From Candidatus Latescibacterota bacterium (GTDB lineage: Bacteria; Latescibacterota; CBDEFO01), in NCBI GenBank assembly GCA_965237525.1, contig CBDEFO010000003.1, positions 192,001 through 256,000 on the forward strand: a stretch of 64,000 nt of DNA, read 5' to 3'. The notes below the pieces were generated by a model. It saw only the letters and a program-made list of their open reading frames with translations. It ran no database searches and had not been told where the DNA came from. This document shows positions 1 through 64,000 of the stretch, piece by piece. How positions within the stretch are numbered: the first letter of the stretch is position 1; the number at the start of each line of letters is the position of its first letter. Both the position numbers and the translations under genes were made by a program.

Positions 1-146
1 AGCTGAACCTCGCTGCGCCGGCAGATAGCCACAATCTCGGCATCTTGCGATGCTGCAAGGTCAGGCATATGCCTCCTTGAGGCGAACCATCCCGCTCCGA
101 TCACCCCTATCTGCAATTTCCGCTCCGTGCTCATAAGAGAAGGCAT
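1..146 (-). CDS. Gfo/Idh/MocA family oxidoreductase, N-terminus only (runs off window)
   Basis: Manual minus-strand translation MPSLMSTERKLQIGVIGAGWFASRRHMPDLAASQDAEIVAICRRSE has the Rossmann GVIGAG and IVAIC motifs; start at 146 or 134. Confidence 0.8.
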   Translation of the reverse strand, partial: MPSLMSTERKLQIGVIGAGWFASRRHMPDLAASQDAEIVAICRRSEVQ

Positions 147-242
147 TGAGGCTGTCCCCTCTATCTGAAAGAGAGGTTTCCCATGCTCCTTTCCTGCAAA
201 TACTACTGTCCCCGTTAGTAGGGGAAGACGCGAGCGTCTACC

Positions 243-1544
243 GGTTATTTATCAAATGAAATCGGTGCACTTCTCTTTCGATCTTTGATTGATCTTGAAT
301 GATAGGTTTTCGACAATCTTTGGTTTCTGTTCTTTTTCAAAATGGATGTATAATTGTTCTTCTTTTAGGTTCCATTCAGCCAGGACAAAGTAGTTGGTGT
401 AAGAGGAGGGAAGAGATACTTTCTCATTTAGGACATCGATAAAGGCTTTATCTGTCTGTTCTGTGTCCTGTTTGACTTGTCTGATAAAATAGGTCTTGGG
501 AATGAAATCTTTCTCGTTTGACTTCTCTTGCTTAGGTGGACGGTAGCCGGTGTATCTCTGTGATGAAAGATTAAACCATTCTAACTTCTGATCAACTTCT
601 TGTAAGCTTTTGAACTGAATTCTGTTCCAGAACTTCCTTGAAAATACAGAATTGTTGCCTTCTATAGATGCTTGAGAAAAGGGCCTTCTGGGAACGGCAA
701 ATATCGGAATCACTTGATTTTTCAAGAGAAACTGCATTGCTTTGCTGACATTCCTTTTACCTGAAACACTGCCAATAGTCGCCGAGCAATTGTCCACCTT
801 AACGAAATCTGGTTTTTCAAACCTGTCAAAGAAAGACTGACACTTCTCGATAAAGTTAGTTGCTGTTTGACCGTCAACCCGCCGAAAATACCTTAACTTA
901 GGCTCTTTCTTAAAGGAAAATCCAACGAAGTTGACCGGCTCAGTTCTGCCGGTAAGATACTTTTTACCAATAAAGTCTGATTCTAGGACTCTGCCTCCTG
1001 AAAGATAGTAAATGGTATACTCTGGATAACAAAGATAACGAGATGCACCCTTGTTTTTACCTTTCTTCCTTCTCTGGGAAAGTCCTAAATCTGAAAGCAT
1101 TCTGCCGATAGTCGGCAACGACGGAGGAGGGGTGCTAGAATATCGATTCCTCCATTCTTGTTCAATAACAGTGGCTCCTGAATAGAACTGATAAGGATCG
1201 TCCTCTAAGCTATGGTAAATCTCTTTGATTCTCTGTTCGTCAACTTTAGCCAATTTTCGCCTTTTTCCTTTTGGCCAACCCCGATTATCCATGGCAAAAT
1301 CCTGATCCAGAGATTTAGTCCAAGCCGTAACGAAATCATTGGAAACTCTCGCTTGTTTGATAACTTCTCGCTTTGACATTTCTTTCTTAAAATACATCTC
1401 GTTGACTTCTTGTCTTAATACGGCCAATCTCTCTTTGTCCATAGGACTCCGTAGATTAAAGTTAAGACAATCAACTCAACTTAATCTACTAATACTCTAA
1501 ACAAAGATCAAATTAGGTGCACCGATTTCATTTGATATTCAACC
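243..1544 (-). mobile_element. Insertion sequence, 1302 bp, copy 1 (rve-type DDE transposase)
   Basis: 28-bp TIRs GGTTATTTATCAAATGAAATCGGTGCAC / GTGCACCGATTTCATTTGATATTCAACC (3 mismatches); 6-bp direct repeat TCTACC at 237-242 and 1545-1550; second copy at 54985-56286. Confidence 0.95.
252..1442 (-). CDS. Transposase (HTH + integrase core, IS481/IS3-like DDE)
   Basis: DDE-like motifs LESDFIG, KVDN, PFSQASIEGNN; enclosed by TIRs; the stop codon lies in the TIR. Confidence 0.88.
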   Translation of the reverse strand: MDKERLAVLRQEVNEMYFKKEMSKREVIKQARVSNDFVTAWTKSLDQDFAMDNRGWPKGKRRKLAKVDEQRIKEIYHSLEDDPYQFYSGATVIEQEWRNRYSSTPPPSLPTIGRMLSDLGLSQRRKKGKNKGASRYLCYPEYTIYYLSGGRVLESDFIGKKYLTGRTEPVNFVGFSFKKEPKLRYFRRVDGQTATNFIEKCQSFFDRFEKPDFVKVDNCSATIGSVSGKRNVSKAMQFLLKNQVIPIFAVPRRPFSQASIEGNNSVFSRKFWNRIQFKSLQEVDQKLEWFNLSSQRYTGYRPPKQEKSNEKDFIPKTYFIRQVKQDTEQTDKAFIDVLNEKVSLPSSYTNYFVLAEWNLKEEQLYIHFEKEQKPKIVENLSFKINQRSKEKCTDFI

Positions 1545-1617
1545 TCTACCCTCTAAATATGCTTAAATCAGGCACAGACTCAGGGCCGACCCCACGCAAC
1601 TCTACGTCAAAAAGTGC

Positions 1618-1646
1618 TTGCTTTAAACCAGCATATCTGTTAGATT
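1618..1646 (+). promoter_or_regulatory. Putative sigma70 promoter of rpmB
   Basis: TTGCTT-N17-TAGATT with a TG extension. Confidence 0.5.
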
Positions 1647-1704
1647 TTATCTTTATCTCTTTCTTAGAACAATTCAGAAAAATAGAAAGTGAGGTCAACT
1701 TAAC

Positions 1705-1935
1705 ATGGCAAGGAGATGTGGAATCTGCGGCAAAGGTCCTGTCAGCGGCAATACTGTTGCGCGCAGAGGGTCACCTAAGAGAAAGGGCGGAGCCGGAAGG
1801 AAGATCACCGGCATCACTAAACGCACTTTCAAGCCTAATCTACAGAGAATAAGAGCTGTGGTGGACGGATCGCCGAGAAGGATAAAAGTCTGCACCCGAT
1901 GCATACGCTCCGGCAGAATAACCAAAGCGGCGTAA
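1705..1935 (+). CDS. rpmB: 50S ribosomal protein L28 (zinc-binding C+ form)
   Basis: MARRCGICGKGPVSGN...TKRTFKPNLQ...KVCTRCIRSG; SD GAGGT upstream. Confidence 0.97.
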   Translation: MARRCGICGKGPVSGNTVARRGSPKRKGGAGRKITGITKRTFKPNLQRIRAVVDGSPRRIKVCTRCIRSGRITKAA

Positions 1936-2172
1936 CACTTTGAATTTCAGCTCGACCGGCGCAAGTCCCTGAAGACAGATGTGAGCAGCAGTCCGTCCTC
2001 TTTCCTGTCCTTTGTCTGCAGGCAACGATAAAGCACAAATCGATTCCCTCGAAATCCAGCCACTCATCTTTCTACTGAACTCAAAACAAGGGCGGTATCA
2101 TTTTGATTTCATCTGGATGATAGAGAAAATAGGGAAAAGAAACTCAAAAGTCAAGTAAGGAAAAAAGTTGTT

Positions 2173-3006
2173 TTAGTCGGCAAACTCCACCTGAATCTGC
2201 TTGGGGACCACCTCCTCCTCAAAGCCCCGTCCGAGGAGCGTCTCTATAGCCCTTTTGCCTCTCTGTCCGCAGTCGAGTGTGTAATCGTTGACGTACATCC
2301 CGATGAACGTATCGGCCAAGTTCTCATCCATACCCCTTGCCCAGTTTAAAGCGTAAGACAGGGCCTCCTTTCGATGATCCAGCGAATATTGTATGCTTGC
2401 AAGCACTATCCGCCCGATAAGTTTCATCTTCTCCTCGCCCAAATCCTTCCTCACCACATTTCCCCCTAAGGGCAGTGGAAGTCCCGTCTCTTGATGCCAC
2501 CACTCTCCTAAATCTATAATCTTGTGGAGTCCCATCTTTTTGTACGTCAACTGGCCTTCGTGTATGATAAGACCCGCATCTGCCTTCCCATCTGCTACTC
2601 TTTCTAATATCTGATCGAACGGAACTACGATATATTCAAATTCTTTGATAACGAGCTTCAAGGTCAAGAAAGCCGTAGTCATAGTCCCCGGTATCGCTAT
2701 CTTCTTTGCCACAATCTCATCTGCAGTAGTAAAGTCCGAAGAAACCAGTAGTGGACCGTAGCGGTCCCCCATGCTCGCCCCAGAGGTCAAGAGAGAATAG
2801 TTATCCGAGACGTAGGCGTAAGCGTGGATTGAGATAGCCGTCACTTCCAACTCACCTCTGAGAGCCCTTCGATTCAAGGACTCTATGTCCTCCACCACGT
2901 GTTCAAACTCAAGTCCACAGGTGTCTATCTTCCCTTCAGCCAGACCGTAGAACATAAACGCATCGTCCGAATCGGGGCTGTGTCCGAGTCTTATGGCATC
3001 TTTCAT
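2173..3006 (-). CDS. mqnD: 1,4-dihydroxy-6-naphthoate synthase
   Basis: LGHSPDSDDAFMFY, IIHEGQLTY and PLPLGG motifs; futalosine cluster. Confidence 0.93.
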   Translation of the reverse strand: MKDAIRLGHSPDSDDAFMFYGLAEGKIDTCGLEFEHVVEDIESLNRRALRGELEVTAISIHAYAYVSDNYSLLTSGASMGDRYGPLLVSSDFTTADEIVAKKIAIPGTMTTAFLTLKLVIKEFEYIVVPFDQILERVADGKADAGLIIHEGQLTYKKMGLHKIIDLGEWWHQETGLPLPLGGNVVRKDLGEEKMKLIGRIVLASIQYSLDHRKEALSYALNWARGMDENLADTFIGMYVNDYTLDCGQRGKRAIETLLGRGFEEEVVPKQIQVEFAD

Positions 3007-3009
3007 CTA

Positions 3010-3627
3010 CTATTCTCCCGAACTTTTCGAACCTTGCCACTCAGGGTAGAGTTTATGCTCTATTCCCAGGAGACTCAGCACGCGTCCTGCGATGAAATCT
3101 CCGAGGTCGTCGAAGGTTCTGGGCTTTTGATAGAACGCCGGCATCGCAGGCACCACCCTTGCACCGGCTTCAGCTACAGATACCATATTGCGGAGTTGTA
3201 TCAGGTTCATCGGCGTCTCCCGTGGGACGATGATCAAGGGCTTGCCCTCCTTGAGCGTCACATCCGCAGCCCTTTCAAGCAGTGTGCTTGAAGACCCACA
3301 AGCTATTGCAGATAGCGTCTTTGCAGAGCAGGGAACCACAACCATGCCGTCCGTCTTGACAGAGCCGCTTGCCAGAGTCGCCGAGAGGTCGTTTATGTTG
3401 TGCTCCGTTAGGATGCCGTTTGTGACTTCGTTCCCGTACAAGCGTATCAGAAAATCGCTGAACTTCTCCTTGGACGGCTCAAAATCGGTCTCGTCCTGGA
3501 GCAGAAAACGTCCGTACTTGGATATAACAAGTCCCACCCGGTGACCCCCCACAAGGAGGGATCTTAGAAGCCTCAACGCGTAGACTGCCCCGCTGGCTCC
3601 TGTTATAGCCACAACAATATGTTTCAT
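3010..3627 (-). CDS. ubiX: Flavin prenyltransferase UbiX (MqnM-type)
   Basis: ITGASGAVY, PCSAKTL, RAADVTLKE, PRETP, PAMPAFY. Confidence 0.95.
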   Translation of the reverse strand: MKHIVVAITGASGAVYALRLLRSLLVGGHRVGLVISKYGRFLLQDETDFEPSKEKFSDFLIRLYGNEVTNGILTEHNINDLSATLASGSVKTDGMVVVPCSAKTLSAIACGSSSTLLERAADVTLKEGKPLIIVPRETPMNLIQLRNMVSVAEAGARVVPAMPAFYQKPRTFDDLGDFIAGRVLSLLGIEHKLYPEWQGSKSSGE

Positions 3628-3630
3628 TCT

Positions 3631-4509
3631 TTACTCGATAAAGATAGGCTGAGTCCACGCCATCGCTCCGCCGGAGCCGTAGCATTCAGCCCTGACATAG
3701 ACCACCTCGTCTGACTCTATATTTTTAAACTCAGAGATCGAAAACGAAGCCTGAGGAGCATCTACGGTGGAGCGAATCCAACGGTGTCTTGTTATAAAGC
3801 ATATCCTCTGGCAGTTCGCCGTAGAGACAAAGATCGTATCTCCATCCACCCTAAAATCCCTAATCTCCACACCTGTGGATGAATAGAATGAACCACTCCT
3901 TATCGCCTCCAATATGCCTTCCAGGCTATTATCGTTCGTCTTGACTACAATCCACGCCTTCTCCACGTCATCGGGCTTGTGTGAATCGTCATTGGCGAAT
4001 CCCCATACCCTCCTTCCGTGCGATAACAACATATCCCATTTGTCTATCGCAAGGGAAGCCCCGCGTTCGCGCTCGATCACTCCGTTGTAGATCTCTATCC
4101 CGACATAGCCCTCTAACGCCTCCATCAACTCCTGCGGGAAATGATTGAAATCTTCCAGCCAATTCGGGTGATTCAGGATAGCCATCGCCCCCTGAGCGTT
4201 TATTTTTTCGATCACAGGCTGCCTGTCGGAATCGGGCTCAATCCTCTCTTTCGTCCCCACATGAAGGATGTGAGGACCGTTTGCAGTGACTTCCACACCC
4301 GGAATTAGCGTCATCTTCGTAGAACTTTGATAATCCTCAGGCTTTACAAATCTATCGTGATCGGAAATAGACAAAAAATCGTATCCCCTCGAATCATAAT
4401 CGGCGATGACCTCCTCAGGAGGACAACTTCCGTCGCTCAGCGTTGTATGCGTATGAAGATTTCCCTTAAACCAACGCCCACCTTCGATGTAAGAACTGAC
4501 AAGTTTCAT
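3631..4509 (-). CDS. PHP-domain metallohydrolase (CehA/McbA-like)
   Basis: WFKGNLHTHTTLSDG, SDHD, NHP, DDSH motifs; likely start MKLVSS at 4509 rather than 4638. Confidence 0.85.
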   Translation of the reverse strand: MKLVSSYIEGGRWFKGNLHTHTTLSDGSCPPEEVIADYDSRGYDFLSISDHDRFVKPEDYQSSTKMTLIPGVEVTANGPHILHVGTKERIEPDSDRQPVIEKINAQGAMAILNHPNWLEDFNHFPQELMEALEGYVGIEIYNGVIERERGASLAIDKWDMLLSHGRRVWGFANDDSHKPDDVEKAWIVVKTNDNSLEGILEAIRSGSFYSSTGVEIRDFRVDGDTIFVSTANCQRICFITRHRWIRSTVDAPQASFSISEFKNIESDEVVYVRAECYGSGGAMAWTQPIFIE

Positions 4510-4693
4510 CTTAATACCCTTTACCTGTGATTCAGGTTTGTACGAATGCTTGGATGGACTCGTATCGAGGAGGATACTTGGCTTTACTGGTAGCAAATAA
4601 TATATTATCTGTCGTGTCCAATTTCCTTCTACTTGCATGGAAACTTGGCTTATTTCTTTTAGTAACTGCTTTTCCCACGTCGATGATTTGTCT

Positions 4694-5422
4694 TTACTTC
4701 TGGGAAAAGTGACGTTCCCATGTGGGATTGAGCGTCATTTCATGCCCAGAATAGATGTTATAGTTCAACTTTACTAAATCCCTACATTCGAGCCTCGCAT
4801 CAGACACAGCTCGACTAGCCCCAATTTTGGAGAACCCATAGTTTTCCCTAAGGTGTACTTTGATTGCAGATTCCTTGACGGTAGAGCCGCCCAAGTCCCG
4901 AAGAGCAGCTATAACTTTACACGAATTTGGAGAAAGCTTTTCCCATTTGGACAAAAAGAGATCGTCATCAGCAAAGGAAGGCTCAGATACAGTTTTTCCC
5001 GTTTGTCCATTCAGTTTTCCTAACTTTTGCAAGATCATTGTGCCGAGTTGTTCAGGGGTCTTTTCTGATAAGTCCACATATCCCATGGTTGGTCGTATTC
5101 CCGGGATTTCAGTGTCATCAAATTGTGCAGGAAGTATATATTCAATTTTTTCTATTATTGCCTTTGCCAATGCACTTTGCCTTTCATAAATAGGCCATGC
5201 TTTATTAGCATAATGCTTTGATATGAACATTACACAATATCGAGCACCTCCTCTATAAATTTTATCAAAATATTCTGATAAGTCTGTACCCCACAAGACT
5301 ACTTCTTGGTGCTTGTCATAGAAAACTTCGACATTATTATCCGTCAGATACTGTGCTACCCCTTCTACGTACTCCCGATCTTCACCTGCAAATGACAAGA
5401 CTATTTCGTAGGCTTTTTCCAT
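4694..5422 (-). CDS. TIR-domain protein with a C-terminal helical (possibly winged-helix) domain
   Basis: YEIVLSFAGEDREYV, VFYD, FISKHY, WPIYERQ (putative catalytic Glu), ILPAQFDDTEIPG; AT-rich compared with neighbours. Confidence 0.88.
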   Translation of the reverse strand: MEKAYEIVLSFAGEDREYVEGVAQYLTDNNVEVFYDKHQEVVLWGTDLSEYFDKIYRGGARYCVMFISKHYANKAWPIYERQSALAKAIIEKIEYILPAQFDDTEIPGIRPTMGYVDLSEKTPEQLGTMILQKLGKLNGQTGKTVSEPSFADDDLFLSKWEKLSPNSCKVIAALRDLGGSTVKESAIKVHLRENYGFSKIGASRAVSDARLECRDLVKLNYNIYSGHEMTLNPTWERHFSQK

Positions 5423-5431
5423 TGTCTTTAG

Positions 5432-6328
5432 CTAACCATTGAGCAGAGAAGGAATTTTGCTGTTGCACAAGACATCCCCCAAAGTAAATGCGAAATAGAG
5501 GATGCTGATAACTCCGTTCATATTGAAAAAGGCCACACTTACCTTGGAAAGATCATCTGACTTTACAAGGCTATGTTCGTAGATCAGGACTGCCCCGACG
5601 ATTATCACCCCTGCAATATAGATACTGTTCAGCCCTAACAGAGGCTTGATAGATAAAAGCAATAACAGCGAGATTATATGAAATATCCTCGCTGTTATTA
5701 GTGCCCATCTGATTCCGAATCTCTGAGGGATGGAGCAGAGCTTATTGGAAGTGTCAAACTCGTAGTCCTGACAGGCGTATATAACGTCGAAGCCCGAAAC
5801 CCACATCAGAACCGCGAGACCCAATATAAGCGGCGCGGCGTCCAGAGTGCCCGTCACAGCTATCCAAGCTCCTATGGGGGCAAGGCTCAACGATAAGCCC
5901 AAAAAAAGGTGAGTCACCCAGGTGTACCTCTTCGTATAAGAGTAAAGAAAGACAATCGCCAGAGCCAGGGGCGACAGATAGAAACACAACCGGTTCAGGT
6001 TATATGCCGAAAATACCAACACCAGTGACGAAATGGAGACAAATATCACCACAGAGGGAGGCGACAGGAGTCCTTGCGGCAGTTCCCGATTGCGAGTTCT
6101 GGGATTTACTTCATCTATCCTTCTGTCCACCAGACGGTTGAATCCCATCGCCGCGCTCCTCGCTCCCACCATAGCTAAAACTATCCAGAACACCTGCTGT
6201 GAACTTATTCCCACTTTTGCCGCCGCCAAAACTGCCCCAGATAAGGCAAAAGGGAGCGCAAAGACGCTGTGGGAGAACTTGATCATCCTCCCGTAGGTGA
6301 CTATAGTATTCGTCAACCCGTTCATCAC
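5432..6328 (-). CDS. ubiA: UbiA-family polyprenyltransferase (MqnP-type)
   Basis: IKFSHSVFALPFA, NRLVDRRIDEVNPRT, YSYTKR, GFDVIYACQD. Confidence 0.93.
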   Translation of the reverse strand: MMNGLTNTIVTYGRMIKFSHSVFALPFALSGAVLAAAKVGISSQQVFWIVLAMVGARSAAMGFNRLVDRRIDEVNPRTRNRELPQGLLSPPSVVIFVSISSLVLVFSAYNLNRLCFYLSPLALAIVFLYSYTKRYTWVTHLFLGLSLSLAPIGAWIAVTGTLDAAPLILGLAVLMWVSGFDVIYACQDYEFDTSNKLCSIPQRFGIRWALITARIFHIISLLLLLSIKPLLGLNSIYIAGVIIVGAVLIYEHSLVKSDDLSKVSVAFFNMNGVISILYFAFTLGDVLCNSKIPSLLNG

Positions 6329-6460
6329 TTTTATAACCGATCTGCCGAAGTTCCAAGCACACTTACCAGTAAGCCTGTTGGATTATCGTCCAGAGGCATC
6401 CCTCAACGCAGGCCAATCCTGCATTCTCCTGAGGGAAGCAGGGCCTATGGTCCATGATTC

Positions 6461-7681
6461 TCAGGACCATAGAGGTTCGATCATCTTCTGTTCAACCGAT
6501 TCGACTAAATATTCGTAAGGATCTTTCACTGTTCTACCGTCTAAACCTATGGCAATCATACTCGCTGCTTTGCCCTTCCGTATGCTCCCCATATTCTTAT
6601 CCAGCCCCAAAGCCGCAGCTCCGTTCAACGTTGCCATCTCCACAATCCTTTGGGGCACTACGTCCGGATACAATTCATGCATAGCCTTCATCTCGTTGAA
6701 CAGATTCAGGTCTTCCACGCTGGCAAGGCTGTCCGTCCCTATACAGACGTTTATATTAGCATCCCAAAACCGACCGAGGGGGGCCACGCCGACCCTCAAG
6801 TTCCTGTTGCTGCGGGGACACAGACACACGCTTACTTTTCTTTTCTTTAATATCTGGATATCCTCATCTGTAGGATACACAACGTGCACAGCCAGCGTCT
6901 GAAAGTCCCAGAAATTCAGCTTATCCAAATATTGCACAGGTGTGGTTCCGGGGATCTCCCATTCACTGTTCCATGCGCCTGCGAACTGCAGGAGTCTCTT
7001 GAATCTGCCCTGCCCCGTATCTATAAAAAGAATCTCCTCCTCTGACTCGCAAAGGTGAACAGTCCTGATCTGATCACGCTCCCTTATTTGTCTGAAAAGC
7101 TGAGGTGAGACAGAGTAGGGAGCATGTGGACTCAGAGCATATTTTAAGCGTTTGCTTTCGGGAAAGTCGCTAAGAAGCTTCGTGCCCTTTTGAAAAACCT
7201 CATACGCCTTATCTTCAGCAAATCCGATCAATTCGTGAAAAATTACGCCTGTAAGCCGGCTTTTGTATATCAAAGGGACAGAAGACCCCGTATTAGTCAC
7301 GTCACCAATAGCCACAGTCCCCGTAGAGATCACTTCGGAAATAGCCTGCTCTATGGCCTCTTCATCCTTTTCCGGGCTGCGCCTCCACCTTTTTAGTACG
7401 AGCTTCTTAATCCAATCGACGAAATCCCCTTCGTTTCTTATCTCTCCTTTTAGAGAAGATAGCTCTAAATGCGTATGGGCGTTGACAAGACCCGGAAGGA
7501 TAATCGAATCATCAAAGTCAGAAATTTCTCCGCTGTATGTCCCCAGTATATCCCGTCTCTTTCCAAAATCCAGGATAGTCGAATCGCGAATAACTACGGC
7601 TCCGTCCTCTATCGGCGGAGTCGCGACGGGCAGCACCCACTTGGCGGTGTAAATCTGTTCGATCTGTTCCGAGATCTCTAT
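6461..7681 (-). CDS. Amidohydrolase, probable aminofutalosine deaminase
   Basis: PGLVNAHTHLE, SPHAPYS, HLCES, CPRSN, GTDS; futalosine context. The reading frame extends upstream of GTG 7636 to ATA 7681 next to an SD. Confidence 0.8.
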   Translation of the reverse strand: MEISEQIEQIYTAKWVLPVATPPIEDGAVVIRDSTILDFGKRRDILGTYSGEISDFDDSIILPGLVNAHTHLELSSLKGEIRNEGDFVDWIKKLVLKRWRRSPEKDEEAIEQAISEVISTGTVAIGDVTNTGSSVPLIYKSRLTGVIFHELIGFAEDKAYEVFQKGTKLLSDFPESKRLKYALSPHAPYSVSPQLFRQIRERDQIRTVHLCESEEEILFIDTGQGRFKRLLQFAGAWNSEWEIPGTTPVQYLDKLNFWDFQTLAVHVVYPTDEDIQILKKRKVSVCLCPRSNRNLRVGVAPLGRFWDANINVCIGTDSLASVEDLNLFNEMKAMHELYPDVVPQRIVEMATLNGAAALGLDKNMGSIRKGKAASMIAIGLDGRTVKDPYEYLVESVEQKMIEPLWS

Positions 7682-7689
7682 GGAACTCC

Positions 7690-8502
7690 TTAGCTGTTGT
7701 AAAACCTGATTTCGGGCATCCGTTCCCCGGTTAAATCGGGGATTAATCCCAGACGGGTACTATACCTAAAAAACTCTCTAAGTCCCTCAACCTCTCTGTC
7801 ACCGAGGATGTAATTTATCTTATTTTTTAGATAATCCTTGTAAACCTCCGATGATCCGGAATGATGCTGGGCGTATTCGGAGGATATTTCGTCTATATGA
7901 CCAGTTCCGACTTCTGCAGCCTGAATCAACGTTTGAACATCCTCTTTAGGCAGAGCGTCCCTGCGTCCCGACCAGAAGGCGTAGACAAAGGGGAGTCCCG
8001 TAAGCTCCGTCCACTCCTTTCCCATATCGAGTCTTGGGATCTCAGTCAGACTGTCCAGCACACTGTCTCCAATCATCAATGCTGCATCGGCTTTCTGGAG
8101 CATCGAATCCAGGTCAGGACGGCATCGTATAAAATGAGGCTCTATCCCGTATTTTTCCTTTAAAACGATCTTTGTCAACGCTTCAGACGATCTGGAATTT
8201 CTGTCAACCGCCACAGTTTTGATCTTGCCAATCTGTTCAATCTGTGGGGCAAAAACCCCCACGCTCCCTACAGGACCATACGAAGATATGCATATTTGGG
8301 GGACTATATGATAAGGGTCGGGACTCCTGGCGTACTCAATAGAAGGTATCAGGCCCACTTCGGTCTCGCCGCGCGCAAGTTTATCCGAACAGGCGGATGG
8401 AACGTCGTAGATAATTTGGAAGTCGTGACTGATCAGGCATCTTTCTAAAGCGTATAAAAGCGGCTTGGAATTTAGAAAACTTACAGCGCCTAAGACTGGC
8501 AT
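7690..8502 (-). CDS. mqnA: Chorismate dehydratase
   Basis: LGAVSFLNSKPL, LMIGD, DMGKEWTELTGLPFVYAFW. Confidence 0.93.
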   Translation of the reverse strand: MPVLGAVSFLNSKPLLYALERCLISHDFQIIYDVPSACSDKLARGETEVGLIPSIEYARSPDPYHIVPQICISSYGPVGSVGVFAPQIEQIGKIKTVAVDRNSRSSEALTKIVLKEKYGIEPHFIRCRPDLDSMLQKADAALMIGDSVLDSLTEIPRLDMGKEWTELTGLPFVYAFWSGRRDALPKEDVQTLIQAAEVGTGHIDEISSEYAQHHSGSSEVYKDYLKNKINYILGDREVEGLREFFRYSTRLGLIPDLTGERMPEIRFYNS

Positions 8503-9608
8503 CGCTCCTCGGAAGAATCTAATATCTGATATTTCGTATTCCTGCGGCGCGGCTCGTATCCCGCATCAGTTATAAGATGATGTATCTTCTCAATCGACAT
8601 TTGGAATCTGGTTCCTGCCGCACTCACCACGTTCTCCTCCATCATTGTGCTGCCGAAGTCGTTGACCCCGTACTTAAGCCCGATCTGAGCTATCTTCTCC
8701 CCTTGAGTTACCCACGACGCCTGAAAGTTGTCTATATTATCCAGCATAAGGCGTGCGATAGCTATGGTCCTCAGATAATCGTAGCCGGTGGCCTTCTTTC
8801 CGTTCCAGCCGCCGCTCCGGGCAAGCTCGGTTTCGTCCGGCTGAAAGCTCCACGCTATAAACGCCGTGAAACCTCCTGCTTCGTCCTGAAGCTCCCTTAT
8901 CCTCAGAAGGTGCTCCACGCGCTGTTCGTCGGTCTCCACCGACCCGTACATCATCGTCGCAGTCGTCCTTATACCTAAATTGTGCGCCGTTTGATGCACC
9001 TCCAGCCACTGTTGGGTCGTATCCTTCCTGAAGGCTATCTGATCCCGAACATCGTCGGATAAAATCTCCGCCCCCGCTCCGGGGATAGAATCCAGGCCTG
9101 CGTCCCTTAGCCTCTCTATCGTCTCTTTTATAGATAGGCGCGAGATATGGGCTATATATATAATCTCCGTGGCTGAAAGAGAATGTATATGCACGGGGAA
9201 GCGCTCTTTGATGGAGCTTAGCAGATCCTCATAGTAATCTATCCTCAACTTGGGGTTGAGTCCGCCCTGCATCAGGATTTCACATGAGTAGGGCTCGGCC
9301 CCCCCTACATCTACCAACTCCTGGATCTTGTCGAATATCTGTTCCTTTGAGAGCAGATATCCCTCATCAGATCCGGGGGGGCGGTAGAAGGCGCAGAAAG
9401 AACATCTCACCCAGCAAACATTCGTATAGTTGATGTTCCGACCAATATTAAAGGTCACCATCTTTTCGGGGTGCTTCTTGAGCCTCACATAATCGGCCAA
9501 CATTCCCAACTCCGGGAGGTTGTGATGCTTAAACAACCTGATGCCGTCTTTAAATTCCAATCTCTCTTGGGAGAAGACCTTTTCTGTTATATCTGAAATG
9601 TCTTTCAT
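8490..9608 (-). CDS. mqnC: Cyclic dehypoxanthinyl futalosine synthase (radical SAM)
   Basis: RNINYTNVCWVRCSFC, QASWVTQG, NDFGSTMMEENVV. Confidence 0.92.
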   Translation of the reverse strand: MKDISDITEKVFSQERLEFKDGIRLFKHHNLPELGMLADYVRLKKHPEKMVTFNIGRNINYTNVCWVRCSFCAFYRPPGSDEGYLLSKEQIFDKIQELVDVGGAEPYSCEILMQGGLNPKLRIDYYEDLLSSIKERFPVHIHSLSATEIIYIAHISRLSIKETIERLRDAGLDSIPGAGAEILSDDVRDQIAFRKDTTQQWLEVHQTAHNLGIRTTATMMYGSVETDEQRVEHLLRIRELQDEAGGFTAFIAWSFQPDETELARSGGWNGKKATGYDYLRTIAIARLMLDNIDNFQASWVTQGEKIAQIGLKYGVNDFGSTMMEENVVSAAGTRFQMSIEKIHHLITDAGYEPRRRNTKYQILDSSEERCQS

Positions 9609-9647
9609 AAGCTTTTCGCCTTATAGAGTAAACAGAGAATAGGGAAT

Positions 9648-9700
9648 GAGATTGCTTAGCTGACCCTTCGCTTCGCTCTGGGCTTCGGCTCGCAATGACG
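9648..9700. repeat. REP-like hairpin GAGATTGC...CGCAATGAC with a nested CCCTTCGCTTCGCTCTGGG palindrome
   Basis: The same outer arms recur at 48175-48222. Confidence 0.6.
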
Positions 9701-9769
9701 CCGTTTAGCTGGTTCATTGCGATGGGGACAAATACCCCGAAGAAATCCCCCATTGAAGCGTCAATAGAT

Positions 9770-10906
9770 TCAATTGGGGGTCGGGGACAAGGGAGGGGAA
9801 GCAGTGCCCTGTCTACTGTCTACTGGTTCATTGATCACATTATACATAGGATCACGCTCAGTTGGTTCACGTCCCGCCTCTGTTATCATATCTATCAACT
9901 GCTCACGCGTTAGTGCCTGTTCTTTTCGTCCATCCTCCGGACGCGTGATCTCGTACTCAACAATCGTCCCGTCTATGTCGTCAGACCCGTACCACAGTGA
10001 GAGCTGGGATACCTCGGGCGTCGTCATAATCCAGAACGACTTTACGTGATCAAAATTATCCAACATCAGACGGGCTAAAGCCACCTCCCTTAAATCCATA
10101 CATCCCGTCGGACCCGGAAGGTAGTCCAGCTCGGTGTTCTCAGGATGGAAGGAAAGTGGTATATAACTCAAAAATCCCCCTGTCTCGTCCTGAAGTTCCC
10201 GAAGTTTAATCAGATGCTCCACCTTTTCCTCAGGATACTCCATATGTCCGTAGAGTATCGTAGCGTTGGACTTCAATCCCACCTGATGCACAGAACGAGC
10301 CATACCGAGCCATTCGTCCGCCCCTATCTTCAGCGGAAAGAGCTCCTCATGCACGCGCTCTGTCATCACCTCTGCCCCCCCTCCGGGGACAGCGTCCATC
10401 CCCGCCTCTTTAAGCTCTAAGAGCGTCTCTTCCAGTGGTTTTTTGGCCACTCGCTCTATCTGGACGAGTTCCACCATTGTAAAGGCTTTCAGGTACGCAT
10501 CGGGCCGAATCTGTTTGATCGCCCTCAAAATATCCAGATAGTACTCGTACGGCAGTTTTGGATTGACACCTCCCACCATGTGTATCTCCCTGATAGGCAC
10601 GTCTATATGTTCTAATAGCGTGGCCTGAATCTCCTCTGGCGAAAGCGTATAGGCGTTTTCACCCTTCGGCACATCGTAGAACGAGCAGAACTTGCAGAAT
10701 TTGTTGCACACATTTGTGTAATTGAGATGTTGATTCCTGACGTAGTAAGCCCTGTTGCCGTTCTTCCGTTCCCGTACGATGTTAGCCAGATACCCGACGG
10801 CGCTTAAATCGTCCGACCTATAAAGCTGGGCACCGTCATCGAACGAAAGCCGCTCTCCCCCCATCACCTTTTTATATATATCCCCCAGTCCAGCCCCTTC
10901 TATCAT
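9770..10906 (-). CDS. mqnE: Aminofutalosine synthase (radical SAM)
   Basis: HLNYTNVCNKFCKFC, HVKSFWIM, DDIDGTIVE; likely start MIEGAG at 10906. Confidence 0.9.
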   Translation of the reverse strand: MIEGAGLGDIYKKVMGGERLSFDDGAQLYRSDDLSAVGYLANIVRERKNGNRAYYVRNQHLNYTNVCNKFCKFCSFYDVPKGENAYTLSPEEIQATLLEHIDVPIREIHMVGGVNPKLPYEYYLDILRAIKQIRPDAYLKAFTMVELVQIERVAKKPLEETLLELKEAGMDAVPGGGAEVMTERVHEELFPLKIGADEWLGMARSVHQVGLKSNATILYGHMEYPEEKVEHLIKLRELQDETGGFLSYIPLSFHPENTELDYLPGPTGCMDLREVALARLMLDNFDHVKSFWIMTTPEVSQLSLWYGSDDIDGTIVEYEITRPEDGRKEQALTREQLIDMITEAGREPTERDPMYNVINEPVDSRQGTASPPLSPTPN

Positions 10907-10929
10907 TCTTTCCCCGATTAAATCGGGGA

Positions 10930-12372
10930 TCAGATTCCCAGTTGTTCCCATATTTGATCTATCCTATCCTTTACCTCCCTGGACATTTCCATCACATCTG
11001 GCCACTCCCTCAGAAAACCCTCGTCCTTCCACTTCCTCGTAGCGTCAATGCCCATCTTCGTACCATAGTCCGGAAGCTGTGTCGCAAAGTCCAGAACGTC
11101 AGCGGGACCCTCGCTGAATACCACATCCCGCTTGGGATCAATATGAGTTCCGACCTTCCATACCACCTCCCTCAAGTCCTGAACATCGCAATCCTTATCC
11201 ACAACTATGATCACCTTTGTAAACATCAACTGTCCTAAACCCCACAGAGCATGCATCACCTTCTTGGCGTGTCCCGGGTATCTCTTGTCCATGGAGACTA
11301 TAGCCAGATTGTGGAAGATACCCTCTATAGGCAAATGCATGTCCACTATCTCCGGCACACTCGTTCTGACCAGCGGGAGGAAGAGCCGTTCTGTAGCCTT
11401 TCCCAGATAGCCATCCTCCATCGGAGGAGGTCCTACGATTATGGTCGGATATATGGGGTCACGCTTGTGCGTCACACAGGTCAGATGAAAGACTGGATAA
11501 TCGTCCTCCAACGAGTAGTACCCGGTGTGATCTCCGAAGGGACCCTCAAGTCTCCGCTCGCCTGGCTCCGTATATCCCTCGAACACGATCTGAGCGTTTG
11601 CAGGCACCTCTAAATCCACAGTCTTGCACTTTACAAGCTCCACTCGCTTCCTGCGCAGAAAACCGGCGAACATAAACTCATCTATCTCATCTGGCAGCGG
11701 CGCAGTCCCCGCGTAGATGGTAGCAGGGTCAGGCCCAAGGACAATTGCCACCTCAAGTCGCTGTCCCAACTCCTCTGCCACCCTGTAGTGTTGCGCTCCG
11801 CCCTTGTGCCTCTGCCAGTGCGCCCCGAGGGTGCGTTCGTCAAACACCTGAAACCTGTACATGCCCACATTGCGCGTGCCCAAGGTCGGATGCTTTGTAA
11901 TCACCTGAGGCAACGTAATATATCGTCCTCCATCTCCGGGCCAGCACTTGATGATAGGAAACTGGTCGAATGAGGGATTTTCGGTCTCAACCACCTCCTG
12001 ACATGCCCCTTTATTCACCGTCTTGGGGGCAAGATCGCCCAGACGCTTCAACTTGGGGAACATCTCCAGCTTTCCCATGAGCGTGGCGGGCACCTTCGGC
12101 TCCAGAAGCTCCTTTATCTCCCCGGCTATCGTCTCCAAACTGTCCGACTCCAGCGCCAGTACCATGCGCTCCATTGACCCAAACGTATTGATAAGCACAG
12201 GGACGCTGTGACCCTTCACGTTGGTAAACAAAAGAGCCGGCCCACCATTTTTGACCGTCCTATCCGCTATCTCACTGATCTCAAGCTCCGCGTCCACCTC
12301 CACGTCTATCACCTTTAGCTCATTTTTCTTTTTCAACGTCTCGACGAATTCGTTAAGATCTTTGTAAGCCAT
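10930..12372 (-). CDS. ubiD: UbiD-family menaquinone biosynthesis decarboxylase (MqnL-type)
   Basis: GGPALLF, RNVGMYR, EGPFGDHTGYY, KMGIDAT; start MAYKDL at 12372 with SD GGAGG. Confidence 0.95.
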   Translation of the reverse strand: MAYKDLNEFVETLKKKNELKVIDVEVDAELEISEIADRTVKNGGPALLFTNVKGHSVPVLINTFGSMERMVLALESDSLETIAGEIKELLEPKVPATLMGKLEMFPKLKRLGDLAPKTVNKGACQEVVETENPSFDQFPIIKCWPGDGGRYITLPQVITKHPTLGTRNVGMYRFQVFDERTLGAHWQRHKGGAQHYRVAEELGQRLEVAIVLGPDPATIYAGTAPLPDEIDEFMFAGFLRRKRVELVKCKTVDLEVPANAQIVFEGYTEPGERRLEGPFGDHTGYYSLEDDYPVFHLTCVTHKRDPIYPTIIVGPPPMEDGYLGKATERLFLPLVRTSVPEIVDMHLPIEGIFHNLAIVSMDKRYPGHAKKVMHALWGLGQLMFTKVIIVVDKDCDVQDLREVVWKVGTHIDPKRDVVFSEGPADVLDFATQLPDYGTKMGIDATRKWKDEGFLREWPDVMEMSREVKDRIDQIWEQLGI

Positions 12373-12415
12373 CTTTCCCTCCAAATACGGGTCCTGCTGA
12401 CTATCTACATAACCA

Positions 12416-12443
12416 AATATAACCATTTTAATCGGGTTGTCAA
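12416..12443 (-). promoter_or_regulatory. Putative sigma70 promoter of the mqn operon
   Basis: TTGACA-N16-TATATT on the minus strand. Confidence 0.5.
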
Positions 12444-12561
12444 TCTTTTGTATCTACTTTATGCAGATTGGGGATTGTCAGGTGTGCTGTTATAGCCATG
12501 AGAGGTAATCTCAAGCTTGTCCTCACGAAAGTGGGGAGCTGAACTAAATTGAGAATTTTTG

Positions 12562-12605
12562 TTGACATCTGTTTCATTTTCCCTTATCTTGTGACCTGTA
12601 TCACA
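12562..12605 (+). promoter_or_regulatory. Sigma70 promoter with an overlapping CRP/FNR-type box, copy 1
   Basis: TTGACA-N17-TATCTT; TGTGA-CCTGTA-TCACA at 12590-12605; near-duplicate at 46790-46833. Confidence 0.7.
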
Positions 12606-12792
12606 GTAAAGACACTTAGATTTTGTTATCTTTTCACAGTTATATGTAGGGCGCGGTTGTCTCGCCCTCTCGTATTGGATTTGGAAATATATTTACCCGC
12701 TAGATACAGAGGTGACACAAGTTAGCCTGGTTTTAGTGCAAATTTCATCAATCCAAAAGTTTCATTAACCCAAAAAAACAGGGGGCACTTAA

Positions 12793-14311
12793 AAGCCTTG
12801 TGAAAAACCCTTAGATTCAGAAAGTAGTATAGAACAAGCATTGATAAAGCAGTTCCGATGTATTATATTATGTTATTGATAATATTATACATGGAGGAAA
12901 CAATGACCCCACAAAAGCAGGAACAGACAAATCCGATGTTTCACTATTTTCAGATGGAGGATTTAGTTCCCGAGGATCATATCCTTCGTCAGATTGATGA
13001 GGCAGTTGATTTTTCATTTGTACGAGACGTTGTATCAGATTGTTATTGCCCTGACAATGGCAGACCCGGTATTGATCCTGAATTAGTTGTTCGAATGATC
13101 CTTATTGGCTATCTGTATAATTTGAGTGAGAATCGGCTCTGTCAGGAAGTGGGGATGCATGCGGCATATCGGTTGTTTTGTCATCAGACATTTGATGATG
13201 CGGTTCCGGATAGGAGCACGATCAACAAGCTTCGCAATCACAAGTGGGCATCCAGTGGGTTGTTTGAACGGATAATGCGTCAGGTAGTCCAGTGTTGCAT
13301 AGATGTCGGTCTTGTGAGCGGTAAACACCTTAGTGTCGACGGCACTCAGATACAAGCTGATGCTTCAGTGAAAAGTATTGAGCCGATAGAACCCCCTGTT
13401 TCTCTTGATGATTATCTCAAGGGAATCGGTTTTGAAGGTGATAAGACAAAGGGTAGGTCCGGGCATCCTCAGGATAAAGACTTTTATGGTGAAAAGTGGA
13501 CGAACCAAACACACCGTTCGACTACAGACCCCGACGCGCGCTTATACAGCAAATCGAAGGGCAAAGGGGCTTTTCTCTCGTTTATGGGCCATGATCTGAT
13601 CGACACAAAAAGCAGAGTAATCCTTGAGACTCAGGGCACGCAGGCGACAGGGACAGCAGAGCCCGAAAGTGCCCTTAAGATGGTAGATGACCTTGAAACA
13701 TAGACCATGCCCAAAGACATTCAGACACTTAGTGCCGATACCGGTTACGGTTCTGGTAATTTTATCGCTGATGTACTTGACCGGGGAATCATACCCCATA
13801 TTCCTCTGCGAGCCGATGAGAAGATTGAACCGATTCCTACATGGAAAAACAAGACAAATCCAGCACATATTCAGGCCGAACGGGATAGAAAAGTGCGAGA
13901 GGCGAAAGCCAGAAATCATGCACGGTCTATCTCATTAACAGCTGACTACAAACTCTCCCGGAGACTCCGTAAACGCAGTGAACATATCTTTGCTGAAGCC
14001 AGGCAACAACACGGTATGGGACGAGCCCGTTACAGAGGACTAGCCTCACTGAATGAACAGTTGAATCTTGTTGCAACAGTACAGAATCTCAAGAGGCTTG
14101 TATCTTTCATAAGAAGGGGGAAAGCGTCTATGTGTGCCCTGTCTGTCAAAGACAGTGCATCCTGTTCTTCAAACAGCTCCTATTCCTTGCTGACCAGAAC
14201 TCTGATAAGACTATTTTGCTTATTCCACAGCAAAACGATACGATATGCTTCTCTTTGACCCATAATCGGCGCTTCAGACGCTGCCTGGGACATAACTATT
14301 TCACAAGGCTT
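12793..14311 (+). mobile_element. IS1182-family insertion sequence, 1519 bp
   Basis: 13-bp TIR AAGCCTTGTGAAA / TTTCACAAGGCTT; TTAA duplicated at 12789-12792 and 14312-14315. Confidence 0.9.
12903..14258 (+). pseudogene. IS1182-family transposase with an in-frame TAG at 13701-13703
   Basis: LVPEDHILRQID, GRPGIDP, VDGTQIQADAS, STTDPDA, then in the same frame ADTGY, RKRSEHIFAE. Confidence 0.88.
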
Positions 14312-14343
14312 TTAAAGAATGAACCATAGGATTAGCAGCAGTT

Positions 14344-15465
14344 ATGAAAGTCTGCTTTACAACGTTCGACGACATAGAAAACGACGGGCGGGTCAACAGG
14401 GAGCTTTCGACTCTCAAGGGCTTAGACTACGATATGCACGTAATATGCGGAAGCGCTGTAGACTATAATAGTCAGCCTGAATCTCTCAAAGATTTAGCGG
14501 TGGAGAGGGTCTATCTGGGTACAAAGAGAGCGGGGAAGCTCAGATTTTTGAAGTTCTACTTGAAGACTCCTTTAAAAGCCATCAGAGCCAAAGCGGACAT
14601 CTATCACGCGCAGGAGCTCTACAGTCTGCCCGTAGCCTGGATCGGGGCGATTTTCAACAATGCTCCGTTGATCTACGACTCTCATGAGTATTATCCCGGC
14701 ATGCAATCTCTGGTCGCAAGACCCTTAGAACGCTCGGTATGGTCTCTTGTTGAGAGGATATTCATCAAAAGAGCACAAACGGTCATAACCGTCTCCGACG
14801 CCATATCCGAAAAACTGAGCAAAAGATACAGAATCCCTCCGCCTGTAGTGATCAGAAACTGTCATGAGAAAAAGGACGTCAAGAGGACTAATCTCCTAAG
14901 AGAAAGATTTTCCATAGGTGAGGATCGCAAGATACTCCTCTATCAGGGGATTATGTCCCGTGGGCGTGGCCTCTTTACCGTGCTCGAGAGCCTAAAACGT
15001 CTTCCACAATGCGCCTTCGTAGCCTTAGGCGATGGTCCACTTCTCAAGCAATTGGAGGAATACTCTCAACAACACGGACTATCGGACAGGACATTCTTCC
15101 CCGGCTGCGTCCCGGTGGAAGAACTCATAGACTACACTGCCTCAGCCGATATAGGACTATGCATAATCGAAAATGTGGGCTTTAGCTACTACAACTCACT
15201 CCCCAACAAACTGTTCGAATACATGATGGCGGGGATACCCACGGTCGCAAGCGATTTCCCCGAAATAGGGAAGATAGTGAAAGGGGAGGGGACAGGGCTT
15301 GTGGTAGATCCTGATGATCCTGATGCAATAGCAAAAGCGGTAACTCGACTCCTTTCGGACAGGGGTCTTTACGACGAACTTTCCGCCAATGCGCTCTCGG
15401 CCTCGAAGAGACACAACTGGGAAGAAGAATCTAAGAAGCTTGCCCAGCTTTACAGAGCTATCTGA
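14344..15465 (+). CDS. Glycosyltransferase family 4
   Basis: IYDSHEYY, YQG...RGL, SLPNKLFEYMMAGIP. Confidence 0.92.
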   Translation: MKVCFTTFDDIENDGRVNRELSTLKGLDYDMHVICGSAVDYNSQPESLKDLAVERVYLGTKRAGKLRFLKFYLKTPLKAIRAKADIYHAQELYSLPVAWIGAIFNNAPLIYDSHEYYPGMQSLVARPLERSVWSLVERIFIKRAQTVITVSDAISEKLSKRYRIPPPVVIRNCHEKKDVKRTNLLRERFSIGEDRKILLYQGIMSRGRGLFTVLESLKRLPQCAFVALGDGPLLKQLEEYSQQHGLSDRTFFPGCVPVEELIDYTASADIGLCIIENVGFSYYNSLPNKLFEYMMAGIPTVASDFPEIGKIVKGEGTGLVVDPDDPDAIAKAVTRLLSDRGLYDELSANALSASKRHNWEEESKKLAQLYRAI

Positions 15466-15474
15466 GGTAAATGT

Positions 15475-16800
15475 ATGAAAAGGGTACTCGTCGTAAGCTA
15501 CTACTTTCCCCCGATGGGGCTTTCAGGAGTCCAAAGGACCCAGAAGTTTGTAAAATATCTGTCCCAATTCGGATGGCTCCCCACAGTCCTGACCATATCC
15601 CGGGCAGAATACTTAGCCTTTGACCCGTCTCTTTTGGATGAATTGCCCGAAGAAGTGGAGATTTTGAGGACTGCTTCTGCAGATGTCCTAAGCTTGATGA
15701 GTCTGCTAACTAATAATAGACAAGATAAGCAGGGTGGAATCGGAGTTGTTCCATCAGAAAGAGTTAGAGGTCTCTTTCACATGATGAGCCAGTTCTTCTT
15801 CATACCCGACAACAAGATAGGGTGGCTCCCATTTGCGCTATCGAAGGGAAACCGACTCCTTTTGAACGAACACTTTGATCTCATCTACTCATCGGCTCCG
15901 CCTTACACTTGTCACCTTATAGCGTGCGTATTGAGATCCCTTCGAGGCGCCCCTTTAGTCCTGGATTTCAGGGATGACTGGACGCAGAATCAGTTTATTG
16001 TCTATCCCACTTTTGTCCATAAGATTGCAAACGGCATGCTCGAAAGAGAGGTTCTCCAGAGAGCCAGCGCCATAATTGCGACCAACGAACTGATGTCTTC
16101 TAACCTCCAAAGGAGACATCCCCTTATAAAATCCGAAAGATTCAAGGTCATAAGCCACGGCTTTGATCCTGATGACTTTGGGAGGGCTGACCGTATCGAA
16201 AAAAAGTGCGACCCCCCGATTGAATCTATCGAGGGCAGGAAATTTACCATCACTTACACAGGTAGTTTCTACGAGCGGATAACGCCACTGTATTTCCTCT
16301 TAGCCCTCAGAGAGATCCTGGACGAAAATCCTGATTTTGCCGACAAGATTAAGGCACTCTTTGTCGGGATGTTCAGAAAGGAGAACGAAGAATTAGTCCA
16401 GAAGCTCAAGCTTCAGGATATAGTAGAAGTAATCCCTTACGTCAAGCACAGAGAAAGCGTAAATTACCTTATGGAGTCAGATCTTCTGTGGATGATGGTG
16501 GGGAGAGGTAAACTCAGCGAGACCATATCTGCAGGCAAGCTCTACGAATACATAGGTTCCCGAAAGCCTATACTCGCCTGCGTCCCAAGAGGAGGAGTTG
16601 ACGCTCGGGTCGTCCGCTCCACAGGCAACGGTATGGTGGTCCCTCCCGATGACGTACAGGCTATTAAAGAAGCCCTGCTTTCATACTATAGTAAGTATGC
16701 AGACGGACAACTTAGGCTTACTCCCGTTCATATAATAGAGAAGTATGATAGGAAAAGGCTAACGGAAGAATTAGCCAGAATATTCGACAGCTGCATTTAA
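15475..16800 (+). CDS. Glycosyltransferase family 4
   Basis: VSYYFPP.GLSGVQR, LDFRDDW, GKLYEYIGS; contains a palindrome copy (CDPPIESIEG). Confidence 0.9.
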   Translation: MKRVLVVSYYFPPMGLSGVQRTQKFVKYLSQFGWLPTVLTISRAEYLAFDPSLLDELPEEVEILRTASADVLSLMSLLTNNRQDKQGGIGVVPSERVRGLFHMMSQFFFIPDNKIGWLPFALSKGNRLLLNEHFDLIYSSAPPYTCHLIACVLRSLRGAPLVLDFRDDWTQNQFIVYPTFVHKIANGMLEREVLQRASAIIATNELMSSNLQRRHPLIKSERFKVISHGFDPDDFGRADRIEKKCDPPIESIEGRKFTITYTGSFYERITPLYFLLALREILDENPDFADKIKALFVGMFRKENEELVQKLKLQDIVEVIPYVKHRESVNYLMESDLLWMMVGRGKLSETISAGKLYEYIGSRKPILACVPRGGVDARVVRSTGNGMVVPPDDVQAIKEALLSYYSKYADGQLRLTPVHIIEKYDRKRLTEELARIFDSCI

Positions 16801-16956
16801 CTATAAAAAGAGTAGACAGTAGGTAAGGAAAACGGTAGACGCAGACAAGCGTGTCTGCTCTGAAAATACCACAAATCGGGCGAACCACTTCGTGGCTTGT
16901 TGCCACATCTCCCTGTCCAATACCCCATAGGTTCGCCCCCACATAGGAGGGATTCC

Positions 16957-17922
16957 ATGAAGAGTTTGTTTCTACTGTTGTCTGCGGCGATGTTAGTTAG
17001 CTGTGCGGGCAAAAAGGCCGGGGTAACGGCTGTCAGCCAGAATATCTCCGTCCAGCTTAAATACATAATGCAGTTTGGATCTCCCGGAGGTGGGGTCGGC
17101 TCCTTCGTAGACGGAAGGGGCATATCTGTAGACAAATCCGGCAATGTCTACGTTGCTGACACTGGAGACAACAGGGTCCAGAAGTTCAACCCACAGGGGA
17201 AGCCTCTCAAACAGATAGGGGGATTCGGAGGGGAGGAGGAAGGACTTCGGGAGCCAACAGACGTATGGGCAAGGACCAGCCTGGAGATATACGTAGTGGA
17301 CTCCCAGAACAGAAGGATACAACAATACGACAGGTATTTAAGCACTATAGGGACGATTCAATTTCTCTCTGGCAACGGTCAGGGTGCACCAGCATTTAGC
17401 CTCCCTACGGGCGTAGCTGTCTCAAGACACGGCGACATCTATCTCACAGATCGAGGCAACGGCGTGGTCTATAGAATCGACTCGTTCGGGAAAGTAGAAC
17501 GAAGTTTCGGAGGATTTGGGTACGGAATCGGCGAGCTTAGTGGCCCCACAGGCGTCGCTGTGGACAGGGACGGGAACGTTTATGTCTGCGACACGGACAA
17601 CGACAGGATCGTAAAATTCGACTCGTTCGGCTCATTTGATCGATCTATAGGCAAAGGTGAGCTTTTCAGACCCCACGGTATAGACATCAGTCTTGACAAA
17701 TTGCTATTCATCGCCGACACGGATAACCACAGGATAGTCGTCTTCAACCGCAAAGGGAAAGTAGTTACAACTTTCGGAGCGCGCGGGGATGGACCTGCAT
17801 CGTTCGAGAGTCCTTTCGACCTGACATTAAGTGGGCAGGACATTCTCTATGTGATGGACACCGGGAACGGAAGGGTTCAGAAGTTGGAAATCCAAAGGAA
17901 GACTTTACATCCTTTGCAGTAG
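16957..17922 (+). CDS. NHL-repeat beta-propeller lipoprotein
   Basis: SD AGGAGG; lipobox LVSC; repeated VYVADTGDNRVQKF-type units. Confidence 0.88.
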   Translation: MKSLFLLLSAAMLVSCAGKKAGVTAVSQNISVQLKYIMQFGSPGGGVGSFVDGRGISVDKSGNVYVADTGDNRVQKFNPQGKPLKQIGGFGGEEEGLREPTDVWARTSLEIYVVDSQNRRIQQYDRYLSTIGTIQFLSGNGQGAPAFSLPTGVAVSRHGDIYLTDRGNGVVYRIDSFGKVERSFGGFGYGIGELSGPTGVAVDRDGNVYVCDTDNDRIVKFDSFGSFDRSIGKGELFRPHGIDISLDKLLFIADTDNHRIVVFNRKGKVVTTFGARGDGPASFESPFDLTLSGQDILYVMDTGNGRVQKLEIQRKTLHPLQ

Positions 17923-17977
17923 ACAGCATAGAGGGATGGGAGAGGTGCCCTGTATACTACCCGCTATCTACCGAAGT

Positions 17978-18517
17978 TCACAGTATCGTCTCCACAAAGC
18001 CTATGCTTTGGGGGTCCAGCTTGGTATAGTCCGGGATCTCGAAGCGGTCGCCGTCCACATCGATCAGTAAAAGACGGTGGTCGCCGAGCCAAAGGGCGCT
18101 ATCTTGCGTCCCTCTGATCACGAATTCTCGTCTCCCGCGGTCGGTCTCCACCTCCCAGTAGGAGGTGCCGAACTCGCTTCTGACCGAGTTGATTCTGTAG
18201 ACAGTGCTCGTCAGGTAGCGCTTCTCCAGTTCGTCCTGGATGATCTGATAGGACTCCTGGTCCAGTTCCGAAGGATCAGAGATCATACATATCTCCTGGT
18301 CCTTGATGTCCAGGATAGAGATGTGAGTGTCCGGCCGTGAGAGGGGCGATGCCAAGACTACTTTGACCCTGATGTACGTGCGGTCCTTCTCCAGCGTCAT
18401 ACACAGATCCCAGGCGGGCTGACGGAGGAGTCGAATGCTCTGAGGATCTACAGGCTTTCTGGGTCCTTCCTCCACACCGGGCTGGATGACTGTCTTTGCA
18501 ATTTTGTCTTCTGGCAT
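17978..18517 (-). CDS. DUF1854-like protein
   Basis: PLSRPD.HISI, WEVETDRG, LIDVDGDRFEIPD...LD; lies downstream of ABC exporters. Confidence 0.8.
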   Translation of the reverse strand: MPEDKIAKTVIQPGVEEGPRKPVDPQSIRLLRQPAWDLCMTLEKDRTYIRVKVVLASPLSRPDTHISILDIKDQEICMISDPSELDQESYQIIQDELEKRYLTSTVYRINSVRSEFGTSYWEVETDRGRREFVIRGTQDSALWLGDHRLLLIDVDGDRFEIPDYTKLDPQSIGFVETIL

Positions 18518-18576
18518 CTTTGGTTCTTTTGATATGATAAGTTGCCTTTGGGGGGCATGGGCAGGAGGTGTCCTGA

Positions 18577-20826
18577 CTACTGAGTTCTCTCTCCCGTCTG
18601 CTTGTTCGGATCGTCCTTGCCGCCGCCGACGGCTATGACTGCTGACGTTTCCTGCTGGGTCTTTATCATCCGATAAAAGATGCCCTCCTGAGCTATCAGT
18701 TCCTCGTGGCTTCCCACTTCCACCGCCTTTCCATCTTCCAATACGACCAGTCTATCTGCATATCTTAAGGTGCTTAACCTGTGAGCAATGGCAAATGTGG
18801 TCCTGCCTTCTACCAACCGCCTGACAGCCTGCTGTACCTGCTTTTCCGTCTCTGTGTCCACTGATGATGTAGCCTCGTCCAATATCAATATACGGGGATC
18901 GTGCAATATCGCACGGGCGATGGAAATTCGCTGTTTTTCTCCACCTGAGAGTCTGCCTCCCCGTTCTCCTACCTGTGTGTCGTATCCGTCGGGCTTTGCC
19001 ACTATGAAATCGTGTGCGTTGGCGGCTCTGGCGGCCTGGAATATCTCCTCAAAGGTCGCTTGTGGCCTGCTATAAGAGATATTCTCCGAAATTGTTCCGC
19101 TGAAGAGAAACGGTTCCTGAAGCACCATACCGATATGTTTTCTTAAATCCTCCAACTTTATGTCTTTGACGTCCACTCCGTCTATCTTCAGCGAGCCACC
19201 GTCCACGTCGTAGAATCGGCAGATCAGGTTGATCATAGTGGTCTTTCCCACACCTGATTTTCCCACCAGTCCTATCATCTCTCCCGGTTCTACGTTGAGG
19301 TCGATCTCCTTGAGCACTGGCTTGCTCTTGACGTACCCGAACGATGCCCTCTCAAATGTGATCCGACCCTCGATATTCGGCATCGGGCGGGCGTTCGGAT
19401 CGTTATACGGTTCGGGTTTCGAGTCGATAATCTCGAAGACCCGCTCAGCGCCGGAGAAGGCGTATGTCATCCAACTGTTCAGCTCCCCGAACCATTGAAG
19501 GGGATCGTATAGCATCCACAGATAACTGATAAAGGCGACGAGGCTCCCCAACTGGAACTTCTCATCTATGATGTCCATTCCTCCCACGTACCAGACTAAA
19601 AGGAGCCCGGCGCCGGTGCAGAAGTTCATAGTGGCGAAGAAGAGCACCCATACTCGTTCGGTGGTCACATCGATGTTGAAGAGGCTGTCGTTCCGATTGT
19701 GAAAGCGCCTCAGTTCTCTGGGTTCCTGTGCGAAGGCTTTGACCACGCGGATGCCCAAGAGCGTCTCCTGAAGGTGCGCTGTGAACTTTGCCCGGCGGAT
19801 CCAGGACTTGCGGAAGTACTTCAGGAGCCGTCTCCAGAAGAACCAGCCTCCGAAGATCAGGCAGGGGACGGGCAGAAGCACATATAGGGTCAGATGCCAG
19901 CTCATGTAGAACAGAAAGATCAGGATCCCGACCATCATCAAGGTGTTGTTTACGATGTAGGGGAGTCCGTTAATCAGGAACTCCTCCATGCTCTCCGTGT
20001 CGTTGGTGACCCGGGACATCAGGGATCCCACCTGCTTCTTGTCGTAGAACCTCAGGGACATCCTTTGGAGCTGTCGGTATAGGCGTCGCCGGATGTCCAC
20101 TGTCATTCGCCCGCCCAACCACACGGACAGCGACCAGTGCAGGATCTCTGTGATCCAGGTGAGCACTTTCAGACCCAAAAGTGCCAGTACAAGGTAAATC
20201 AACAGGGAAAAACTCCCCCGCGGCACCAGGACGTCGTCGATGATCCTCTTGACCAAAAGCGGGGGGGCCAGTCCGATTACGGTCATAAGGAGGCTGACCA
20301 GCACCATAGCGGCAGTCTGCACTTTGTACGGCACCAGGTACCCGGCTATGCGGCGCAGGGTAGCTATTTTACGGATACATGCGGGACATATTCCGTCGCG
20401 CTCTGGAAGGAGGCGTCCGCACCGCTCGCAGCGGGTTCGCTCCTGCTCAGTCGAGATGGAAAGCTCCTCTCCCTTTGCCAACTGCTGAATGCCCCGGGCT
20501 ACCTCGGCGAATTTATCGGCGTGCGCGCTGGAGTAGTAGAGAAAGTCCGTGGTATGGCCATTCTGGCTTATCTGTAAACATCCGCCGCCGATAAGGGCGT
20601 CTATCTTTGCTGAGCTGATGTCCTCAAGTGGGATCTGGGCTATTCCGTCGGTTCCATCGAAAGAAAACCTGAGCACTCGCCGGTCGGTCACTATCAGCCA
20701 GACAGATGCATACGTCCTGTCCTCCGCCACGTCTGTCTCCACGCTGATGCGGACCCGTTCCCCGTCACTCATAACCTCTTTGAATTTCTGCTCGATGCTC
20801 TCGGGCAACGGTTCCATGAAAGTCAT
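18577..20826 (-). CDS. ABC exporter (N-terminal PH-like + Cys4 + TMD + NBD)
   Basis: CERC...CPAC, GKSGVGKT, LSGGEKQR, ILDEATSSVD. Confidence 0.93.
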   Translation of the reverse strand: MTFMEPLPESIEQKFKEVMSDGERVRISVETDVAEDRTYASVWLIVTDRRVLRFSFDGTDGIAQIPLEDISSAKIDALIGGGCLQISQNGHTTDFLYYSSAHADKFAEVARGIQQLAKGEELSISTEQERTRCERCGRLLPERDGICPACIRKIATLRRIAGYLVPYKVQTAAMVLVSLLMTVIGLAPPLLVKRIIDDVLVPRGSFSLLIYLVLALLGLKVLTWITEILHWSLSVWLGGRMTVDIRRRLYRQLQRMSLRFYDKKQVGSLMSRVTNDTESMEEFLINGLPYIVNNTLMMVGILIFLFYMSWHLTLYVLLPVPCLIFGGWFFWRRLLKYFRKSWIRRAKFTAHLQETLLGIRVVKAFAQEPRELRRFHNRNDSLFNIDVTTERVWVLFFATMNFCTGAGLLLVWYVGGMDIIDEKFQLGSLVAFISYLWMLYDPLQWFGELNSWMTYAFSGAERVFEIIDSKPEPYNDPNARPMPNIEGRITFERASFGYVKSKPVLKEIDLNVEPGEMIGLVGKSGVGKTTMINLICRFYDVDGGSLKIDGVDVKDIKLEDLRKHIGMVLQEPFLFSGTISENISYSRPQATFEEIFQAARAANAHDFIVAKPDGYDTQVGERGGRLSGGEKQRISIARAILHDPRILILDEATSSVDTETEKQVQQAVRRLVEGRTTFAIAHRLSTLRYADRLVVLEDGKAVEVGSHEELIAQEGIFYRMIKTQQETSAVIAVGGGKDDPNKQTGERTQ

Positions 20827-20978
20827 CTTCTATTTCCTAAAATTAGCAGACAGTAGACAGGGACATCTCCTCCTCTACCTTGAGATTGTCCCCGATGGAG
20901 CCCCCGATAGATTCAATCGGGGGTCAGGGGGAAACAATCTCACTTAGACTGTCTTTCCCTGTTTGCTGTCTACTTTTC

Positions 20979-23195
20979 CTACTCCTTAATACCTATAATC
21001 TGAGAGGTCTGGCTCTGCAGTTCGACAAGCCTGTCGAACACACCTCCCTTAGCCATCAGTTCCTCGTGGCTTCCTACCTCTGCTACCTTTCCGTCCTCCA
21101 ATATGACAAGTCTATCTGCATATCTTAAGGTGCTTAGCCTGTGAGCAATAGCAAACGTCGTCCTGCCTTTAATTAACCGTTTTATAGCCTCCTGTATCTG
21201 CTTTTCCGTCTCAGTGTCCACCGAGGATGTTGCCTCGTCTAATATCAATATGCGGGGATTGTGCAATATGGCACGAGCAATTGAGATGCGCTGTTTTTCT
21301 CCCACTGAGAGTCTACCTCCCCGTTCTCCCACCTGCGTGTCGTAGCCGTCAGGCTTTGCGACTATGAAGTTGTGTGCGTTTGCGGCTTCGGCGGCCTGGA
21401 TTACCTCCTCAAAGGTCGCATCTGGTCTGCCGTAGGAGATATTCTCAGCTATTGTGCCATTGAACAGGAACGGCTCCTGGAGGACGACTCCTATCTGTTT
21501 TCTGAGGTCCTCTAACTTTATGTCCTTGACCTCCATTCCGTCTATCTTCAGGGAGCCACTATCCACGTCGTAGAATCGGCAGATCAGGTTGATGGTGGTG
21601 GTCTTCCCCGCTCCCGATTTGCCCACCAGTCCTATCATCTCTCCCGGCTTTACATCTAGGTCGATGTTCTTCAGCACCGGTTTGCTCTTATCGTAGCCAA
21701 ACGTTACGTCCTCAAAGGTCACCTGTCCTTTCATATCGGGTAGAGGCATCGCCTTGGGGTTTTCATAGCCCTCGGGTTTTGTGTCTATAATCTCGAAGAT
21801 ACGTTCAGCGCCGGAGAAGGCTTGCGTCACCCAGCTATTCAGCTGGGTAAGCCAGCGCAGAGGGCCGTATAAGAGCCACGAGTAGCTGTAGAATGCCCAC
21901 AGTTGGCCGAGCGTCAGTTCTTCTCCCAACACCTGTTTTCCTCCCACGGCCCAGATGATCAGAGTACCAGCTCCGGCGATAAGGCCCGCCGTCGAGGAGA
22001 ATAAGGCCCATTTGCGCTCGGTGAAGTAACCTATCTTGAACAGGTCGACGCTTTTCTCATCGAATCGGTCGATCTCACGCTTTTCCTGCGTGAACGCCTT
22101 GACCACTCTGATCCCGGAGAGTGACTCTTCTATCCGAGCGGAGAACTGTGCCCATAGGCGCCACCACTTTCGGTAATAGCCCCGCAGGCGCTTCCAGAGC
22201 AGGCCGTTCCACATGACGATGAAGGGAACAGGAATCATCAAGTAGAGGGTCAGGACCCAGTTCAGATGGAAGAGCATGCCGACGATCCCGAAGAAGAGGA
22301 GACACCGGAGAACTATGTAAGGCAGTCCGTCGACAAGGAAGTATTTGAGAGTACGTATATCGTTGGTCACCCGAGACATTAGAGCCCCGATCTGTTTCTT
22401 ATCGTAGAACTGCAGGGAGAGGAGCTCCAACTGTCTGAAGACGTCGGCTCGTATGTCCGCTACGACCCGGGCGCCGAGCCAGGCGACTAACCAGCCGTGG
22501 ATCATCTCTGCTCCCCAGGTCAGGAGTCTGACCCCACCTAACCCCAAGACCAGTAACAGAAGGAGGTGTGCATTTGCCTGCTTTAACGCATCGTCTATGA
22601 TCCACTGGCTGAGCTTAGGAGGCATCAGTTCCGCGGCGGTGCTGACCAGCGAGACGCCTACCACACCTACTGCCTTGCCTGTATGGGGCTTGAGATACCG
22701 GCAGAGCCGGGCAAAGACCTGCCACTTCTTAACGCAGGCGGGACAGATACCGTTCCGCTCCGGCAGCAGGCGGCCGCATTTATCGCAGCGAGTTCTGTCC
22801 TCTTCTTCAGAAAGACGTAGCGGCTCCCCACCAGAAAGCTGCTGGATTCCCCGCGTCACCTCTGAAAACTTCTCTTTCAGGCTGCTGGAGTAGTAAAGGT
22901 GTTCAGTTTGCTTCCCCTTAACCGAAAGCTCCAGCCGTCCGCCGCCCACCAACGGCTCCGTCTTAGCCTCGGTGATCTCCTTCAACGGGAGTTCAACCGT
23001 CCCGTTGCGCCCATCCGGCGAGAATATCAGCACCCTTCGGTCTGTGACTACCATCCAGCGTTCACCGTAGGTTCGATCTTCCGCCAAATCGGTGGAGACG
23101 CTGATAGTCACAGTCTCGTCCCTTTGAAGAATCCTTTTGAACTTCTCTTCTATGTAGGAAGGCATCGCCTCTTGGAATCTCATTGTCTGCTCCAA
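20979..23195 (-). CDS. ABC exporter, paralog of the adjacent gene (degenerate signature LSVGE)
   Basis: CDKC...CPAC, GKSGAGKT, LSVGEKQR, ILDEATSSVD. Confidence 0.93.
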   Translation of the reverse strand: MEQTMRFQEAMPSYIEEKFKRILQRDETVTISVSTDLAEDRTYGERWMVVTDRRVLIFSPDGRNGTVELPLKEITEAKTEPLVGGGRLELSVKGKQTEHLYYSSSLKEKFSEVTRGIQQLSGGEPLRLSEEEDRTRCDKCGRLLPERNGICPACVKKWQVFARLCRYLKPHTGKAVGVVGVSLVSTAAELMPPKLSQWIIDDALKQANAHLLLLLVLGLGGVRLLTWGAEMIHGWLVAWLGARVVADIRADVFRQLELLSLQFYDKKQIGALMSRVTNDIRTLKYFLVDGLPYIVLRCLLFFGIVGMLFHLNWVLTLYLMIPVPFIVMWNGLLWKRLRGYYRKWWRLWAQFSARIEESLSGIRVVKAFTQEKREIDRFDEKSVDLFKIGYFTERKWALFSSTAGLIAGAGTLIIWAVGGKQVLGEELTLGQLWAFYSYSWLLYGPLRWLTQLNSWVTQAFSGAERIFEIIDTKPEGYENPKAMPLPDMKGQVTFEDVTFGYDKSKPVLKNIDLDVKPGEMIGLVGKSGAGKTTTINLICRFYDVDSGSLKIDGMEVKDIKLEDLRKQIGVVLQEPFLFNGTIAENISYGRPDATFEEVIQAAEAANAHNFIVAKPDGYDTQVGERGGRLSVGEKQRISIARAILHNPRILILDEATSSVDTETEKQIQEAIKRLIKGRTTFAIAHRLSTLRYADRLVILEDGKVAEVGSHEELMAKGGVFDRLVELQSQTSQIIGIKE

Positions 23196-23229
23196 AAGTA
23201 AGAAAGGACTATGGATTAAACAAGTTCAA

Positions 23230-23269
23230 TAAAAAAGAGCCGCAGGGGAAGAACCCCGCGACTCTTTTT
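23230..23269 (-). terminator. Intrinsic terminator upstream of the ABC genes
   Basis: Minus strand AAAAAGAGTCGCGGGG-TTCTT-CCCCTGCGGCTCTTTTTT: GC-rich stem followed by a U tract. Confidence 0.8.
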
Positions 23270-23535
23270 GTATATAAAGTCGTCTCTATGGCAATATATT
23301 CACCATGGAGGATCTTCTCCCGAAGGAGGTACACAGAGGACTGCCTCATTAAGCAGACTGGAAATTATATATTTATTTACCGTAATATTTAACATTTTCT
23401 GCAACCTTCTCCTAACGAGGCAAGCGTACGCACTTACCCTCTTAAAAGTAGGTGTAAAAATTCCATGCGCAATAAAACCATTTAGAAAACTCTATGCAAA
23501 GGGTGTCTCCAATAATATGCATCAAAATCCTTAAT
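23230..23535 (-). ncRNA. Candidate ~300-nt leader RNA or sRNA
   Basis: Bounded by a consensus promoter (23541-23569) and an intrinsic terminator; no credible ORF; no recognised family. Confidence 0.4.
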
Positions 23536-23540
23536 TTGTA

Positions 23541-23569
23541 AATATACACAATAAGGCTTCTCTTGTCAA
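23541..23569 (-). promoter_or_regulatory. Sigma70 promoter
   Basis: TTGACA-N17-TATATT. Confidence 0.7.
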
Positions 23570-23649
23570 ACATTTTGTCAAAATGTTTTCGCCTGCCAGG
23601 GATTTTAGAATGGAGTGCAGTTCACGCGGTTCCTCTATCCAGGTTTCTG

Positions 23650-23678
23650 TTGACAAAGGTGTCCACTCAGCCTATTAT
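23650..23678 (+). promoter_or_regulatory. Sigma70 promoter (divergent)
   Basis: TTGACA-N17-TATTAT. Confidence 0.65.
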
Positions 23679-23751
23679 AGACTATATTTCTTACGATTGT
23701 GTCTACAATTTGCACATCTAATGTAACGAGTTACTCGTCTCTACGAAAACT

Positions 23752-24453
23752 ATGAACTGCGATCAGAACGAGAATAGGCTCGATCCCCTCGGTATCGAAG
23801 GGGATAGATTGAAGATGGGCTATCGCTTCAAATCTAATTGGAAGGTTGTAGCGTCTTTACTGGCCTCACTTGGTGTAATATCTCTCCTTATCGTAAAATT
23901 CGCTCCTTTATACAAGAAATTGCTCTTTTTGACCCTCTATTCTATACCCTCCAACTCTTTCATACCCGGAATACCTCACGAGCCTGCGGTCATCTACGCC
24001 GGAACGCTCTACCATCCGCTAGAAGTCGCCCTCTTTGCCTCTTTGGGGACCTGCATAGCCGCGATCATAGACTACCACGTTTTGACCCCTATCTTAACAA
24101 ACGAAAAGGCAGAAGCCCTAAAAAAACAGACGATATATAAGATTTCACTCCGATACTTCGGCAAAGCCCCCTTTATAAGCTTAGTGATAGCGTCTTTTTC
24201 TCCTGTGCCCTTCTTTCCCTTCAGGGTTCTGAGCATAGCGAGCAGTTATCCCTTTAAGAAATATCTTTTATCCATCTTTTTGGGCAGGACGCCCCGCTAT
24301 TATCTCTTATCCCTTTTGGCATATACCTTCCCCTTCCCTACGTGGATCATCGCCGCCTTGTTCCTCGTCCTTATAGCCTACAATCTGATCGAAAAATATT
24401 ACAAAAAGTGGGCTTATAAGAAAAGGGGATCCAAGATGTTGCAAGCTCCGTGA
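23752..24453 (+). CDS. VTT/SNARE-associated (DedA-like) membrane protein
   Basis: Hydrophobic; IPHEP, SPVPFFPFR, GRTPRY motifs. Confidence 0.75.
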   Translation: MNCDQNENRLDPLGIEGDRLKMGYRFKSNWKVVASLLASLGVISLLIVKFAPLYKKLLFLTLYSIPSNSFIPGIPHEPAVIYAGTLYHPLEVALFASLGTCIAAIIDYHVLTPILTNEKAEALKKQTIYKISLRYFGKAPFISLVIASFSPVPFFPFRVLSIASSYPFKKYLLSIFLGRTPRYYLLSLLAYTFPFPTWIIAALFLVLIAYNLIEKYYKKWAYKKRGSKMLQAP

Positions 24454-24535
24454 CATATTTCATTCTCGGCGATCTTGATCACAGGAATACTTAAGGTCTT
24501 AGATAATTAAATGCAGCCCTAATTTCTACCCAGAA

Positions 24536-26506
24536 ATGAATACACGTCACTTAATCAACGAAGACGGCACTCCATTTGATTCATCAGAATTGCAAAGAAT
24601 AAGCTGTCACTTAGACCGGCTTAACGGTGAAGACCGCACAAGATATAGAAATCAAAATGCCGGGACTATCGCGAAGCATAGCGCGGCAAAGATTCTAATC
24701 GTTTCTGGGCCCGGAACAGGCAAAAGCCACCTGTTTTTAGATCGAATTGATCATTGGTTTCAAGACAATCCTGAGGCAAGTATATTTGTAACAAGTTTTG
24801 TCAGAAAATTGGTTACGGATTTGCGGAACGACATTAATAAAAATGAAAAACTATCCTATGAGCAGAAAAACCAAACTACAGTATACACCTTACACAAATT
24901 TGCTCGGAGTATTGTTGAAAAGAATAATGGAACATCTGAGTGGAAATTCCAACGTTACTTCAGGGTAATAGGGCAAGCATGGAAAAAAGTGGTTTGGGAA
25001 GATGTTCTTACACATTATCCGGATCTTGATGGAGGTTGTTATTGTTGGAAAAAATTCGAAGAGCAATTGCACAACAATGAGTTTGCAGAATCAGAAGATT
25101 GGCAAAAGCTCAATCAAATCTACTTTGAACTATGTGCATTCTATAACGCTGCTGGTTTCGCTGATTTGATTATACGGGCGAAGGATGCGCTGCGAGAAAA
25201 TCCCCAACTCAACGAAGATGACTTCTTTATCATCGATGAGTATCAGGACTTCAATCTTGCAGAGGAACAACTGATCCTTCAGTTGGCAAATAAAGCAAAG
25301 GGACTTCTTATTGTTGGAGATGATGAACAAGTTCTCTACGAAAAACTCAAATCAGGGAAAGCCAAGTTAGTCCGGAGACTTTACAATCAAAAGAAAGACT
25401 ACGTAAATGCTATGTTACCTTTCTGTGCAAGAAGCTGTTACCACATTACGAAACTTGCGGAATACTTCATTGGAAAGCATAGGGATTCAGATTGCATAGA
25501 AAAGATTTATTTGCCACTGGAAGCAGGTCAAGATACACCCAAGGTCCAAGTCATTGCTTGTGCTACTCCAGCTACTGCGATTGATTATATTGAGAAATTT
25601 ATTTCAGACAACCAAAGGGAGGTTGATGAACGAAAGACCAAATTATCAGAGGAAGAAGCACAGGATGCGTTCTTGCTCATTTTGACACCAGAGAGAAAAG
25701 CCAAATTTTATGGGGAGGCAAAAGAGACACTCCATAAAATTGTATCCAAATGGCACACGGAAAGTCGAGAGTTTTCAGACGACTATTACAAGGTCTTGAA
25801 CTACTACTCGCTTGCAGAACATCCGAGGAACAATTTCACTTTTAGAAAAGTTCTTTGGTACGAAGATTTTTCTGAGGAGCAAACTCACACATGGATTGTT
25901 GAGGCGATGCAACATAATAAGAATCTTTCTTGCCTGGATGCTGAAGAGATCAGAGATATACTGAGGAAGTGTAGTGACGTCAAAAATATCATTGAAACAG
26001 AAAGCTCCACAGATGAAAAAGTAGACAAGCTCTCAGAGTGCATATCCATAAGTGATAAACTTCGTCTAAGAAATGATATGGACAGGAAAGCCATCAACCA
26101 GGATGAAATAACAAAGTTGGAGCACGACGAAGAGGAAGAAGCGGAGCTAGAGGAAATACAAATTAAGAAAATGTGTGCAGTTGAACTTATGACTATTCTG
26201 GGATCTAAAGGGTTATCAGCGGATCACGTGATAATCATAGGTTTTGATGACGTAAATATGAAATGGATAACGAAAAATGCCTTTTATGTAGCTTTGACCC
26301 GTGCCAGAAAGAGTTTACATATCCTTACTGCTTTGAAATCTGGGGGCGCTGCAAGAGCCCATGATTTCTTGGCTCAACTACCGGAAGGTCATGCTGAATT
26401 TTGCAAGTATAAAAAGACTCGTCGTACAAAGAGCATTTTGCGAAGTAAACGGGCATTTGTGCGTTATCTCAATTCTCTAGGTTTTGCGTCAAAGCAACAG
26501 AGATAG
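24536..26506 (+). CDS. UvrD/Rep-like SF1 helicase, standalone, AT-rich
   Basis: SGPGTGKS, IIDEYQD, VGDDEQ, SKGLSAD, YVALTRA. Confidence 0.88.
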   Translation: MNTRHLINEDGTPFDSSELQRISCHLDRLNGEDRTRYRNQNAGTIAKHSAAKILIVSGPGTGKSHLFLDRIDHWFQDNPEASIFVTSFVRKLVTDLRNDINKNEKLSYEQKNQTTVYTLHKFARSIVEKNNGTSEWKFQRYFRVIGQAWKKVVWEDVLTHYPDLDGGCYCWKKFEEQLHNNEFAESEDWQKLNQIYFELCAFYNAAGFADLIIRAKDALRENPQLNEDDFFIIDEYQDFNLAEEQLILQLANKAKGLLIVGDDEQVLYEKLKSGKAKLVRRLYNQKKDYVNAMLPFCARSCYHITKLAEYFIGKHRDSDCIEKIYLPLEAGQDTPKVQVIACATPATAIDYIEKFISDNQREVDERKTKLSEEEAQDAFLLILTPERKAKFYGEAKETLHKIVSKWHTESREFSDDYYKVLNYYSLAEHPRNNFTFRKVLWYEDFSEEQTHTWIVEAMQHNKNLSCLDAEEIRDILRKCSDVKNIIETESSTDEKVDKLSECISISDKLRLRNDMDRKAINQDEITKLEHDEEEEAELEEIQIKKMCAVELMTILGSKGLSADHVIIIGFDDVNMKWITKNAFYVALTRARKSLHILTALKSGGAARAHDFLAQLPEGHAEFCKYKKTRRTKSILRSKRAFVRYLNSLGFASKQQR

Positions 26507-26623
26507 GTTCATAAAAAGTGATTTTCGATAAAGAATACATTTACTTCTCCCCCTGAACGTGGTATAAATGGACACTTTGAATAATTTGTGCTACACTGAA
26601 ATTGCCAATTACTCATCAAACCT

Positions 26624-26770
26624 GTGAAACAAGCTAAGATCACCGAGACTATTAGGGAAATAGTCAAAGACGAAGTTCAAGCAATCAAGGACAAGTTTGG
26701 TGCAGAAGAGGCGGCGGTGGGAGCTCCAATTCCCGTTGACGCCTCTTTTTTCTTGACTTCAAGGGGATGA
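26624..26770 (+). pseudogene. Possible truncated MNT-type nucleotidyltransferase N-terminus
   Basis: MKQAKITETIREIVKDEVQAIKDKFGAEE resembles the helix that precedes the LFGS motif, which is absent. Confidence 0.25.
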
Positions 26771-26914
26771 TCGCTTAAAGTGTACACAGTCGTCCCTGTA
26801 AATGCAGGGGCGAGGCGCCGTGGGCGCTTTGTTAGGGAGGATGGAGTGGAGGCAGCAAACCATGAAGTGCCCTCGCCCCTACTATCTTATTGGTTATCCA
26901 ACTTCTGTCCCTGA

Positions 26915-28675
26915 ATGATAAAGATAAAGAACATCACTCTTGAGCTAGGCGGAAGGAACGTCCTTTCGGAGATCAATCTTTGTATATATCCCGGAGAATC
27001 CATAGCCATAATCGGATCTAACGGTTCGGGAAAGACTACCCTTGCCCGGTGCATCAACGGTCTTTTGATCCCGAAGATCGGGGAGGTAACGGTGGAGGGC
27101 GTGCCCACTTCTGATCAGAATAATATCTGGGAGATCAGGCGCAGGGTGGGAATGATTTTCCAAACCCCCGATGACCAGATAGTCTCCACAACGGTCGAAA
27201 GAGAGATAGCGTTCGGACTCGAAAATCTGGGAATCGAGCTCAAACGAATGGTCGAAATAGTAGAGGATACCCTGGAGAGGTTCCATCTTGGAGAATATCG
27301 CCATCATCCGCCGCATCGGCTATCAGGAGGAGAAAAGCAGCGCCTATCTATAGCGTCTGTTCTGGCTATGAGTCCCGATTATCTGATTTTGGACGAGCCG
27401 ACATCCCTCTTAGATCCGGATGGACAAAGCCAGGTACGGGGGATCCTTAACGACATTCGGAAAGAAGGAGAGATAGCGACGATCCTGATCACTCAGTTCC
27501 CCGAAGAAGCCGCCGAAGCCGATCGTCTGATAGTCCTCGAATCTGGCAGGATTAGGATGGATGGTCCCCCACAACAGGTATTTGGGGAGTCGGAACTCTT
27601 GGAAACCTTGGGGCTTGAAGCCCCTTTTCCCTTTCGATTGGCGTCAGCCCTCAGAAGCGGGGGGATTACGCTGGATGGTTCTCCTTTCAGGTCTTCGGAT
27701 ATAGTAGGGCAACTCGTACACCTGTATAAGCCCTTATTGACATCCTCTGATATGACACCTGCTACATCACGGATGGGACGTTCCACGTGCCGCTCCCTGG
27801 GAAGGGAAAACGATCATCTGACGAAACTATCTGCTGAAGGTGTATCTTATATCTATGACATGGGTCTGCCCACCCAGAGAAATGCCCTCTCTAATGCGAC
27901 TATCCACGTCAGAAGATCGGATTTTATGGCGCTGGTGGGACCTAACGGCTCGGGTAAGACGACGCTCGTTCAACACTTCAACGGTCTCGTAAAGCCCACA
28001 TCGGGGCGCATCCTTCTGGACGGAGTAGACATCTGGTCTCTCGGAAGCGATCTTTCCAAAATCCGCCAAAGGATCGGCCTGGTCTTCCAGTTTCCCGAAC
28101 TTCAGCTCTTCGATAAGACGATCTTTGACGATGTGGCTTTTGGCCCCAGAAATCTGGAATGGAACGAAAAGAAGGTAAAGGAGAATGTCCACAGCGCCCT
28201 TGAGGCTGTAGATTTAGTCTCTGCAAACTACTTGGACAGGTCCCCTTTATCGTTGAGCGATGGGGAAAAGCGCAGAGTCGCCATTGCGGGGATCTTAGCA
28301 ATGTCCCCTGAAGTTCTGATTTTGGATGAACCGACTGCCGGTTTAGATCCTAAGGGTGCTAAAAAGATAATTTCCATATTGAAAGAGTTTAACAGCTCTG
28401 GAGGAACCGTTTTGATCATCTCTCACAACTTTGATCTTATAGCTGAGACTGCCGTAGGGATTGTGGTTTTGGACAGTGGGGAGGTTAAGATGGAGGGAGG
28501 TACGTCTGACATACTCTCGCGCTGTGACGAACTTTATGCGCTTGGACTCAGACCGCCAGAATCCGTACAGATATTGACGAGCCTTAGATCTTCAGGATGG
28601 AACGTAAGAACCGACCTTTTGACGCTGGAAGATGCAAAGGAGGAGATCATCAGGGTCATTCTCGGGTTTTCTTAA
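26915..28675 (+). CDS. Fused double ECF transporter ATPase (EcfA-EcfA')
   Basis: Two NBDs: GSNGSGKT/FQTPDDQ/LSGGEKQR and GPNGSGKT/FQFPELQLF/LSDGEKRR. Confidence 0.92.
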   Translation: MIKIKNITLELGGRNVLSEINLCIYPGESIAIIGSNGSGKTTLARCINGLLIPKIGEVTVEGVPTSDQNNIWEIRRRVGMIFQTPDDQIVSTTVEREIAFGLENLGIELKRMVEIVEDTLERFHLGEYRHHPPHRLSGGEKQRLSIASVLAMSPDYLILDEPTSLLDPDGQSQVRGILNDIRKEGEIATILITQFPEEAAEADRLIVLESGRIRMDGPPQQVFGESELLETLGLEAPFPFRLASALRSGGITLDGSPFRSSDIVGQLVHLYKPLLTSSDMTPATSRMGRSTCRSLGRENDHLTKLSAEGVSYIYDMGLPTQRNALSNATIHVRRSDFMALVGPNGSGKTTLVQHFNGLVKPTSGRILLDGVDIWSLGSDLSKIRQRIGLVFQFPELQLFDKTIFDDVAFGPRNLEWNEKKVKENVHSALEAVDLVSANYLDRSPLSLSDGEKRRVAIAGILAMSPEVLILDEPTAGLDPKGAKKIISILKEFNSSGGTVLIISHNFDLIAETAVGIVVLDSGEVKMEGGTSDILSRCDELYALGLRPPESVQILTSLRSSGWNVRTDLLTLEDAKEEIIRVILGFS

Positions 28676-29517
28676 AGCCGATAAAAACGTTCAGCGGTGC
28701 CATAAAAAAGGTTGTATTGCTCCTTATCGGAGGCTTCGGCTGTAGCCTCCTGCACGGCCCCCAGCCAGCGACCGTAGTCGGACGCTAGTGTGCAAACCGG
28801 CCAGTCGCTGCCGAACATCAGACGGTCGAAGCCGAAGGCGTCTATGACATGATCGATATAGGGCTTGAGGTCTTGCGCCGTCCACGTTTCCATATCGGCT
28901 TCGGTCACCAGGCCAGATAGCTTGCAGACTACGTTGTCTTCAGACGCTAGCTCGCGGATGCGGGTAGCCCAGGGCTCCGTAACGTATCCTTTAATGTCGG
29001 GTTTGCCGATGTGATCCAGAACAAAGGATACGTCCGGCGCCCCACGCACTAACTGGATGACTGCCGGAAGTTGATGATGTATGATACATATGTCGAAGGA
29101 GAGACCGAACTTCTCCAGGAGCCGAACGCCGTTGACAAATGCCGGACGGGCACAGAAATAGCTATCTTCCTCGCTCTGAATCAACCGTCGGACGCCTTTC
29201 AGCTTAGGATGTCTTGGCAACTGCTCTAGATACGCTTCGACTTCAGTGTCCTCAATCGGCGCCCACGCTACCACGCCCTCGATAGGAGTATCAGGGCTGT
29301 CGGCCAGAGACAAGATCCATAAAGTCTCATCACGGGAACACTCTGGAGTGGCATTGGCCTGGGCAAACACCGATTTGACTACATTCAAACCGGAGATCGC
29401 CTCCTGGTAGTCAGAGATGAAATAGCTCCGATTGATGGGAGGAACTTCATTTAGCCAGTCATATCTGAGCCTTTTAAGGTCCCAAAGATGGTGATGGGAG
29501 TCTATGATGGGCTGCAT
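28672..29517 (-). CDS. Amidohydrolase_2 family (L-fuconolactonase-like)
   Basis: IIDSHHHLWD, LDHIGKP, KLSGL, RLMFGSDWPV. Confidence 0.88.
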   Translation of the reverse strand: MQPIIDSHHHLWDLKRLRYDWLNEVPPINRSYFISDYQEAISGLNVVKSVFAQANATPECSRDETLWILSLADSPDTPIEGVVAWAPIEDTEVEAYLEQLPRHPKLKGVRRLIQSEEDSYFCARPAFVNGVRLLEKFGLSFDICIIHHQLPAVIQLVRGAPDVSFVLDHIGKPDIKGYVTEPWATRIRELASEDNVVCKLSGLVTEADMETWTAQDLKPYIDHVIDAFGFDRLMFGSDWPVCTLASDYGRWLGAVQEATAEASDKEQYNLFYGTAERFYRL

Positions 29518-29646
29518 AGGTAGGTCTCCTTGTGTTTTCGATGCGCAATGATCGCATCTTTTTGCATCCTCGGCAATGGCGCAGATTCATTATCTCTCGT
29601 AAAGGGAATTCTGCGCATTTTTTAGACTCGGTTTTCTGCTGTTAGG

Positions 29647-29857
29647 TCAGCTGGTGAAAAGTTCGAATAGCTTCCCGAACTTGCTGACATCATCAGTCTT
29701 ATACATCTCCGTATATTTGCAGCGAGCGCGAGTCACCGAGAAAAGCGCCTGCCTTGCGCATCGAAGATAGCGCTCCAGAGACCGCTAACACTCGGATTTC
29801 CCCTATCTCAGAATCGGTGTTCTCACACTTTGGACACTTGAAATTCAGCTTCGTCAG
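29647..29857 (-). pseudogene. Zinc-ribbon protein (DUF2082-like) with two frameshifts
   Basis: SD AAGGAG then CTG; FKCPKCENTDSEIGEIRV / SGLWSAIFDAQGRRFS / VTRARCKYTEMYK...FELFTS* across three frames. Confidence 0.7.
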
Positions 29858-29920
29858 TTGGACTGCTCCTTTGAAATATCCATGCGGGATCGCAAAGGAA
29901 GAACGTGATAGATCGCTATC

Positions 29921-32428
29921 TCATCGTTGAGCAAGAGGATTCAACAACACCGATACATTATCGTCGGAAGAATTGGCGACAGCTATGTCATTATGCCCAT
30001 CGCCGTCTACATCCGAAATGAAAACTGAATACGGACGATTCCCTGCACCGTAGTCTACTTTGCGTGTGAATGTCCCGTCTCCACGATTCAATAACACCGA
30101 TACATTATCGCTGCCCTTATTGGCCACAACTATGTCATTATCACCATCACCATCCAAATCCGAAATGAAAACTGAATAGGGGCCATCCCCAGCAGCATAG
30201 TCCACCCTATCTGCAAATTGCCCATCTCCGTTATTCAATAGTACTGATACATTATCGCTGAAAACATTTGCCACAGCCAAGTCATTATCACCATCCCCAT
30301 CTAAATCAGCACTGAACACCGAACGGGGATCAGCTCCTGTGCTATAGTTCATCTTATCTGTAAATTGCCCATCTCCATTGTTCATCAACACCGATACACC
30401 ACTCTTGACGCTCCCTGCATTTGTTACAACTAAGTCCTTGTCGCCATCGCCATCCAAATCTGCGCCGAATACTGAGTAAGGGTCGTTACCAGCGGCATAG
30501 TCCACCTTATCTATAAATTGTCCATCTCCATTATTCAGCAGCACTGACACAGTACCGCTCTTTTTATTAGCTACAGCTATATCGTTATCCCCATCCCCGT
30601 CTAAATCGGAAATGAAAACTGACATGGGTTCATCCCCAACGGCATAGTCCACTTTATCAGCAAATTGCCCATCTCCATTATTTAGCAACACTGACACATT
30701 ATCGCTGTTCTGATTAGCTACCGCCAGGTCGTTATCTCTATCTCCATCTAAATCCGAAATGAATACTGAGTGGGGACCATCCCCAACTGCGTAGTCAGCC
30801 TTAAGATCAAAGATAGCAGGAATATGAATAAAACCAAATCCGCCAGGGAGTCTGTCTGTGGGACCATCGGGCTTAGTGGCTATCACATCCACAGTATCCG
30901 AAGGATGAGCGGGAATCTCAGCAGTGATGGTATCAAGGGGCACGGCTACGTCCCAAGCTGAGGTATCTTCGAAAACGAAAATTGCATGGAGACTATCCTC
31001 GAGGGCATGGTCAACCTGAAGCTCAGAGATAGAAGGAGTGTCAACAGAAGAAGTTCCACTGAGGAGCGTGTCTGCGAGACTATGGGGTTCTGTGGCTGTT
31101 ACATCTACGGTGTCAGAAGGATCAGCGGGAGTCTCAGCAACTATGGTATCAAGGGACACGGCTACATCAGTAACCACACTATCCTGGAAAGCAAGCGTTG
31201 CTTCACGGTGCATAGTGCTATCTGCAATGGCCTCAGGTATGCCACTTAATTCTGTGTCTTGCGCTCGATTGATCCCCGATAGACTCAATCGGCGATCGGG
31301 GGTGGGACTAACAGATGTCACAAGAGTAGCAGAGAGGTTCAAAAGCACTGACACATTATGGCTCTTTTGGTTAGCCACAGCCAAGTCGTTATCACCATCG
31401 TCATCTAGGTCCGAAATAAATACTGAATGAGGACTATCTCCAGTAACATAGATCCCCGTAAGCGCAAATTCCCCATTTCCATTATTCAACAGTACCGATA
31501 CACTATTGTTGCTATTAGCTACAGCCAGGTCATTATCCCCATCGCTATCTATATCCGAAACGAATAATGAACGGGGACTACCTCCAGCCTTATAGTCCGT
31601 TTTTGCTGCGAATTTTCCATCTCCATTATTCAGCAGTACTGACACGTTATCGCTCCTCTCATTAGCCACAGCTAAGTCATTATCGCCATCGCCATCGAAA
31701 TCCGAGATGAAAACTGATGAGGGACTACTCCCAGCATCATAGTCCACCCTATTAGCAAATGCGCCGGCTCCATTGTTCAACAAGACCGATATAGTACCTC
31801 TGATGAACCCAGCATTAGCCACAGCTAAGTCCCTGTCGCCATCTCCGTCTAAATCCGCACTGAAGAGTGATATGGGTTCAAATCCAACGCCATAGTCCAC
31901 CTTGTCTGAAAATGTTCCGTCTCCGTTGTTCAACAGCACCGATACACTGTTGCTGCCCGCATTAGGTGCGGCTAAGTCATTGTCCCCATCGCCATCCAAA
32001 TCCAAACTGAATATTGAACGGGGATTGATTCCAACGGCATACTCCATAGCGTCTGCAAATGTCCCGTCTCCCTTATTCAACAATACAGACACGTTATCGC
32101 TGAAGCCATTAGCTACAGCCAGATCGTTATCTTTATCTGCGTCCAAATCCACGCTGAAAACTGAAAGAGGTTCAAATCCAGCGGCATAGTCCACCCTGGC
32201 TGAGAATGTCCCATCTCCGTTGTTCAACAGTACCGATATGCTATCACTGTTTGCATTAGTTATCGCTAAGTCACTATCGCCATCCCCATCCAAATCCGCA
32301 CTGAATACAGAATGGGGACCATCCCCAGCATCGTAGTCGGTCTTGAGTCCGAAAAGGCCTTGCGAAGAAGCAGGCGCATTCAAGGCGACTAACAGGATCA
32401 GAGCAGTATATAAGATATCTTGTCTCAT
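29921..32428 (-). CDS. Secreted FG-GAP/VCBS repeat protein; two repeat blocks joined by an acidic linker with an internal duplication
   Basis: Signal peptide; many DLDGDGDNDLAVAN...VSVLLNNGDG units. Confidence 0.9.
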   Translation of the reverse strand: MRQDILYTALILLVALNAPASSQGLFGLKTDYDAGDGPHSVFSADLDGDGDSDLAITNANSDSISVLLNNGDGTFSARVDYAAGFEPLSVFSVDLDADKDNDLAVANGFSDNVSVLLNKGDGTFADAMEYAVGINPRSIFSLDLDGDGDNDLAAPNAGSNSVSVLLNNGDGTFSDKVDYGVGFEPISLFSADLDGDGDRDLAVANAGFIRGTISVLLNNGAGAFANRVDYDAGSSPSSVFISDFDGDGDNDLAVANERSDNVSVLLNNGDGKFAAKTDYKAGGSPRSLFVSDIDSDGDNDLAVANSNNSVSVLLNNGNGEFALTGIYVTGDSPHSVFISDLDDDGDNDLAVANQKSHNVSVLLNLSATLVTSVSPTPDRRLSLSGINRAQDTELSGIPEAIADSTMHREATLAFQDSVVTDVAVSLDTIVAETPADPSDTVDVTATEPHSLADTLLSGTSSVDTPSISELQVDHALEDSLHAIFVFEDTSAWDVAVPLDTITAEIPAHPSDTVDVIATKPDGPTDRLPGGFGFIHIPAIFDLKADYAVGDGPHSVFISDLDGDRDNDLAVANQNSDNVSVLLNNGDGQFADKVDYAVGDEPMSVFISDLDGDGDNDIAVANKKSGTVSVLLNNGDGQFIDKVDYAAGNDPYSVFGADLDGDGDKDLVVTNAGSVKSGVSVLMNNGDGQFTDKMNYSTGADPRSVFSADLDGDGDNDLAVANVFSDNVSVLLNNGDGQFADRVDYAAGDGPYSVFISDLDGDGDNDIVVANKGSDNVSVLLNRGDGTFTRKVDYGAGNRPYSVFISDVDGDGHNDIAVANSSDDNVSVLLNPLAQR

Positions 32429-32458
32429 TTAATTATCTTAATTATCTCTGGAAGGAGT

Positions 32459-33298
32459 CTACTTCATTAAAACCATCTTTCTTGTCTTCACAAAGCCATC
32501 TGCCAGCAACCGATAAACATAGACTCCGTTGGCAAGACGTTTCCCGTTGTCGTCTTTTCCATCCCAGACTAAGGAGTAACTACCGGCTGATCTGTGACCA
32601 TCTACCAATGTCGCAACTATCTGTCCCGTAATATTATAGACAGATATGTTAATGTGGCTTTGGACAGGGAGATCGTAATAGATCACTGTCTGGGGGTTAA
32701 ACGGATTAGGATAGTTCTGGGTGAGGGAATAAATCTCAGGAACATCTGATGATGGTTCTTCATACTCGGTTACAGCAGTGCTATCAGTAATGGGTATATC
32801 AGACAGATTCAACAACACTGACACACCTCTACCACTAGCCACGGCTAAGTCACTATCTCCATCTCCATCTAAATCTGTAATAAATACTGATTTGGGAAAT
32901 TGCCCAACGCTATAGTCCACCTTAGGTGCAAATGTTCCATCTCCATTGTTCAAGAACACTGATACAATATTACTGATATAATCAGTTGCAGCCAAGTCAT
33001 TATCTCCATCTCCATCTAAATCTGCACCGAATACTGAAAGGGCTTGAAACCCAGCATCATAACCCACTTTAGGTGCAAATGTACCATCTCCATTATTCAA
33101 CAACACTGATACAGTATTGCTGAGCATATTAGCCACAGCGAAGTCATTATCTGCATCCCCATCTAAATCTGCAATGAAAATTGAAGAGGGCGACTCCCCA
33201 ACACCATAGGCAGCAGGTCCGAACAGGACTTGTGCATAGGCAGGCGCATTCAAAGCCAGTAACAGAATCAAAGAAGCATAGAAGATTTCCCATTTCAT
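32459..33298 (-). CDS. FG-GAP repeat protein with a FlgD-Ig/T9SS-like C-terminal domain
   Basis: Start MKWEIF (SD AGGAGG); three FG-GAP units; QNYPNPFNP...TRKMVLMK. Confidence 0.9.
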   Translation of the reverse strand: MKWEIFYASLILLLALNAPAYAQVLFGPAAYGVGESPSSIFIADLDGDADNDFAVANMLSNTVSVLLNNGDGTFAPKVGYDAGFQALSVFGADLDGDGDNDLAATDYISNIVSVFLNNGDGTFAPKVDYSVGQFPKSVFITDLDGDGDSDLAVASGRGVSVLLNLSDIPITDSTAVTEYEEPSSDVPEIYSLTQNYPNPFNPQTVIYYDLPVQSHINISVYNITGQIVATLVDGHRSAGSYSLVWDGKDDNGKRLANGVYVYRLLADGFVKTRKMVLMK

Positions 33299-33556
33299 TT
33301 TAATCCCCTCCTGTAAGATTCGGATACTATTAACCTCTTCTGGGGTCATGCACTCTCCCATAGAAAACACCCTCTCTAATGCCCTCTTTTCCGTGAAAAC
33401 TTCTCGATGATAAAGATAATAAATAAAAGGGAAAAATCAAAACGATTTAGTTATCGTATTTACTTGATTTAGGAGCGGAAAATCGATATATTGCTGAGGA
33501 TCAGGGATGCAAATGTCAGTTTTTCTTTTTGAGGGAGAGATAAAGGAGATTATAGC

Positions 33557-34162
33557 TTAAGCGTTACACTGGAAGAAGTTTAGAGCGTTACGGTAGTCTT
33601 CCGGGGTGTTGATGTTGGAGAGGAGGTTCCCGTGAAGGTCGAAGGGGTCTATCGCCTCTGAGCCAACGATGTCCACCTTAACCTTATTAAAGAACCTGAC
33701 GATCTTTAAATCTTCTGCTTCTATCTGTTCTTTTATGGGTTCGAGACATCTTTTGGAATAGACCGCACACAGGGGATGAAAGCCCTTGTCGTCCTCTGGG
33801 ATGATAACGTCTGAATCACCAGTGCGACCGCACAAGTAGCTCAAAAATTCCGGCGTTATGAACGGAGCATCGCAGGCCAGAAGGAGGCAGTATTCTGTGT
33901 TCGCCCTGAATAGGCCGGTGTATATCCCTCCCAGTGGTCCCCTATCGGGGAATATGTCCGGGTACATAGAGACGTTCAGGTGGCTCATCTTATCGGGAGT
34001 ATTTGTGATTACGAAGGCCTCTTGTGTGACCCTGGCTGCTATATCCAGTATGTGCTCTATGAAAGTGGCGTCCCCAAGAGGCAAGAGCGCCTTCTCCCTT
34101 CCCATCCTGGAACTTTTGCCTCCAGCAAGGATTACTGAGGTTATATTATCAAATATTTTCAT
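33557..34162 (-). CDS. mobA: Molybdenum cofactor guanylyltransferase
   Basis: ILAGGKSSRMGREKA, GPLGGI, ACDAP, HPLCAVY, NINTPED. Confidence 0.92.
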   Translation of the reverse strand: MKIFDNITSVILAGGKSSRMGREKALLPLGDATFIEHILDIAARVTQEAFVITNTPDKMSHLNVSMYPDIFPDRGPLGGIYTGLFRANTEYCLLLACDAPFITPEFLSYLCGRTGDSDVIIPEDDKGFHPLCAVYSKRCLEPIKEQIEAEDLKIVRFFNKVKVDIVGSEAIDPFDLHGNLLSNINTPEDYRNALNFFQCNA

Positions 34163-34209
34163 AAGCTCAACTCCCAGCGGTATTACTGTAGAAGACACAA
34201 CGGAATACT

Positions 34210-34281
34210 TGGGCAGACACACAGCTTTGCCCTTACACATGATTGACAAAGACGGTAGGGGCAGACCCGTGTGTCTGCCCT
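34210..34281. repeat. GTAG-family REP doublet
   Basis: GTAGGGGCAGACCCGTGTGTCTGCCCT with an inverted partner; related hairpins at 218, 12646, 16835, 26804-26882, 41043-41155, 46878, 48087-48377. Confidence 0.65.
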
Positions 34282-34401
34282 GAAAATCTACTGGATATTT
34301 GGAGTGAAAATCTTTATCTTTATGTTTATTCCCGATTGAATCTATCGGGGATCAATATTGAATATAACAAGATAGATGATATAGAGTCAAGGGGATACTC
34401 A

Positions 34402-35877
34402 ATGTTGGAGATCTTCCAGTCGCTGTACGACATGGATAAGGAAACAGCAGTTCTTCTGGGCGTAGGGGTTTATATGTTGGGCATGCTTGGAGTGGGCTAT
34501 TACGCAAGCAGAAGGGTGGGAGATGCGGAGGACTTCATCGTGGCGGGCAGGAGACTCCCAACCTGGCTCTGCACGGCTACGCTCTTTGCAACCTGGTTTG
34601 GAGGTGGAACCGTCATGGGGGCGGCGGGGGCTGCGTACGAGAGGGGATTTTTGGGTGTGATAGCCGATCCTTTCGGTGCGGCCTTGTGTCTCTTTTTGGC
34701 GGGACTCTTCTTTGTAAAGACGATGAGGAGGATGAGAATCCTTACGGTGTCGGACTTCTTCGAGCAGAGGTTCGGCAGAGGGGCCAGCGTTATTTCGAGT
34801 CTATGTCTGGTAGCGGCTTACGTGGGATGGGTCGGGAGCCTCTTTGTGGCTATAGGGAAGATATCTGAAACTCTGATCGGTGTCTCGTCAGAGACGGGGA
34901 TAATAATAGGGACATTGATAGTACTTGTGTACACGACTGCTGGCGGGATGTGGGCTGTGTCGCTGACCGATCTTGTGCAGATAATCATAGTCCTTTTAGG
35001 ACTCTTTGCGGTATTTCCAATCGTAGTAAGCAAGGCGGGGGGATGGAGTGAGGCGTTCTCATCTGTCAGACCGGGGAGTTTTGATATGCTCCCACAGGGA
35101 GGTTTTAAAGAGTGGCTCTGGTACATCCAGGCCTGGATTGTGATAGGGTTCGGGAACATCCCTGGACAGGACCTCATGCAGCGGAGCCTTTCCGCAAGGG
35201 ATGAGAAAGTGGCTCAAAACAGCGCATATCTTTCGGGGGTATTGTATCTGACCGTAGGGATTATTCCCGTAGTCATAGGGATCATAAGCGTGAGTTTGAT
35301 ACCCCAGATAGATGACCCTGAGCATATAGTTCCAAGGATAGCTATGGAGTATCTTCCGACGTGGGCGATAGCCCTTTTCTTCGGAGCACTCATATCGGCC
35401 ATAATGAGCAGTGCGGACAGTGCGATTTTGGCTCCCTCAAGCATAATCGGCAAGAACGTACTGGGGTATTTCAAGCCGAATGCAGACGGCAGGGAAGTGC
35501 TTTTGTGGACGCGGGCTTCCATTCCGGTAATAGGCATTCTGTCCCTCTTTATAGCCCTGTATTTTGAGAATATATATCAACTCTTGATAGATTCCTTCTC
35601 TGTTCTATTAGTATCTCTTTTCGTGCCCATGGCTGCGGGAATATGGTGGAGAAAGGCAAATAGTACGGGAGCTCTAGCCAGCATGGGGGTCGGGTTGGTC
35701 TTCTGGATAGCCTTCAAATTCATAACTCCCCAACTGCCGTCGGACATATTCGGCGTAGCAGGTGCAGCTGTAGCTATGTTCGCAGTGGGGCTTCTGACTC
35801 AGAGGAGTTCTGTGCCCCTTCCTTTAGCAGACGCGGGAGGGAACGACATTGAAATGGAGGAGAGATTGGGGGTATGA
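34402..35877 (+). CDS. Sodium:solute symporter (SSS; high-affinity choline transporter-like)
   Basis: DFIVAGRRLP, ATWFGG, GGMWAVSLTD, SAIMSSADS; likely start 34402. Confidence 0.9.
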   Translation: MLEIFQSLYDMDKETAVLLGVGVYMLGMLGVGYYASRRVGDAEDFIVAGRRLPTWLCTATLFATWFGGGTVMGAAGAAYERGFLGVIADPFGAALCLFLAGLFFVKTMRRMRILTVSDFFEQRFGRGASVISSLCLVAAYVGWVGSLFVAIGKISETLIGVSSETGIIIGTLIVLVYTTAGGMWAVSLTDLVQIIIVLLGLFAVFPIVVSKAGGWSEAFSSVRPGSFDMLPQGGFKEWLWYIQAWIVIGFGNIPGQDLMQRSLSARDEKVAQNSAYLSGVLYLTVGIIPVVIGIISVSLIPQIDDPEHIVPRIAMEYLPTWAIALFFGALISAIMSSADSAILAPSSIIGKNVLGYFKPNADGREVLLWTRASIPVIGILSLFIALYFENIYQLLIDSFSVLLVSLFVPMAAGIWWRKANSTGALASMGVGLVFWIAFKFITPQLPSDIFGVAGAAVAMFAVGLLTQRSSVPLPLADAGGNDIEMEERLGV

Positions 35878-37046
35878 TAAAAGATATTACGCGCAGGGAT
35901 TTTTTCAAATCTGCTGCTCTCGGAACTGCATCCCTGACTCTGTACAGATTCGCCTGGGCACGTCCAGAGCAAGAGGCGATTTCGACTCCTGAGGGCTACG
36001 GACGAAAAAGGGCAAGGGAGCTGGGAATTGTGATCGGGACTATGCCCAGGGGAGAGTTCAATGCTATAACGGACGTGGAAGGAGTAAAGGTAGGACATTC
36101 TACCATACACGAAGGGGATGTCAGGACAGGAGTAACTGCTGTGATTCCCCACAGCGATGATATTTTCAGATACAATCTCTTTGCAGGCTGTCTGACATTG
36201 AACGGCAACGGTGAGATGACGGGGATGTCGAGGATAAGGAGGACGGGACTTTTGGGCTCTTTCGTCTTTACTACAAATACGTCCAGCGTGGGGATGGTTT
36301 ACGACGCCGCTTTGAAGTATTTTATGGAGAAATATCAGGGCACAAGGATTCCATCCCCAGTTGTAGCAGAGACATGGGACGGTTTTCTAAACGATATTGA
36401 GGGGAGGCACGTAGAGGAAGAACACGTCCTAGGGGCTATCAATAGTGCTCAATCGGGACGTGTGGGGGAGGGATGTGTGGGAGGTGGAACGGGGATGGTG
36501 TGCTACGGGTTCAAGGGGGGAATAGGGACTGCATCAAGGGTCATTAAGGAGGGATATACTGCAGGAGTATTAGTTCAGGCAAATCACGGCAGGAGACATC
36601 AATTGATTATAGACGGTGCTCCTGTAGGCAGGGAAATCACAGATCTTAAAGCGGAAAGGGGAGTGGGTCATAAGTCTATCATCGTAGTGGTTGCAACCGA
36701 CGCGCCGCTCTTGCCCGTTCAGCTGAATCGCCTGACAAAGAGGGCTGCACTGGGGCTCTCAAGGACGGGAGCGACCTCTATGCATTCAAGCGGGGACATA
36801 ATTTTAGCGTTTTCGACAGGGAATATAGTAGATGTTTATAATAGGTCTGAGGCATATGAATTTGAGGTATTGAATGATGAGGCGATAACTCCCCTTTATC
36901 AGGCGGTTGTGGAGGCGACCGAGGAGTCGGTAATCAACGCCCTTACGATGGCTCATACTACAGTGGGGAGACATGGGAATACTGTCTACGCTCTCCCTCT
37001 GGACAGGGTTGTGAAGATCATGAAGAGGCACGGGAAAATTAAGTAG
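35874..37046 (+). CDS. Tat-exported P1/DmpA (S58) family aminopeptidase
   Basis: TRRDFFK Tat motif; NAITDVEGVKVGH, VGGGTGM, SIIVVVATDAPL, SGD; ATGA overlap with the SSS gene. Confidence 0.9.
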   Translation: MIKDITRRDFFKSAALGTASLTLYRFAWARPEQEAISTPEGYGRKRARELGIVIGTMPRGEFNAITDVEGVKVGHSTIHEGDVRTGVTAVIPHSDDIFRYNLFAGCLTLNGNGEMTGMSRIRRTGLLGSFVFTTNTSSVGMVYDAALKYFMEKYQGTRIPSPVVAETWDGFLNDIEGRHVEEEHVLGAINSAQSGRVGEGCVGGGTGMVCYGFKGGIGTASRVIKEGYTAGVLVQANHGRRHQLIIDGAPVGREITDLKAERGVGHKSIIVVVATDAPLLPVQLNRLTKRAALGLSRTGATSMHSSGDIILAFSTGNIVDVYNRSEAYEFEVLNDEAITPLYQAVVEATEESVINALTMAHTTVGRHGNTVYALPLDRVVKIMKRHGKIK

Positions 37047-37100
37047 ACAGTAGACAGCAAACAGTAGACAGGGACTTCCCCTGCCCCTCCCTGACTACTG
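37042..37100. repeat. Heptamer (AGTAGAC)n + AGGG...CCCTCCC element
   Basis: Related copies at 9791-9824, 16811, 17917, 20845/20956, 37974-38024, 41206-41253, 48054. Confidence 0.7.
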
Positions 37101-37192
37101 CCTTTTCGGGAGAACGTTAGCTGAAAATAGGAACGGCAGATAGCTTTGAGAGTCACAAGGATTAGGAGAAAATACCAAGGAACATTCCCAAG

Positions 37193-37918
37193 ATGAACAT
37201 TCATAGACTATCGGAGACGTTCAGGATGAAAACAGGTCTTGGTCAGATCCCCTTTTTATTCCTTATAGTATCTGCTCTGATCTTTGGAGGCTGTCTGGAG
37301 CTTATTAGAAAGAGACCGGATGATGACGAGGGGAAAAGGGAGGAGACAGTTAGGACAAAGGGACGTAAGGAGGAAAGTTCCGAAAAATCGACAGAGAGGA
37401 CAGAAGGAGATACAGGGGATAAAGAGTCCCACCGGACGCGATTCCCCTCTGCCGAGATAGTAAGTCCATCTGGAGATACGCTCGCTACAAAGATGGTCGA
37501 ACCAGAAGGGGAGATTCAACAAACGATCGCAGCACGGGTTGAAGCAGAAGATAAAAAGATGAACGCAGTATTATATTCCGTAGATCCCTCCAAAAAAAGG
37601 AGCGCTAAAGAGATAAATAAATACTCTTTTTGGTGCATAGACCAGGAGATGTGGAGCGAGGCAAAGGCACATCTGGAGAAGGCGGCAAAGTTGGACACGA
37701 CGTCGGCGAGTATCTATAACAATTTGGGCATAGTCTATGAGTACTTTCAGATGGAGCACGAGGCTCGCCGGGCCTATCAAACAGCCATGCGACTCGATTC
37801 CCGAAACGTTGTCTACAGGAGAAACTATATCCTCTTAAAAAGGAGTATAGGCTCAAAGGTAGCTGATGAACCTATGATTGAAGAAGAGAGTCTGGCTACC
37901 GAGCAGCCTGAGCAATAA
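37193..37918 (+). CDS. TPR-containing putative lipoprotein
   Basis: Lipobox-like FGGC; ASIYNNLGIVYEY...AYQTAMRLD TPR. Confidence 0.75.
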   Translation: MNIHRLSETFRMKTGLGQIPFLFLIVSALIFGGCLELIRKRPDDDEGKREETVRTKGRKEESSEKSTERTEGDTGDKESHRTRFPSAEIVSPSGDTLATKMVEPEGEIQQTIAARVEAEDKKMNAVLYSVDPSKKRSAKEINKYSFWCIDQEMWSEAKAHLEKAAKLDTTSASIYNNLGIVYEYFQMEHEARRAYQTAMRLDSRNVVYRRNYILLKRSIGSKVADEPMIEEESLATEQPEQ

Positions 37919-37923
37919 GACGC

Positions 37924-40900
37924 ATGACTTTGACGAGATACAGAAAGATGCCCTATACAGGGCGGAAGAGAATGCCCTGTCTCCCCCGATTGAATCTATC
38001 GGGGGCTACTGTCTACTGTCTACTTATGATAGCAGTTCTGGTTGTAGCGACTGCAGCGCCCGGGATCGTTAGGGCTCAGGACATTTTGTTATCACAGTTT
38101 TCTCAGAGCTTTGGAAAGAATAAGATTCAGTATAAGAATTTCCAGTGGTGGAAGTTGAAAACGGAGCATCTGGAAATCTACTACAATCCCGAGTATCTTG
38201 GCCTTGCCCTCTCAGCAGCAGAGATACTTGAGGATGGCTACGAGAAGATCAGCCGAAGCCTTCACCATGACCTTTCGACCGTTCCTCCGATCATTATCTT
38301 TCAGTCTCACTACGAGTTTGAACAGACGAATATAGTGCCCTATATCCTGCCTCCGGGCGTTGGCGGGTTCGCCGAGAGCCTGAAGTTTAGGGCCGTCATC
38401 CCGTTCAACGGAGACCTGGAGGATTTCAGGAGCGTTCTGGTCCATGAGTTGACTCATCTTTTTCAGTATGATATTCTGTACAAGGGGCCTGTAAAGTCCC
38501 TGACCAATAGAATCAATTCCCCGCCAACCTGGATCATGGAGGGGATGGCGCAGTACGAGGCGGGCGACATGAACGATGTGGATGAGATGGTGCTAAGAGA
38601 CGCTGTGCTGACGAATACTGTAATACCCATAAAGTCTTTGGACAATTTCCAGGCGGTAAGGAATGTGTTTTTAGCGTATAAACAGAGCCACTCTCTGATG
38701 CAGTATATATCGCAGGAGTACGGTGAGGATAAAGTTGGAAGAATCTTACGGGACTGGAAAGGGAGCACGGGAACAGGGCATACCATAAAAAGAGTCTTGG
38801 GTACGGACATTCAAACTTTAAGCGACAGTTGGTCTTCCCATGTGCGCAGAAAGTATTGGCCATTGCTCACCGAAAGGAAGTATAACTTCGAAATAGCAAA
38901 GGAAGTCCCGGCAGAAGAGGTTTCGTACTTAAGTCCAAGCGGGTCCCTTGGCGGGGAGATGTTGGCAGTCGTATCTACAGATGGTATTTCCTTCAATATT
39001 GACCTGATACGGGTAAAGGACGGAGAGCTGATGGAGCGAATAACAGAAGATATGAAGACTTCTGTCTATACAGATCTGAAGGTGGAAGAAGGTTGTGTGG
39101 CGTGGTCTCCTGACGGGCAGTACATAGCTTTCATAGCCAGAAAGGGACCTTCCGATTTGGTACTCGTGTGGAATGTCTATAGATCTGAGCTGATGGATGT
39201 GTTGAAGGTGGAAGGTGTTCAGGAAATATCCACCTTGGCCTGGGCGCCTGATAACAGGAAATTGGCATTTTCGGGTTCAAGCCGCGGCCAGACGGACATA
39301 TATATACTGGATATAAAGACAAAAGCTTCCACAAAGTTGATGCATACTGCCGATCGCGAGTCTCAGCCTTCGTGGTCTCCAGATGGGAGCAGACTTGCGT
39401 TCAGCTATAGGACCAACGGAAGTGTCGATCTTATGGTCTATGATTTTGAGCTGACAAAGGTGCAAAAGATAGTTTCTGGAAAGTCGGACGAGACCTGGCC
39501 CCGGTGGTTCCCTGACGGTGCAAGATTGCTTTTCGTATCGAACAGGGATGGCATAAATGATCTTTTTGTCTTGGACCTTGAAAGCAAAAAAGAAAGCAGA
39601 CTGACCAAGACTATAAGCGGACTCTCCAATCCGTCGATTTCTCCGGATGGAAAAAAGATAACGTTTGCCTCTTACTACAACGGTAGAAGGAAGATCTACG
39701 TGATGGATGTCCCATCACAAGAAGAGCTGGCCTTAACGGATGATGAAAAAGACGCGCAGAAATATGAGACACCTGCTGCAGACGGTGGTGAGATGATCTT
39801 ATCGCTGCACGTCAAGGAGGAAGAGAGCAATGGTGATTATGATAAGGTGAATGTAGATGATGATGGAGACCATGCATCCCCGATAGATTCAATCGGGGAT
39901 AGCCTGAAGGTAAGGACAAAGTACAAAAGGAGCAGATATAAACCGAGTCTTCAATTAGATGGAATCAGCGCTCAGCTGTCCTTATCTAACAACTTCTTCG
40001 GCACTGTAGCCCAGATTTCGTTCAGCGATCTTATGGGAAATCATAACCTGGGAATAACGACGGATTTCGTCTCAGGGTTTACAAGCTATGGAAGGCTTAA
40101 TGACCTCAACTTTGCGGTCATATATGGATATTACGGAAGGAGGACGAACTTAGACTTCGGGATCTTCAGCTGGACGCAATATTTCACAGATTCTAAGAGT
40201 CGCTTCTTGGATTTGAGGACCGGCAGGTTGATGCGTGCTCTGGGGTCCGACAGGCAGTCCGGGCTATTTGCAAGGATGACCTATCCGATAGATCTATATC
40301 GGAGAGTGGAATTTAAATATACGTTTGTGGATCAGAACAGGGAATTTGTGTTCCCGGAGAAGGAGAGGATTGAAAAGAAAACCACGCATCTTTTCCAGAC
40401 TGTCTATGTAAACGACTCCGTAGAGTACGGTTGGCTGGGGCCTTCAAGGGGCAAGAGGTTCTACCTCTCCGCCGGTCAGGCGGTAAAGTTCACAGAGGGC
40501 CACAGGCAATTTACCCATCTGGACGCGGACTTAAGGTTCTACGCCGGCAGGAACTCCGTCTTTGCTTTCAGACTCAAGGGACTCGCATCTTTAGCAAAGG
40601 ACGGTATAACGCACTTTCTGGGCGGTCCAAACATAGCCACGATTTTTGGATTCGGACACGAGGTGAACGTTGGGCCTCTGAGGGGCTTTGATTTCAGCGA
40701 GTTAGCAGGGACCAGGTTATTTCTTATGAACATGGAGTACAGAGTTCCCTTTGTGAGGAATCTGACGCTCGGATGGCCCGGGAATATCTCTCTTGGAGGT
40801 CTGATGGGCACAGTCTTTACAGATGTGGGGGTGGTCTGGAATGAGGGCGACGATGTAAAGCTATGGACGACGGACGGAGAATTCAGACTCAAGGACCTGA

Positions 40901-41028
40901 AGATGAGCATGGGCTTGGGTATTATAGTAAACTTCATCCTGCCCATAAATATCGAGTTTGCAAAGGAGACAGATCTAAGAAGATTCTTCGACAGAGAGAC
41001 ACACTTCAGCTTTGGATTGAGTTTTTAA
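37924..41028 (+). CDS. Gluzincin-like + PD40/TolB propeller + Omp85 (BamA/TamA-like) barrel protein
   Basis: FGKNKIQY, HELTH, WSPDG repeats, LRGF, EYRVPF, terminal FGLSF. Confidence 0.85.
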   Translation: MTLTRYRKMPYTGRKRMPCLPRLNLSGATVYCLLMIAVLVVATAAPGIVRAQDILLSQFSQSFGKNKIQYKNFQWWKLKTEHLEIYYNPEYLGLALSAAEILEDGYEKISRSLHHDLSTVPPIIIFQSHYEFEQTNIVPYILPPGVGGFAESLKFRAVIPFNGDLEDFRSVLVHELTHLFQYDILYKGPVKSLTNRINSPPTWIMEGMAQYEAGDMNDVDEMVLRDAVLTNTVIPIKSLDNFQAVRNVFLAYKQSHSLMQYISQEYGEDKVGRILRDWKGSTGTGHTIKRVLGTDIQTLSDSWSSHVRRKYWPLLTERKYNFEIAKEVPAEEVSYLSPSGSLGGEMLAVVSTDGISFNIDLIRVKDGELMERITEDMKTSVYTDLKVEEGCVAWSPDGQYIAFIARKGPSDLVLVWNVYRSELMDVLKVEGVQEISTLAWAPDNRKLAFSGSSRGQTDIYILDIKTKASTKLMHTADRESQPSWSPDGSRLAFSYRTNGSVDLMVYDFELTKVQKIVSGKSDETWPRWFPDGARLLFVSNRDGINDLFVLDLESKKESRLTKTISGLSNPSISPDGKKITFASYYNGRRKIYVMDVPSQEELALTDDEKDAQKYETPAADGGEMILSLHVKEEESNGDYDKVNVDDDGDHASPIDSIGDSLKVRTKYKRSRYKPSLQLDGISAQLSLSNNFFGTVAQISFSDLMGNHNLGITTDFVSGFTSYGRLNDLNFAVIYGYYGRRTNLDFGIFSWTQYFTDSKSRFLDLRTGRLMRALGSDRQSGLFARMTYPIDLYRRVEFKYTFVDQNREFVFPEKERIEKKTTHLFQTVYVNDSVEYGWLGPSRGKRFYLSAGQAVKFTEGHRQFTHLDADLRFYAGRNSVFAFRLKGLASLAKDGITHFLGGPNIATIFGFGHEVNVGPLRGFDFSELAGTRLFLMNMEYRVPFVRNLTLGWPGNISLGGLMGTVFTDVGVVWNEGDDVKLWTTDGEFRLKDLKMSMGLGIIVNFILPINIEFAKETDLRRFFDRETHFSFGLSF

Positions 41029-41187
41029 GGTACATTGTCTTCGTAGAGGCTCGGGACCCCCTGATTTGGTAGAACAGACATTGTTGTCTGTTCTACAGTC
41101 AGACAGGAATGTCTGACCCACCATACATTTTGGGCAAAGGAACCTCGCCCCTGTATGTAGAGGTTACGACAAAGGGAATGATGAACT

Positions 41188-41919
41188 GTGAAACTTATGT
41201 TTAAGGGGAGGGGAGGATATGCCCTGTTTGCTGTCTACTGTCTACTGTCTACTATATTTTGGGGCTGTGCAGGCAGCAAGGAACCAAAAGGAGTCAAGCT
41301 GGTCACCTTCAACACAGGCTATTCCTCTGAGGTAAATCTGAGCAACATCCAGAGCCTTGGCGTGATATCTGTAGTAAATGTAAAGCCCAGAGGGCAGATA
41401 GACATAGACAAGATACGCAACAAGATATCTGACGAGGTAGCTTCCAGCTTGAGGCAGCTCGAGATCAAAACGATAATAGAGCACGATGAGATAGAATGGG
41501 TGTTCAGGGGCATGAAGGTAGATTCGTCGGCGGTCAGGAACGTTAGGAATTTGCGGAGGCTGCACGACGAACTGAAGATGGACGGTCTGGTTCTTGTGGA
41601 GATCGACCATATGGACGCTGCTCTTCGACAAAGGTTCGTTCCGGCAAGAGACAGATACGGAAGAGTATACCCCCAAGCAGTTCCGGGAATTGCTATGCAC
41701 GTAGTATTAAAGTTCGATATTTTAAACACACAGACGGGAGGGAGTATCTGGCAAAAGGAATTCAGACGTTCGAGGTTCCAGCCGATAGTGCTTCAGCTTT
41801 TCGGAGGCGGCGCGGAGAGCCAGATCGTTTCGACTATCAGACCCGCGGTAAGGGACTTCATATCCCGGCTGGCTCCGCTTCGGCAAGGCAAGATAAGGGG
41901 ATTTGTCATTCCGTATTAG
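41188..41919 (+). CDS. Hypothetical lipoprotein
   Basis: Lipobox FWGC; the h-region is partly encoded by the heptamer repeat. Confidence 0.65.
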   Translation: MKLMFKGRGGYALFAVYCLLSTIFWGCAGSKEPKGVKLVTFNTGYSSEVNLSNIQSLGVISVVNVKPRGQIDIDKIRNKISDEVASSLRQLEIKTIIEHDEIEWVFRGMKVDSSAVRNVRNLRRLHDELKMDGLVLVEIDHMDAALRQRFVPARDRYGRVYPQAVPGIAMHVVLKFDILNTQTGGSIWQKEFRRSRFQPIVLQLFGGGAESQIVSTIRPAVRDFISRLAPLRQGKIRGFVIPY

Positions 41920-42057
41920 AAATATCACGCCCTACAGCGCCTATTTTCTTACTAACACTATATGGAGTGATTGCCAAAACAATCGAGAATAGAGTTAATC
42001 CGAATTCCACTTCCAATCCAGGCCAATAACAGCGGCCACAAAACTCAGGATGGAGCC

Positions 42058-42819
42058 GTGAAGCTTAAGGAAAAAGTCGCAATCGTAACCGCGTCGGGTG
42101 AAGGTATAGGTCGTGCCATTGCAGCCGCTTTTGCCAGAGAAGGAGCATCGGTAGCCGTAATTGATATCGATAGGGAGGCCGCGCAATCAGCAGTTAGTGA
42201 GATAGCGTCATCCGGAGGCCACGCAATAAGCATCTACGCCGATGTGACTAAGAGTGAGGATGTAAACGGGATGGTTCAACAAGTCATAGGGGAATTTGAG
42301 AGAGTCGATATCCTCGTCAATAATGCGGGTGGGAGTGCCAGGGCGGAGGCATCACTATTCATCGACTCGAAAGAAGAGGTCTGGGACAAGATAATAGCCC
42401 TGAACCTCAAGAGTGCCCTACTATGCACCCACGCCGTCCTCAAGGATATGATGAAAAGGAAGAAGGGCAAGATTATCAACTTATCATCAGAAGCCGGCAT
42501 AGAAGGCAGCTGGGGGCTGGTGGACTACGCTGCTACGAAGGCCGCGATAATTGGTTTCACAAGGGCTCTGGCCAGAGAGGTTGGACCCCACGGCATCAAC
42601 GTAAACTGCATCGCCCCGGGAGTTATCGAAACGCCCGCTGTCATGGAAGTTGAGAATCCCCACTACAAATCGCATCGTAAACGCGGCCATGAAAGGAAGA
42701 TCATACGGCGATTAGGAAAGCCGGAAGAAGTCGCAGCCCCCGCAGTCTATCTAGCCTCAGACGAAAGCGACTACGTAATCGGAGAGACGATCAGGGTTGA
42801 TGGTGGAATAGGATATTAG
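42058..42819 (+). CDS. SDR family oxidoreductase (FabG-like)
   Basis: TASGEGIG, NNAG, YAATK, IAPG, VDGG; GTG start after GGAG. Confidence 0.92.
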   Translation: MKLKEKVAIVTASGEGIGRAIAAAFAREGASVAVIDIDREAAQSAVSEIASSGGHAISIYADVTKSEDVNGMVQQVIGEFERVDILVNNAGGSARAEASLFIDSKEEVWDKIIALNLKSALLCTHAVLKDMMKRKKGKIINLSSEAGIEGSWGLVDYAATKAAIIGFTRALAREVGPHGINVNCIAPGVIETPAVMEVENPHYKSHRKRGHERKIIRRLGKPEEVAAPAVYLASDESDYVIGETIRVDGGIGY

Positions 42820-43085
42820 CCCGTGTATAAACTAAGCTTGACGCCGTGTGGCAGTGTTTGATCACATGCTTCTCTTGGCAGTGGGTCAGACAGGATTGTC
42901 ACTGGAAGGTTTCCTCACCATAGCGTTCACCTCCTGCCGCCTAAGATACTACAGAACTAATAATAGGGCAATACTAAGAGGAGTGACTACCTAGCCGCAA
43001 ACTTTCCCCGCGAATCTTATAGTCAATTGAAGATAGGTGCAGTAAAGTCTTCCGTCAAAAATGTATCTGTTCTTGTAGTACATAG

Positions 43086-43114
43086 TTGACACTCTATCAC
43101 GAATTCCTTATATT
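43086..43114 (+). promoter_or_regulatory. Sigma70 promoter
   Basis: TTGACA-N17-TATATT. Confidence 0.7.
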
Positions 43115-43226
43115 ACTTCATATCTGTCTCTCGCAACTCTACTTGAAATAATCGGCAAGGCTGCAGGCGAGGTTCCGTGCCATCCGTGTTACGATCGGTA
43201 AGAACACGACTGCTCAAGGCGAAAGA

Positions 43227-43631
43227 ATGTACAGACGCTTTCTGACTACTCTCGCGATAATATCTTTGATCCTTTACACTGGATGCTCTCAGACAAGGCC
43301 GATAAAGACGGTCGATTCGATTTTACCAGAAGATATAAAAGAGGGTGAGGAAGCCAAGATTATCCTCAAGGATCGGACCACAGCCGAGGGCACGATTATC
43401 TCCTCGAATGAAGATGAGATAACCCTCAAAATTGTGTATCAAGATTACGAAAAAGGCGGGAAAAGAGCAAAGTTCATATCTTACAGATGGGATGAGATCG
43501 CAAGAGTCGAATCCAATTCACAGGAGGAAAAGACCAGAAGCAGCCTTCGCGTGGCGGCGATAATGACCGGTATTGTAATAGGTACCGGTTTTCTGCTTTT
43601 GGGACTCATAACAGATGCCCTGTCCAATTGA
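43227..43631 (+). CDS. Hypothetical lipoprotein with a C-terminal TM segment
   Basis: Lipobox YTGC; hydrophobic tail. Confidence 0.65.
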   Translation: MYRRFLTTLAIISLILYTGCSQTRPIKTVDSILPEDIKEGEEAKIILKDRTTAEGTIISSNEDEITLKIVYQDYEKGGKRAKFISYRWDEIARVESNSQEEKTRSSLRVAAIMTGIVIGTGFLLLGLITDALSN

Positions 43632-43735
43632 TTGAGCTCTTTAAGTAAGAATCTCCAAAAGTGCGACAGCAAATAGTCCTGATGCCTGAAGAATCCTTTG
43701 TGCTGAATTAATACTGAAGAAGGACTACACCAAAC

Positions 43736-44356
43736 ATGAAGGTCAACAAAAAGGGAGTGGCTTTCTTGATTTCGGGGATGTGCAGCCCGTTTATCCTGCT
43801 CTTTCTGACCTCAATCCCTATAGTCTATCTGCATACATCTTCCCTCGGTCCCTTTCTGCTGTTCTTCTTTTTGACTCTTGTCTTTGTAATTATGGTTCCT
43901 CTGGCTTCTATTGTTATGCTGTTCGTAAAGGGGAAGATAACGAGCATACACATTATGGATAAAGGTGAACGCAAGCTCCCCTTTGTAGTGGCGATCTTAA
44001 GCGTGTGCCTCGGTCTGGGGTCTTTTTATCTTTTCGATGCTCCGCTTGAGCTTATCGTTTTGGCTATTACATTTATAGCTAATGGTATTGTTCTGGCGGC
44101 GATCACACCCTTTTGGAAAGTGAGCCTGCACGTAGCCGCGGCGACGTGCTGTTTTACAGCGGTGACCGTGTTCTGCGGATGGAAGATGTCTTTTTCGTTT
44201 CTTGCTCTTCCTCTCATATCGTGGGCGAGGATCTCGAGAGGGAGGCACAATCTTGCGCAGTCGCTGGGAGCAGTTTTGGCCTCACTGGTAGTGACGATTT
44301 TGATGTTCTATATATTCCTGCCCGATTATATACACAGGCTGTTGTCTTTCCAGTAG
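43736..44356 (+). CDS. PAP2-like membrane protein
   Basis: WKVSLH, WARISRGRHN motifs; multiple TM helices. Confidence 0.75.
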   Translation: MKVNKKGVAFLISGMCSPFILLFLTSIPIVYLHTSSLGPFLLFFFLTLVFVIMVPLASIVMLFVKGKITSIHIMDKGERKLPFVVAILSVCLGLGSFYLFDAPLELIVLAITFIANGIVLAAITPFWKVSLHVAAATCCFTAVTVFCGWKMSFSFLALPLISWARISRGRHNLAQSLGAVLASLVVTILMFYIFLPDYIHRLLSFQ

Positions 44357-44390
44357 CAACGAATGATATACGGGGATGATCTGTTTGGAC

Positions 44391-44432
44391 GATCTAAAAT
44401 CGTGGCTGACCCTATTGAACATTAAGGGTGTG
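44391..44432 (+). repeat. attL-like 42-bp direct repeat (orphaned dprA 5' end)
   Basis: 41/42 identical to 57557-57598; encodes DLKSWLTLLNIKGV in frame with TTG 44385. Confidence 0.9.
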
Positions 44433-44539
44433 ATAAGACTAATAAATCTCTATTAAAATGTGTAAATATGGCTCATGCAGTTATGGATCCTGAGCTTTTA
44501 GTTCAAACTATCCATGGGGTAAAAAATAGATAAGAAAGA

Positions 44540-45874
44540 GTGTATAGAATGCCAATTCATAGAGAATCAACCAACATTAGTGGAAAGTTAGTTCCTAATA
44601 TTTTAATGGTAGGCTCAGGTCATTATACCACTGGTTGGGTTAAAGGACAACAAAACAAATCAGATAAGAAGATAGGTGTTATTGCTCCTGTTCTTTTTGA
44701 TCAAAGAAGATTAGGTAATGTAGGAAATTTATCTATGGTTGGAACGAATGGAACAAGATTCCCTGAGATAAGATCACATTTAGAAGAACATGTTGCACAG
44801 GTCTATAGAGACATGGATACTTCTTTTAGATCATTTCCAAATGATGACGTTAAAAGTAATCCTTTGGCATATTTGGAAGCTATGGAAACTTTGCATCCCG
44901 GAGATGCAGTTATAATTACCACACCAGATGATACCCACTTCAAAATCGCAAAAACTGCTATAGAAAAAAGTCTTCACTTTTTGATTACAAAACCTCCAGT
45001 AAAGACACTTAAAGAGCATCTTGAACTGATTAATATTGCAAAACAACATGATGTACTTGGTGCTGTTGATGTTCATAAAAGATATGATACAGTGTATGCT
45101 GATGCAAGGCAACAAATAAGGGGACAATTACAAAAACATGGACGTTTTACTAGCCTACAGGCACATATGACCATTGAAAAAAAACGACTGGATCATGTCC
45201 CTTGGGCTGGAAAGTCGAGCGATGTTAGTTATTATTTGAATTCACATCATATTGACTGGCATGTGTGGACTATGGAAGATATTGCTAGACCCGTTAAGGT
45301 TTATGCTACTGCTGCTCAAGGTATTGCTAATAACCCTCCGCATAATTTGCCGACAGAAGATATGATTATTTTAACTGTTGATTGGGAAAATTTCTCTGAT
45401 CCTAAAAATAATGGGATAGCTGTGTACATAGCAGGATGGGTAGATCCAACAAGTGATGTCTATACAGAACAAGGATTTAAAATCAATGTACCAGGGTACA
45501 AAATAGATGCTGACCAAAGTCGTAGAGGTTACATGACATCAGAAGATGGTCCAGGCATTAAGTCACTAAATCCCTTTTATATGAAGTACACACCCAATGA
45601 AGGAGGGTACTTTGATAGTAGCGGTTACGGGTGTTTATGCATTGCAGCTTTTATTGAAGCTATCGGTCAAATACTAAATAAACAAAAGACTGTAAAAGAT
45701 TATGATAAAACACTTCCCACAATTGCTAGGACAACCCAAATGACCGCAATTTTAGAAGCAGGAAGAGAAAGTTTAGATGCTGGAGGAGTTCCTGTGTCCA
45801 TTAAATATGATAAGAAAGATAAATCACTTCCGGTTGGACTGACTAAGTACAAATTATTAAGAACAAGAAAGTGA
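44540..45874 (+). CDS. Gfo/Idh/MocA oxidoreductase, D-galacturonate reductase (fungal GaaA)-like
   Basis: LMVGSGHYTTG, SDKKIGV, TPDDTH, HKRYD, WAGKSSDVSYYLNSHHID resemble A. niger GaaA as recalled; AT-rich. Confidence 0.75.
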   Translation: MYRMPIHRESTNISGKLVPNILMVGSGHYTTGWVKGQQNKSDKKIGVIAPVLFDQRRLGNVGNLSMVGTNGTRFPEIRSHLEEHVAQVYRDMDTSFRSFPNDDVKSNPLAYLEAMETLHPGDAVIITTPDDTHFKIAKTAIEKSLHFLITKPPVKTLKEHLELINIAKQHDVLGAVDVHKRYDTVYADARQQIRGQLQKHGRFTSLQAHMTIEKKRLDHVPWAGKSSDVSYYLNSHHIDWHVWTMEDIARPVKVYATAAQGIANNPPHNLPTEDMIILTVDWENFSDPKNNGIAVYIAGWVDPTSDVYTEQGFKINVPGYKIDADQSRRGYMTSEDGPGIKSLNPFYMKYTPNEGGYFDSSGYGCLCIAAFIEAIGQILNKQKTVKDYDKTLPTIARTTQMTAILEAGRESLDAGGVPVSIKYDKKDKSLPVGLTKYKLLRTRK

Positions 45875-46203
45875 CGAAAGAAAAATGTGTTTTTTGCAAG
45901 ACCTTGATTCATTATAGACAAGAAGAAAATTCGATTGGAGCAAGAAAGAAAATTTAAGTATAAACTTGCGTTCTTTGCCTCAGTCGTACATTTCCCATAC
46001 TAACTGATATAGTTGAAAATGAGGCTGACCCCCCTACTTAGCCGAAGGTTTATTCTAAAATTGGTTAAGGTTGCAGGAAACTTGTGCTCTCTCATTTTCT
46101 GATAACTTTCTCCTTCTCTTAATCCTAAGTCGCCTTACAAGATCTCTGTTAAGTGAACTATTAGATACGCACGCTGGCTTAATGTACAATAAGATTTGTA
46201 TCA

Positions 46204-46696
46204 TTGAGTAATGGAGATGGGACATTTGCAGACAAGGTGTACTATACCGTTGGGCTGGATGCCACATCAGCATTCAGTGCAGATTTAGATGGAGATAATG
46301 ACTTGGCTGTGGCTAATGTTGAGAGCGGTAGTGTCTCAGTGTTTTTGAATCGCTCTGATATTCCCACTGCTGGCGTCACTGCTGTAATCAAGTATGAAGA
46401 ACCATTATCAGATATTCCCGAAGCTTATGCCATCTCGCAGAACTATCGAAATCCCTGTAACCCTGGGACGGTGCTCTATTATGATCTTCCTGTTTGAACC
46501 CGCGTTGAGCTATCTGGCTTCAACATGATGGGGCAGGAGGTGGCGACGTTGGTGGCTGGAGAGATCCGCGGGCAGGCTTTCAGTGGTCTGGGATGCTAAG
46601 GAGAGCGACGGACAGAGCCTCGCCAGCGGAGTCTATCTCTACCAGATCGAGGTAGATAGATTTCTGAAGACAAGGGAGCTGATATTAATGAGATAG
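46204..46696 (+). pseudogene. 5'-truncated, disrupted FG-GAP + FlgD-type gene (paralog of 32459-33298)
   Basis: DLDGDNDLAVAN, SQNYRNPCNP; stop at 46495 followed by frameshifted C-terminal remnants. Confidence 0.8.
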
Positions 46697-46722
46697 ACCT
46701 TCTTATTTTAAGTGATGCGACA

Positions 46723-46758
46723 GAGCCGGAGCTCAGTTTATAAGGGCTTCGGTTTTTT
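46723..46758 (+). terminator. Intrinsic terminator
   Basis: AGCCGGAGCT...GGCTTCGGTT stem followed by a T tract. Confidence 0.6.
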
Positions 46759-46789
46759 GTCTAACTGAATCTGGCCGATGAAGTTATTG

Positions 46790-46833
46790 TTGACATCTGT
46801 TTCGTTTTTCCTTATCTTGTGATCCATATCACA
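46790..46833 (+). promoter_or_regulatory. Sigma70 promoter with a CRP/FNR-type box, copy 2
   Basis: TTGACA-N17-TATCTT; TGTGA-TCCATA-TCACA at 46818-46833. Confidence 0.7.
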
Positions 46834-47023
46834 GTACGGACGCTAAGGTTTGATTATCTTAACTGAGATAATTAAATGTAGGGGCGGGGTTATCCCGCCC
46901 CTATAGGATTGTAGTGGAACGTATATCCAAGAAGCCATCTTCAGCCCACGGATGAGGAGGTGAAACAAATTTTCCGGGCTTAAATAGAGTCGAAGTTTTG
47001 TCAATCTAAAGGAGGTTTTAACA

Positions 47024-48052
47024 ATGGCTGCCAAGACATTCTGCTTAGTCATTTTGGTCATAGCCATCTGCGCGCTTGCAACGTCTGCCACGGCGAAGAT
47101 TTGGCGGGTCGATAACAATCTTGGTAACGCGGCGGACTGGAGGACCATACAAGCGGCTCACGACGGCTCAGCAAGCGGCGATACGCTCTATGTTTCGGGT
47201 GCTGCAATTAGCTATGGTAGTTTGTTTGCTTCTAAAGAAACTCTTTATCTTCGGACCCGGTTATCTCCTGGGTGAAAATCCCAAAACCCAGGCAAATCTA
47301 TCCTCTGCCAAAACTGACAATATTAGATTCGACTCGGGTTCGGATAGTTCACTCGTCACGGGTTTAGATGTAAAGTTTACATTGGAAGTTAATGTTGGTG
47401 TGAGCAACGTTACTATCAAGAGAAATAGAATAGTCCACGGCAGTAATCCGGTTGTCTTGATAGACGACAATGCCACCAATATATTCGTTACACAGAATTA
47501 TATCCGTCAAACTGGTCTTTCTTCTAGCAACCACGCAATCCGAGTAGATCCTGGTGTCAGCTCTACTTTCATCAATAATAATTTCATAGAGGCTGTCACC
47601 ACAGGGCAAAACGCAATCAACGCAAGTAGCACCTCAGGTATCACCGTTGAGCAAATGTTATCCGCGGAGACGTGATAGTATATAATACGGGTTTTAACAA
47701 TAACGTATGGAGAGAGGGGACTTTTTCCGGTACTAATAATGCCATATTCAATAACATCACAAGTACGGCGCCTGCGGAGTTTGATACAACCAAGGGCAAT
47801 CAAACCAACGTAGATATGGCGACTGTTTTTGTGGGCACCGGCAGCACCGATGGCCAATGGCAATTGACAACAGGTTGTCCTGCAATCGGTGCGGGCTTAG
47901 GTGGTAATGATATTGGAATGTTCGGTGGACTTGATCCTTATATCCTTTCCGGGATGCCTGCCATTCCTGCAATTTACTTTTTCAGCGCCCCTGTACCCGG
48001 TTCAAACACCAGCGGCCTTCCGGCTCAAGTGAAAGTTAAATCGCATAACTGA
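47024..48052 (+). pseudogene. Secreted beta-helix-like protein split by two frameshifts (possibly sequencing indels)
   Basis: SD AAGGAGG, signal peptide, TIQAAHD..SGDTLYV; the frames join at A-runs near 47234 (+1) and 47654 (-1). Confidence 0.75.
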
Positions 48053-48449
48053 TAGTAAACAGCACACGTAAGTAGACAGCATATTTGTAGGGTCGAGCTT
48101 TTCTCCACCCAATGGTCGGGTAACCCAGCCTTTACACGATAGGTGATACGTAGAAGAGAAGGTGCCCTGCCTACGAGATTGCTTCCCCCCGATAGATTCA
48201 ATCGGGGGTCGCTCGCAATGACACGGTGTACTTTTGCCTTCGATCATTGAGAGGGGTGGAACCCCGACTCCGTCAGGAGTTACGACCCCGAGGAGACGCG
48301 AAGCGGAACCAGAACCAAGCTCAAAGACTTTTTTCTAATGAAAAGTAATCAGTAGGGGCGAGCTCATGTGTTCGCCCAGTAGGTAGGGGACACATCCTTC
48401 TCCCTATTTGCTAACAGAACAGGCCCCTCCCCATAACAGGAGTGTAGAG

Positions 48450-51400
48450 ATGAGTAGGGTGCAGTATGCACTCAGCGCGGTAATTCTTGCCATCTTGCTC
48501 GGTCCACAGGCGCCTTACGCACAGAACATTGTGCGGGTGGAGTACTACATCGACTCAGACCCCGGTTTTGGCAATGCAACACAAATGAGCATTACGCCTG
48601 CCCCCGAACTGGATCTGAACTTCAATGCAGATCTTTCAGGCATAAGCGCAGGTTTGCATTCTTTGTATGTTCGAGCCAAGGACGATAGTAGCAATTGGAG
48701 TCTGTCCTACGCAAAGCCCTTCATAACAGTTGCTTTGACTGTTGCGTCTGATATTACGCAGGTAGAATATTACGTAGACACAGATCCAGGTTTTGGAGCG
48801 GGTGTGGATGTGCCGATTACCCCGGGAAGTGACGTTACGCAGGATTTCACAGTTGACTTGAGCGGTCAAAGTAAAGGACTTCACGTTTTGTATGTTCGAG
48901 CCAGGGATCAAGGTGGCAATTGGAGTTTGTCCTATGCTAAGCCCTTCATAACAGTTGCTTTGACTGTTGCGTCTGACATTGCGCAGGTAGAATATTACAT
49001 AGACACAGATCCAGGTTTTGGAGCGGGTGTGGATGTGCCGATTACACCCGGAAGTGACGTTACGCAGGATTTCACAGTTGACTTGAGCAGTCAAAGTGCA
49101 GGCTTGCACGTTCTATATATTCGAGCCAAGGATCAAGGTGGCAATTGGAGTTTGTCCTATGCCAAGCCCTTCATAACACTTGCTTTGACTGTTGCGGCTG
49201 ATATTGCGCAGGTAGAATATTACATAGACACAGACCCAGGATATGGAGCGGGCGTGGATGTGCTGATTACGCCGGGAAGTGACGTTACGCAGGATTTCAC
49301 AGTTGACTTGACTGGCCAAAGCGAAGGACTTCACGTTTTGTATGTTCGAGCCAGGGATCAAGGTGGCAATTGGAGTTTGTCCTATGCTAAGCCCTTCATA
49401 ACAGTTGCTTTGACTGTTGCGCCTGATGTTGAGCAGGTAGAATATTACATAGACACAGATCCAGGCTATGGAGCGGGTGTGGATGTGCCGATTACACCGG
49501 GAAGTGACATTACGCAAAGTTTCGCAGTTGACTTGAGCAGTCAAAGTGCAGGCTTGCACGTTCTATATATTCGAGCCAGGGATCAAGGTGGCAGTTGAAG
49601 TTTGTCGTACGCCAAGCCCTTCATAACGGTCTCTCTCGCAGTTACTTCAAACATCACGAAGGCCGAATATTACATAGACACAGACCCTGGCCTTGGAAAT
49701 GGTGTAGAAATTCATATTACTACACTGGGGACTGACATTACACAGGATTTCACAGTTGACTTGAGCAGTCAGAGCGGAGGACTTCACGTTTTGTATGTTC
49801 GAGCGCAGGATGAAAGCGGCAATTGGAGTTTGTCCCTAGCCAAGAGCTTTACTGTCATTGTGGATGTTTCGCCTGAAGTTGTACAGATGGAATATTATAT
49901 CGACACAGACCCTGGCTTTGGAGCAGGTGTGGACGTGCCTATTTCTACACCTGGGAATGATGTCACGCGGGGTTTCATAGTAGACTTAAGCAGTCAATCC
50001 GAAGGACTTCATGTTCTATATGTTCGAGCCAAGGACCAAGGTGGTAACTGGAGCTTATCTCATGCCAAGGCTTTTTCGAGCGTAGTGTTGGCAGTTGCTT
50101 CAGATATTGTTAAGATGGAGTATTACATAGACACAGACCCTGGTTTTGGAGCAGGTGTGAATGTTCCTATTGCTACAGCGGGTGTTGACATTACACAAAG
50201 TCTCACAGTAGACTTGAGCGGTCAAGGAGATGGTCTGCACGTTCTATATATTCGAGCTAAGGATCAAAATGGCAGTTGGAGCTTATCTTATGCTAAGCCT
50301 TTTACGAAGGTTACTCTGGCAGTCGCTTCAGATATTGTTAAGATGGAGTATTACATAGACACAGACCCTGGGTTTGGAGCAGGTGTGAATGTGCCTATCG
50401 CTACACCGGGTGTTGACATTACACAAAGTCTCACAGTTGACTTGAGCGGTCAAGGAGATGGTCTGCACGTTCTATATATTCGAGCTAAGGATCAAAATGG
50501 CAGTTGGAGCTTATCTTATGCTAAGCCTTTTACGAAGGTTACTCTGGCAGTTGCTTCAGATATTGTTAAGATGGAGTATTACATAGACACAGACCCTGGG
50601 TTTGGAGCAGCTGTGAATGTTCCCATTGCTACAGCGGGTGTTGACATTACACAAAGTCTCACAGTAGACTTGAGCGGTCAAGGAGATGGTCCGCACGTTC
50701 TATATATTCGAGCTAAGGATCAAAATGGCAGTTGGAGCTTATCTTATGCTAAGCCTTTTACAAAGGTGACTTTAGCTGTGGCGTCTGATATTGTTAAGAT
50801 GGAGTATTACATAGACACAGACCCTGGCTTTGGAGCAGGGGCGAATGTTCCTATTGCTACAGCGGGTGTTGACGTTGAGCAAAGTTTTGTGGTTGACCTG
50901 AGCGTTCAGAGCGATGGTCTGCACGTTCTATATATTCGGGCCAAGGATCAAAATGGGAATTGGAGTTTATCTTATGCTAAGCCTTTTACGAAGGTGACTT
51001 TAGCTGTGGCGTCTGATATTGTTAAGATGGAGTATTACATAGACACAGACCCTGGCTTTGGAGCAGGGGCGAATGTGCCTATTGCTACACCGGGTGTTGA
51101 CATTACACAAAGTCTCACAGTAGACTTGAGCGGTCAAGGAGATGGTCTGCACGTTCTATATATTCGAGCTAAGGATCAAAATGGGAATTGGAGCTTATCT
51201 CATGCCAAGCCTTTTACAAAGGTGCGTCGTGACATTGCCCCAAATATCACTGCTGTTGAATACTATTTCATTAAGGACGGGGCAAAGACCCAGGTCAGTA
51301 CTTACACGAATTTCACATTCGCAACAGATGTTGGGGCCAATTTCGTAGCGGATATATCAGCCTTGGATAATAATAGTGCCTACAATTGGCATATCTACGG

Positions 51401-52934
51401 CATAGCTGAGAACGGCAGAAGGAGTTTGGAGTACGTTCACTCATTTACGGTCGGAAACGCCCCTCCGGTTGCCGTGGACGATACCGTAACCACGCCTGAG
51501 GACACGTCGATTGTAATCGCTGTGCTTTCCAACGATTTTGACGTGGCCGGAGACACGCTCAAAGTCCACTCGGTCGACACGACCGGCACTGAAGGAAGGG
51601 TCGTCGTCGATCCCGGCGATACTACGGTAGCCTATACGCCCAAGGCCGACTTCAACGGTATAGACACGTTCGAGTACGTGCTAACAGATGGCGCACTGAC
51701 TGACACAGCCACGGTCACGGTGACAGTGGAACCGGTGAACGACGCGCCGGGGGACTTTCTCCGGCTCTTGCCCGCAGACAGTAGCCTCGTCCAGCTCGAT
51801 TCTGTCCTTTTCCTCTGGACAGCAGCGTCCGATGCGGACAGGGATACGGTGGAATATACGATAAATATCTCCTTCGCTCAGATCGATACGAGCTTTGTCG
51901 TGGAAGACACGATGTTAGCGGTCTATTTCCGAACGTTTGAGCTGCCCAAGGCCCAGCTTCCTGTGACGTGGTTGGTAGTCGCCTCAGATGGCATCGTGAC
52001 CTCCGGTCCGACCAATGGAAACGGGAACTTTACTTTGAACACGCCACTCCTGTTCGGCGATGTATCGGGCAACGGGGAGATCACCTCCTTCGATGCGGTG
52101 CTGATCTTGCAGCATACGGTGGGGCTGATCACACTGACGGATCCCTTTGCCCGCGTTGCAGATGTCTCCGACAACGGCAGGATCAGTGCCTTTGACGCCG
52201 CTTTGGTGCTGCGCTTTGTCGTGTCGGCTATCCCGTGCCTCCCGGCTGACCCAGACTGTGGAGTATTAGCTAAGGGGAAAGCCGTTGCAGGCACACTTGC
52301 CTGGTCAGAGACTCGGTCAGGAGATGTGCCCGGACACGTCGATCTGCCGATCGTGTGGGACAGTGAGATGGGAGATGTGATCTCCGCACAGTTCACCGTG
52401 CAGATCGACACGAGTTTTGCAAAGGTAGTAGATGTGGTTTCGAACCTTCCGGAGGACTGGCATATGGTGCATAGTTTCTCCCACGGTGAGCTAAAAGTGG
52501 CGATGGCTGGTCTCACACGTATATCTGACGCACGCTTAGCTACGCTCCGGTTGCTGATGAGCGAACGGGAGGCAGAGGTGACGATTCGCGGTGTAGGGTC
52601 AGTGAACGAGGAGTTGGAGCAGGAGTTGGGAGCTGCAAGGGTCCGGTATGTCCCGAAGGAGTACGCGCTGGAGCAAAACTATCCCAATCCATTCAATCCC
52701 CAGACTGTGATCCGTTACGACCTTCCTGTTGGAAGTCACGTTACCTTATCTGTCTTTAACATAGTGGGACAGAAAGTTGCCACACTGGTGAATGAGGAGA
52801 TGGATGGAGGCAGTTACTCTATCGTCTGGGACGGTAAAGATCATAGTGGAAGGAGCCTTGGCAGCGGAGTCTATCTGTATCGGTTAGAGACAGATGGGTT
52901 TGTTCAGATAAAAAAGCTGGTGTTGATGAGATAG
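48450..52934 (+). CDS. Large secreted repeat protein (12 EYYIDTDPG repeats + Ig/cadherin-like + dockerin + cohesin-like + FlgD-type CTD) with an in-frame TGA at 49596-49598
   Basis: The two ORFs are in the same frame; 225/228-bp tandem units; TGA replaces the TGG found in every other repeat. Confidence 0.85.
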
Positions 52935-53112
52935 GATCCGTTCAAAAGAGATAATATCTTGTAGCTAAGGTAGACTATCCTCGGAGATAGGAGGCGATGC
53001 AAAAATATCTTGATTTTCGGATCAGTTTGGGGTATATTGTTACCTAAATGAGATCGTCACCTGATAGATAATCGTGTTTTTTTAATTTGCATCATAGTCA
53101 AGGAGATAGATT

Positions 53113-54939
53113 ATGTACGGATGGACAGGAAAGATTCTGCGCGTTGACCTTACGCGCGGCACGTGGCAGGTTGAGGATGTGCCGAAAGCGTGGATGCGCG
53201 ATTTTGTCGGCGGACGCGGGCTGGCGGCCAAGTACCTATACGAGGAGATGGACCCTATGGTGGACGCTTTAAGTCCCGAGAATAAATTGATTCTGGCTAC
53301 GGGTCCCCTTACTGGCACGCCCGTCTCCTGCGGTGCGCGCTATATGGTCGTGACCAAGGGGCCTTTGACAGGGGCTATTACCACATCCAACTCCGGCGGA
53401 CACTGGGGACCGGAGCTCAAGTTCGCAGGTTACGATATGGTCATCGTAGAGGGGAAGGCACAAAAGCCGTCCTACATCTTCATCTACGACGACCGCGTGG
53501 AAATACGCGATGCCAAGAACGTATGGGGCAAGACGGTCTCTGAGACTGAAGACCTTATCCGTGCGGAATTGGGCGTTCCGGGCACGCGTGTGACGGGCAT
53601 AGGCCCTGCAGGAGAAAATCTCGTTCGGTTCGCCTGCATTATCAACGACAAGCACCGTGCGGCGGGGCGCTCCGGTGTGGGCGCCGCTATGGGTTCCAAG
53701 AACCTGAAGGCTATCGCCGTGCGGGGCACAAAAGCTGTCAGGGTCGCGCGCCCTGAGGATTTTATGCGCTCTATGTGGGACTTTGCCCAAAAGCTTGCCA
53801 AAAGCCAGGAGCGAGCAGGCCTGACAGAATTAGGCACACCTCCGACTATCGATCTTGTCAACGCCTTCGGCGGCCTTCCGACGCGCAACTTTCAGGAGGG
53901 ACAGTTCGAGCAGGCGGACAACCTCAATGGCAACAGCATCAAAGACCAGCGGCTTGTAACAAATAAAGCCTGTTTTGCGTGCAATATCGCCTGCGGGCGA
54001 GTGACGCAGTTGGGGGACGGATCGGGCAAGTTCCTGGTCAACACTCACCCGCGCAACTGGGACGTAGCCGGCGAAGGCCCCGAATACGAGACGGTCTGGG
54101 CGCTCGGCGCAGATACGGGTGTGGGTGACCTGGACGCGGTGATCAAGGCTAACTTCCTTTGCAATGATCTGGGTATGGACCCCATCTCGATGGGTGCGAC
54201 ACTTGCCGCTGCGATGGAACTCTACGAGAAGGGCTTCATCAATGACTCGATGGTTGAAATTCCCCTGGAGTTCGGAAGCGGCGACGCCCTGGTGCGTATG
54301 ACAGAGGCGACGGGCTACCGAGAAGGCTTCGGAGACGAACTTGCCCAGGGTAGCAAACTCATGACGGAAAAATTCGAGCATCCCGAATTCTTTATGGGCG
54401 TCAAGGGCCAGGAATTTCCGGCTTATGACCCGCGGGGTTTCCAGGGCATGGGAGTCGCCTATGCCACCTGCAACCGCGGCGCATGCCACATTCGAGCCTG
54501 GACGCCCGCTGTAGAGGCGTTAGGGGATATGGACCCGCATACGACCGAGGGCAAATCCAAATGGGTAGTAGACGAGCAAGATAGGACGACGGTGCACGAT
54601 GCGACGGGTATCTGCCTGTTCATCACAGCGGGCTCTTCGCTTGAGGACCTCCTGCCCTGCCTTATAGGAGCTACAGGTATCGATTACACCTGGGACGACT
54701 TCGTCAAAGCCGGTGAGCGCATCTGGAACATCGAGCGCCTTTGGAACCTCAAAGCGGGGCTGACTTCCAAGGACGATACCCTGCCCAAGCGTCTGATGAC
54801 CGAGGCGCACAAATCGGGACCGTCGGAGGGCGTCACCGTCAAGTTAGACCAGATGTTGCCCGAGTACTACGAAGAGCGAGGCTGGACGCCCGACGGAGAG
54901 CCGAGGGAGGAGAAACTTGTGGAGCTGGGACTGATGTAA
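53113..54939 (+). CDS. aor: Aldehyde:ferredoxin oxidoreductase (tungsten AOR family)
   Basis: GKILRVDL, RAAGRSGVGAAMGSKNLKAI, CFACNIAC, GPEYE, RGACH, DATGIC. Confidence 0.93.
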   Translation: MYGWTGKILRVDLTRGTWQVEDVPKAWMRDFVGGRGLAAKYLYEEMDPMVDALSPENKLILATGPLTGTPVSCGARYMVVTKGPLTGAITTSNSGGHWGPELKFAGYDMVIVEGKAQKPSYIFIYDDRVEIRDAKNVWGKTVSETEDLIRAELGVPGTRVTGIGPAGENLVRFACIINDKHRAAGRSGVGAAMGSKNLKAIAVRGTKAVRVARPEDFMRSMWDFAQKLAKSQERAGLTELGTPPTIDLVNAFGGLPTRNFQEGQFEQADNLNGNSIKDQRLVTNKACFACNIACGRVTQLGDGSGKFLVNTHPRNWDVAGEGPEYETVWALGADTGVGDLDAVIKANFLCNDLGMDPISMGATLAAAMELYEKGFINDSMVEIPLEFGSGDALVRMTEATGYREGFGDELAQGSKLMTEKFEHPEFFMGVKGQEFPAYDPRGFQGMGVAYATCNRGACHIRAWTPAVEALGDMDPHTTEGKSKWVVDEQDRTTVHDATGICLFITAGSSLEDLLPCLIGATGIDYTWDDFVKAGERIWNIERLWNLKAGLTSKDDTLPKRLMTEAHKSGPSEGVTVKLDQMLPEYYEERGWTPDGEPREEKLVELGLM

Positions 54940-54984
54940 GAACGAACAGAAAAGTTGCGGCGTTCTGCCTCAGTATACTGTAGC

Positions 54985-56286
54985 GGTTATTTATCAAATG
55001 AAATCGGTGCACTTCTCTTTCGATCTTTGATTGATCTTGAATGATAGGTTTTCGACAATCTTTGGTTTCTGTTCTTTTTCAAAATGGATGTATAATTGTT
55101 CTTCTTTTAGGTTCCATTCAGCCAGGACAAAGTAGTTGGTGTAAGAGGAGGGAAGAGATACTTTCTCATTTAGGACATCGATAAAGGCTTTATCTGTCTG
55201 TTCTGTGTCCTGTTTGACTTGTCTGATAAAATAGGTCTTGGGAATGAAATCTTTCTCGTTTGACTTCTCTTGCTTAGGTGGACGGTAGCCGGTGTATCTC
55301 TGTGATGAAAGATTAAACCATTCTAACTTCTGATCAACTTCTTGTAAGCTTTTGAACTGAATTCTGTTCCAGAACTTCCTTGAAAATACAGAATTGTTGC
55401 CTTCTATAGATGCTTGAGAAAAGGGCCTTCTGGGAACGGCAAATATCGGAATCACTTGATTTTTCAAGAGAAACTGCATTGCTTTGCTGACATTCCTTTT
55501 ACCTGAAACACTGCCAATAGTCGCCGAGCAATTGTCCACCTTAACGAAATCTGGTTTTTCAAACCTGTCAAAGAAAGACTGACACTTCTCGATAAAGTTA
55601 GTTGCTGTTTGACCGTCAACCCGCCGAAAATACCTTAACTTAGGCTCTTTCTTAAAGGAAAATCCAACGAAGTTGACCGGCTCAGTTCTGCCGGTAAGAT
55701 ACTTTTTACCAATAAAGTCTGATTCTAGGACTCTGCCTCCTGAAAGATAGTAAATGGTATACTCTGGATAACAAAGATAACGAGATGCACCCTTGTTTTT
55801 ACCTTTCTTCCTTCTCTGGGAAAGTCCTAAATCTGAAAGCATTCTGCCGATAGTCGGCAACGACGGAGGAGGGGTGCTAGAATATCGATTCCTCCATTCT
55901 TGTTCAATAACAGTGGCTCCTGAATAGAACTGATAAGGATCGTCCTCTAAGCTATGGTAAATCTCTTTGATTCTCTGTTCGTCAACTTTAGCCAATTTTC
56001 GCCTTTTTCCTTTTGGCCAACCCCGATTATCCATGGCAAAATCCTGATCCAGAGATTTAGTCCAAGCCGTAACGAAATCATTGGAAACTCTCGCTTGTTT
56101 GATAACTTCTCGCTTTGACATTTCTTTCTTAAAATACATCTCGTTGACTTCTTGTCTTAATACGGCCAATCTCTCTTTGTCCATAGGACTCCGTAGATTA
56201 AAGTTAAGACAATCAACTCAACTTAATCTACTAATACTCTAAACAAAGATCAAATTAGGTGCACCGATTTCATTTGATATTCAACC
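54985..56286 (-). mobile_element. Insertion sequence, 1302 bp, copy 2
   Basis: Same TIRs, length and protein as 243-1544; flanks TGTAGC / GGTAGC. Confidence 0.95.
54994..56184 (-). CDS. Transposase identical to 252-1442
   Basis: Identical 396-aa translation. Confidence 0.88.
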   Translation of the reverse strand: MDKERLAVLRQEVNEMYFKKEMSKREVIKQARVSNDFVTAWTKSLDQDFAMDNRGWPKGKRRKLAKVDEQRIKEIYHSLEDDPYQFYSGATVIEQEWRNRYSSTPPPSLPTIGRMLSDLGLSQRRKKGKNKGASRYLCYPEYTIYYLSGGRVLESDFIGKKYLTGRTEPVNFVGFSFKKEPKLRYFRRVDGQTATNFIEKCQSFFDRFEKPDFVKVDNCSATIGSVSGKRNVSKAMQFLLKNQVIPIFAVPRRPFSQASIEGNNSVFSRKFWNRIQFKSLQEVDQKLEWFNLSSQRYTGYRPPKQEKSNEKDFIPKTYFIRQVKQDTEQTDKAFIDVLNEKVSLPSSYTNYFVLAEWNLKEEQLYIHFEKEQKPKIVENLSFKINQRSKEKCTDFI

Positions 56287-56461
56287 GGTAGCCACTGGGC
56301 GACTGTCAAAGAGATGGTCGCCCTTTTTCCTATGCTCAACCATTATCCTCGCACTACAGAGTCGTTGCAGTTTGATACATACTTGCCAAGGAGGCTTGAA
56401 ATGCGAGGGACAATTTTACACATTTCCCTGGCGCTGTTGTCCCCGATTGAATCTATCAGGG

Positions 56462-56775
56462 ATCAACCTCCTGCTCCTTCGGATCCTTGCGACCACGCCG
56501 AGACTTCAGGCTCTCCTGGCCTCCTTCTAAGAAACTATCACGCCAAGCATACGCCTGCTACTGGCTGATTCCATTCTTCCGACATACTTCCGATACATCC
56601 ACTCCTTTCAAAAGAGTCAGCACCACCTCTGCCTTTCGGGTCACCGTCCAGCGCTTACTATCTTTCACTTCGGGGCTTGACACTTTGACCTCCTTTCCCC
56701 GATAGTATCACTCGGGGACAAGCCTCAAACCCCAATTTGCAAAATATTTGTCGCTCTGTCAAGGGGAGCGGTATG
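56462..56775 (-). pseudogene. IS3-family OrfA remnant with a probable left end
   Basis: SD AGGAGG, GTG 56683: MSSPEVKDSKRWTVTRKAEVVLTLLKGVDVSEVCRKNGISQ*QAYAWRDSFLEGGQESLK; TIR-like TACCGCTCCCCTTGACAG near 56757-56774. Confidence 0.7.
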
Positions 56776-57339
56776 CCGCAGCGTCTTCTACTGTAAGAAG
56801 ATACGATGCCGATGGCAGCAAAAAGACGACTTTCGGCAGAGTTTCGGCACCTTCGCCAAAAACAAGAGGATCAAAATGAAGTCCCACTTCGCGATCGAAG
56901 TAAAGAGCGTCCTCATTCATGCCCCTAACTTTTGCTTCGGTACATCCATGAGCAAATTGGAAGTATTGTTTAACTTCCTCAGTTCCTGGCATGTATCAGA
57001 AAGTTTTCCTGGGCTGATGTGAAAAACTTACTACAAAAGTTATGATCCAGCGGAGGAAGACACTCTTTGTTAATGTTGAAAGACCGGTTAAGTTCTCTGG
57101 GTGGGACATATGGAAAGGATTTAATCTTGTTAGAAACAGAAGACTTTTCCTTGTTATCTGCTCAAGGATTTAGTATATTAGTACGTATCACCTATGAGCA
57201 AGGTAGAAATATCTGGAGGAGGATTTACGTGAAAAAGTTTGTGGTATTCCCTCTTAGTGGACATGGAACCCTGCCGGCCTCATTTACTATTCATGAAGAG
57301 CAGTTAATTCTACTTGCTGAAGAAGAAAAGAAAACAGTC

Positions 57340-57504
57340 GAATCCGTTGATCTTCCTACAGTTCAGAAACTTATGGGACACAAGACCATCGAGATGACAT
57401 TACACTATGCCCATCTTACCCCAGATCATCTAAAAGATTCTATCAATAAACTGAATCTTGGTGGACACTATTTGGACACCGAGCAAAAACTGGAGGGCAG
57501 GTAG
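57340..57504 (+). pseudogene. Tyrosine integrase C-terminal remnant
   Basis: VDLPTVQKLMGHKTIEMTLHYAHL (box II His and catalytic Tyr); upstream catalytic residues missing; GGACAC direct repeats at 57463-57479. Confidence 0.8.
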
Positions 57505-57550
57505 AAACAGGATACTATTGCGTATGCTGTTGATAAACCATAACATACAT

Positions 57551-58648
57551 ATGAATGATCTAAAATCGTGGCTGACCCTATTTAACATTAAGGGTGTGGG
57601 ACCGAACCGCTTTCGGGCTCTTGTAGGGAAGTTCGGATCTCCCGCGGCGGCTCTTGAGGCGAGCACTTCTGATCTGATGTCCGTGCCTACTATAGACGAA
57701 AAGATATCAGCCGCTATAAAGGGATACGAAAACGAGGTGGAGATAGAAAGACAGATGGCGGCCATAGAAAAAAAGGGAGTTCGTCCTATCACGTGTTTCG
57801 ATACAGATTATCCCGAGTTGCTGAAGAACATATACGATCCTCCGCCTATGCTGTTTGTGAAGGGAACTATAAAGGAGGAGGATTCCTCGGCAGTGGCTGT
57901 GGTGGGTACGCGCAACCCTAAGCGCTACGGGAAGATGATGGCTGAAAAGCTGTCCAGGGACCTAGCTGATGGGGGAATTACCGTAGTAAGCGGGCTTGCA
58001 CGGGGAATAGACTCACTAGCGCATAAGGGCGCGCTGTCAAGAGGAGGACGGACAATAGGCGTGTTGGGCTGCGGCGTTGACGTGGTCTATCCCCCTGAAC
58101 ATAAGAAACTCTTTGAGGCCGTTATCGCTAATGGTGCCCTCATCTCCGAGTTTCCGATGGGGACAAGACCGGAAGCACCGAACTTCCCCCGCAGAAACAG
58201 AGTCATAAGCGGCATGAGTTTAGGTGTTGTGATAGTTCAGGCGCCGGCCAAAAGTGGCGCTCTTTTGACGGCTCGATACGCTCTGGATCAAAACAGGGAG
58301 GTATTTTCCGTACCAGGGAACGTGGACGATATGCAGAGCCGCGGGACAAATGGCCTCATCAAACAGGGGGCAAAGTTAGTAGAAGACGTAGAGGATATAC
58401 TTGTGGAGATAAAGAGCTCCCTAAGGATACCGATAGAGCCGAAGCCGCCTGTGCCTGATGACGTTGAGGAATTGGAACCTAATGAAAGGTCGGTGCTCCA
58501 GGCTCTGACGGACGAGCCAAAGCATATAGACGCCATATGCAATCAGACGAGCTTAGAACCGTCTATTACCTTGGCTGCACTCTTATCATTAGAACTTTCG
58601 GGACTGGTAAGACAGCTTTCGGGGAAGATGTTTTTAAGACAAGTATAG
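57551..58648 (+). CDS. dprA: DNA-processing protein DprA
   Basis: YPELLKNIYDPP, VVGTR, VSGLARGID, FPRRNRVISG, SGALLTA; C-terminal wHTH. Confidence 0.96.
   Translation: MNDLKSWLTLFNIKGVGPNRFRALVGKFGSPAAALEASTSDLMSVPTIDEKISAAIKGYENEVEIERQMAAIEKKGVRPITCFDTDYPELLKNIYDPPPMLFVKGTIKEEDSSAVAVVGTRNPKRYGKMMAEKLSRDLADGGITVVSGLARGIDSLAHKGALSRGGRTIGVLGCGVDVVYPPEHKKLFEAVIANGALISEFPMGTRPEAPNFPRRNRVISGMSLGVVIVQAPAKSGALLTARYALDQNREVFSVPGNVDDMQSRGTNGLIKQGAKLVEDVEDILVEIKSSLRIPIEPKPPVPDDVEELEPNERSVLQALTDEPKHIDAICNQTSLEPSITLAALLSLELSGLVRQLSGKMFLRQV
57557..57598 (+). repeat. attR-like 42-bp direct repeat inside dprA
   Basis: 41/42 identical to 44391-44432. Confidence 0.9.
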
Positions 58649-58665
58649 AAAGGAGAGCATAGGGG

Positions 58666-58776
58666 ATGGCTAAGACGCCGAGGAAATTGAGGATAAAAAA
58701 GAGAGCAAAGCAAAACGCCGCCGACAGGAGGGCTACAAGAAAGGCAAGCAGAAAAAAGGTCAAAAGACAGTTGTGA
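58666..58776 (+). CDS. Small highly basic protein, 36 aa
   Basis: MAKTPRKLRIKKRAKQNAADRRATRKASRKKVKRQL; purine-rich SD-like sequence upstream; 17 bp after dprA. Confidence 0.55.
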   Translation: MAKTPRKLRIKKRAKQNAADRRATRKASRKKVKRQL

Positions 58777-58823
58777 TTCCAAAGCCCTGCCGAAGTTGGC
58801 AACGCTCTCCGTTCTCTTCGGGC

Positions 58824-59357
58824 TTATTTCCACTTTATAGTGCAGCCAACAGCCTCCGTCTCAGTTACCGCAACTTCTGCTCCTGAAAGCACAGCGTCGA
58901 TGGCGTTTCTGAGATCCGGGGATTTGACGTTGTCGGGGTCCTCCCAGTTGTCGTCAATTCTGCCGTGATAGCGCAGTGTGCGTTGGGAATCGAACAGGAA
59001 CATCTCAGGAGTCCTCTCAGCTCCGTAGGCGGAGGCGGCACTCTGAGCTTCGTCTCTCAAATATGGAAAGTTGAAGCCCCTTTCCTCTGCCCGTATAACC
59101 ATATTGTCGAAGCCGTCTTCCGGGTGGTTCATATGCTCGTTGGGGTTGATAGCTACCAGAGCCACACCCTTGTCCTGGTAGTCTTTTTGTATGGCAATAA
59201 TTCTCTCTTCGTATGCCTGCGCATAGGGACAGTGGTTGCAAGTGAATGCCACGATTAACACTTCTTCATCCTTGAAATCGTCCATACTGTGATTCACCCC
59301 GTCCACGCCGGGAAGATCAAAAGGAGGTGCTTTGTCGCCTATCTGCAGATCTGCCAT
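58824..59357 (-). CDS. Thioredoxin family (AhpC/TSA-like) protein
   Basis: CNHCPY, FPYLRD, RTPE, YHGRIDD, GCTIKW. Confidence 0.92.
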   Translation of the reverse strand: MADLQIGDKAPPFDLPGVDGVNHSMDDFKDEEVLIVAFTCNHCPYAQAYEERIIAIQKDYQDKGVALVAINPNEHMNHPEDGFDNMVIRAEERGFNFPYLRDEAQSAASAYGAERTPEMFLFDSQRTLRYHGRIDDNWEDPDNVKSPDLRNAIDAVLSGAEVAVTETEAVGCTIKWK

Positions 59358-59439
59358 GCTATTTCCCTTCCTTTATATGATTAAGCTCCACTCGTGGCAT
59401 CACTTAGGAAGAATCAGTATTAATGCTTCCGTTGCGATC

Positions 59440-60288
59440 TTATCTTAGCAGAACCATCTTCCTTGTAGCGGTAAAGTCCCCCGCTTTCAAGATGTAGAAA
59501 TAGACTCCGCTCGCCACGCTCCTACCCTCTTCATCCAGACCGTTCCAGACTAAAGAATAGCTTCCGGCGTCCGTCTGGCCCTCCATAAGCTTCCTTACAG
59601 CCTGTCCGTTGATGTTGTAAATGACAAGCTTTGCCCTTGAGTCTTCGGGCACATCGTAAGCTATGGTGGTCTCAGGGTTGAAGGGATTTGGATAGTTCTG
59701 GGAGAGAGAATAGGAGGTCGGGATGTCCTTTGTGTCCTTGAAGCCTGAGAAGGTCCGTCTGACGACGATCTGAACTGGATCCAGGGATTCTATCAGGTCA
59801 ATGTCGTCTTTAGCGATCCCTTTGAGCTCAATTCTGGAGAGGGTGAAAGTGACTTCAGATCCTACGGGGAGTTCACCTGAAGGTATAAATGAGATTACCC
59901 CCAAGAGTCCGTCTCCAGAGGGGGTTGTACTCTGATCGGGCTTCACAATGGCGTTGGCTACGATGACCCTGTTCTCCCTTTGCGTCTTCAAAAAGATGGG
60001 TGTTGCACCTCCCCTGGAGGATAGTATGTTGCGCTTCCCTTCACAAGATGCCAGCGTGGAAGGCTCGTTCCAGGAGAAAAGCTCGCTGTCATATAGGAGG
60101 TCTATGCGGTAAGCCGTCAGGTCGGTTACGCCTTCTGCATAGACAGCCACATCTACAGTCTGCTGATTGGACTGATACAGGTCGAGTCTCAGTGAGGCTG
60201 CACTGTTGGTTCCTGCCATTGTCTCTGATAGAGGCATCAGCGTGACAGTCAGAAGGATAGCTCCAATGACGATGATTCTGGATATCAT
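59440..60288 (-). CDS. Secreted cohesin-like + FlgD-type CTD protein
   Basis: Signal peptide; SGDGLLGVISF; QNYPNPFNP...TRKMVLLR; SD GGAGGAGG. Confidence 0.8.
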   Translation of the reverse strand: MISRIIVIGAILLTVTLMPLSETMAGTNSAASLRLDLYQSNQQTVDVAVYAEGVTDLTAYRIDLLYDSELFSWNEPSTLASCEGKRNILSSRGGATPIFLKTQRENRVIVANAIVKPDQSTTPSGDGLLGVISFIPSGELPVGSEVTFTLSRIELKGIAKDDIDLIESLDPVQIVVRRTFSGFKDTKDIPTSYSLSQNYPNPFNPETTIAYDVPEDSRAKLVIYNINGQAVRKLMEGQTDAGSYSLVWNGLDEEGRSVASGVYFYILKAGDFTATRKMVLLR

Positions 60289-60447
60289 GATTTCCTCCTC
60301 CATTTAGGGTTTGAGATTATGTTCGATCTTGTGATCATGTTTACTGAGTATGTTTACGATTCTTATGCGTACAATATACAATATAATCGCTCAAAAGCCA
60401 AATCTTTTTTTCATCAGAGAATATTTAGTCAATATACAACCGTAAAA

Positions 60448-61139
60448 CTATCCTGTTTTGCCGAAGTTATCCAGAAAAAGGACAAAGTCGGAAAGGCCTA
60501 CCTTTTCATCATTATCCAAATCAAATGTAGAATCCCAATTGGTAGAACTGGACGTCGCCCCGAACACATCTAGAAACAGGACAAAGTCGGAAAGATCAAC
60601 TTCATTGTCCCCGTCGAAGTCTCCTGCCAGTCCGGTATCAGTGCCGTCCGGGCTGAGGAACTCTATTTCATAAATGACAGCGCCACCGACAACCTGGAGG
60701 CTGATGTTATCAATGGCAAATTCTGGCGAACCAGGGATATCGTACCAACCGGTGACTCCAGCGGGTACAATAGCCTCATGTCCGTAGAGCGACGTCAGCC
60801 CACCTACACGAAAGCCCTCCTCAGTGAAGCCCCCTCCTAAATAGCCGAATACTCTGTATTGGTACATCTTTCCAAGATAGACCCGGATAGTCTGAAGCCG
60901 TACAGTGTCAGGCCACGATACAGCCAACAAGCCGATCCAGTCCCATTCAATAGCGGGAGCGTCCGGGTCAATGTCGGGCGTGCCCCATCGGTGAGTGAGG
61001 CCACATCGCCTGTCCAGGTGTTGTGCGTGGTGGCCATGGTAACTGCATCGGGGGTGATGTCTCTGGCAGAAAAGCTTCCTATGGTCGCGAGGATGATAGG
61101 AACTCCCACGATCAGTAATATAACGATAATCTTATACAA
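60448..61139 (-). pseudogene. Secreted protein with a C-terminal dockerin/EF-hand-like domain, one frameshift near 60983
   Basis: Signal-bearing ORF joins DIDPDAPAIEW...; GDFDGDNEVDLSDFVLF and DLDNDEKVGLSDFVLF. Confidence 0.7.
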
Positions 61140-61224
61140 GGGGTTCTTATCCTATTCCCACTGACACATTTGAGGAGGACTTTCCTGGTGCACTCAAAGA
61201 GAAAACCCTGAAGGTGAGAAAAGC

Positions 61225-62350
61225 TTATGCCTTCCACTCTTCAAGCCACTTATACTTCTCCGGCAAGTAGTCTCCCTGGCTCTGCTCGGCTGCTTGAGCA
61301 TAGATCTGCAAAAGTCGGATGTCCATCTCAGATAAGCCATCGCCCTGCGTCGCTCCGACGTTCTCCACAACTTCCTCTATAGAATTCATCGCTGGGATTG
61401 TGCTGGAAATCTCCTTGGCTTCCAAGATAAACCTCAATGCCGCCTGCGGGAGACTTGCCTCGACACCCTTCAGCTCCGCTCGAAGGGGATCTGAGGGTTC
61501 CAGGTTAAGCAAAGCTCCTCCGGCAAAGGGCTTGATCCCTATGAGCCCCAAGCCGGCTTCGCTGATCCGGGAGGCAAAGTCGGGCTCATCACAAGGCTCG
61601 AAGAAGCAGTCGACAGTTTGTTGAACGGCTTTCGGTGCTCGGGCAGGAGTCACTCCTGCCTTGATTTGTCCCCAGGAAGAGGCCTGAGCTGAGGTAACAG
61701 GACTTAATCTCTGATGCCGAAAGTTATACGGAAGGAACAGGTAGTCCAATCCCGGATTGGCGCTAAGTATCTCCAGCAATCTTTTCTGATCGTGATTCGT
61801 TACCCCAATGGCCCTTATCTTGCCCTGCTCCTTGGCCTGCTGCAAAATTTTGAAACGCTCGGTCTCGCCGCGCGCGTCGCGATAGAGATCGATGTAATCG
61901 GTGTTGAAGGTGTTCAAGGCAAATTCGATCTCCGCCATGAGGTCGTTCTGCACGGCGACCAGAGATATTACGACATCTTGGCGCACCGCTCCCAACACCT
62001 CGCTCATCAGATCAAACTGATGATAATTGTGCTCATAGATGTCGAATGAGGTTAATACCTAACTCTAAGCCTTTTCTGATTACCGCTCCTCTCGCCTGGG
62101 GATCACCCCTTTTGTCTTCATTGAGATGAGATCCAAAGCCCATCTCTGAGACGCGGATTCCTGTTTTACCCAGTGTTCTATATTTCATGTCCCCTGGAGC
62201 AGTAGTAGAGCCGGAACTTGCAACAGCAGGGGTTAACAATGCTCCAGCCCCTAAAGCAGCAGCACTCATTTTATGGATAAATTCACGCCGGGTGAGTTCT
62301 GTGGCCTTCGTTGACTGCGATCTATGATTGGAAGATCGAATAGACTTCAT
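61225..62350 (-). pseudogene. Tat-exported aldo/keto reductase, one frameshift near 62049
   Basis: TRREFI, MKYRTLGKTG, GINL(+1)FDIYE, DYIDLY, GKIRAIGV, IKPFAGG. Confidence 0.8.
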
Positions 62351-62460
62351 TTCAGTACCCTTTCATTTGGTGGTTTATATGCTGAGAGACTGATTGGACT
62401 TCAAGATATGGGGCTTATATACTTGAGTGCCAATGGGGGAGGTAAGTGTCATGACTGATT

Positions 62461-62781
62461 CTACTGTTCGGACAGAAGACGTGCAAGCTGATTCAGAGTT
62501 GTGTCAGAAAGATGTTGAAAAATTTGTTGCACAAGGTGTGTTAGATCTTGCTCATTACATAGAAAGACAAGGCCAGCATTTTCCGGTAGAGGAATCTCGG
62601 AACCTGTCAAAGTTGTTTCCCCACCTACCCCCTTGGACTCTTCCTCGCACTGCGTCAGGGGACGTATTATCATAGCAATATAATGAGGCTTATCATGCAC
62701 TTGACGAACTTCACAATATTTTGTCTGGTACACGCATCCAAACTCTTTATACAGTTCTTCGATGGTATCTGGTGAAGACAT
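62461..62781 (-). CDS. Hypothetical protein (possible IS passenger)
   Basis: 106-aa ORF with SD AGGAG; divergent from the transposase. Confidence 0.5.
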   Translation of the reverse strand: MSSPDTIEELYKEFGCVYQTKYCEVRQVHDKPHYIAMIIRPLTQCEEESKGVGGETTLTGSEIPLPENAGLVFLCNEQDLTHLVQQIFQHLSDTTLNQLARLLSEQ

Positions 62782-62896
62782 CGCAAATCTCCTTGTTGAA
62801 GCGTGAGAAAGTTTAGTGCGGAATTTTTATTGTTTTGTCAAGTAAAAATGCTATATGGAGGACAGAAAAAGCCATACTTAAGTGCCACAATTATGC

Positions 62897-62925
62897 TTGA
62901 CATGGTGGTTCATATTGGGTATATT
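62897..62925 (+). promoter_or_regulatory. Sigma70 promoter of the IS1595 transposase
   Basis: TTGACA-N17-TATATT. Confidence 0.65.
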
Positions 62926-62971
62926 TAATTGTTAAACAATACGTTATCTCGGTTTTGAATCTCCACAAAAG

Positions 62972-63929
62972 GTGAGTAAGATGGCACATAAAGCACCTGG
63001 TAAGTACTTCCGTAAGGGCATGTCTTTCATTGATCTTTTTCGCTTATTCCCTGATGATGGTGTTGCTGATGCGTTTTTCGCTGAGGTACGCTGGCCTGAT
63101 GGTCCCCAGTGTCCCTACTGCGGTTATGCCAATGTCCAGGAAGGTGCGGCGCATAAGACTATGCCTTACCGGTGCCGCAAGGATGGTTGCCGCAAGCGTT
63201 TCAGCGTCCGCATTGGCAGTATCATGGAAGCGTCACCTATCGGTTATCAGAAATGGGCTATTGCCATATACTTGTTGACAACCAATCTTAAGGGCGTGTC
63301 CAGCATGAAACTGCATAGGGATTTGGAAATCACTCAGAAGAGCGCATGGTTTCTTGCCCATCGCATCCGCAAGACCTTTGACGAGGGTGGTGACTTCTTT
63401 GCTGGCCCTGTCGAGGTGGATGAGACTTACGTGGGCGGCCTGGAAAAAAACAAGCATGCGAGCAAGAAGTTGCATGCGGGTCGTGGTACGGTGGGCAAGA
63501 CGGCGGTCGTCGGGGCGCGTGATCGGGAGACGAACCGTATTGACGCTGAGGTGGTAGAATCCACTGATGGGGGTTACCTTACGGGGTTTTGTGTACCGGC
63601 GTACGGAGCCGGGGGCTACTGTTTATACGGATGAGGCTACGGCGTATAAGAGTTTAGAAGGTGTGAATCATGAGTCCGTCAAGCACTCTGTTGGTGAGTA
63701 TGTGGATGGGCAGGCCCACACCAACGGTTTAGAATCGTTCTGGTCTATGCTTAAAAGAGGGTATATCACGGCACCTATCACCGTGATGAGTGTGAAGCAC
63801 CTTGGCAGGTATGTTAATGAGTTTTCGGGGCGTCACAACGTGCGGGATGCTGATACGTTAGTACAAATGGCGTGGATTGCCCAGAGGATGATGGGCAAGC
63901 GCCTTAAATACAAGGAGTTGACAGCATGA
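62972..63929 (+). pseudogene. IS1595 (ISXO2-like) transposase, frameshifted at a G run near 63570
   Basis: CPYCG...YRCRKDGCRKRFSV zinc ribbon, VEVDETYVGG, VYTDE, HTNGLESFWSMLKRG. Confidence 0.88.
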
Positions 63930-64000
63930 GTAGACCTAAGAGGGAAGTATCGAAGGACATTCCTCGGTTTCCACACGCTTTACTCTTTATACCTGAGAAA

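Follow-up and report, generated by a model that had tools for sequence, protein, structure and literature searches.

A 23-nt hairpin at about 600 sites in a Candidatus Latescibacterota genome is probably among the smallest mobile DNA elements

A 23-nt hairpin occupies around 600 sites in the genome of a Candidatus Latescibacterota bacterium (G000) and is probably among the smallest mobile DNA elements, with an enzyme as its likely mover. It was noticed in the window, the whole stretch of 64,000 nt analyzed here, where a first-pass annotation had described an ultra-short palindrome that also sits inside genes and had read it as a minimal non-autonomous mobile element. This reading was upheld by presence and absence at orthologous sites, by an IS3-type gene with both filled and empty alleles, and by coding indels, of which 16 of 17 kept the reading frame. 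The hairpin is not a new category, since Nostoc is known to carry minute mobile palindromes that nest.

The hairpin and its distribution

The genome-wide count and coding/intergenic split proposed in the first-pass annotation gave 603 copies within 4 mismatches, with a depletion in ORFs, versus no match in a shuffled 2-Mb contig. The window itself contained 13 strand-matches within 3 mismatches, versus none in 100 shuffles. The unit comprises a 21-nt core and a covarying outer pair, which among 462 de-duplicated copies was T-A in 207 and C-G in 148. Compensated stem variants recurred in the same set (A-T in 16 and T-A in 7 versus G-C in 397); as the copies are related, these counts represent few independent events, and the stem-loop was also folded. 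The hairpin is arranged as singlets or nests, and one loop subfamily, of whose 62 copies 27 end in an invariant CAGG tail, was also found as tandem 27-mers. Genes with copies on both flanks appeared, on inspection by eye, to be of housekeeping or transposase types. Among 40 relatives, the only carrier was the congeneric genome G001. A literature search returned no report of the 23-nt hairpin; subscription journals and Elhai et al. 2008, which lay outside that search, may already describe the replacement of target bases.

Copies in the window

All 12 copies listed in the first-pass annotation were present, and Pfam bore out its gene labels, namely MqnA (PF02621), two CofH/MqnC-type radical SAM genes, GT4, FG-GAP, and Omp85. 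The short-loop variant was confirmed as a 19-nt form, with 35 copies within 2 mismatches genome-wide. One of these, at 7724..7742, encodes the peptide IPDLTGE in the C-terminal tail of mqnA, as read from the sequence and Pfam, and another, at 10911..10929, lies directly 3′ of a ubiD-family stop codon and probably upstream of the true radical SAM start. The latter copy and the 23-nt copy at 34329..34351 (minus strand), upstream of an SSF transporter domain and shared with G001, probably fall in over-extended N-termini rather than true coding sequence; for the copy at 34329 this is suggested by the SSF Pfam match, which starts at residue 98.

Three of the copies (9758, 20901, and 31273) sit within older ones, which the first-pass annotation had not noticed. 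According to the self-nesting analysis, an older copy at 9746..9787 (minus strand) had its own TCTA replaced and is split by the younger 23-nt copy at 9758..9780 (plus strand). This younger copy is an A-T stem variant with a worn left arm, and the stop codon of the radical SAM ORF 9770-10951 lies inside it, as had been claimed. An older intergenic copy at 20889..20930 (minus strand) is split by the 23-nt copy at 20901..20923 (plus strand), and a 23-nt copy at 31273..31295 (plus strand) sits in the FG-GAP gene within the remains of an older copy; both younger copies also occur in G001.

The GT4 gene, in which the peptide PPIESIEG was read, carries a 27-nt in-frame insertion (the 23-mer plus 4 nt) at 16213..16239 (minus strand). 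The G001 site is empty, and the 27 letters were missing in runs X5 and X8 (one sample) and present in X2. A 23-nt copy at 37983..38005 (minus strand), also found in G001, lies among GTAGACA heptamer repeats at the N-terminal end of an Omp85-family ORF, and another, at 39877..39899 (plus strand), lies in a linker of the Omp85-family protein and encodes SPIDSIGD. At the latter site in G001, a 19-nt copy has replaced TAGA of the 23-nt copy (net +15, in frame). The 23-nt copies at 48186..48208 (plus strand), within a GTCATTGCG-type (CGTC-class) host repeat, and at 56440..56462 (minus strand), between genes, are likewise present in G001. A loop-variant copy with a CAAG tail, the 27-nt form, occupies 56696..56722 (plus strand), and a paralogous site is empty with a net difference of 27 (L102:10167).

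Presence and absence between genomes

About one in five unique loci was empty in the congeneric genome (49/249 and 55/261). Multi-mapping loci (30/279 and 36/297) and empty sites with <12/16 flank matches were excluded from the junction counts, and the G001 tiling covered 2.8 of 4.54 Mb. Twelve further G001 loci contained one empty site, a larger indel.

A functional host signal that stays at set positions (an operator, a terminator, or an uptake sequence), the alternative against which the first-pass annotation had set its own reading, would fit the conserved palindrome and the ~80% of mapped unique loci that are common to both genomes. As an origin, however, such a signal is refuted and retains only a very slight probability, because the hairpin arises by indel, nests in itself, and occupies IS genes and repeat arrays. 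Furthermore, its orientation is unbiased, only 156 of 638 copies lie in ORFs though these make up 78% of the genome, and of 421 intergenic copies only 55 lie in divergent-promoter spacers, which account for 19.5% of spacer DNA. Single copies may later have been put to use by the host.

Insertion junctions

The net insertion of 23-25 nt expected in the first-pass annotation was not what the empty sites gave. Between genes the modal net gain was 19 nt (17/82 events), and inside genes it was 15, 18, or 27 nt; since the basic event of +19 is out of frame, genes retain only +15, +18, +21, +27, and similar gains. Among 59 filled/empty rows with both flanks intact, 4 nt were replaced in 19, 5 nt in 5, and 3 nt in 12, eight of the last being one event borne by a host repeat, and 4 nt were gained in 6. 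When the hairpin nested in itself, exactly TAGA/TCTA was replaced in 33 of 48 cases, and among long copies the relative orientation was one way in 14 and the other way in 15. In GTAGACA arrays, 4 (mod 7) nt were replaced in 21 of 27 cases. GTAG preceded 25 of these 27 copies and stood directly before 20 of 616 main-subfamily copies, where, if checked, it derived from heptamer targets. Exceptions were a 23-mer plus C that replaced TCGT in two host families and a replacement of 9 nt in a G041-group repeat.

The proposed 2-bp target duplication found no support, with direct repeats around the 21-mer in 54 of 355 copies versus a mean of 70.9 after shuffling within the outer-pair class. The apparent AT duplications result from the element's own outer T/A together with a flank preference for a purine before and a pyrimidine after. 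A single filled/empty pair (L068:11908) fitted a 2-nt AG/CT duplication with a net gain of 25, but its site is an array of 7-mers, in which −2 is indistinguishable from +5. Direct repeats of 4 nt flanked 32 of 708 copies versus 4.8 in shuffles (maximum 14), and all were Y-N-N-R. The minority class with a net gain of 27 had either such repeats or a 4-nt tail, and net +27 insertions without target loss do occur. A micro-MITE moved by an abundant resident DDE transposase, with a short fixed target duplication, would draw on this 4-nt class and on the IS-rich genome (154 and 56 ORF copies in two families). This idea is largely refuted by the empty sites and must be considered highly improbable, because the modal event deletes target bases, the 2-nt duplication is not enriched, the 4-nt repeats are confined to the copies just counted, and the four multicopy IS-like families have ends unlike the element and different target patterns.

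A loose YYNR motif was enriched immediately 5′ of both junctions on both strands, the flank motif being two-fold symmetric, and the same site can take the hairpin in either orientation. Among 327 non-nested copies, YYNR lay to the left of 123 and YNRR to the right of 116 (versus a background of 12.6%), with the motif on both sides in only 48. Half-sites outside the duplicated 4-mers are not the same as those of the +4 class, so one fixed restriction-like site does not account for both classes.

The junctions also bear on copying without a dedicated enzyme, in which a free RNA or ssDNA hairpin, or a genomic copy, would serve as template through gene conversion or microhomology template switching and overwrite target bases that resemble its ends. 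The replaced 4-mers indeed matched the element ends at 41 of 64 letters (P=0.0014 versus shuffled labels, with paralogous pairs among the rows) and had a central CG in 10 of 16, and in 26 events the identity fell to 0.73-0.85 beside the junctions versus mostly 0.88-1.0 further out. A template-copying kind of model has reportedly been proposed for the small dispersed repeats (SDRs) of Nostoc. However, the commonest single target, TAGA/TCTA of older copies, matches the element ends at only 1-2 of 4 letters, and yet its replacement is exact whichever way the new copy points. The flank motif has two-fold symmetry, transcription-strand bias was absent (150 sense versus 153 antisense), and RVT_1 was present in G001 only, G000 having no reverse transcriptase. 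We therefore regard enzyme-free copying as possible but rather unlikely.

Search for the enzyme and related repeats

None of the eight enzyme families tested was common to all carriers, a result that also counts in favor of enzyme-free copying. A small GIY-YIG gene was found only in G000 among five genomes, with a flanking repeat of a different loop, and was absent from G001 (single contig, 98% complete). In a 40-genome panel, such genes occurred in 8 of 16 carriers (10 with fragments) versus 9 of 24 non-carriers; this panel consisted of small MAGs of unstated completeness, and it gave no clear association for GIY-YIG or Y1. A four-helix-bundle/IVP protein was encoded in three of the five genomes; G000 had no such gene, and the G001 copy contained a stop. 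DUF559 was found in two, PDDEXK_3 in one, IS110 in two, and Y2_Tnp in none of the five genomes, the controls for Y2_Tnp being likewise blank.

The same search bears on a REP-like unit moved by an HUH enzyme (RAYT/TnpA-Y1), which would peel and paste it 3′ of a tetranucleotide, the 27-nt tailed form being the true element. The CAGG-tailed subfamily with its tandem 27-mers, the net +27 insertions without target loss, the junctions after a 4-nt motif, and the GTAG-type REPs of the host genome all point in this direction. The co-occurrence with RAYT/TnpA(Y1) that the first-pass annotation had suggested was, however, found in neither Latescibacterota genome (PF01797, Y1_Tnp, 0/2), and in the panel PF01797 was present in 13 of 16 carriers versus 18 of 24 non-carriers. 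GC skew revealed no leading/lagging-strand bias, in a weak test, as G001 lacks a clean two-replichore skew. The modal event moreover loses target bases, which peel-and-paste transposition is not known to delete. An HUH mechanism consequently appears improbable.

A one-base loop variant of the element forms the inner 23 nt of a CGTC-type REP that is widespread in other phyla. This parent-like repeat combines a TGTC/CGTC foot with an 8-bp stem that begins with AT and with a CCA tail; among 82 matches in 80 metagenome loci, 15 kept the outer pair exactly, together with the CCA tail, and 40 had the TT..AA variant. The foot was found on 1 of 603 and 1 of 380 copies of the element, and a TGAC tail on 1 of 603. 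The published degenerate SRM pattern matched none of the 82 parent-like repeats, and as coded it also missed the positive-control repeat next to the Ssn-like gene of G000. No Ssn-like ORF lay within 700 nt of the parent repeat at any of the 80 loci, with an HMM that found 3 of 3 control GIY-YIG ORFs, and 13 small GIY-YIG loci bore other repeats. The same 21 letters of the hairpin occur in Deltaproteobacteria MAGs, which also carry free copies, and in one archaeal-labelled contig. The same hairpin was seen in 7 viral contigs, and viral contigs held no exact match of the main element.

Discussion

Our preferred reading, held with moderate confidence, is that the polymorphic hairpin with its ~600 sites most often replaces four host bases and is likely inserted copy by copy: an enzyme acting in trans would place it, as an ssDNA hairpin, at two nicks that lie four bases apart on opposite strands. 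Both strands would be cut on the 3′ side of (Y)YNR, and their 3′ ends would be joined to the hairpin. The four bases would be lost where the two nicks are offset by 4 nt and leave 5′ overhangs, whereas nicks flanking one shared 4-mer would duplicate it, and host repair would complete the insertion. The hairpin itself would be a selfish or neutral passenger without a regulatory role. More weakly, it may be the stripped core of a CGTC-type REP, and if so, a small REP-type single-strand nuclease of the Ssn/GIY-YIG class, present only at times, would be the most likely mover. SsnA cleaves NTS repeats of the CGTC type in single-stranded form, at a site upstream of its hairpin and not at the stem base, and a joining activity is not described for it (PMC11893778). 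Against insertion by a nicking enzyme stand the result that none of the tested enzyme families is linked to the hairpin and the likeness of the replaced 4-mers to the element ends, which also fits microhomology copying.

The hairpin appears to work like the SDRs of Nostoc. Elhai et al. are said to have described in 2008 SDR1-8 of Nostoc punctiforme, hairpins of ~21-27 nt with compensatory changes, which are reportedly nested in themselves, in heptamer arrays, and in mini-transposons. No enzyme is known to move these repeats. Shared features are a short dispersed unit in many copies (here 603), a compensated stem-loop, precise insertion at a short site, self-nesting, and residence in heptamer arrays and mini-transposons. 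The differences are the host of the present hairpin, a Candidatus Latescibacterota bacterium and not a member of the Nostocaceae, the occurrence of the same 21 letters in Deltaproteobacteria MAGs and one archaeal-labelled contig, and the 4-nt replacement rule and symmetric YYNR flanks measured here. SDR5 inserts precisely in HIP1, a short site (PMC4390886), reports of SDRs in HIP1-rich cyanobacteria are confined to the Nostocaceae (PMC5861425), and the SDR work of 2008 is also cited (PMC2884548; PMC3116915).

The CGTC-tagged REPs or NTS-SRM repeats with Ssn GIY-YIG nucleases, which include dRS3, RPE-4, and RPE-6 (PMC3733652; PMC11893778), resemble the hairpin in that a one-base loop variant of it forms the inner 23 nt of a footed CGTC-type repeat and in that members of either kind lie within genes. 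In contrast to them, the present hairpin lacks the foot, the outer A-T pair, and the tail, has a loop of 7-9 nt instead of 4-5, forms singlets or nests instead of head-to-head dimers, and has no adjacent ssn gene. GTAG REPs and REPINs with RAYT (PMC3116915; PMC3733652) are likewise short, dispersed, non-autonomous, and mostly extragenic hairpins. The present hairpin differs in that it lacks a foot of the GTAG kind and costs the target some bases, and a RAYT was found in neither host genome.

Rickettsia palindromic elements are sequence families of ~100-150 nt in Rickettsia. The analogy drawn with them in the first-pass annotation holds for in-frame residence in protein-coding genes, which is described for RPE-1 and others (PMC3733652). 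It does not hold for size, the present hairpin being 19-27 nt and about five times shorter, or for its basic event, which is out of frame; closer counterparts are the SDRs of Nostoc and the hairpin of the CGTC REPs. The GC clusters of yeast mitochondrial DNA are also small, GC-rich mobile palindromes with a constrained stem and an unknown enzyme, but have AG/ACT direct repeats, whereas target loss is the rule here (PMC4478555).

More speculatively, and in our estimate unlikely, insertion follows an undescribed pathway in which an enzyme acting as a dimer, and perhaps directed by base pairing, would paste a 19-27-nt ssDNA hairpin between nicks four bases apart, exchange four target bases, and spread the same hairpins across phyla. 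If this were true, such a paste pathway would be the mover of SDRs, of CGTC-REP cores, and of many tiny in-frame palindromes of uncultured bacteria. 

Independently of this reading, the hairpin family leaves a measurable signature: four bases are lost or 4 nt duplicated, the target motif is symmetric, and the self-target is hit with precision. Candidate enzymes can be assayed directly for this signature, in vitro or on a plasmid. In the host lineage, the hairpin family is also a steady supplier of protein insertions of 5-11 residues.

Unit, copy number and distribution of the element

The 21-nt core CCCCGATAGATTCAATCGGGG gave 13 strand-matches in the window at ≤3 mismatches, compared with 0 in 100 shuffles, and all 12 copies listed in the first-pass annotation were present when each was read in context. 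The genome-wide count in the host genome G000 (4.58 Mb, 8 contigs) yielded 117 exact matches, 464 at ≤2 and 603 at ≤4 mismatches, while a triplet-shuffled 2.03-Mb contig, the control for this count, contained 0 core matches. Near-identical gene sets in inverted relative orientation were observed at about 11.7-25 kb on contig C2 and at about 542-555 kb on contig C4; whether a duplication or redundancy in the assembly, this pair raises the copy counts slightly.

The conserved letters extended one base beyond the core on either side and no further. Since this outer pair covaries (T-A 207 and C-G 148 among 462 de-duplicated copies), the unit is 23 nt long and folds into an 8-bp stem closed by a 7-nt loop. 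Compensated stem variants recurred in the same set of mutually related copies (A-T 16 and T-A 7, alongside G-C 397), a spread suggesting a role for the stem in the element's movement. The 19-nt short-loop form was represented by 35 copies. In the short copy at window 10911-10929, the minus-strand G-rich run ended five bases ahead of an ATG, and judging from this sequence the copy may act as the ribosome-binding site of a radical SAM gene. Within repeated spacers at G000:C8:739900-752700, copies of the tailed loop subfamily were clustered, some of them as tandem 27-mers. Very small palindromes unrelated in sequence, a few with CCTG/CAGG ends, were also seen beside or in tandem with the 23-nt hairpin (loci L226, L146, L068:11505 and G000:C6:441249-441300).

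Among 40 phylum relatives, the motif was found in only one, the congeneric genome G001 (318 matches at ≤1 mismatch). The matches listed also included exact copies in several Deltaproteobacteria MAGs, one Thermodesulfobacteriota MAG and one archaeal-labelled contig, and of the 61 genomes surrounding one carrier MAG outside the phylum, 16 held a looser pattern. The exact copy at locus L194 lies on a short contig that carries a Nanoarchaeia MAG label; transfer or mis-binning could account for it. The main form had no exact match in the viral contigs searched.

Presence/absence variation and mobility

For the comparison with G001, 2.8 of 4.54 Mb were tiled, with 87-95% identity over the window pieces. 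Alignment of orthologous sites, as proposed in the first pass, revealed presence/absence variation in both directions: among uniquely mapped long copies, 49/249 of G001 were absent from G000 and 55/261 of G000 were absent from G001, some of these being larger indels. The window copy in the GT4 gene was a clean 27-nt in-frame insertion missing from G001; contigs from one public sample, possibly the source of G001, likewise lacked it, and another sample had it. At the Omp85 copy (39877), the G001 version held a nested short copy with a net gain of 15 nt. An IS3-type gene in G000 was represented by 10 filled, 1 garbled and 3 empty alleles. Insertion polarity was evident at the IS3-type gene, the heptamer array and an older copy, where the empty allele restores the host consensus, and is presumed at the remaining sites.

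Genome-wide, the coding/intergenic split placed 156 of 638 copies inside ORFs of at least 150 aa (72 internal, by simple ORF calls), such ORFs making up 78% of the genome. For empty sites inside long ORFs, 16/17 indels were multiples of three (two nested sites counted from each genome), compared with 25/82 intergenic indels, whose mode was +19; selection therefore filters the outcomes. Judged on sequence, the in-gene copies would not require splicing or ribosomal bypass. The copies did not favour promoter spacers, nor were they biased with respect to transcription sense or skew strand.

Junctions and insertion mechanism

The 2-bp target duplication suggested previously was at chance level or below (54/355 versus a shuffled mean of 70.9). 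In the 59 filled/empty rows whose flanks were intact, 4 nt were replaced in 19, 5 nt in 5 and 3 nt in 12 (8 of the latter being one host-repeat-borne event), 4 nt were added in 6, and the remaining rows were scattered. Two independent read-outs agreed on the 4-nt replacement: self-nested copies replaced exactly TAGA/TCTA in 33/48 cases, in either orientation, and copies in GTAGACA arrays replaced 4 (mod 7) in 21/27. A second junction class had 4-nt direct repeats, all Y-N-N-R, in 32/708 copies versus 4.8 shuffled. The flanks were two-fold symmetric: of 327 non-nested copies, 123 had YYNR to the left, 116 had YNRR to the right (background 12.6%) and 48 had both. The replaced 4-mer resembled the element's own ends (41/64 letters, P=0.0014; central CG in 10/16), and one loop subfamily carried a constant CAGG tail in 27/62 copies. 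Exceptions included a TCGT swapped for the 23-mer plus C, and 9 nt replaced in a Deltaproteobacteria group.

From these junction statistics we infer nicks, a single-stranded donor and an enzyme. A single-stranded hairpin would enter through two nicks, one on each strand and both 3' of (Y)YNR; motifs four bases apart would lead to loss of those four bases, while one 4-mer used by both strands would be duplicated. This reading covers most of the data and has about an even chance of being correct. Its main rival, enzyme-free templated conversion, appears rather unlikely.

Resident insertion sequences

A 1.3-kb IS with a 396-aa ORF lacking a Pfam match (window 252-1442 and 54994-56184; 56 ORF copies genome-wide) targets heptamer arrays, with a 6-bp duplication at 25/43 sites; on either flank of the insertion, TA and A/T positions are nearly invariant. 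A 1.5-kb DUF772 transposase element, IS1182-like, had 154 ORF copies genome-wide; its window copy (12793-14286 region) was interrupted by a stop at 13703, which is absent from other strains. None of the four multicopy IS-like families examined had ends that match the 23-nt hairpin.

Candidate enzymes and related repeats

RAYT/Y1, whose co-occurrence the first-pass annotation had proposed checking, was not found in G000 or G001. RT, IVP, DUF559, PDDEXK_3 and IS110 were patchy among the genomes checked. Two reverse transcriptase genes were noted in G001 (G001:C1:3678513-3678905 and 3731598-3732140), and none was found in G000.

With a single loop difference, the hairpin recurs as the inner part of a longer repeat that has a TGTC/CGTC foot and a CCA tail; this longer repeat was found in MAGs of Deltaproteobacteria, on 7 viral contigs and at >122 metagenome loci. 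It shares the foot, hairpin and CCA-tail plan of CGTC REPs (PMC3733652). In the Neisseria member of that class, the GIY-YIG nuclease SsnA cleaves the repeat in its ssDNA form (PMC11893778). The 23-nt hairpin itself has neither foot nor tail. The sole Ssn-like gene of G000 is a lone 107-aa GIY-YIG gene (G000:C4:478393-481614; L200:1415-1767) between two inverted CGTC-type repeats, an NTS-ssnA-NTS layout whose repeat loop differs from that of the hairpin. A neighbouring stretch is present as two similar copies, one on either side of this gene. No such gene was found in G001 or near the longer repeat (0/80 loci), and small GIY-YIG genes had no clear association with element carriage in a 40-genome panel. 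Ssn is a candidate, though a rather unlikely one, for the specific mover of the hairpin.

GTAG-REP/RAYT, MITE and footed CGTC REP identities were each rejected for the 23-nt hairpin on their defining tests. No published description of the family was found in the open literature, the scope of the search. The hairpin works like the SDRs of Nostoc (discussed in PMC4390886, PMC5861425, PMC2884548 and PMC3116915), a likeness short of established membership. The 23-nt hairpin family is real and mobile, belongs to an already known kind of element, and is new as a variant.

What the first reader, a model, noticed from the sequence alone, without database searches (positions are those of the whole stretch)
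44376..57598. ~13.2-kb island integrated in the 5' end of the transformation gene dprA, swapping its start and upstream control region
Seen: GATCTAAAATCGTGGCTGACCCTATT(G/T)AACATTAAGGGTGTG at 44391-44432 and 57557-57598 (41/42). The left copy follows GGGGA-N8-TTG GAC and reads M-D-DLKSWLTLLNIKGV, then stops after 7 more codons. The right copy follows ATG AAT and reads M-N-DLKSWLTLFNIKGVGP into full DprA, so the element supplies a replacement start at the same codon, but with no clear SD (CCATAACATACAT-ATG). A tyrosine-integrase remnant and GGACAC repeats lie just inside the right repeat. Established: tyrosine integrases create att duplications, and mobile elements often target competence genes. 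Inference: integration detaches dprA from its native upstream context (promoter 43086, lipoprotein, PAP2-like gene) and could act as an excision-controlled transformation switch, now frozen because the integrase has decayed.
Basis: partly seen in the sequence, partly recalled or inferred. Interest (0 to 1): 0.9.

Follow-up and report, generated by a model that had tools for sequence, protein, structure and literature searches.

The report
Fixed island replacing dprA's gene start
Two near-identical copies of the start of the DNA-uptake gene dprA flank a 13-kb block that is likely an old integrated island which gave the gene a replacement start; only a stub of its integrase is left and dprA has stayed conserved, so it is probably a stuck, gene-restoring insertion rather than a transformation switch.

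Summary
The repeat is real: 41/42 bp, 13,166 bp apart. The congeneric genome G001 has the same island, and contigs from other studies cross both junctions, so it is not a misassembly.

A 52-codon tyrosine-integrase tail with a P2-type arm repeat precedes the right copy. In 10 of 14 related tRNA-linked integrase loci, the tRNA loop starts 109-111 bp after this arm. Here that position is dprA codons 13-15, three bases before the repeat ends. The island most likely descends from a tRNA-targeting clade retargeted to dprA, and replaces the 5' end as dusA islands and SXT do.

The switch reading is not supported. The integrase was already a stub before the two genomes split, yet dprA stayed under purifying selection (16 synonymous, 8 non-synonymous changes), and comEC and comM are intact. 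The new start has a much weaker ribosome-binding site, so lower expression is possible but untested. No empty site or excision junction was found, and none of 88 other phylum genomes has an integrase or the PAP2-like gene beside dprA.

I found no paper naming dprA as such a target. The scan earlier noted dprA-splitting serine-recombinase islands in another genome, a different, disruptive kind.

The parts
43086..43114 (+). sigma70-like promoter match (11 of 12) upstream of the left-flank genes; its role for dprA is inferred
43227..43631 (+). 134-aa ORF with a signal peptide and lipobox-like N-terminus (motif recalled); no family hit; host flank
   Evidence: omega 0.24 vs G001
43736..44356 (+). 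206-aa membrane protein, weakly PAP2-like; host flank
44372..44376 (+). strong Shine-Dalgarno of the original dprA start
   Evidence: -11.0 kcal/mol (G001 -12.6)
44385..44432 (+). attL: original first 16 codons of dprA (TTG start); the frame stops at 44456; predicted 7-bp crossover at 44423-44429
44540..45874 (+). cargo: Gfo/Idh/MocA oxidoreductase in a 36% GC segment (genome 49%)
   Evidence: omega 0.24
46204..46697 (+). cargo: broken FG-GAP/FlgD-type gene remnant with many paralogues in the genome
47024..48052 (+). cargo: secreted protein gene, frameshifted here, one 343-aa ORF in G001
48408..52934 (+). cargo: repeat-rich Ig-like surface protein with dockerin-like and FlgD-like domains; split by a stop here, one 2026-aa ORF in G001
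53113..54939 (+). cargo: aldehyde ferredoxin oxidoreductase catalytic subunit; intact here, 1-bp insertion near the 5' end in G001
54981..56290 (-). IS with 32-bp inverted ends and a transposase nearest IS481 (below cut-off); 49 near-full-length copies in G000; absent at this place in G001, so a later insertion
56442..56776 (.). ~310-bp dispersed repeat (about 20 diverged copies in G000) holding a promoter-like match at 56677-56706 (+)
57151..57179 (+). weak promoter-like match (9 of 12) facing dprA, hexamers kept in G001; candidate replacement promoter, untested
57229..57504 (+). 91-codon ORF with a strong SD, open in both genomes; its last ~52 codons (57346-57504) are the tyrosine-integrase C-terminal stub
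57463..57479 (+). arm-type direct repeat GGACAC-N5-GGACAC, shared with tRNA-linked integrases of this genome and phylum
   Evidence: P2 arm consensus tgTGGaCa in PMC3448106
57523..57535 (+). IHF-like site (consensus recalled, partial match) at the same offset from the arm (+44 to +56) as in tRNA-linked relatives
57551..57598 (+). attR: island-supplied dprA codons 1-13 with an ATG and no clear SD; predicted 7-bp crossover at 57589-57595 (codons 13-15)
57551..58648 (+). full-length dprA (365 aa), under purifying selection

Best explanation
The 13.2-kb block between the two dprA starts is likely an old genomic island that a tyrosine integrase inserted at dprA codons 13-15, supplying its own copy of the first codons so that the reading frame is whole, and it is now probably fixed because only a stub of the integrase remains. 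Shown: the duplication, the intact frame, the integrase stub with its arm repeat, the same state in a second species, and purifying selection on dprA. Inferred: the crossover position (from arm-to-core spacing); descent from a tRNA-targeting integrase clade whose attP captured the host's dprA start, probably by insertion at a secondary site and imprecise excision; and transcription of dprA from promoters inside the island. The captured piece begins at the start codon and leaves the host SD behind, so DprA is probably made at a changed, perhaps lower, level.
For: G001 has both repeats and the same integrase stub; by parsimony the two copies were identical over 42 bp at integration, including synonymous sites. 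The stub's closest relatives are decayed integrases of the same genome, one beside tRNA-Thr (65-70% aa identity over short stretches) with the identical arm; arm to tRNA end and arm to dprA ATG are both 71 bp. Of 33 arm hits listed, 14 have a whole tRNA downstream, and in 10 of these a 7-nt loop starts at +109 to +111. In the window +110 to +116 is 57589-57595, and the identity block ends 3 bp later, as in the tRNA-Thr fragment at G000 C8:1363348. Three relatives carry the tRNA in the same direction as the integrase with the T loop at +109/+110, the layout of a 5'-end replacement. dprA vs G001: 16 synonymous and 8 non-synonymous changes, omega 0.16, p 1.1e-5, while the stub has 0 and 4. comEC and comM frames are open in both genomes. 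The closest DprAs (55-59% identity) start M-E-D-L behind a purine-rich SD, one with TTG like the left copy. The first 1.8 kb inside attL is 36% GC against 49% for the genome.
Against: No empty site, attP circle or intact dprA-adjacent integrase was found, so target specificity rests on one event shared by two kin genomes. No arm repeat is recognisable inside attL. 4 of 14 tRNA-linked relatives have their anticodon loop at +120 to +123. The loop used was chosen by orientation, not shown, and one of the 10 is the G001 orthologue of a G000 site. Most cargo looks host-like (50% GC, many paralogues) and no mobility gene beyond the stub was seen. The 4 promoter-like matches in 56600-57700 barely exceed shuffles (mean 1.8, sd 1.4).
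Confidence: 0.75

Rival explanations
1. Excision-controlled transformation switch: integration silences dprA and excision restores it; now frozen in the off state.
For: The strong SD is replaced by a weak one (-11.0 to -2.1 kcal/mol). Mobile elements often interrupt competence genes (PMC12378983 section 13).
Against: A gene frozen off should drift, but dprA has omega 0.16 since the split, after the integrase was already truncated in both genomes. The element restores the frame, whereas regulated-gene-integrity elements lack a replacement (passage in PMC10111431). -2.1 lies between the 10% (-1.2) and 25% (-3.3) weakest of 234 unambiguous starts in this genome, and one relative's dprA has -2.5. 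comEC and comM are intact.
Confidence: 0.06
2. Not site-specific integration: host rearrangement in this IS-rich genome duplicated the dprA start and happened to place dprA behind an unrelated integrase remnant.
For: The two genomes are heavily shuffled just left of 42876. G000 has 49 near-full copies of one IS and 19 short two-copy repeats. dprA has left the obgE context common in the phylum. The cargo is host-like.
Against: It would need chance to put the repeat's end at the clade's arm-to-core distance and to keep an IHF-like site at the same offset. No IS end lies at either repeat, and the island's IS is absent from G001.
Confidence: 0.12
3. The repeat is a misassembly.
For: The assembly is metagenome-derived and repeat-rich.
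Against: The single-contig G001 has both copies with its own private substitutions. Leaving out the likely source run X1, contigs cross attL in 2 of 3 runs and attR in 3 of 3 runs, each from a different study.
Confidence: 0.01

Closest known systems
dusA-associated integrase (DAI) islands (PMC4482086; PMC8409611)
   Same: A tyrosine-integrase island in the 5' end of a protein gene; the island supplies a new 5' end and the original 5' end marks the far boundary. IMEVchUSA3 supplies a new promoter with lower expression (passages).
   Different: The target is dprA, not dus. The repeat is 42-48 bp and nearly identical to the host, against a 21-bp imperfect repeat with an altered N-terminus. The integrase is a stub of a tRNA-targeting clade, and no excision was shown.
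SXT/R391 ICEs at the 5' end of prfC (as summarised in PMC8409611)
   Same: [quoted passage not shown]
   Different: No conjugation genes were seen, it is 13 kb and immobile, and the target differs.
tRNA-targeting tyrosine integrases with P2-type arm sites (PMC3448106; phylum loci)
   Same: Arm repeat, IHF-like site offset, arm-to-core distance, and integrase tail sequence.
   Different: The replaced fragment is the start of a protein gene, not part of a tRNA. No phage structural genes were seen.
Competence-gene-interrupting elements: comK, comM, comYC, comFA, ssbB (PMC12378983 section 13)
   Same: Insertion in a transformation gene.
   Different: Those in protein-coding genes are described as interruptions that inactivate; this one restores the frame. 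dprA is not among the targets in that section.
Disruptive dprA insertions seen here in IMG/VR (G168; L170) and the scan's note e1-4218447
   Same: dprA is the target gene.
   Different: G168 splits dprA at about codon 259 with an 11-bp core and no restoration. L170 truncates it near codon 234 beside a large serine recombinase. Sites and recombinases differ from this island.

Membership tests
Tyrosine-integrase genomic island (attL/attR) | direct repeat at both ends, derived from the target gene | tested here: met
   41/42 bp in G000, 40/42 in G001
Tyrosine-integrase genomic island (attL/attR) | tyrosine integrase gene next to one att site | tested here: inconclusive
   only a 52-codon C-terminal stub, PF00589 143-170, below cut-off
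Tyrosine-integrase genomic island (attL/attR) | arm-type sites on both sides of the core | tested here: inconclusive
   arm repeat at the clade's distance inside attR; none recognised inside attL
Tyrosine-integrase genomic island (attL/attR) | empty site in relatives | tested here: inconclusive
   the only close genome has the island; scans and runs gave no empty site
5'-end-replacing islands (dusA DAI / SXT type) | island supplies the 5' coding sequence and restores the frame | tested here: met
   full 365-aa DprA from ATG 57551 in both genomes; omega 0.16
5'-end-replacing islands (dusA DAI / SXT type) | island supplies a working promoter | not testable with these tools
   only consensus matches; one 204-bp RNA-library contig inside dprA, which could be DNA
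dusA-associated integrase family (DAI) | target is dusA/dusB/dusC with the DAI att repeat | tested here: not met
   target is dprA; the nearest integrases lie beside tRNA genes
SXT/R391 ICE | prfC target and conjugation genes | tested here: not met
   no such genes among the island ORFs scanned
Regulated gene integrity / active lysogeny (comK type) | target gene broken while integrated, no replacement sequence | tested here: not met
   frame restored and conserved
Regulated gene integrity / active lysogeny (comK type) | functional integrase and detectable excision | tested here: not met
   stub in both genomes; its closest paralogues in G000 carry stops; no attB/attP joint among 15 listed joints, 44 more not shown

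The most novel reading that the evidence does not exclude
A tRNA-targeting tyrosine-integrase lineage was retargeted to the start of dprA and acts as a dimmer. It keeps the protein intact but swaps a strong ribosome-binding site and the host promoter for weak island signals, turning transformation down without losing DprA. Active members of this dprA-specific family exist in unsampled relatives.
Probability: 0.2. Interest if true: 0.65.

Novelty: new variant of a known kind. Interest (0 to 1): 0.4.

Why it matters
It adds dprA to the protein genes whose 5' end an island can replace; I found no such report in my searches. It also shows a competence gene being restored rather than broken, unlike the usual host-parasite conflict examples. 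The conserved arm-to-core spacing gives a clear picture of how a tRNA-targeting integrase can move to a protein gene. Its weight is limited: it is one decayed event in one genus, and the effect on expression is unmeasured.

Tried and rejected
Empty site, none found. A degenerate pattern for the repeat in metagenome contigs gave 0 hits. The DprA query gave 11 loci in genome contigs and 5 in metagenome contigs, none close except the congeneric record, with no 5' duplication. Runs X16, X17, X20 and X12 do not cover the att site; they hold only short pieces, so they say nothing on habitat or expression.

Integrase beside dprA elsewhere, none found. 0 of 88 other phylum dprA loci had one, with about 1.5 kb upstream in most and less in five. 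0 of 30 integrase loci from the phylum search held dprA. 80 viral loci with the arm motif held no dprA. The intact relative integrase had no match in viral contigs. Whether an intact copy of this integrase lies in the large protein collections remains untested.

PAP2-like gene next to dprA in relatives: not seen. Rfam on 42000-59500: 0 matches. Folding of both start regions was no better than shuffles. A TACCAC...GGACA stretch near 44627 was considered as the missing left arm and rejected: it lies inside the oxidoreductase gene and at the wrong distance. Upstream in-frame starts for dprA (57458, 57524) have weak SDs, and 57524 is not kept in G001.

Literature searches for dprA as an integration target found none. 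In PMC2440964 dprA is only a cargo label. Mageeney et al. 2020, its supplements and the TIGER/Islander database could not be seen and may list dprA targets.
Full report
Observation. The 42-bp repeat is at 44391-44432 and 57557-57598 with one mismatch, 13,166 bp apart, far beyond chance. The left copy has a strong SD, a TTG start, 16 dprA codons and then 7 codons to a stop. The right copy begins a full 365-aa DprA. The window is G000:C3:192001-256000.

Not an artefact. G001, the only other genome of the genus and family among those held, is one contig and has the same island: 13,496 bp, both repeats, the same integrase stub. Each genome has private substitutions in the repeats, so by parsimony the copies were identical over 42 bp at integration, and the G/T mismatch is later decay of the dead left copy. 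Leaving out run X1, the likely source, contigs cross attL in 2 of 3 runs and attR in 3 of 3, each from a different study. No excision joint is among the 15 joints listed; 44 more were not shown, and contigs drop rare variants.

The recombination site. Only the last ~52 codons of the integrase survive (PF00589 143-170), fused to an unrelated start. They contain GGACAC-N5-GGACAC, which resembles the P2-type arm consensus tgTGGaCa (PMC3448106, passages). The nearest relatives are decayed integrases of the same genome, one of them beside tRNA-Thr with the identical arm. The best phylum matches to an intact relative mostly lie beside tRNA genes. Of 33 arm hits listed, 14 have a whole tRNA downstream: in 10 a 7-nt loop starts at +109 to +111 from the arm, and in 4 at +120 to +123. 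The loop was chosen by orientation, and one of the 10 is orthologous to a G000 site. In the window +110 to +116 is 57589-57595, dprA codons 13-15, and the identity block ends 3 bp later, just as the tRNA-Thr fragment at C8:1363348 ends 3 bp after its loop. An IHF-like site (consensus recalled) has the same offset. Three relatives show the layout of a 5' replacement of a tRNA. I infer that a tRNA-targeting element captured the host's dprA start into its attP and inserted there. The near-identity at synonymous sites points to capture within this lineage. No arm was recognised inside attL.

Does dprA work? Between G000 and G001 dprA shows 16 synonymous and 8 non-synonymous changes (omega 0.16, p 1.1e-5), similar to other intact genes nearby (0.12-0.35). 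The stub shows 0 and 4, and the membrane gene 3 and 9. Both genomes share the truncated integrase, so this selection acted on the integrated, immobile state. comEC and comM are intact in both. The SD drops from -11.0 to -2.1 kcal/mol (-12.6 to -2.1 in G001). The genome median is -6.2 over 234 unambiguous starts, with the weakest quarter above -3.3, so the new start is weak but not exceptional. Promoter-like matches face dprA at 56677 and 57151 and are kept in G001, but barely exceed shuffles. One RNA-library run holds a 204-bp contig inside dprA with one difference, which could be DNA. Expression level is therefore untested. Selection could also reflect DprA roles other than transformation.

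Native context. No empty site was found. In 88 other phylum genomes neither the lipoprotein nor the membrane gene nor an integrase lies by dprA. obgE is directly upstream in 56 of the 83 loci where the DprA query matched, and G000's obgE lies on another contig. The DNA left of 42876 differs between G000 and G001. The left flank is thus lineage-specific, and its operon link to dprA is unproven. The left copy's SD and TTG still match the starts of the closest DprAs.

Cargo. It holds a 36% GC oxidoreductase segment, host-like surface-protein genes (two broken here and intact in G001), an aldehyde ferredoxin oxidoreductase (intact here, frameshifted in G001), a later IS481-like element with 49 near-full copies, and a dispersed repeat. 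No conjugation or phage genes were seen.

Comparison. It works like dusA-associated islands, which replace the 5' end of dusA (PMC4482086, passages) and in one case supply a weaker promoter, and like SXT at prfC (PMC8409611, passages). It is a member of neither family. A replacement sequence in attP is the rule, and regulated gene integrity is the exception that lacks it (PMC10111431, passages). A 2025 review lists competence genes hit by mobile elements and dprA is not among them (PMC12378983, section 13 read whole). In pneumococci one attB keeps its locus intact and one prophage raises DprA (10.1101/2024.08.13.607808, passages). Searches found no paper with dprA as an integration target. I could not see Mageeney et al. 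2020 or its supplements, and saw only the search listing for the TIGER/Islander resource (PMC12424338); either may list such targets. dprA is hit elsewhere by unrelated, disruptive elements: IMG/VR provirus G168 splits it at about codon 259 with an 11-bp core, L170 truncates it beside a large serine recombinase, and the scan's unchecked note e1-4218447 describes serine-recombinase islands splitting dprA.

Verdict. A real, old, gene-restoring island at a target I found no record of; the switch reading is unlikely. New variant of a known kind, interest 0.4.

Noticed in passing
G168 (L167, L172, L176; IMGVR_UViG_2509276051_000004): A 37-kb provirus record splits dprA at about codon 259 with an 11-bp duplicated core and no restoration; a weakly XerD-like 438-aa recombinase lies beside it.
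   Followed up: partly
L170:1-2271: dprA is truncated near codon 234 next to a large serine recombinase at the end of a provirus record; the other end was not found in the record.
   Followed up: partly
G000:C7:728532-729760 (L297): A second, shorter DprA homologue with an upstream PRTase-like ORF; PADLOC hits ShosA/PsyrA and PsyrT/ShosT. Probably a defence module; G001 has the DprA homologue too.
   Followed up: partly
G000:C8:1363348-1363628: An attP-like scar: arm repeat, half a tRNA-Thr, then a second arm repeat about 130 bp on, with no intact integrase; a similar one is in G001 (L195).
   Followed up: no
G000:C3:22449-64384: A 41.9-kb island in tRNA-Ala with a ~50-bp end repeat and the same arm motif near one end.
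   Followed up: no
G000:C7:415308-415785: A related decayed integrase with a degenerate arm followed by a non-tRNA hairpin-like site; no partner repeat was found in the genome.
   Followed up: partly
window 42876: Synteny with G001 ends here; in G001 a ~165-bp repeat with short internal repeats abuts this point, and it has three copies elsewhere in G000. It may be another insertion junction; Rfam has no match.
   Followed up: partly
window 57229-57504: The integrase stub is fused in frame to an unrelated N-terminus with a strong SD, and this 91-codon frame is open in both genomes, ending 46 bp before dprA.
   Followed up: partly
phylum dprA loci (L003-L030, L237-L296): obgE directly precedes dprA in 56 of 83 loci where DprA matched.
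   Followed up: yes
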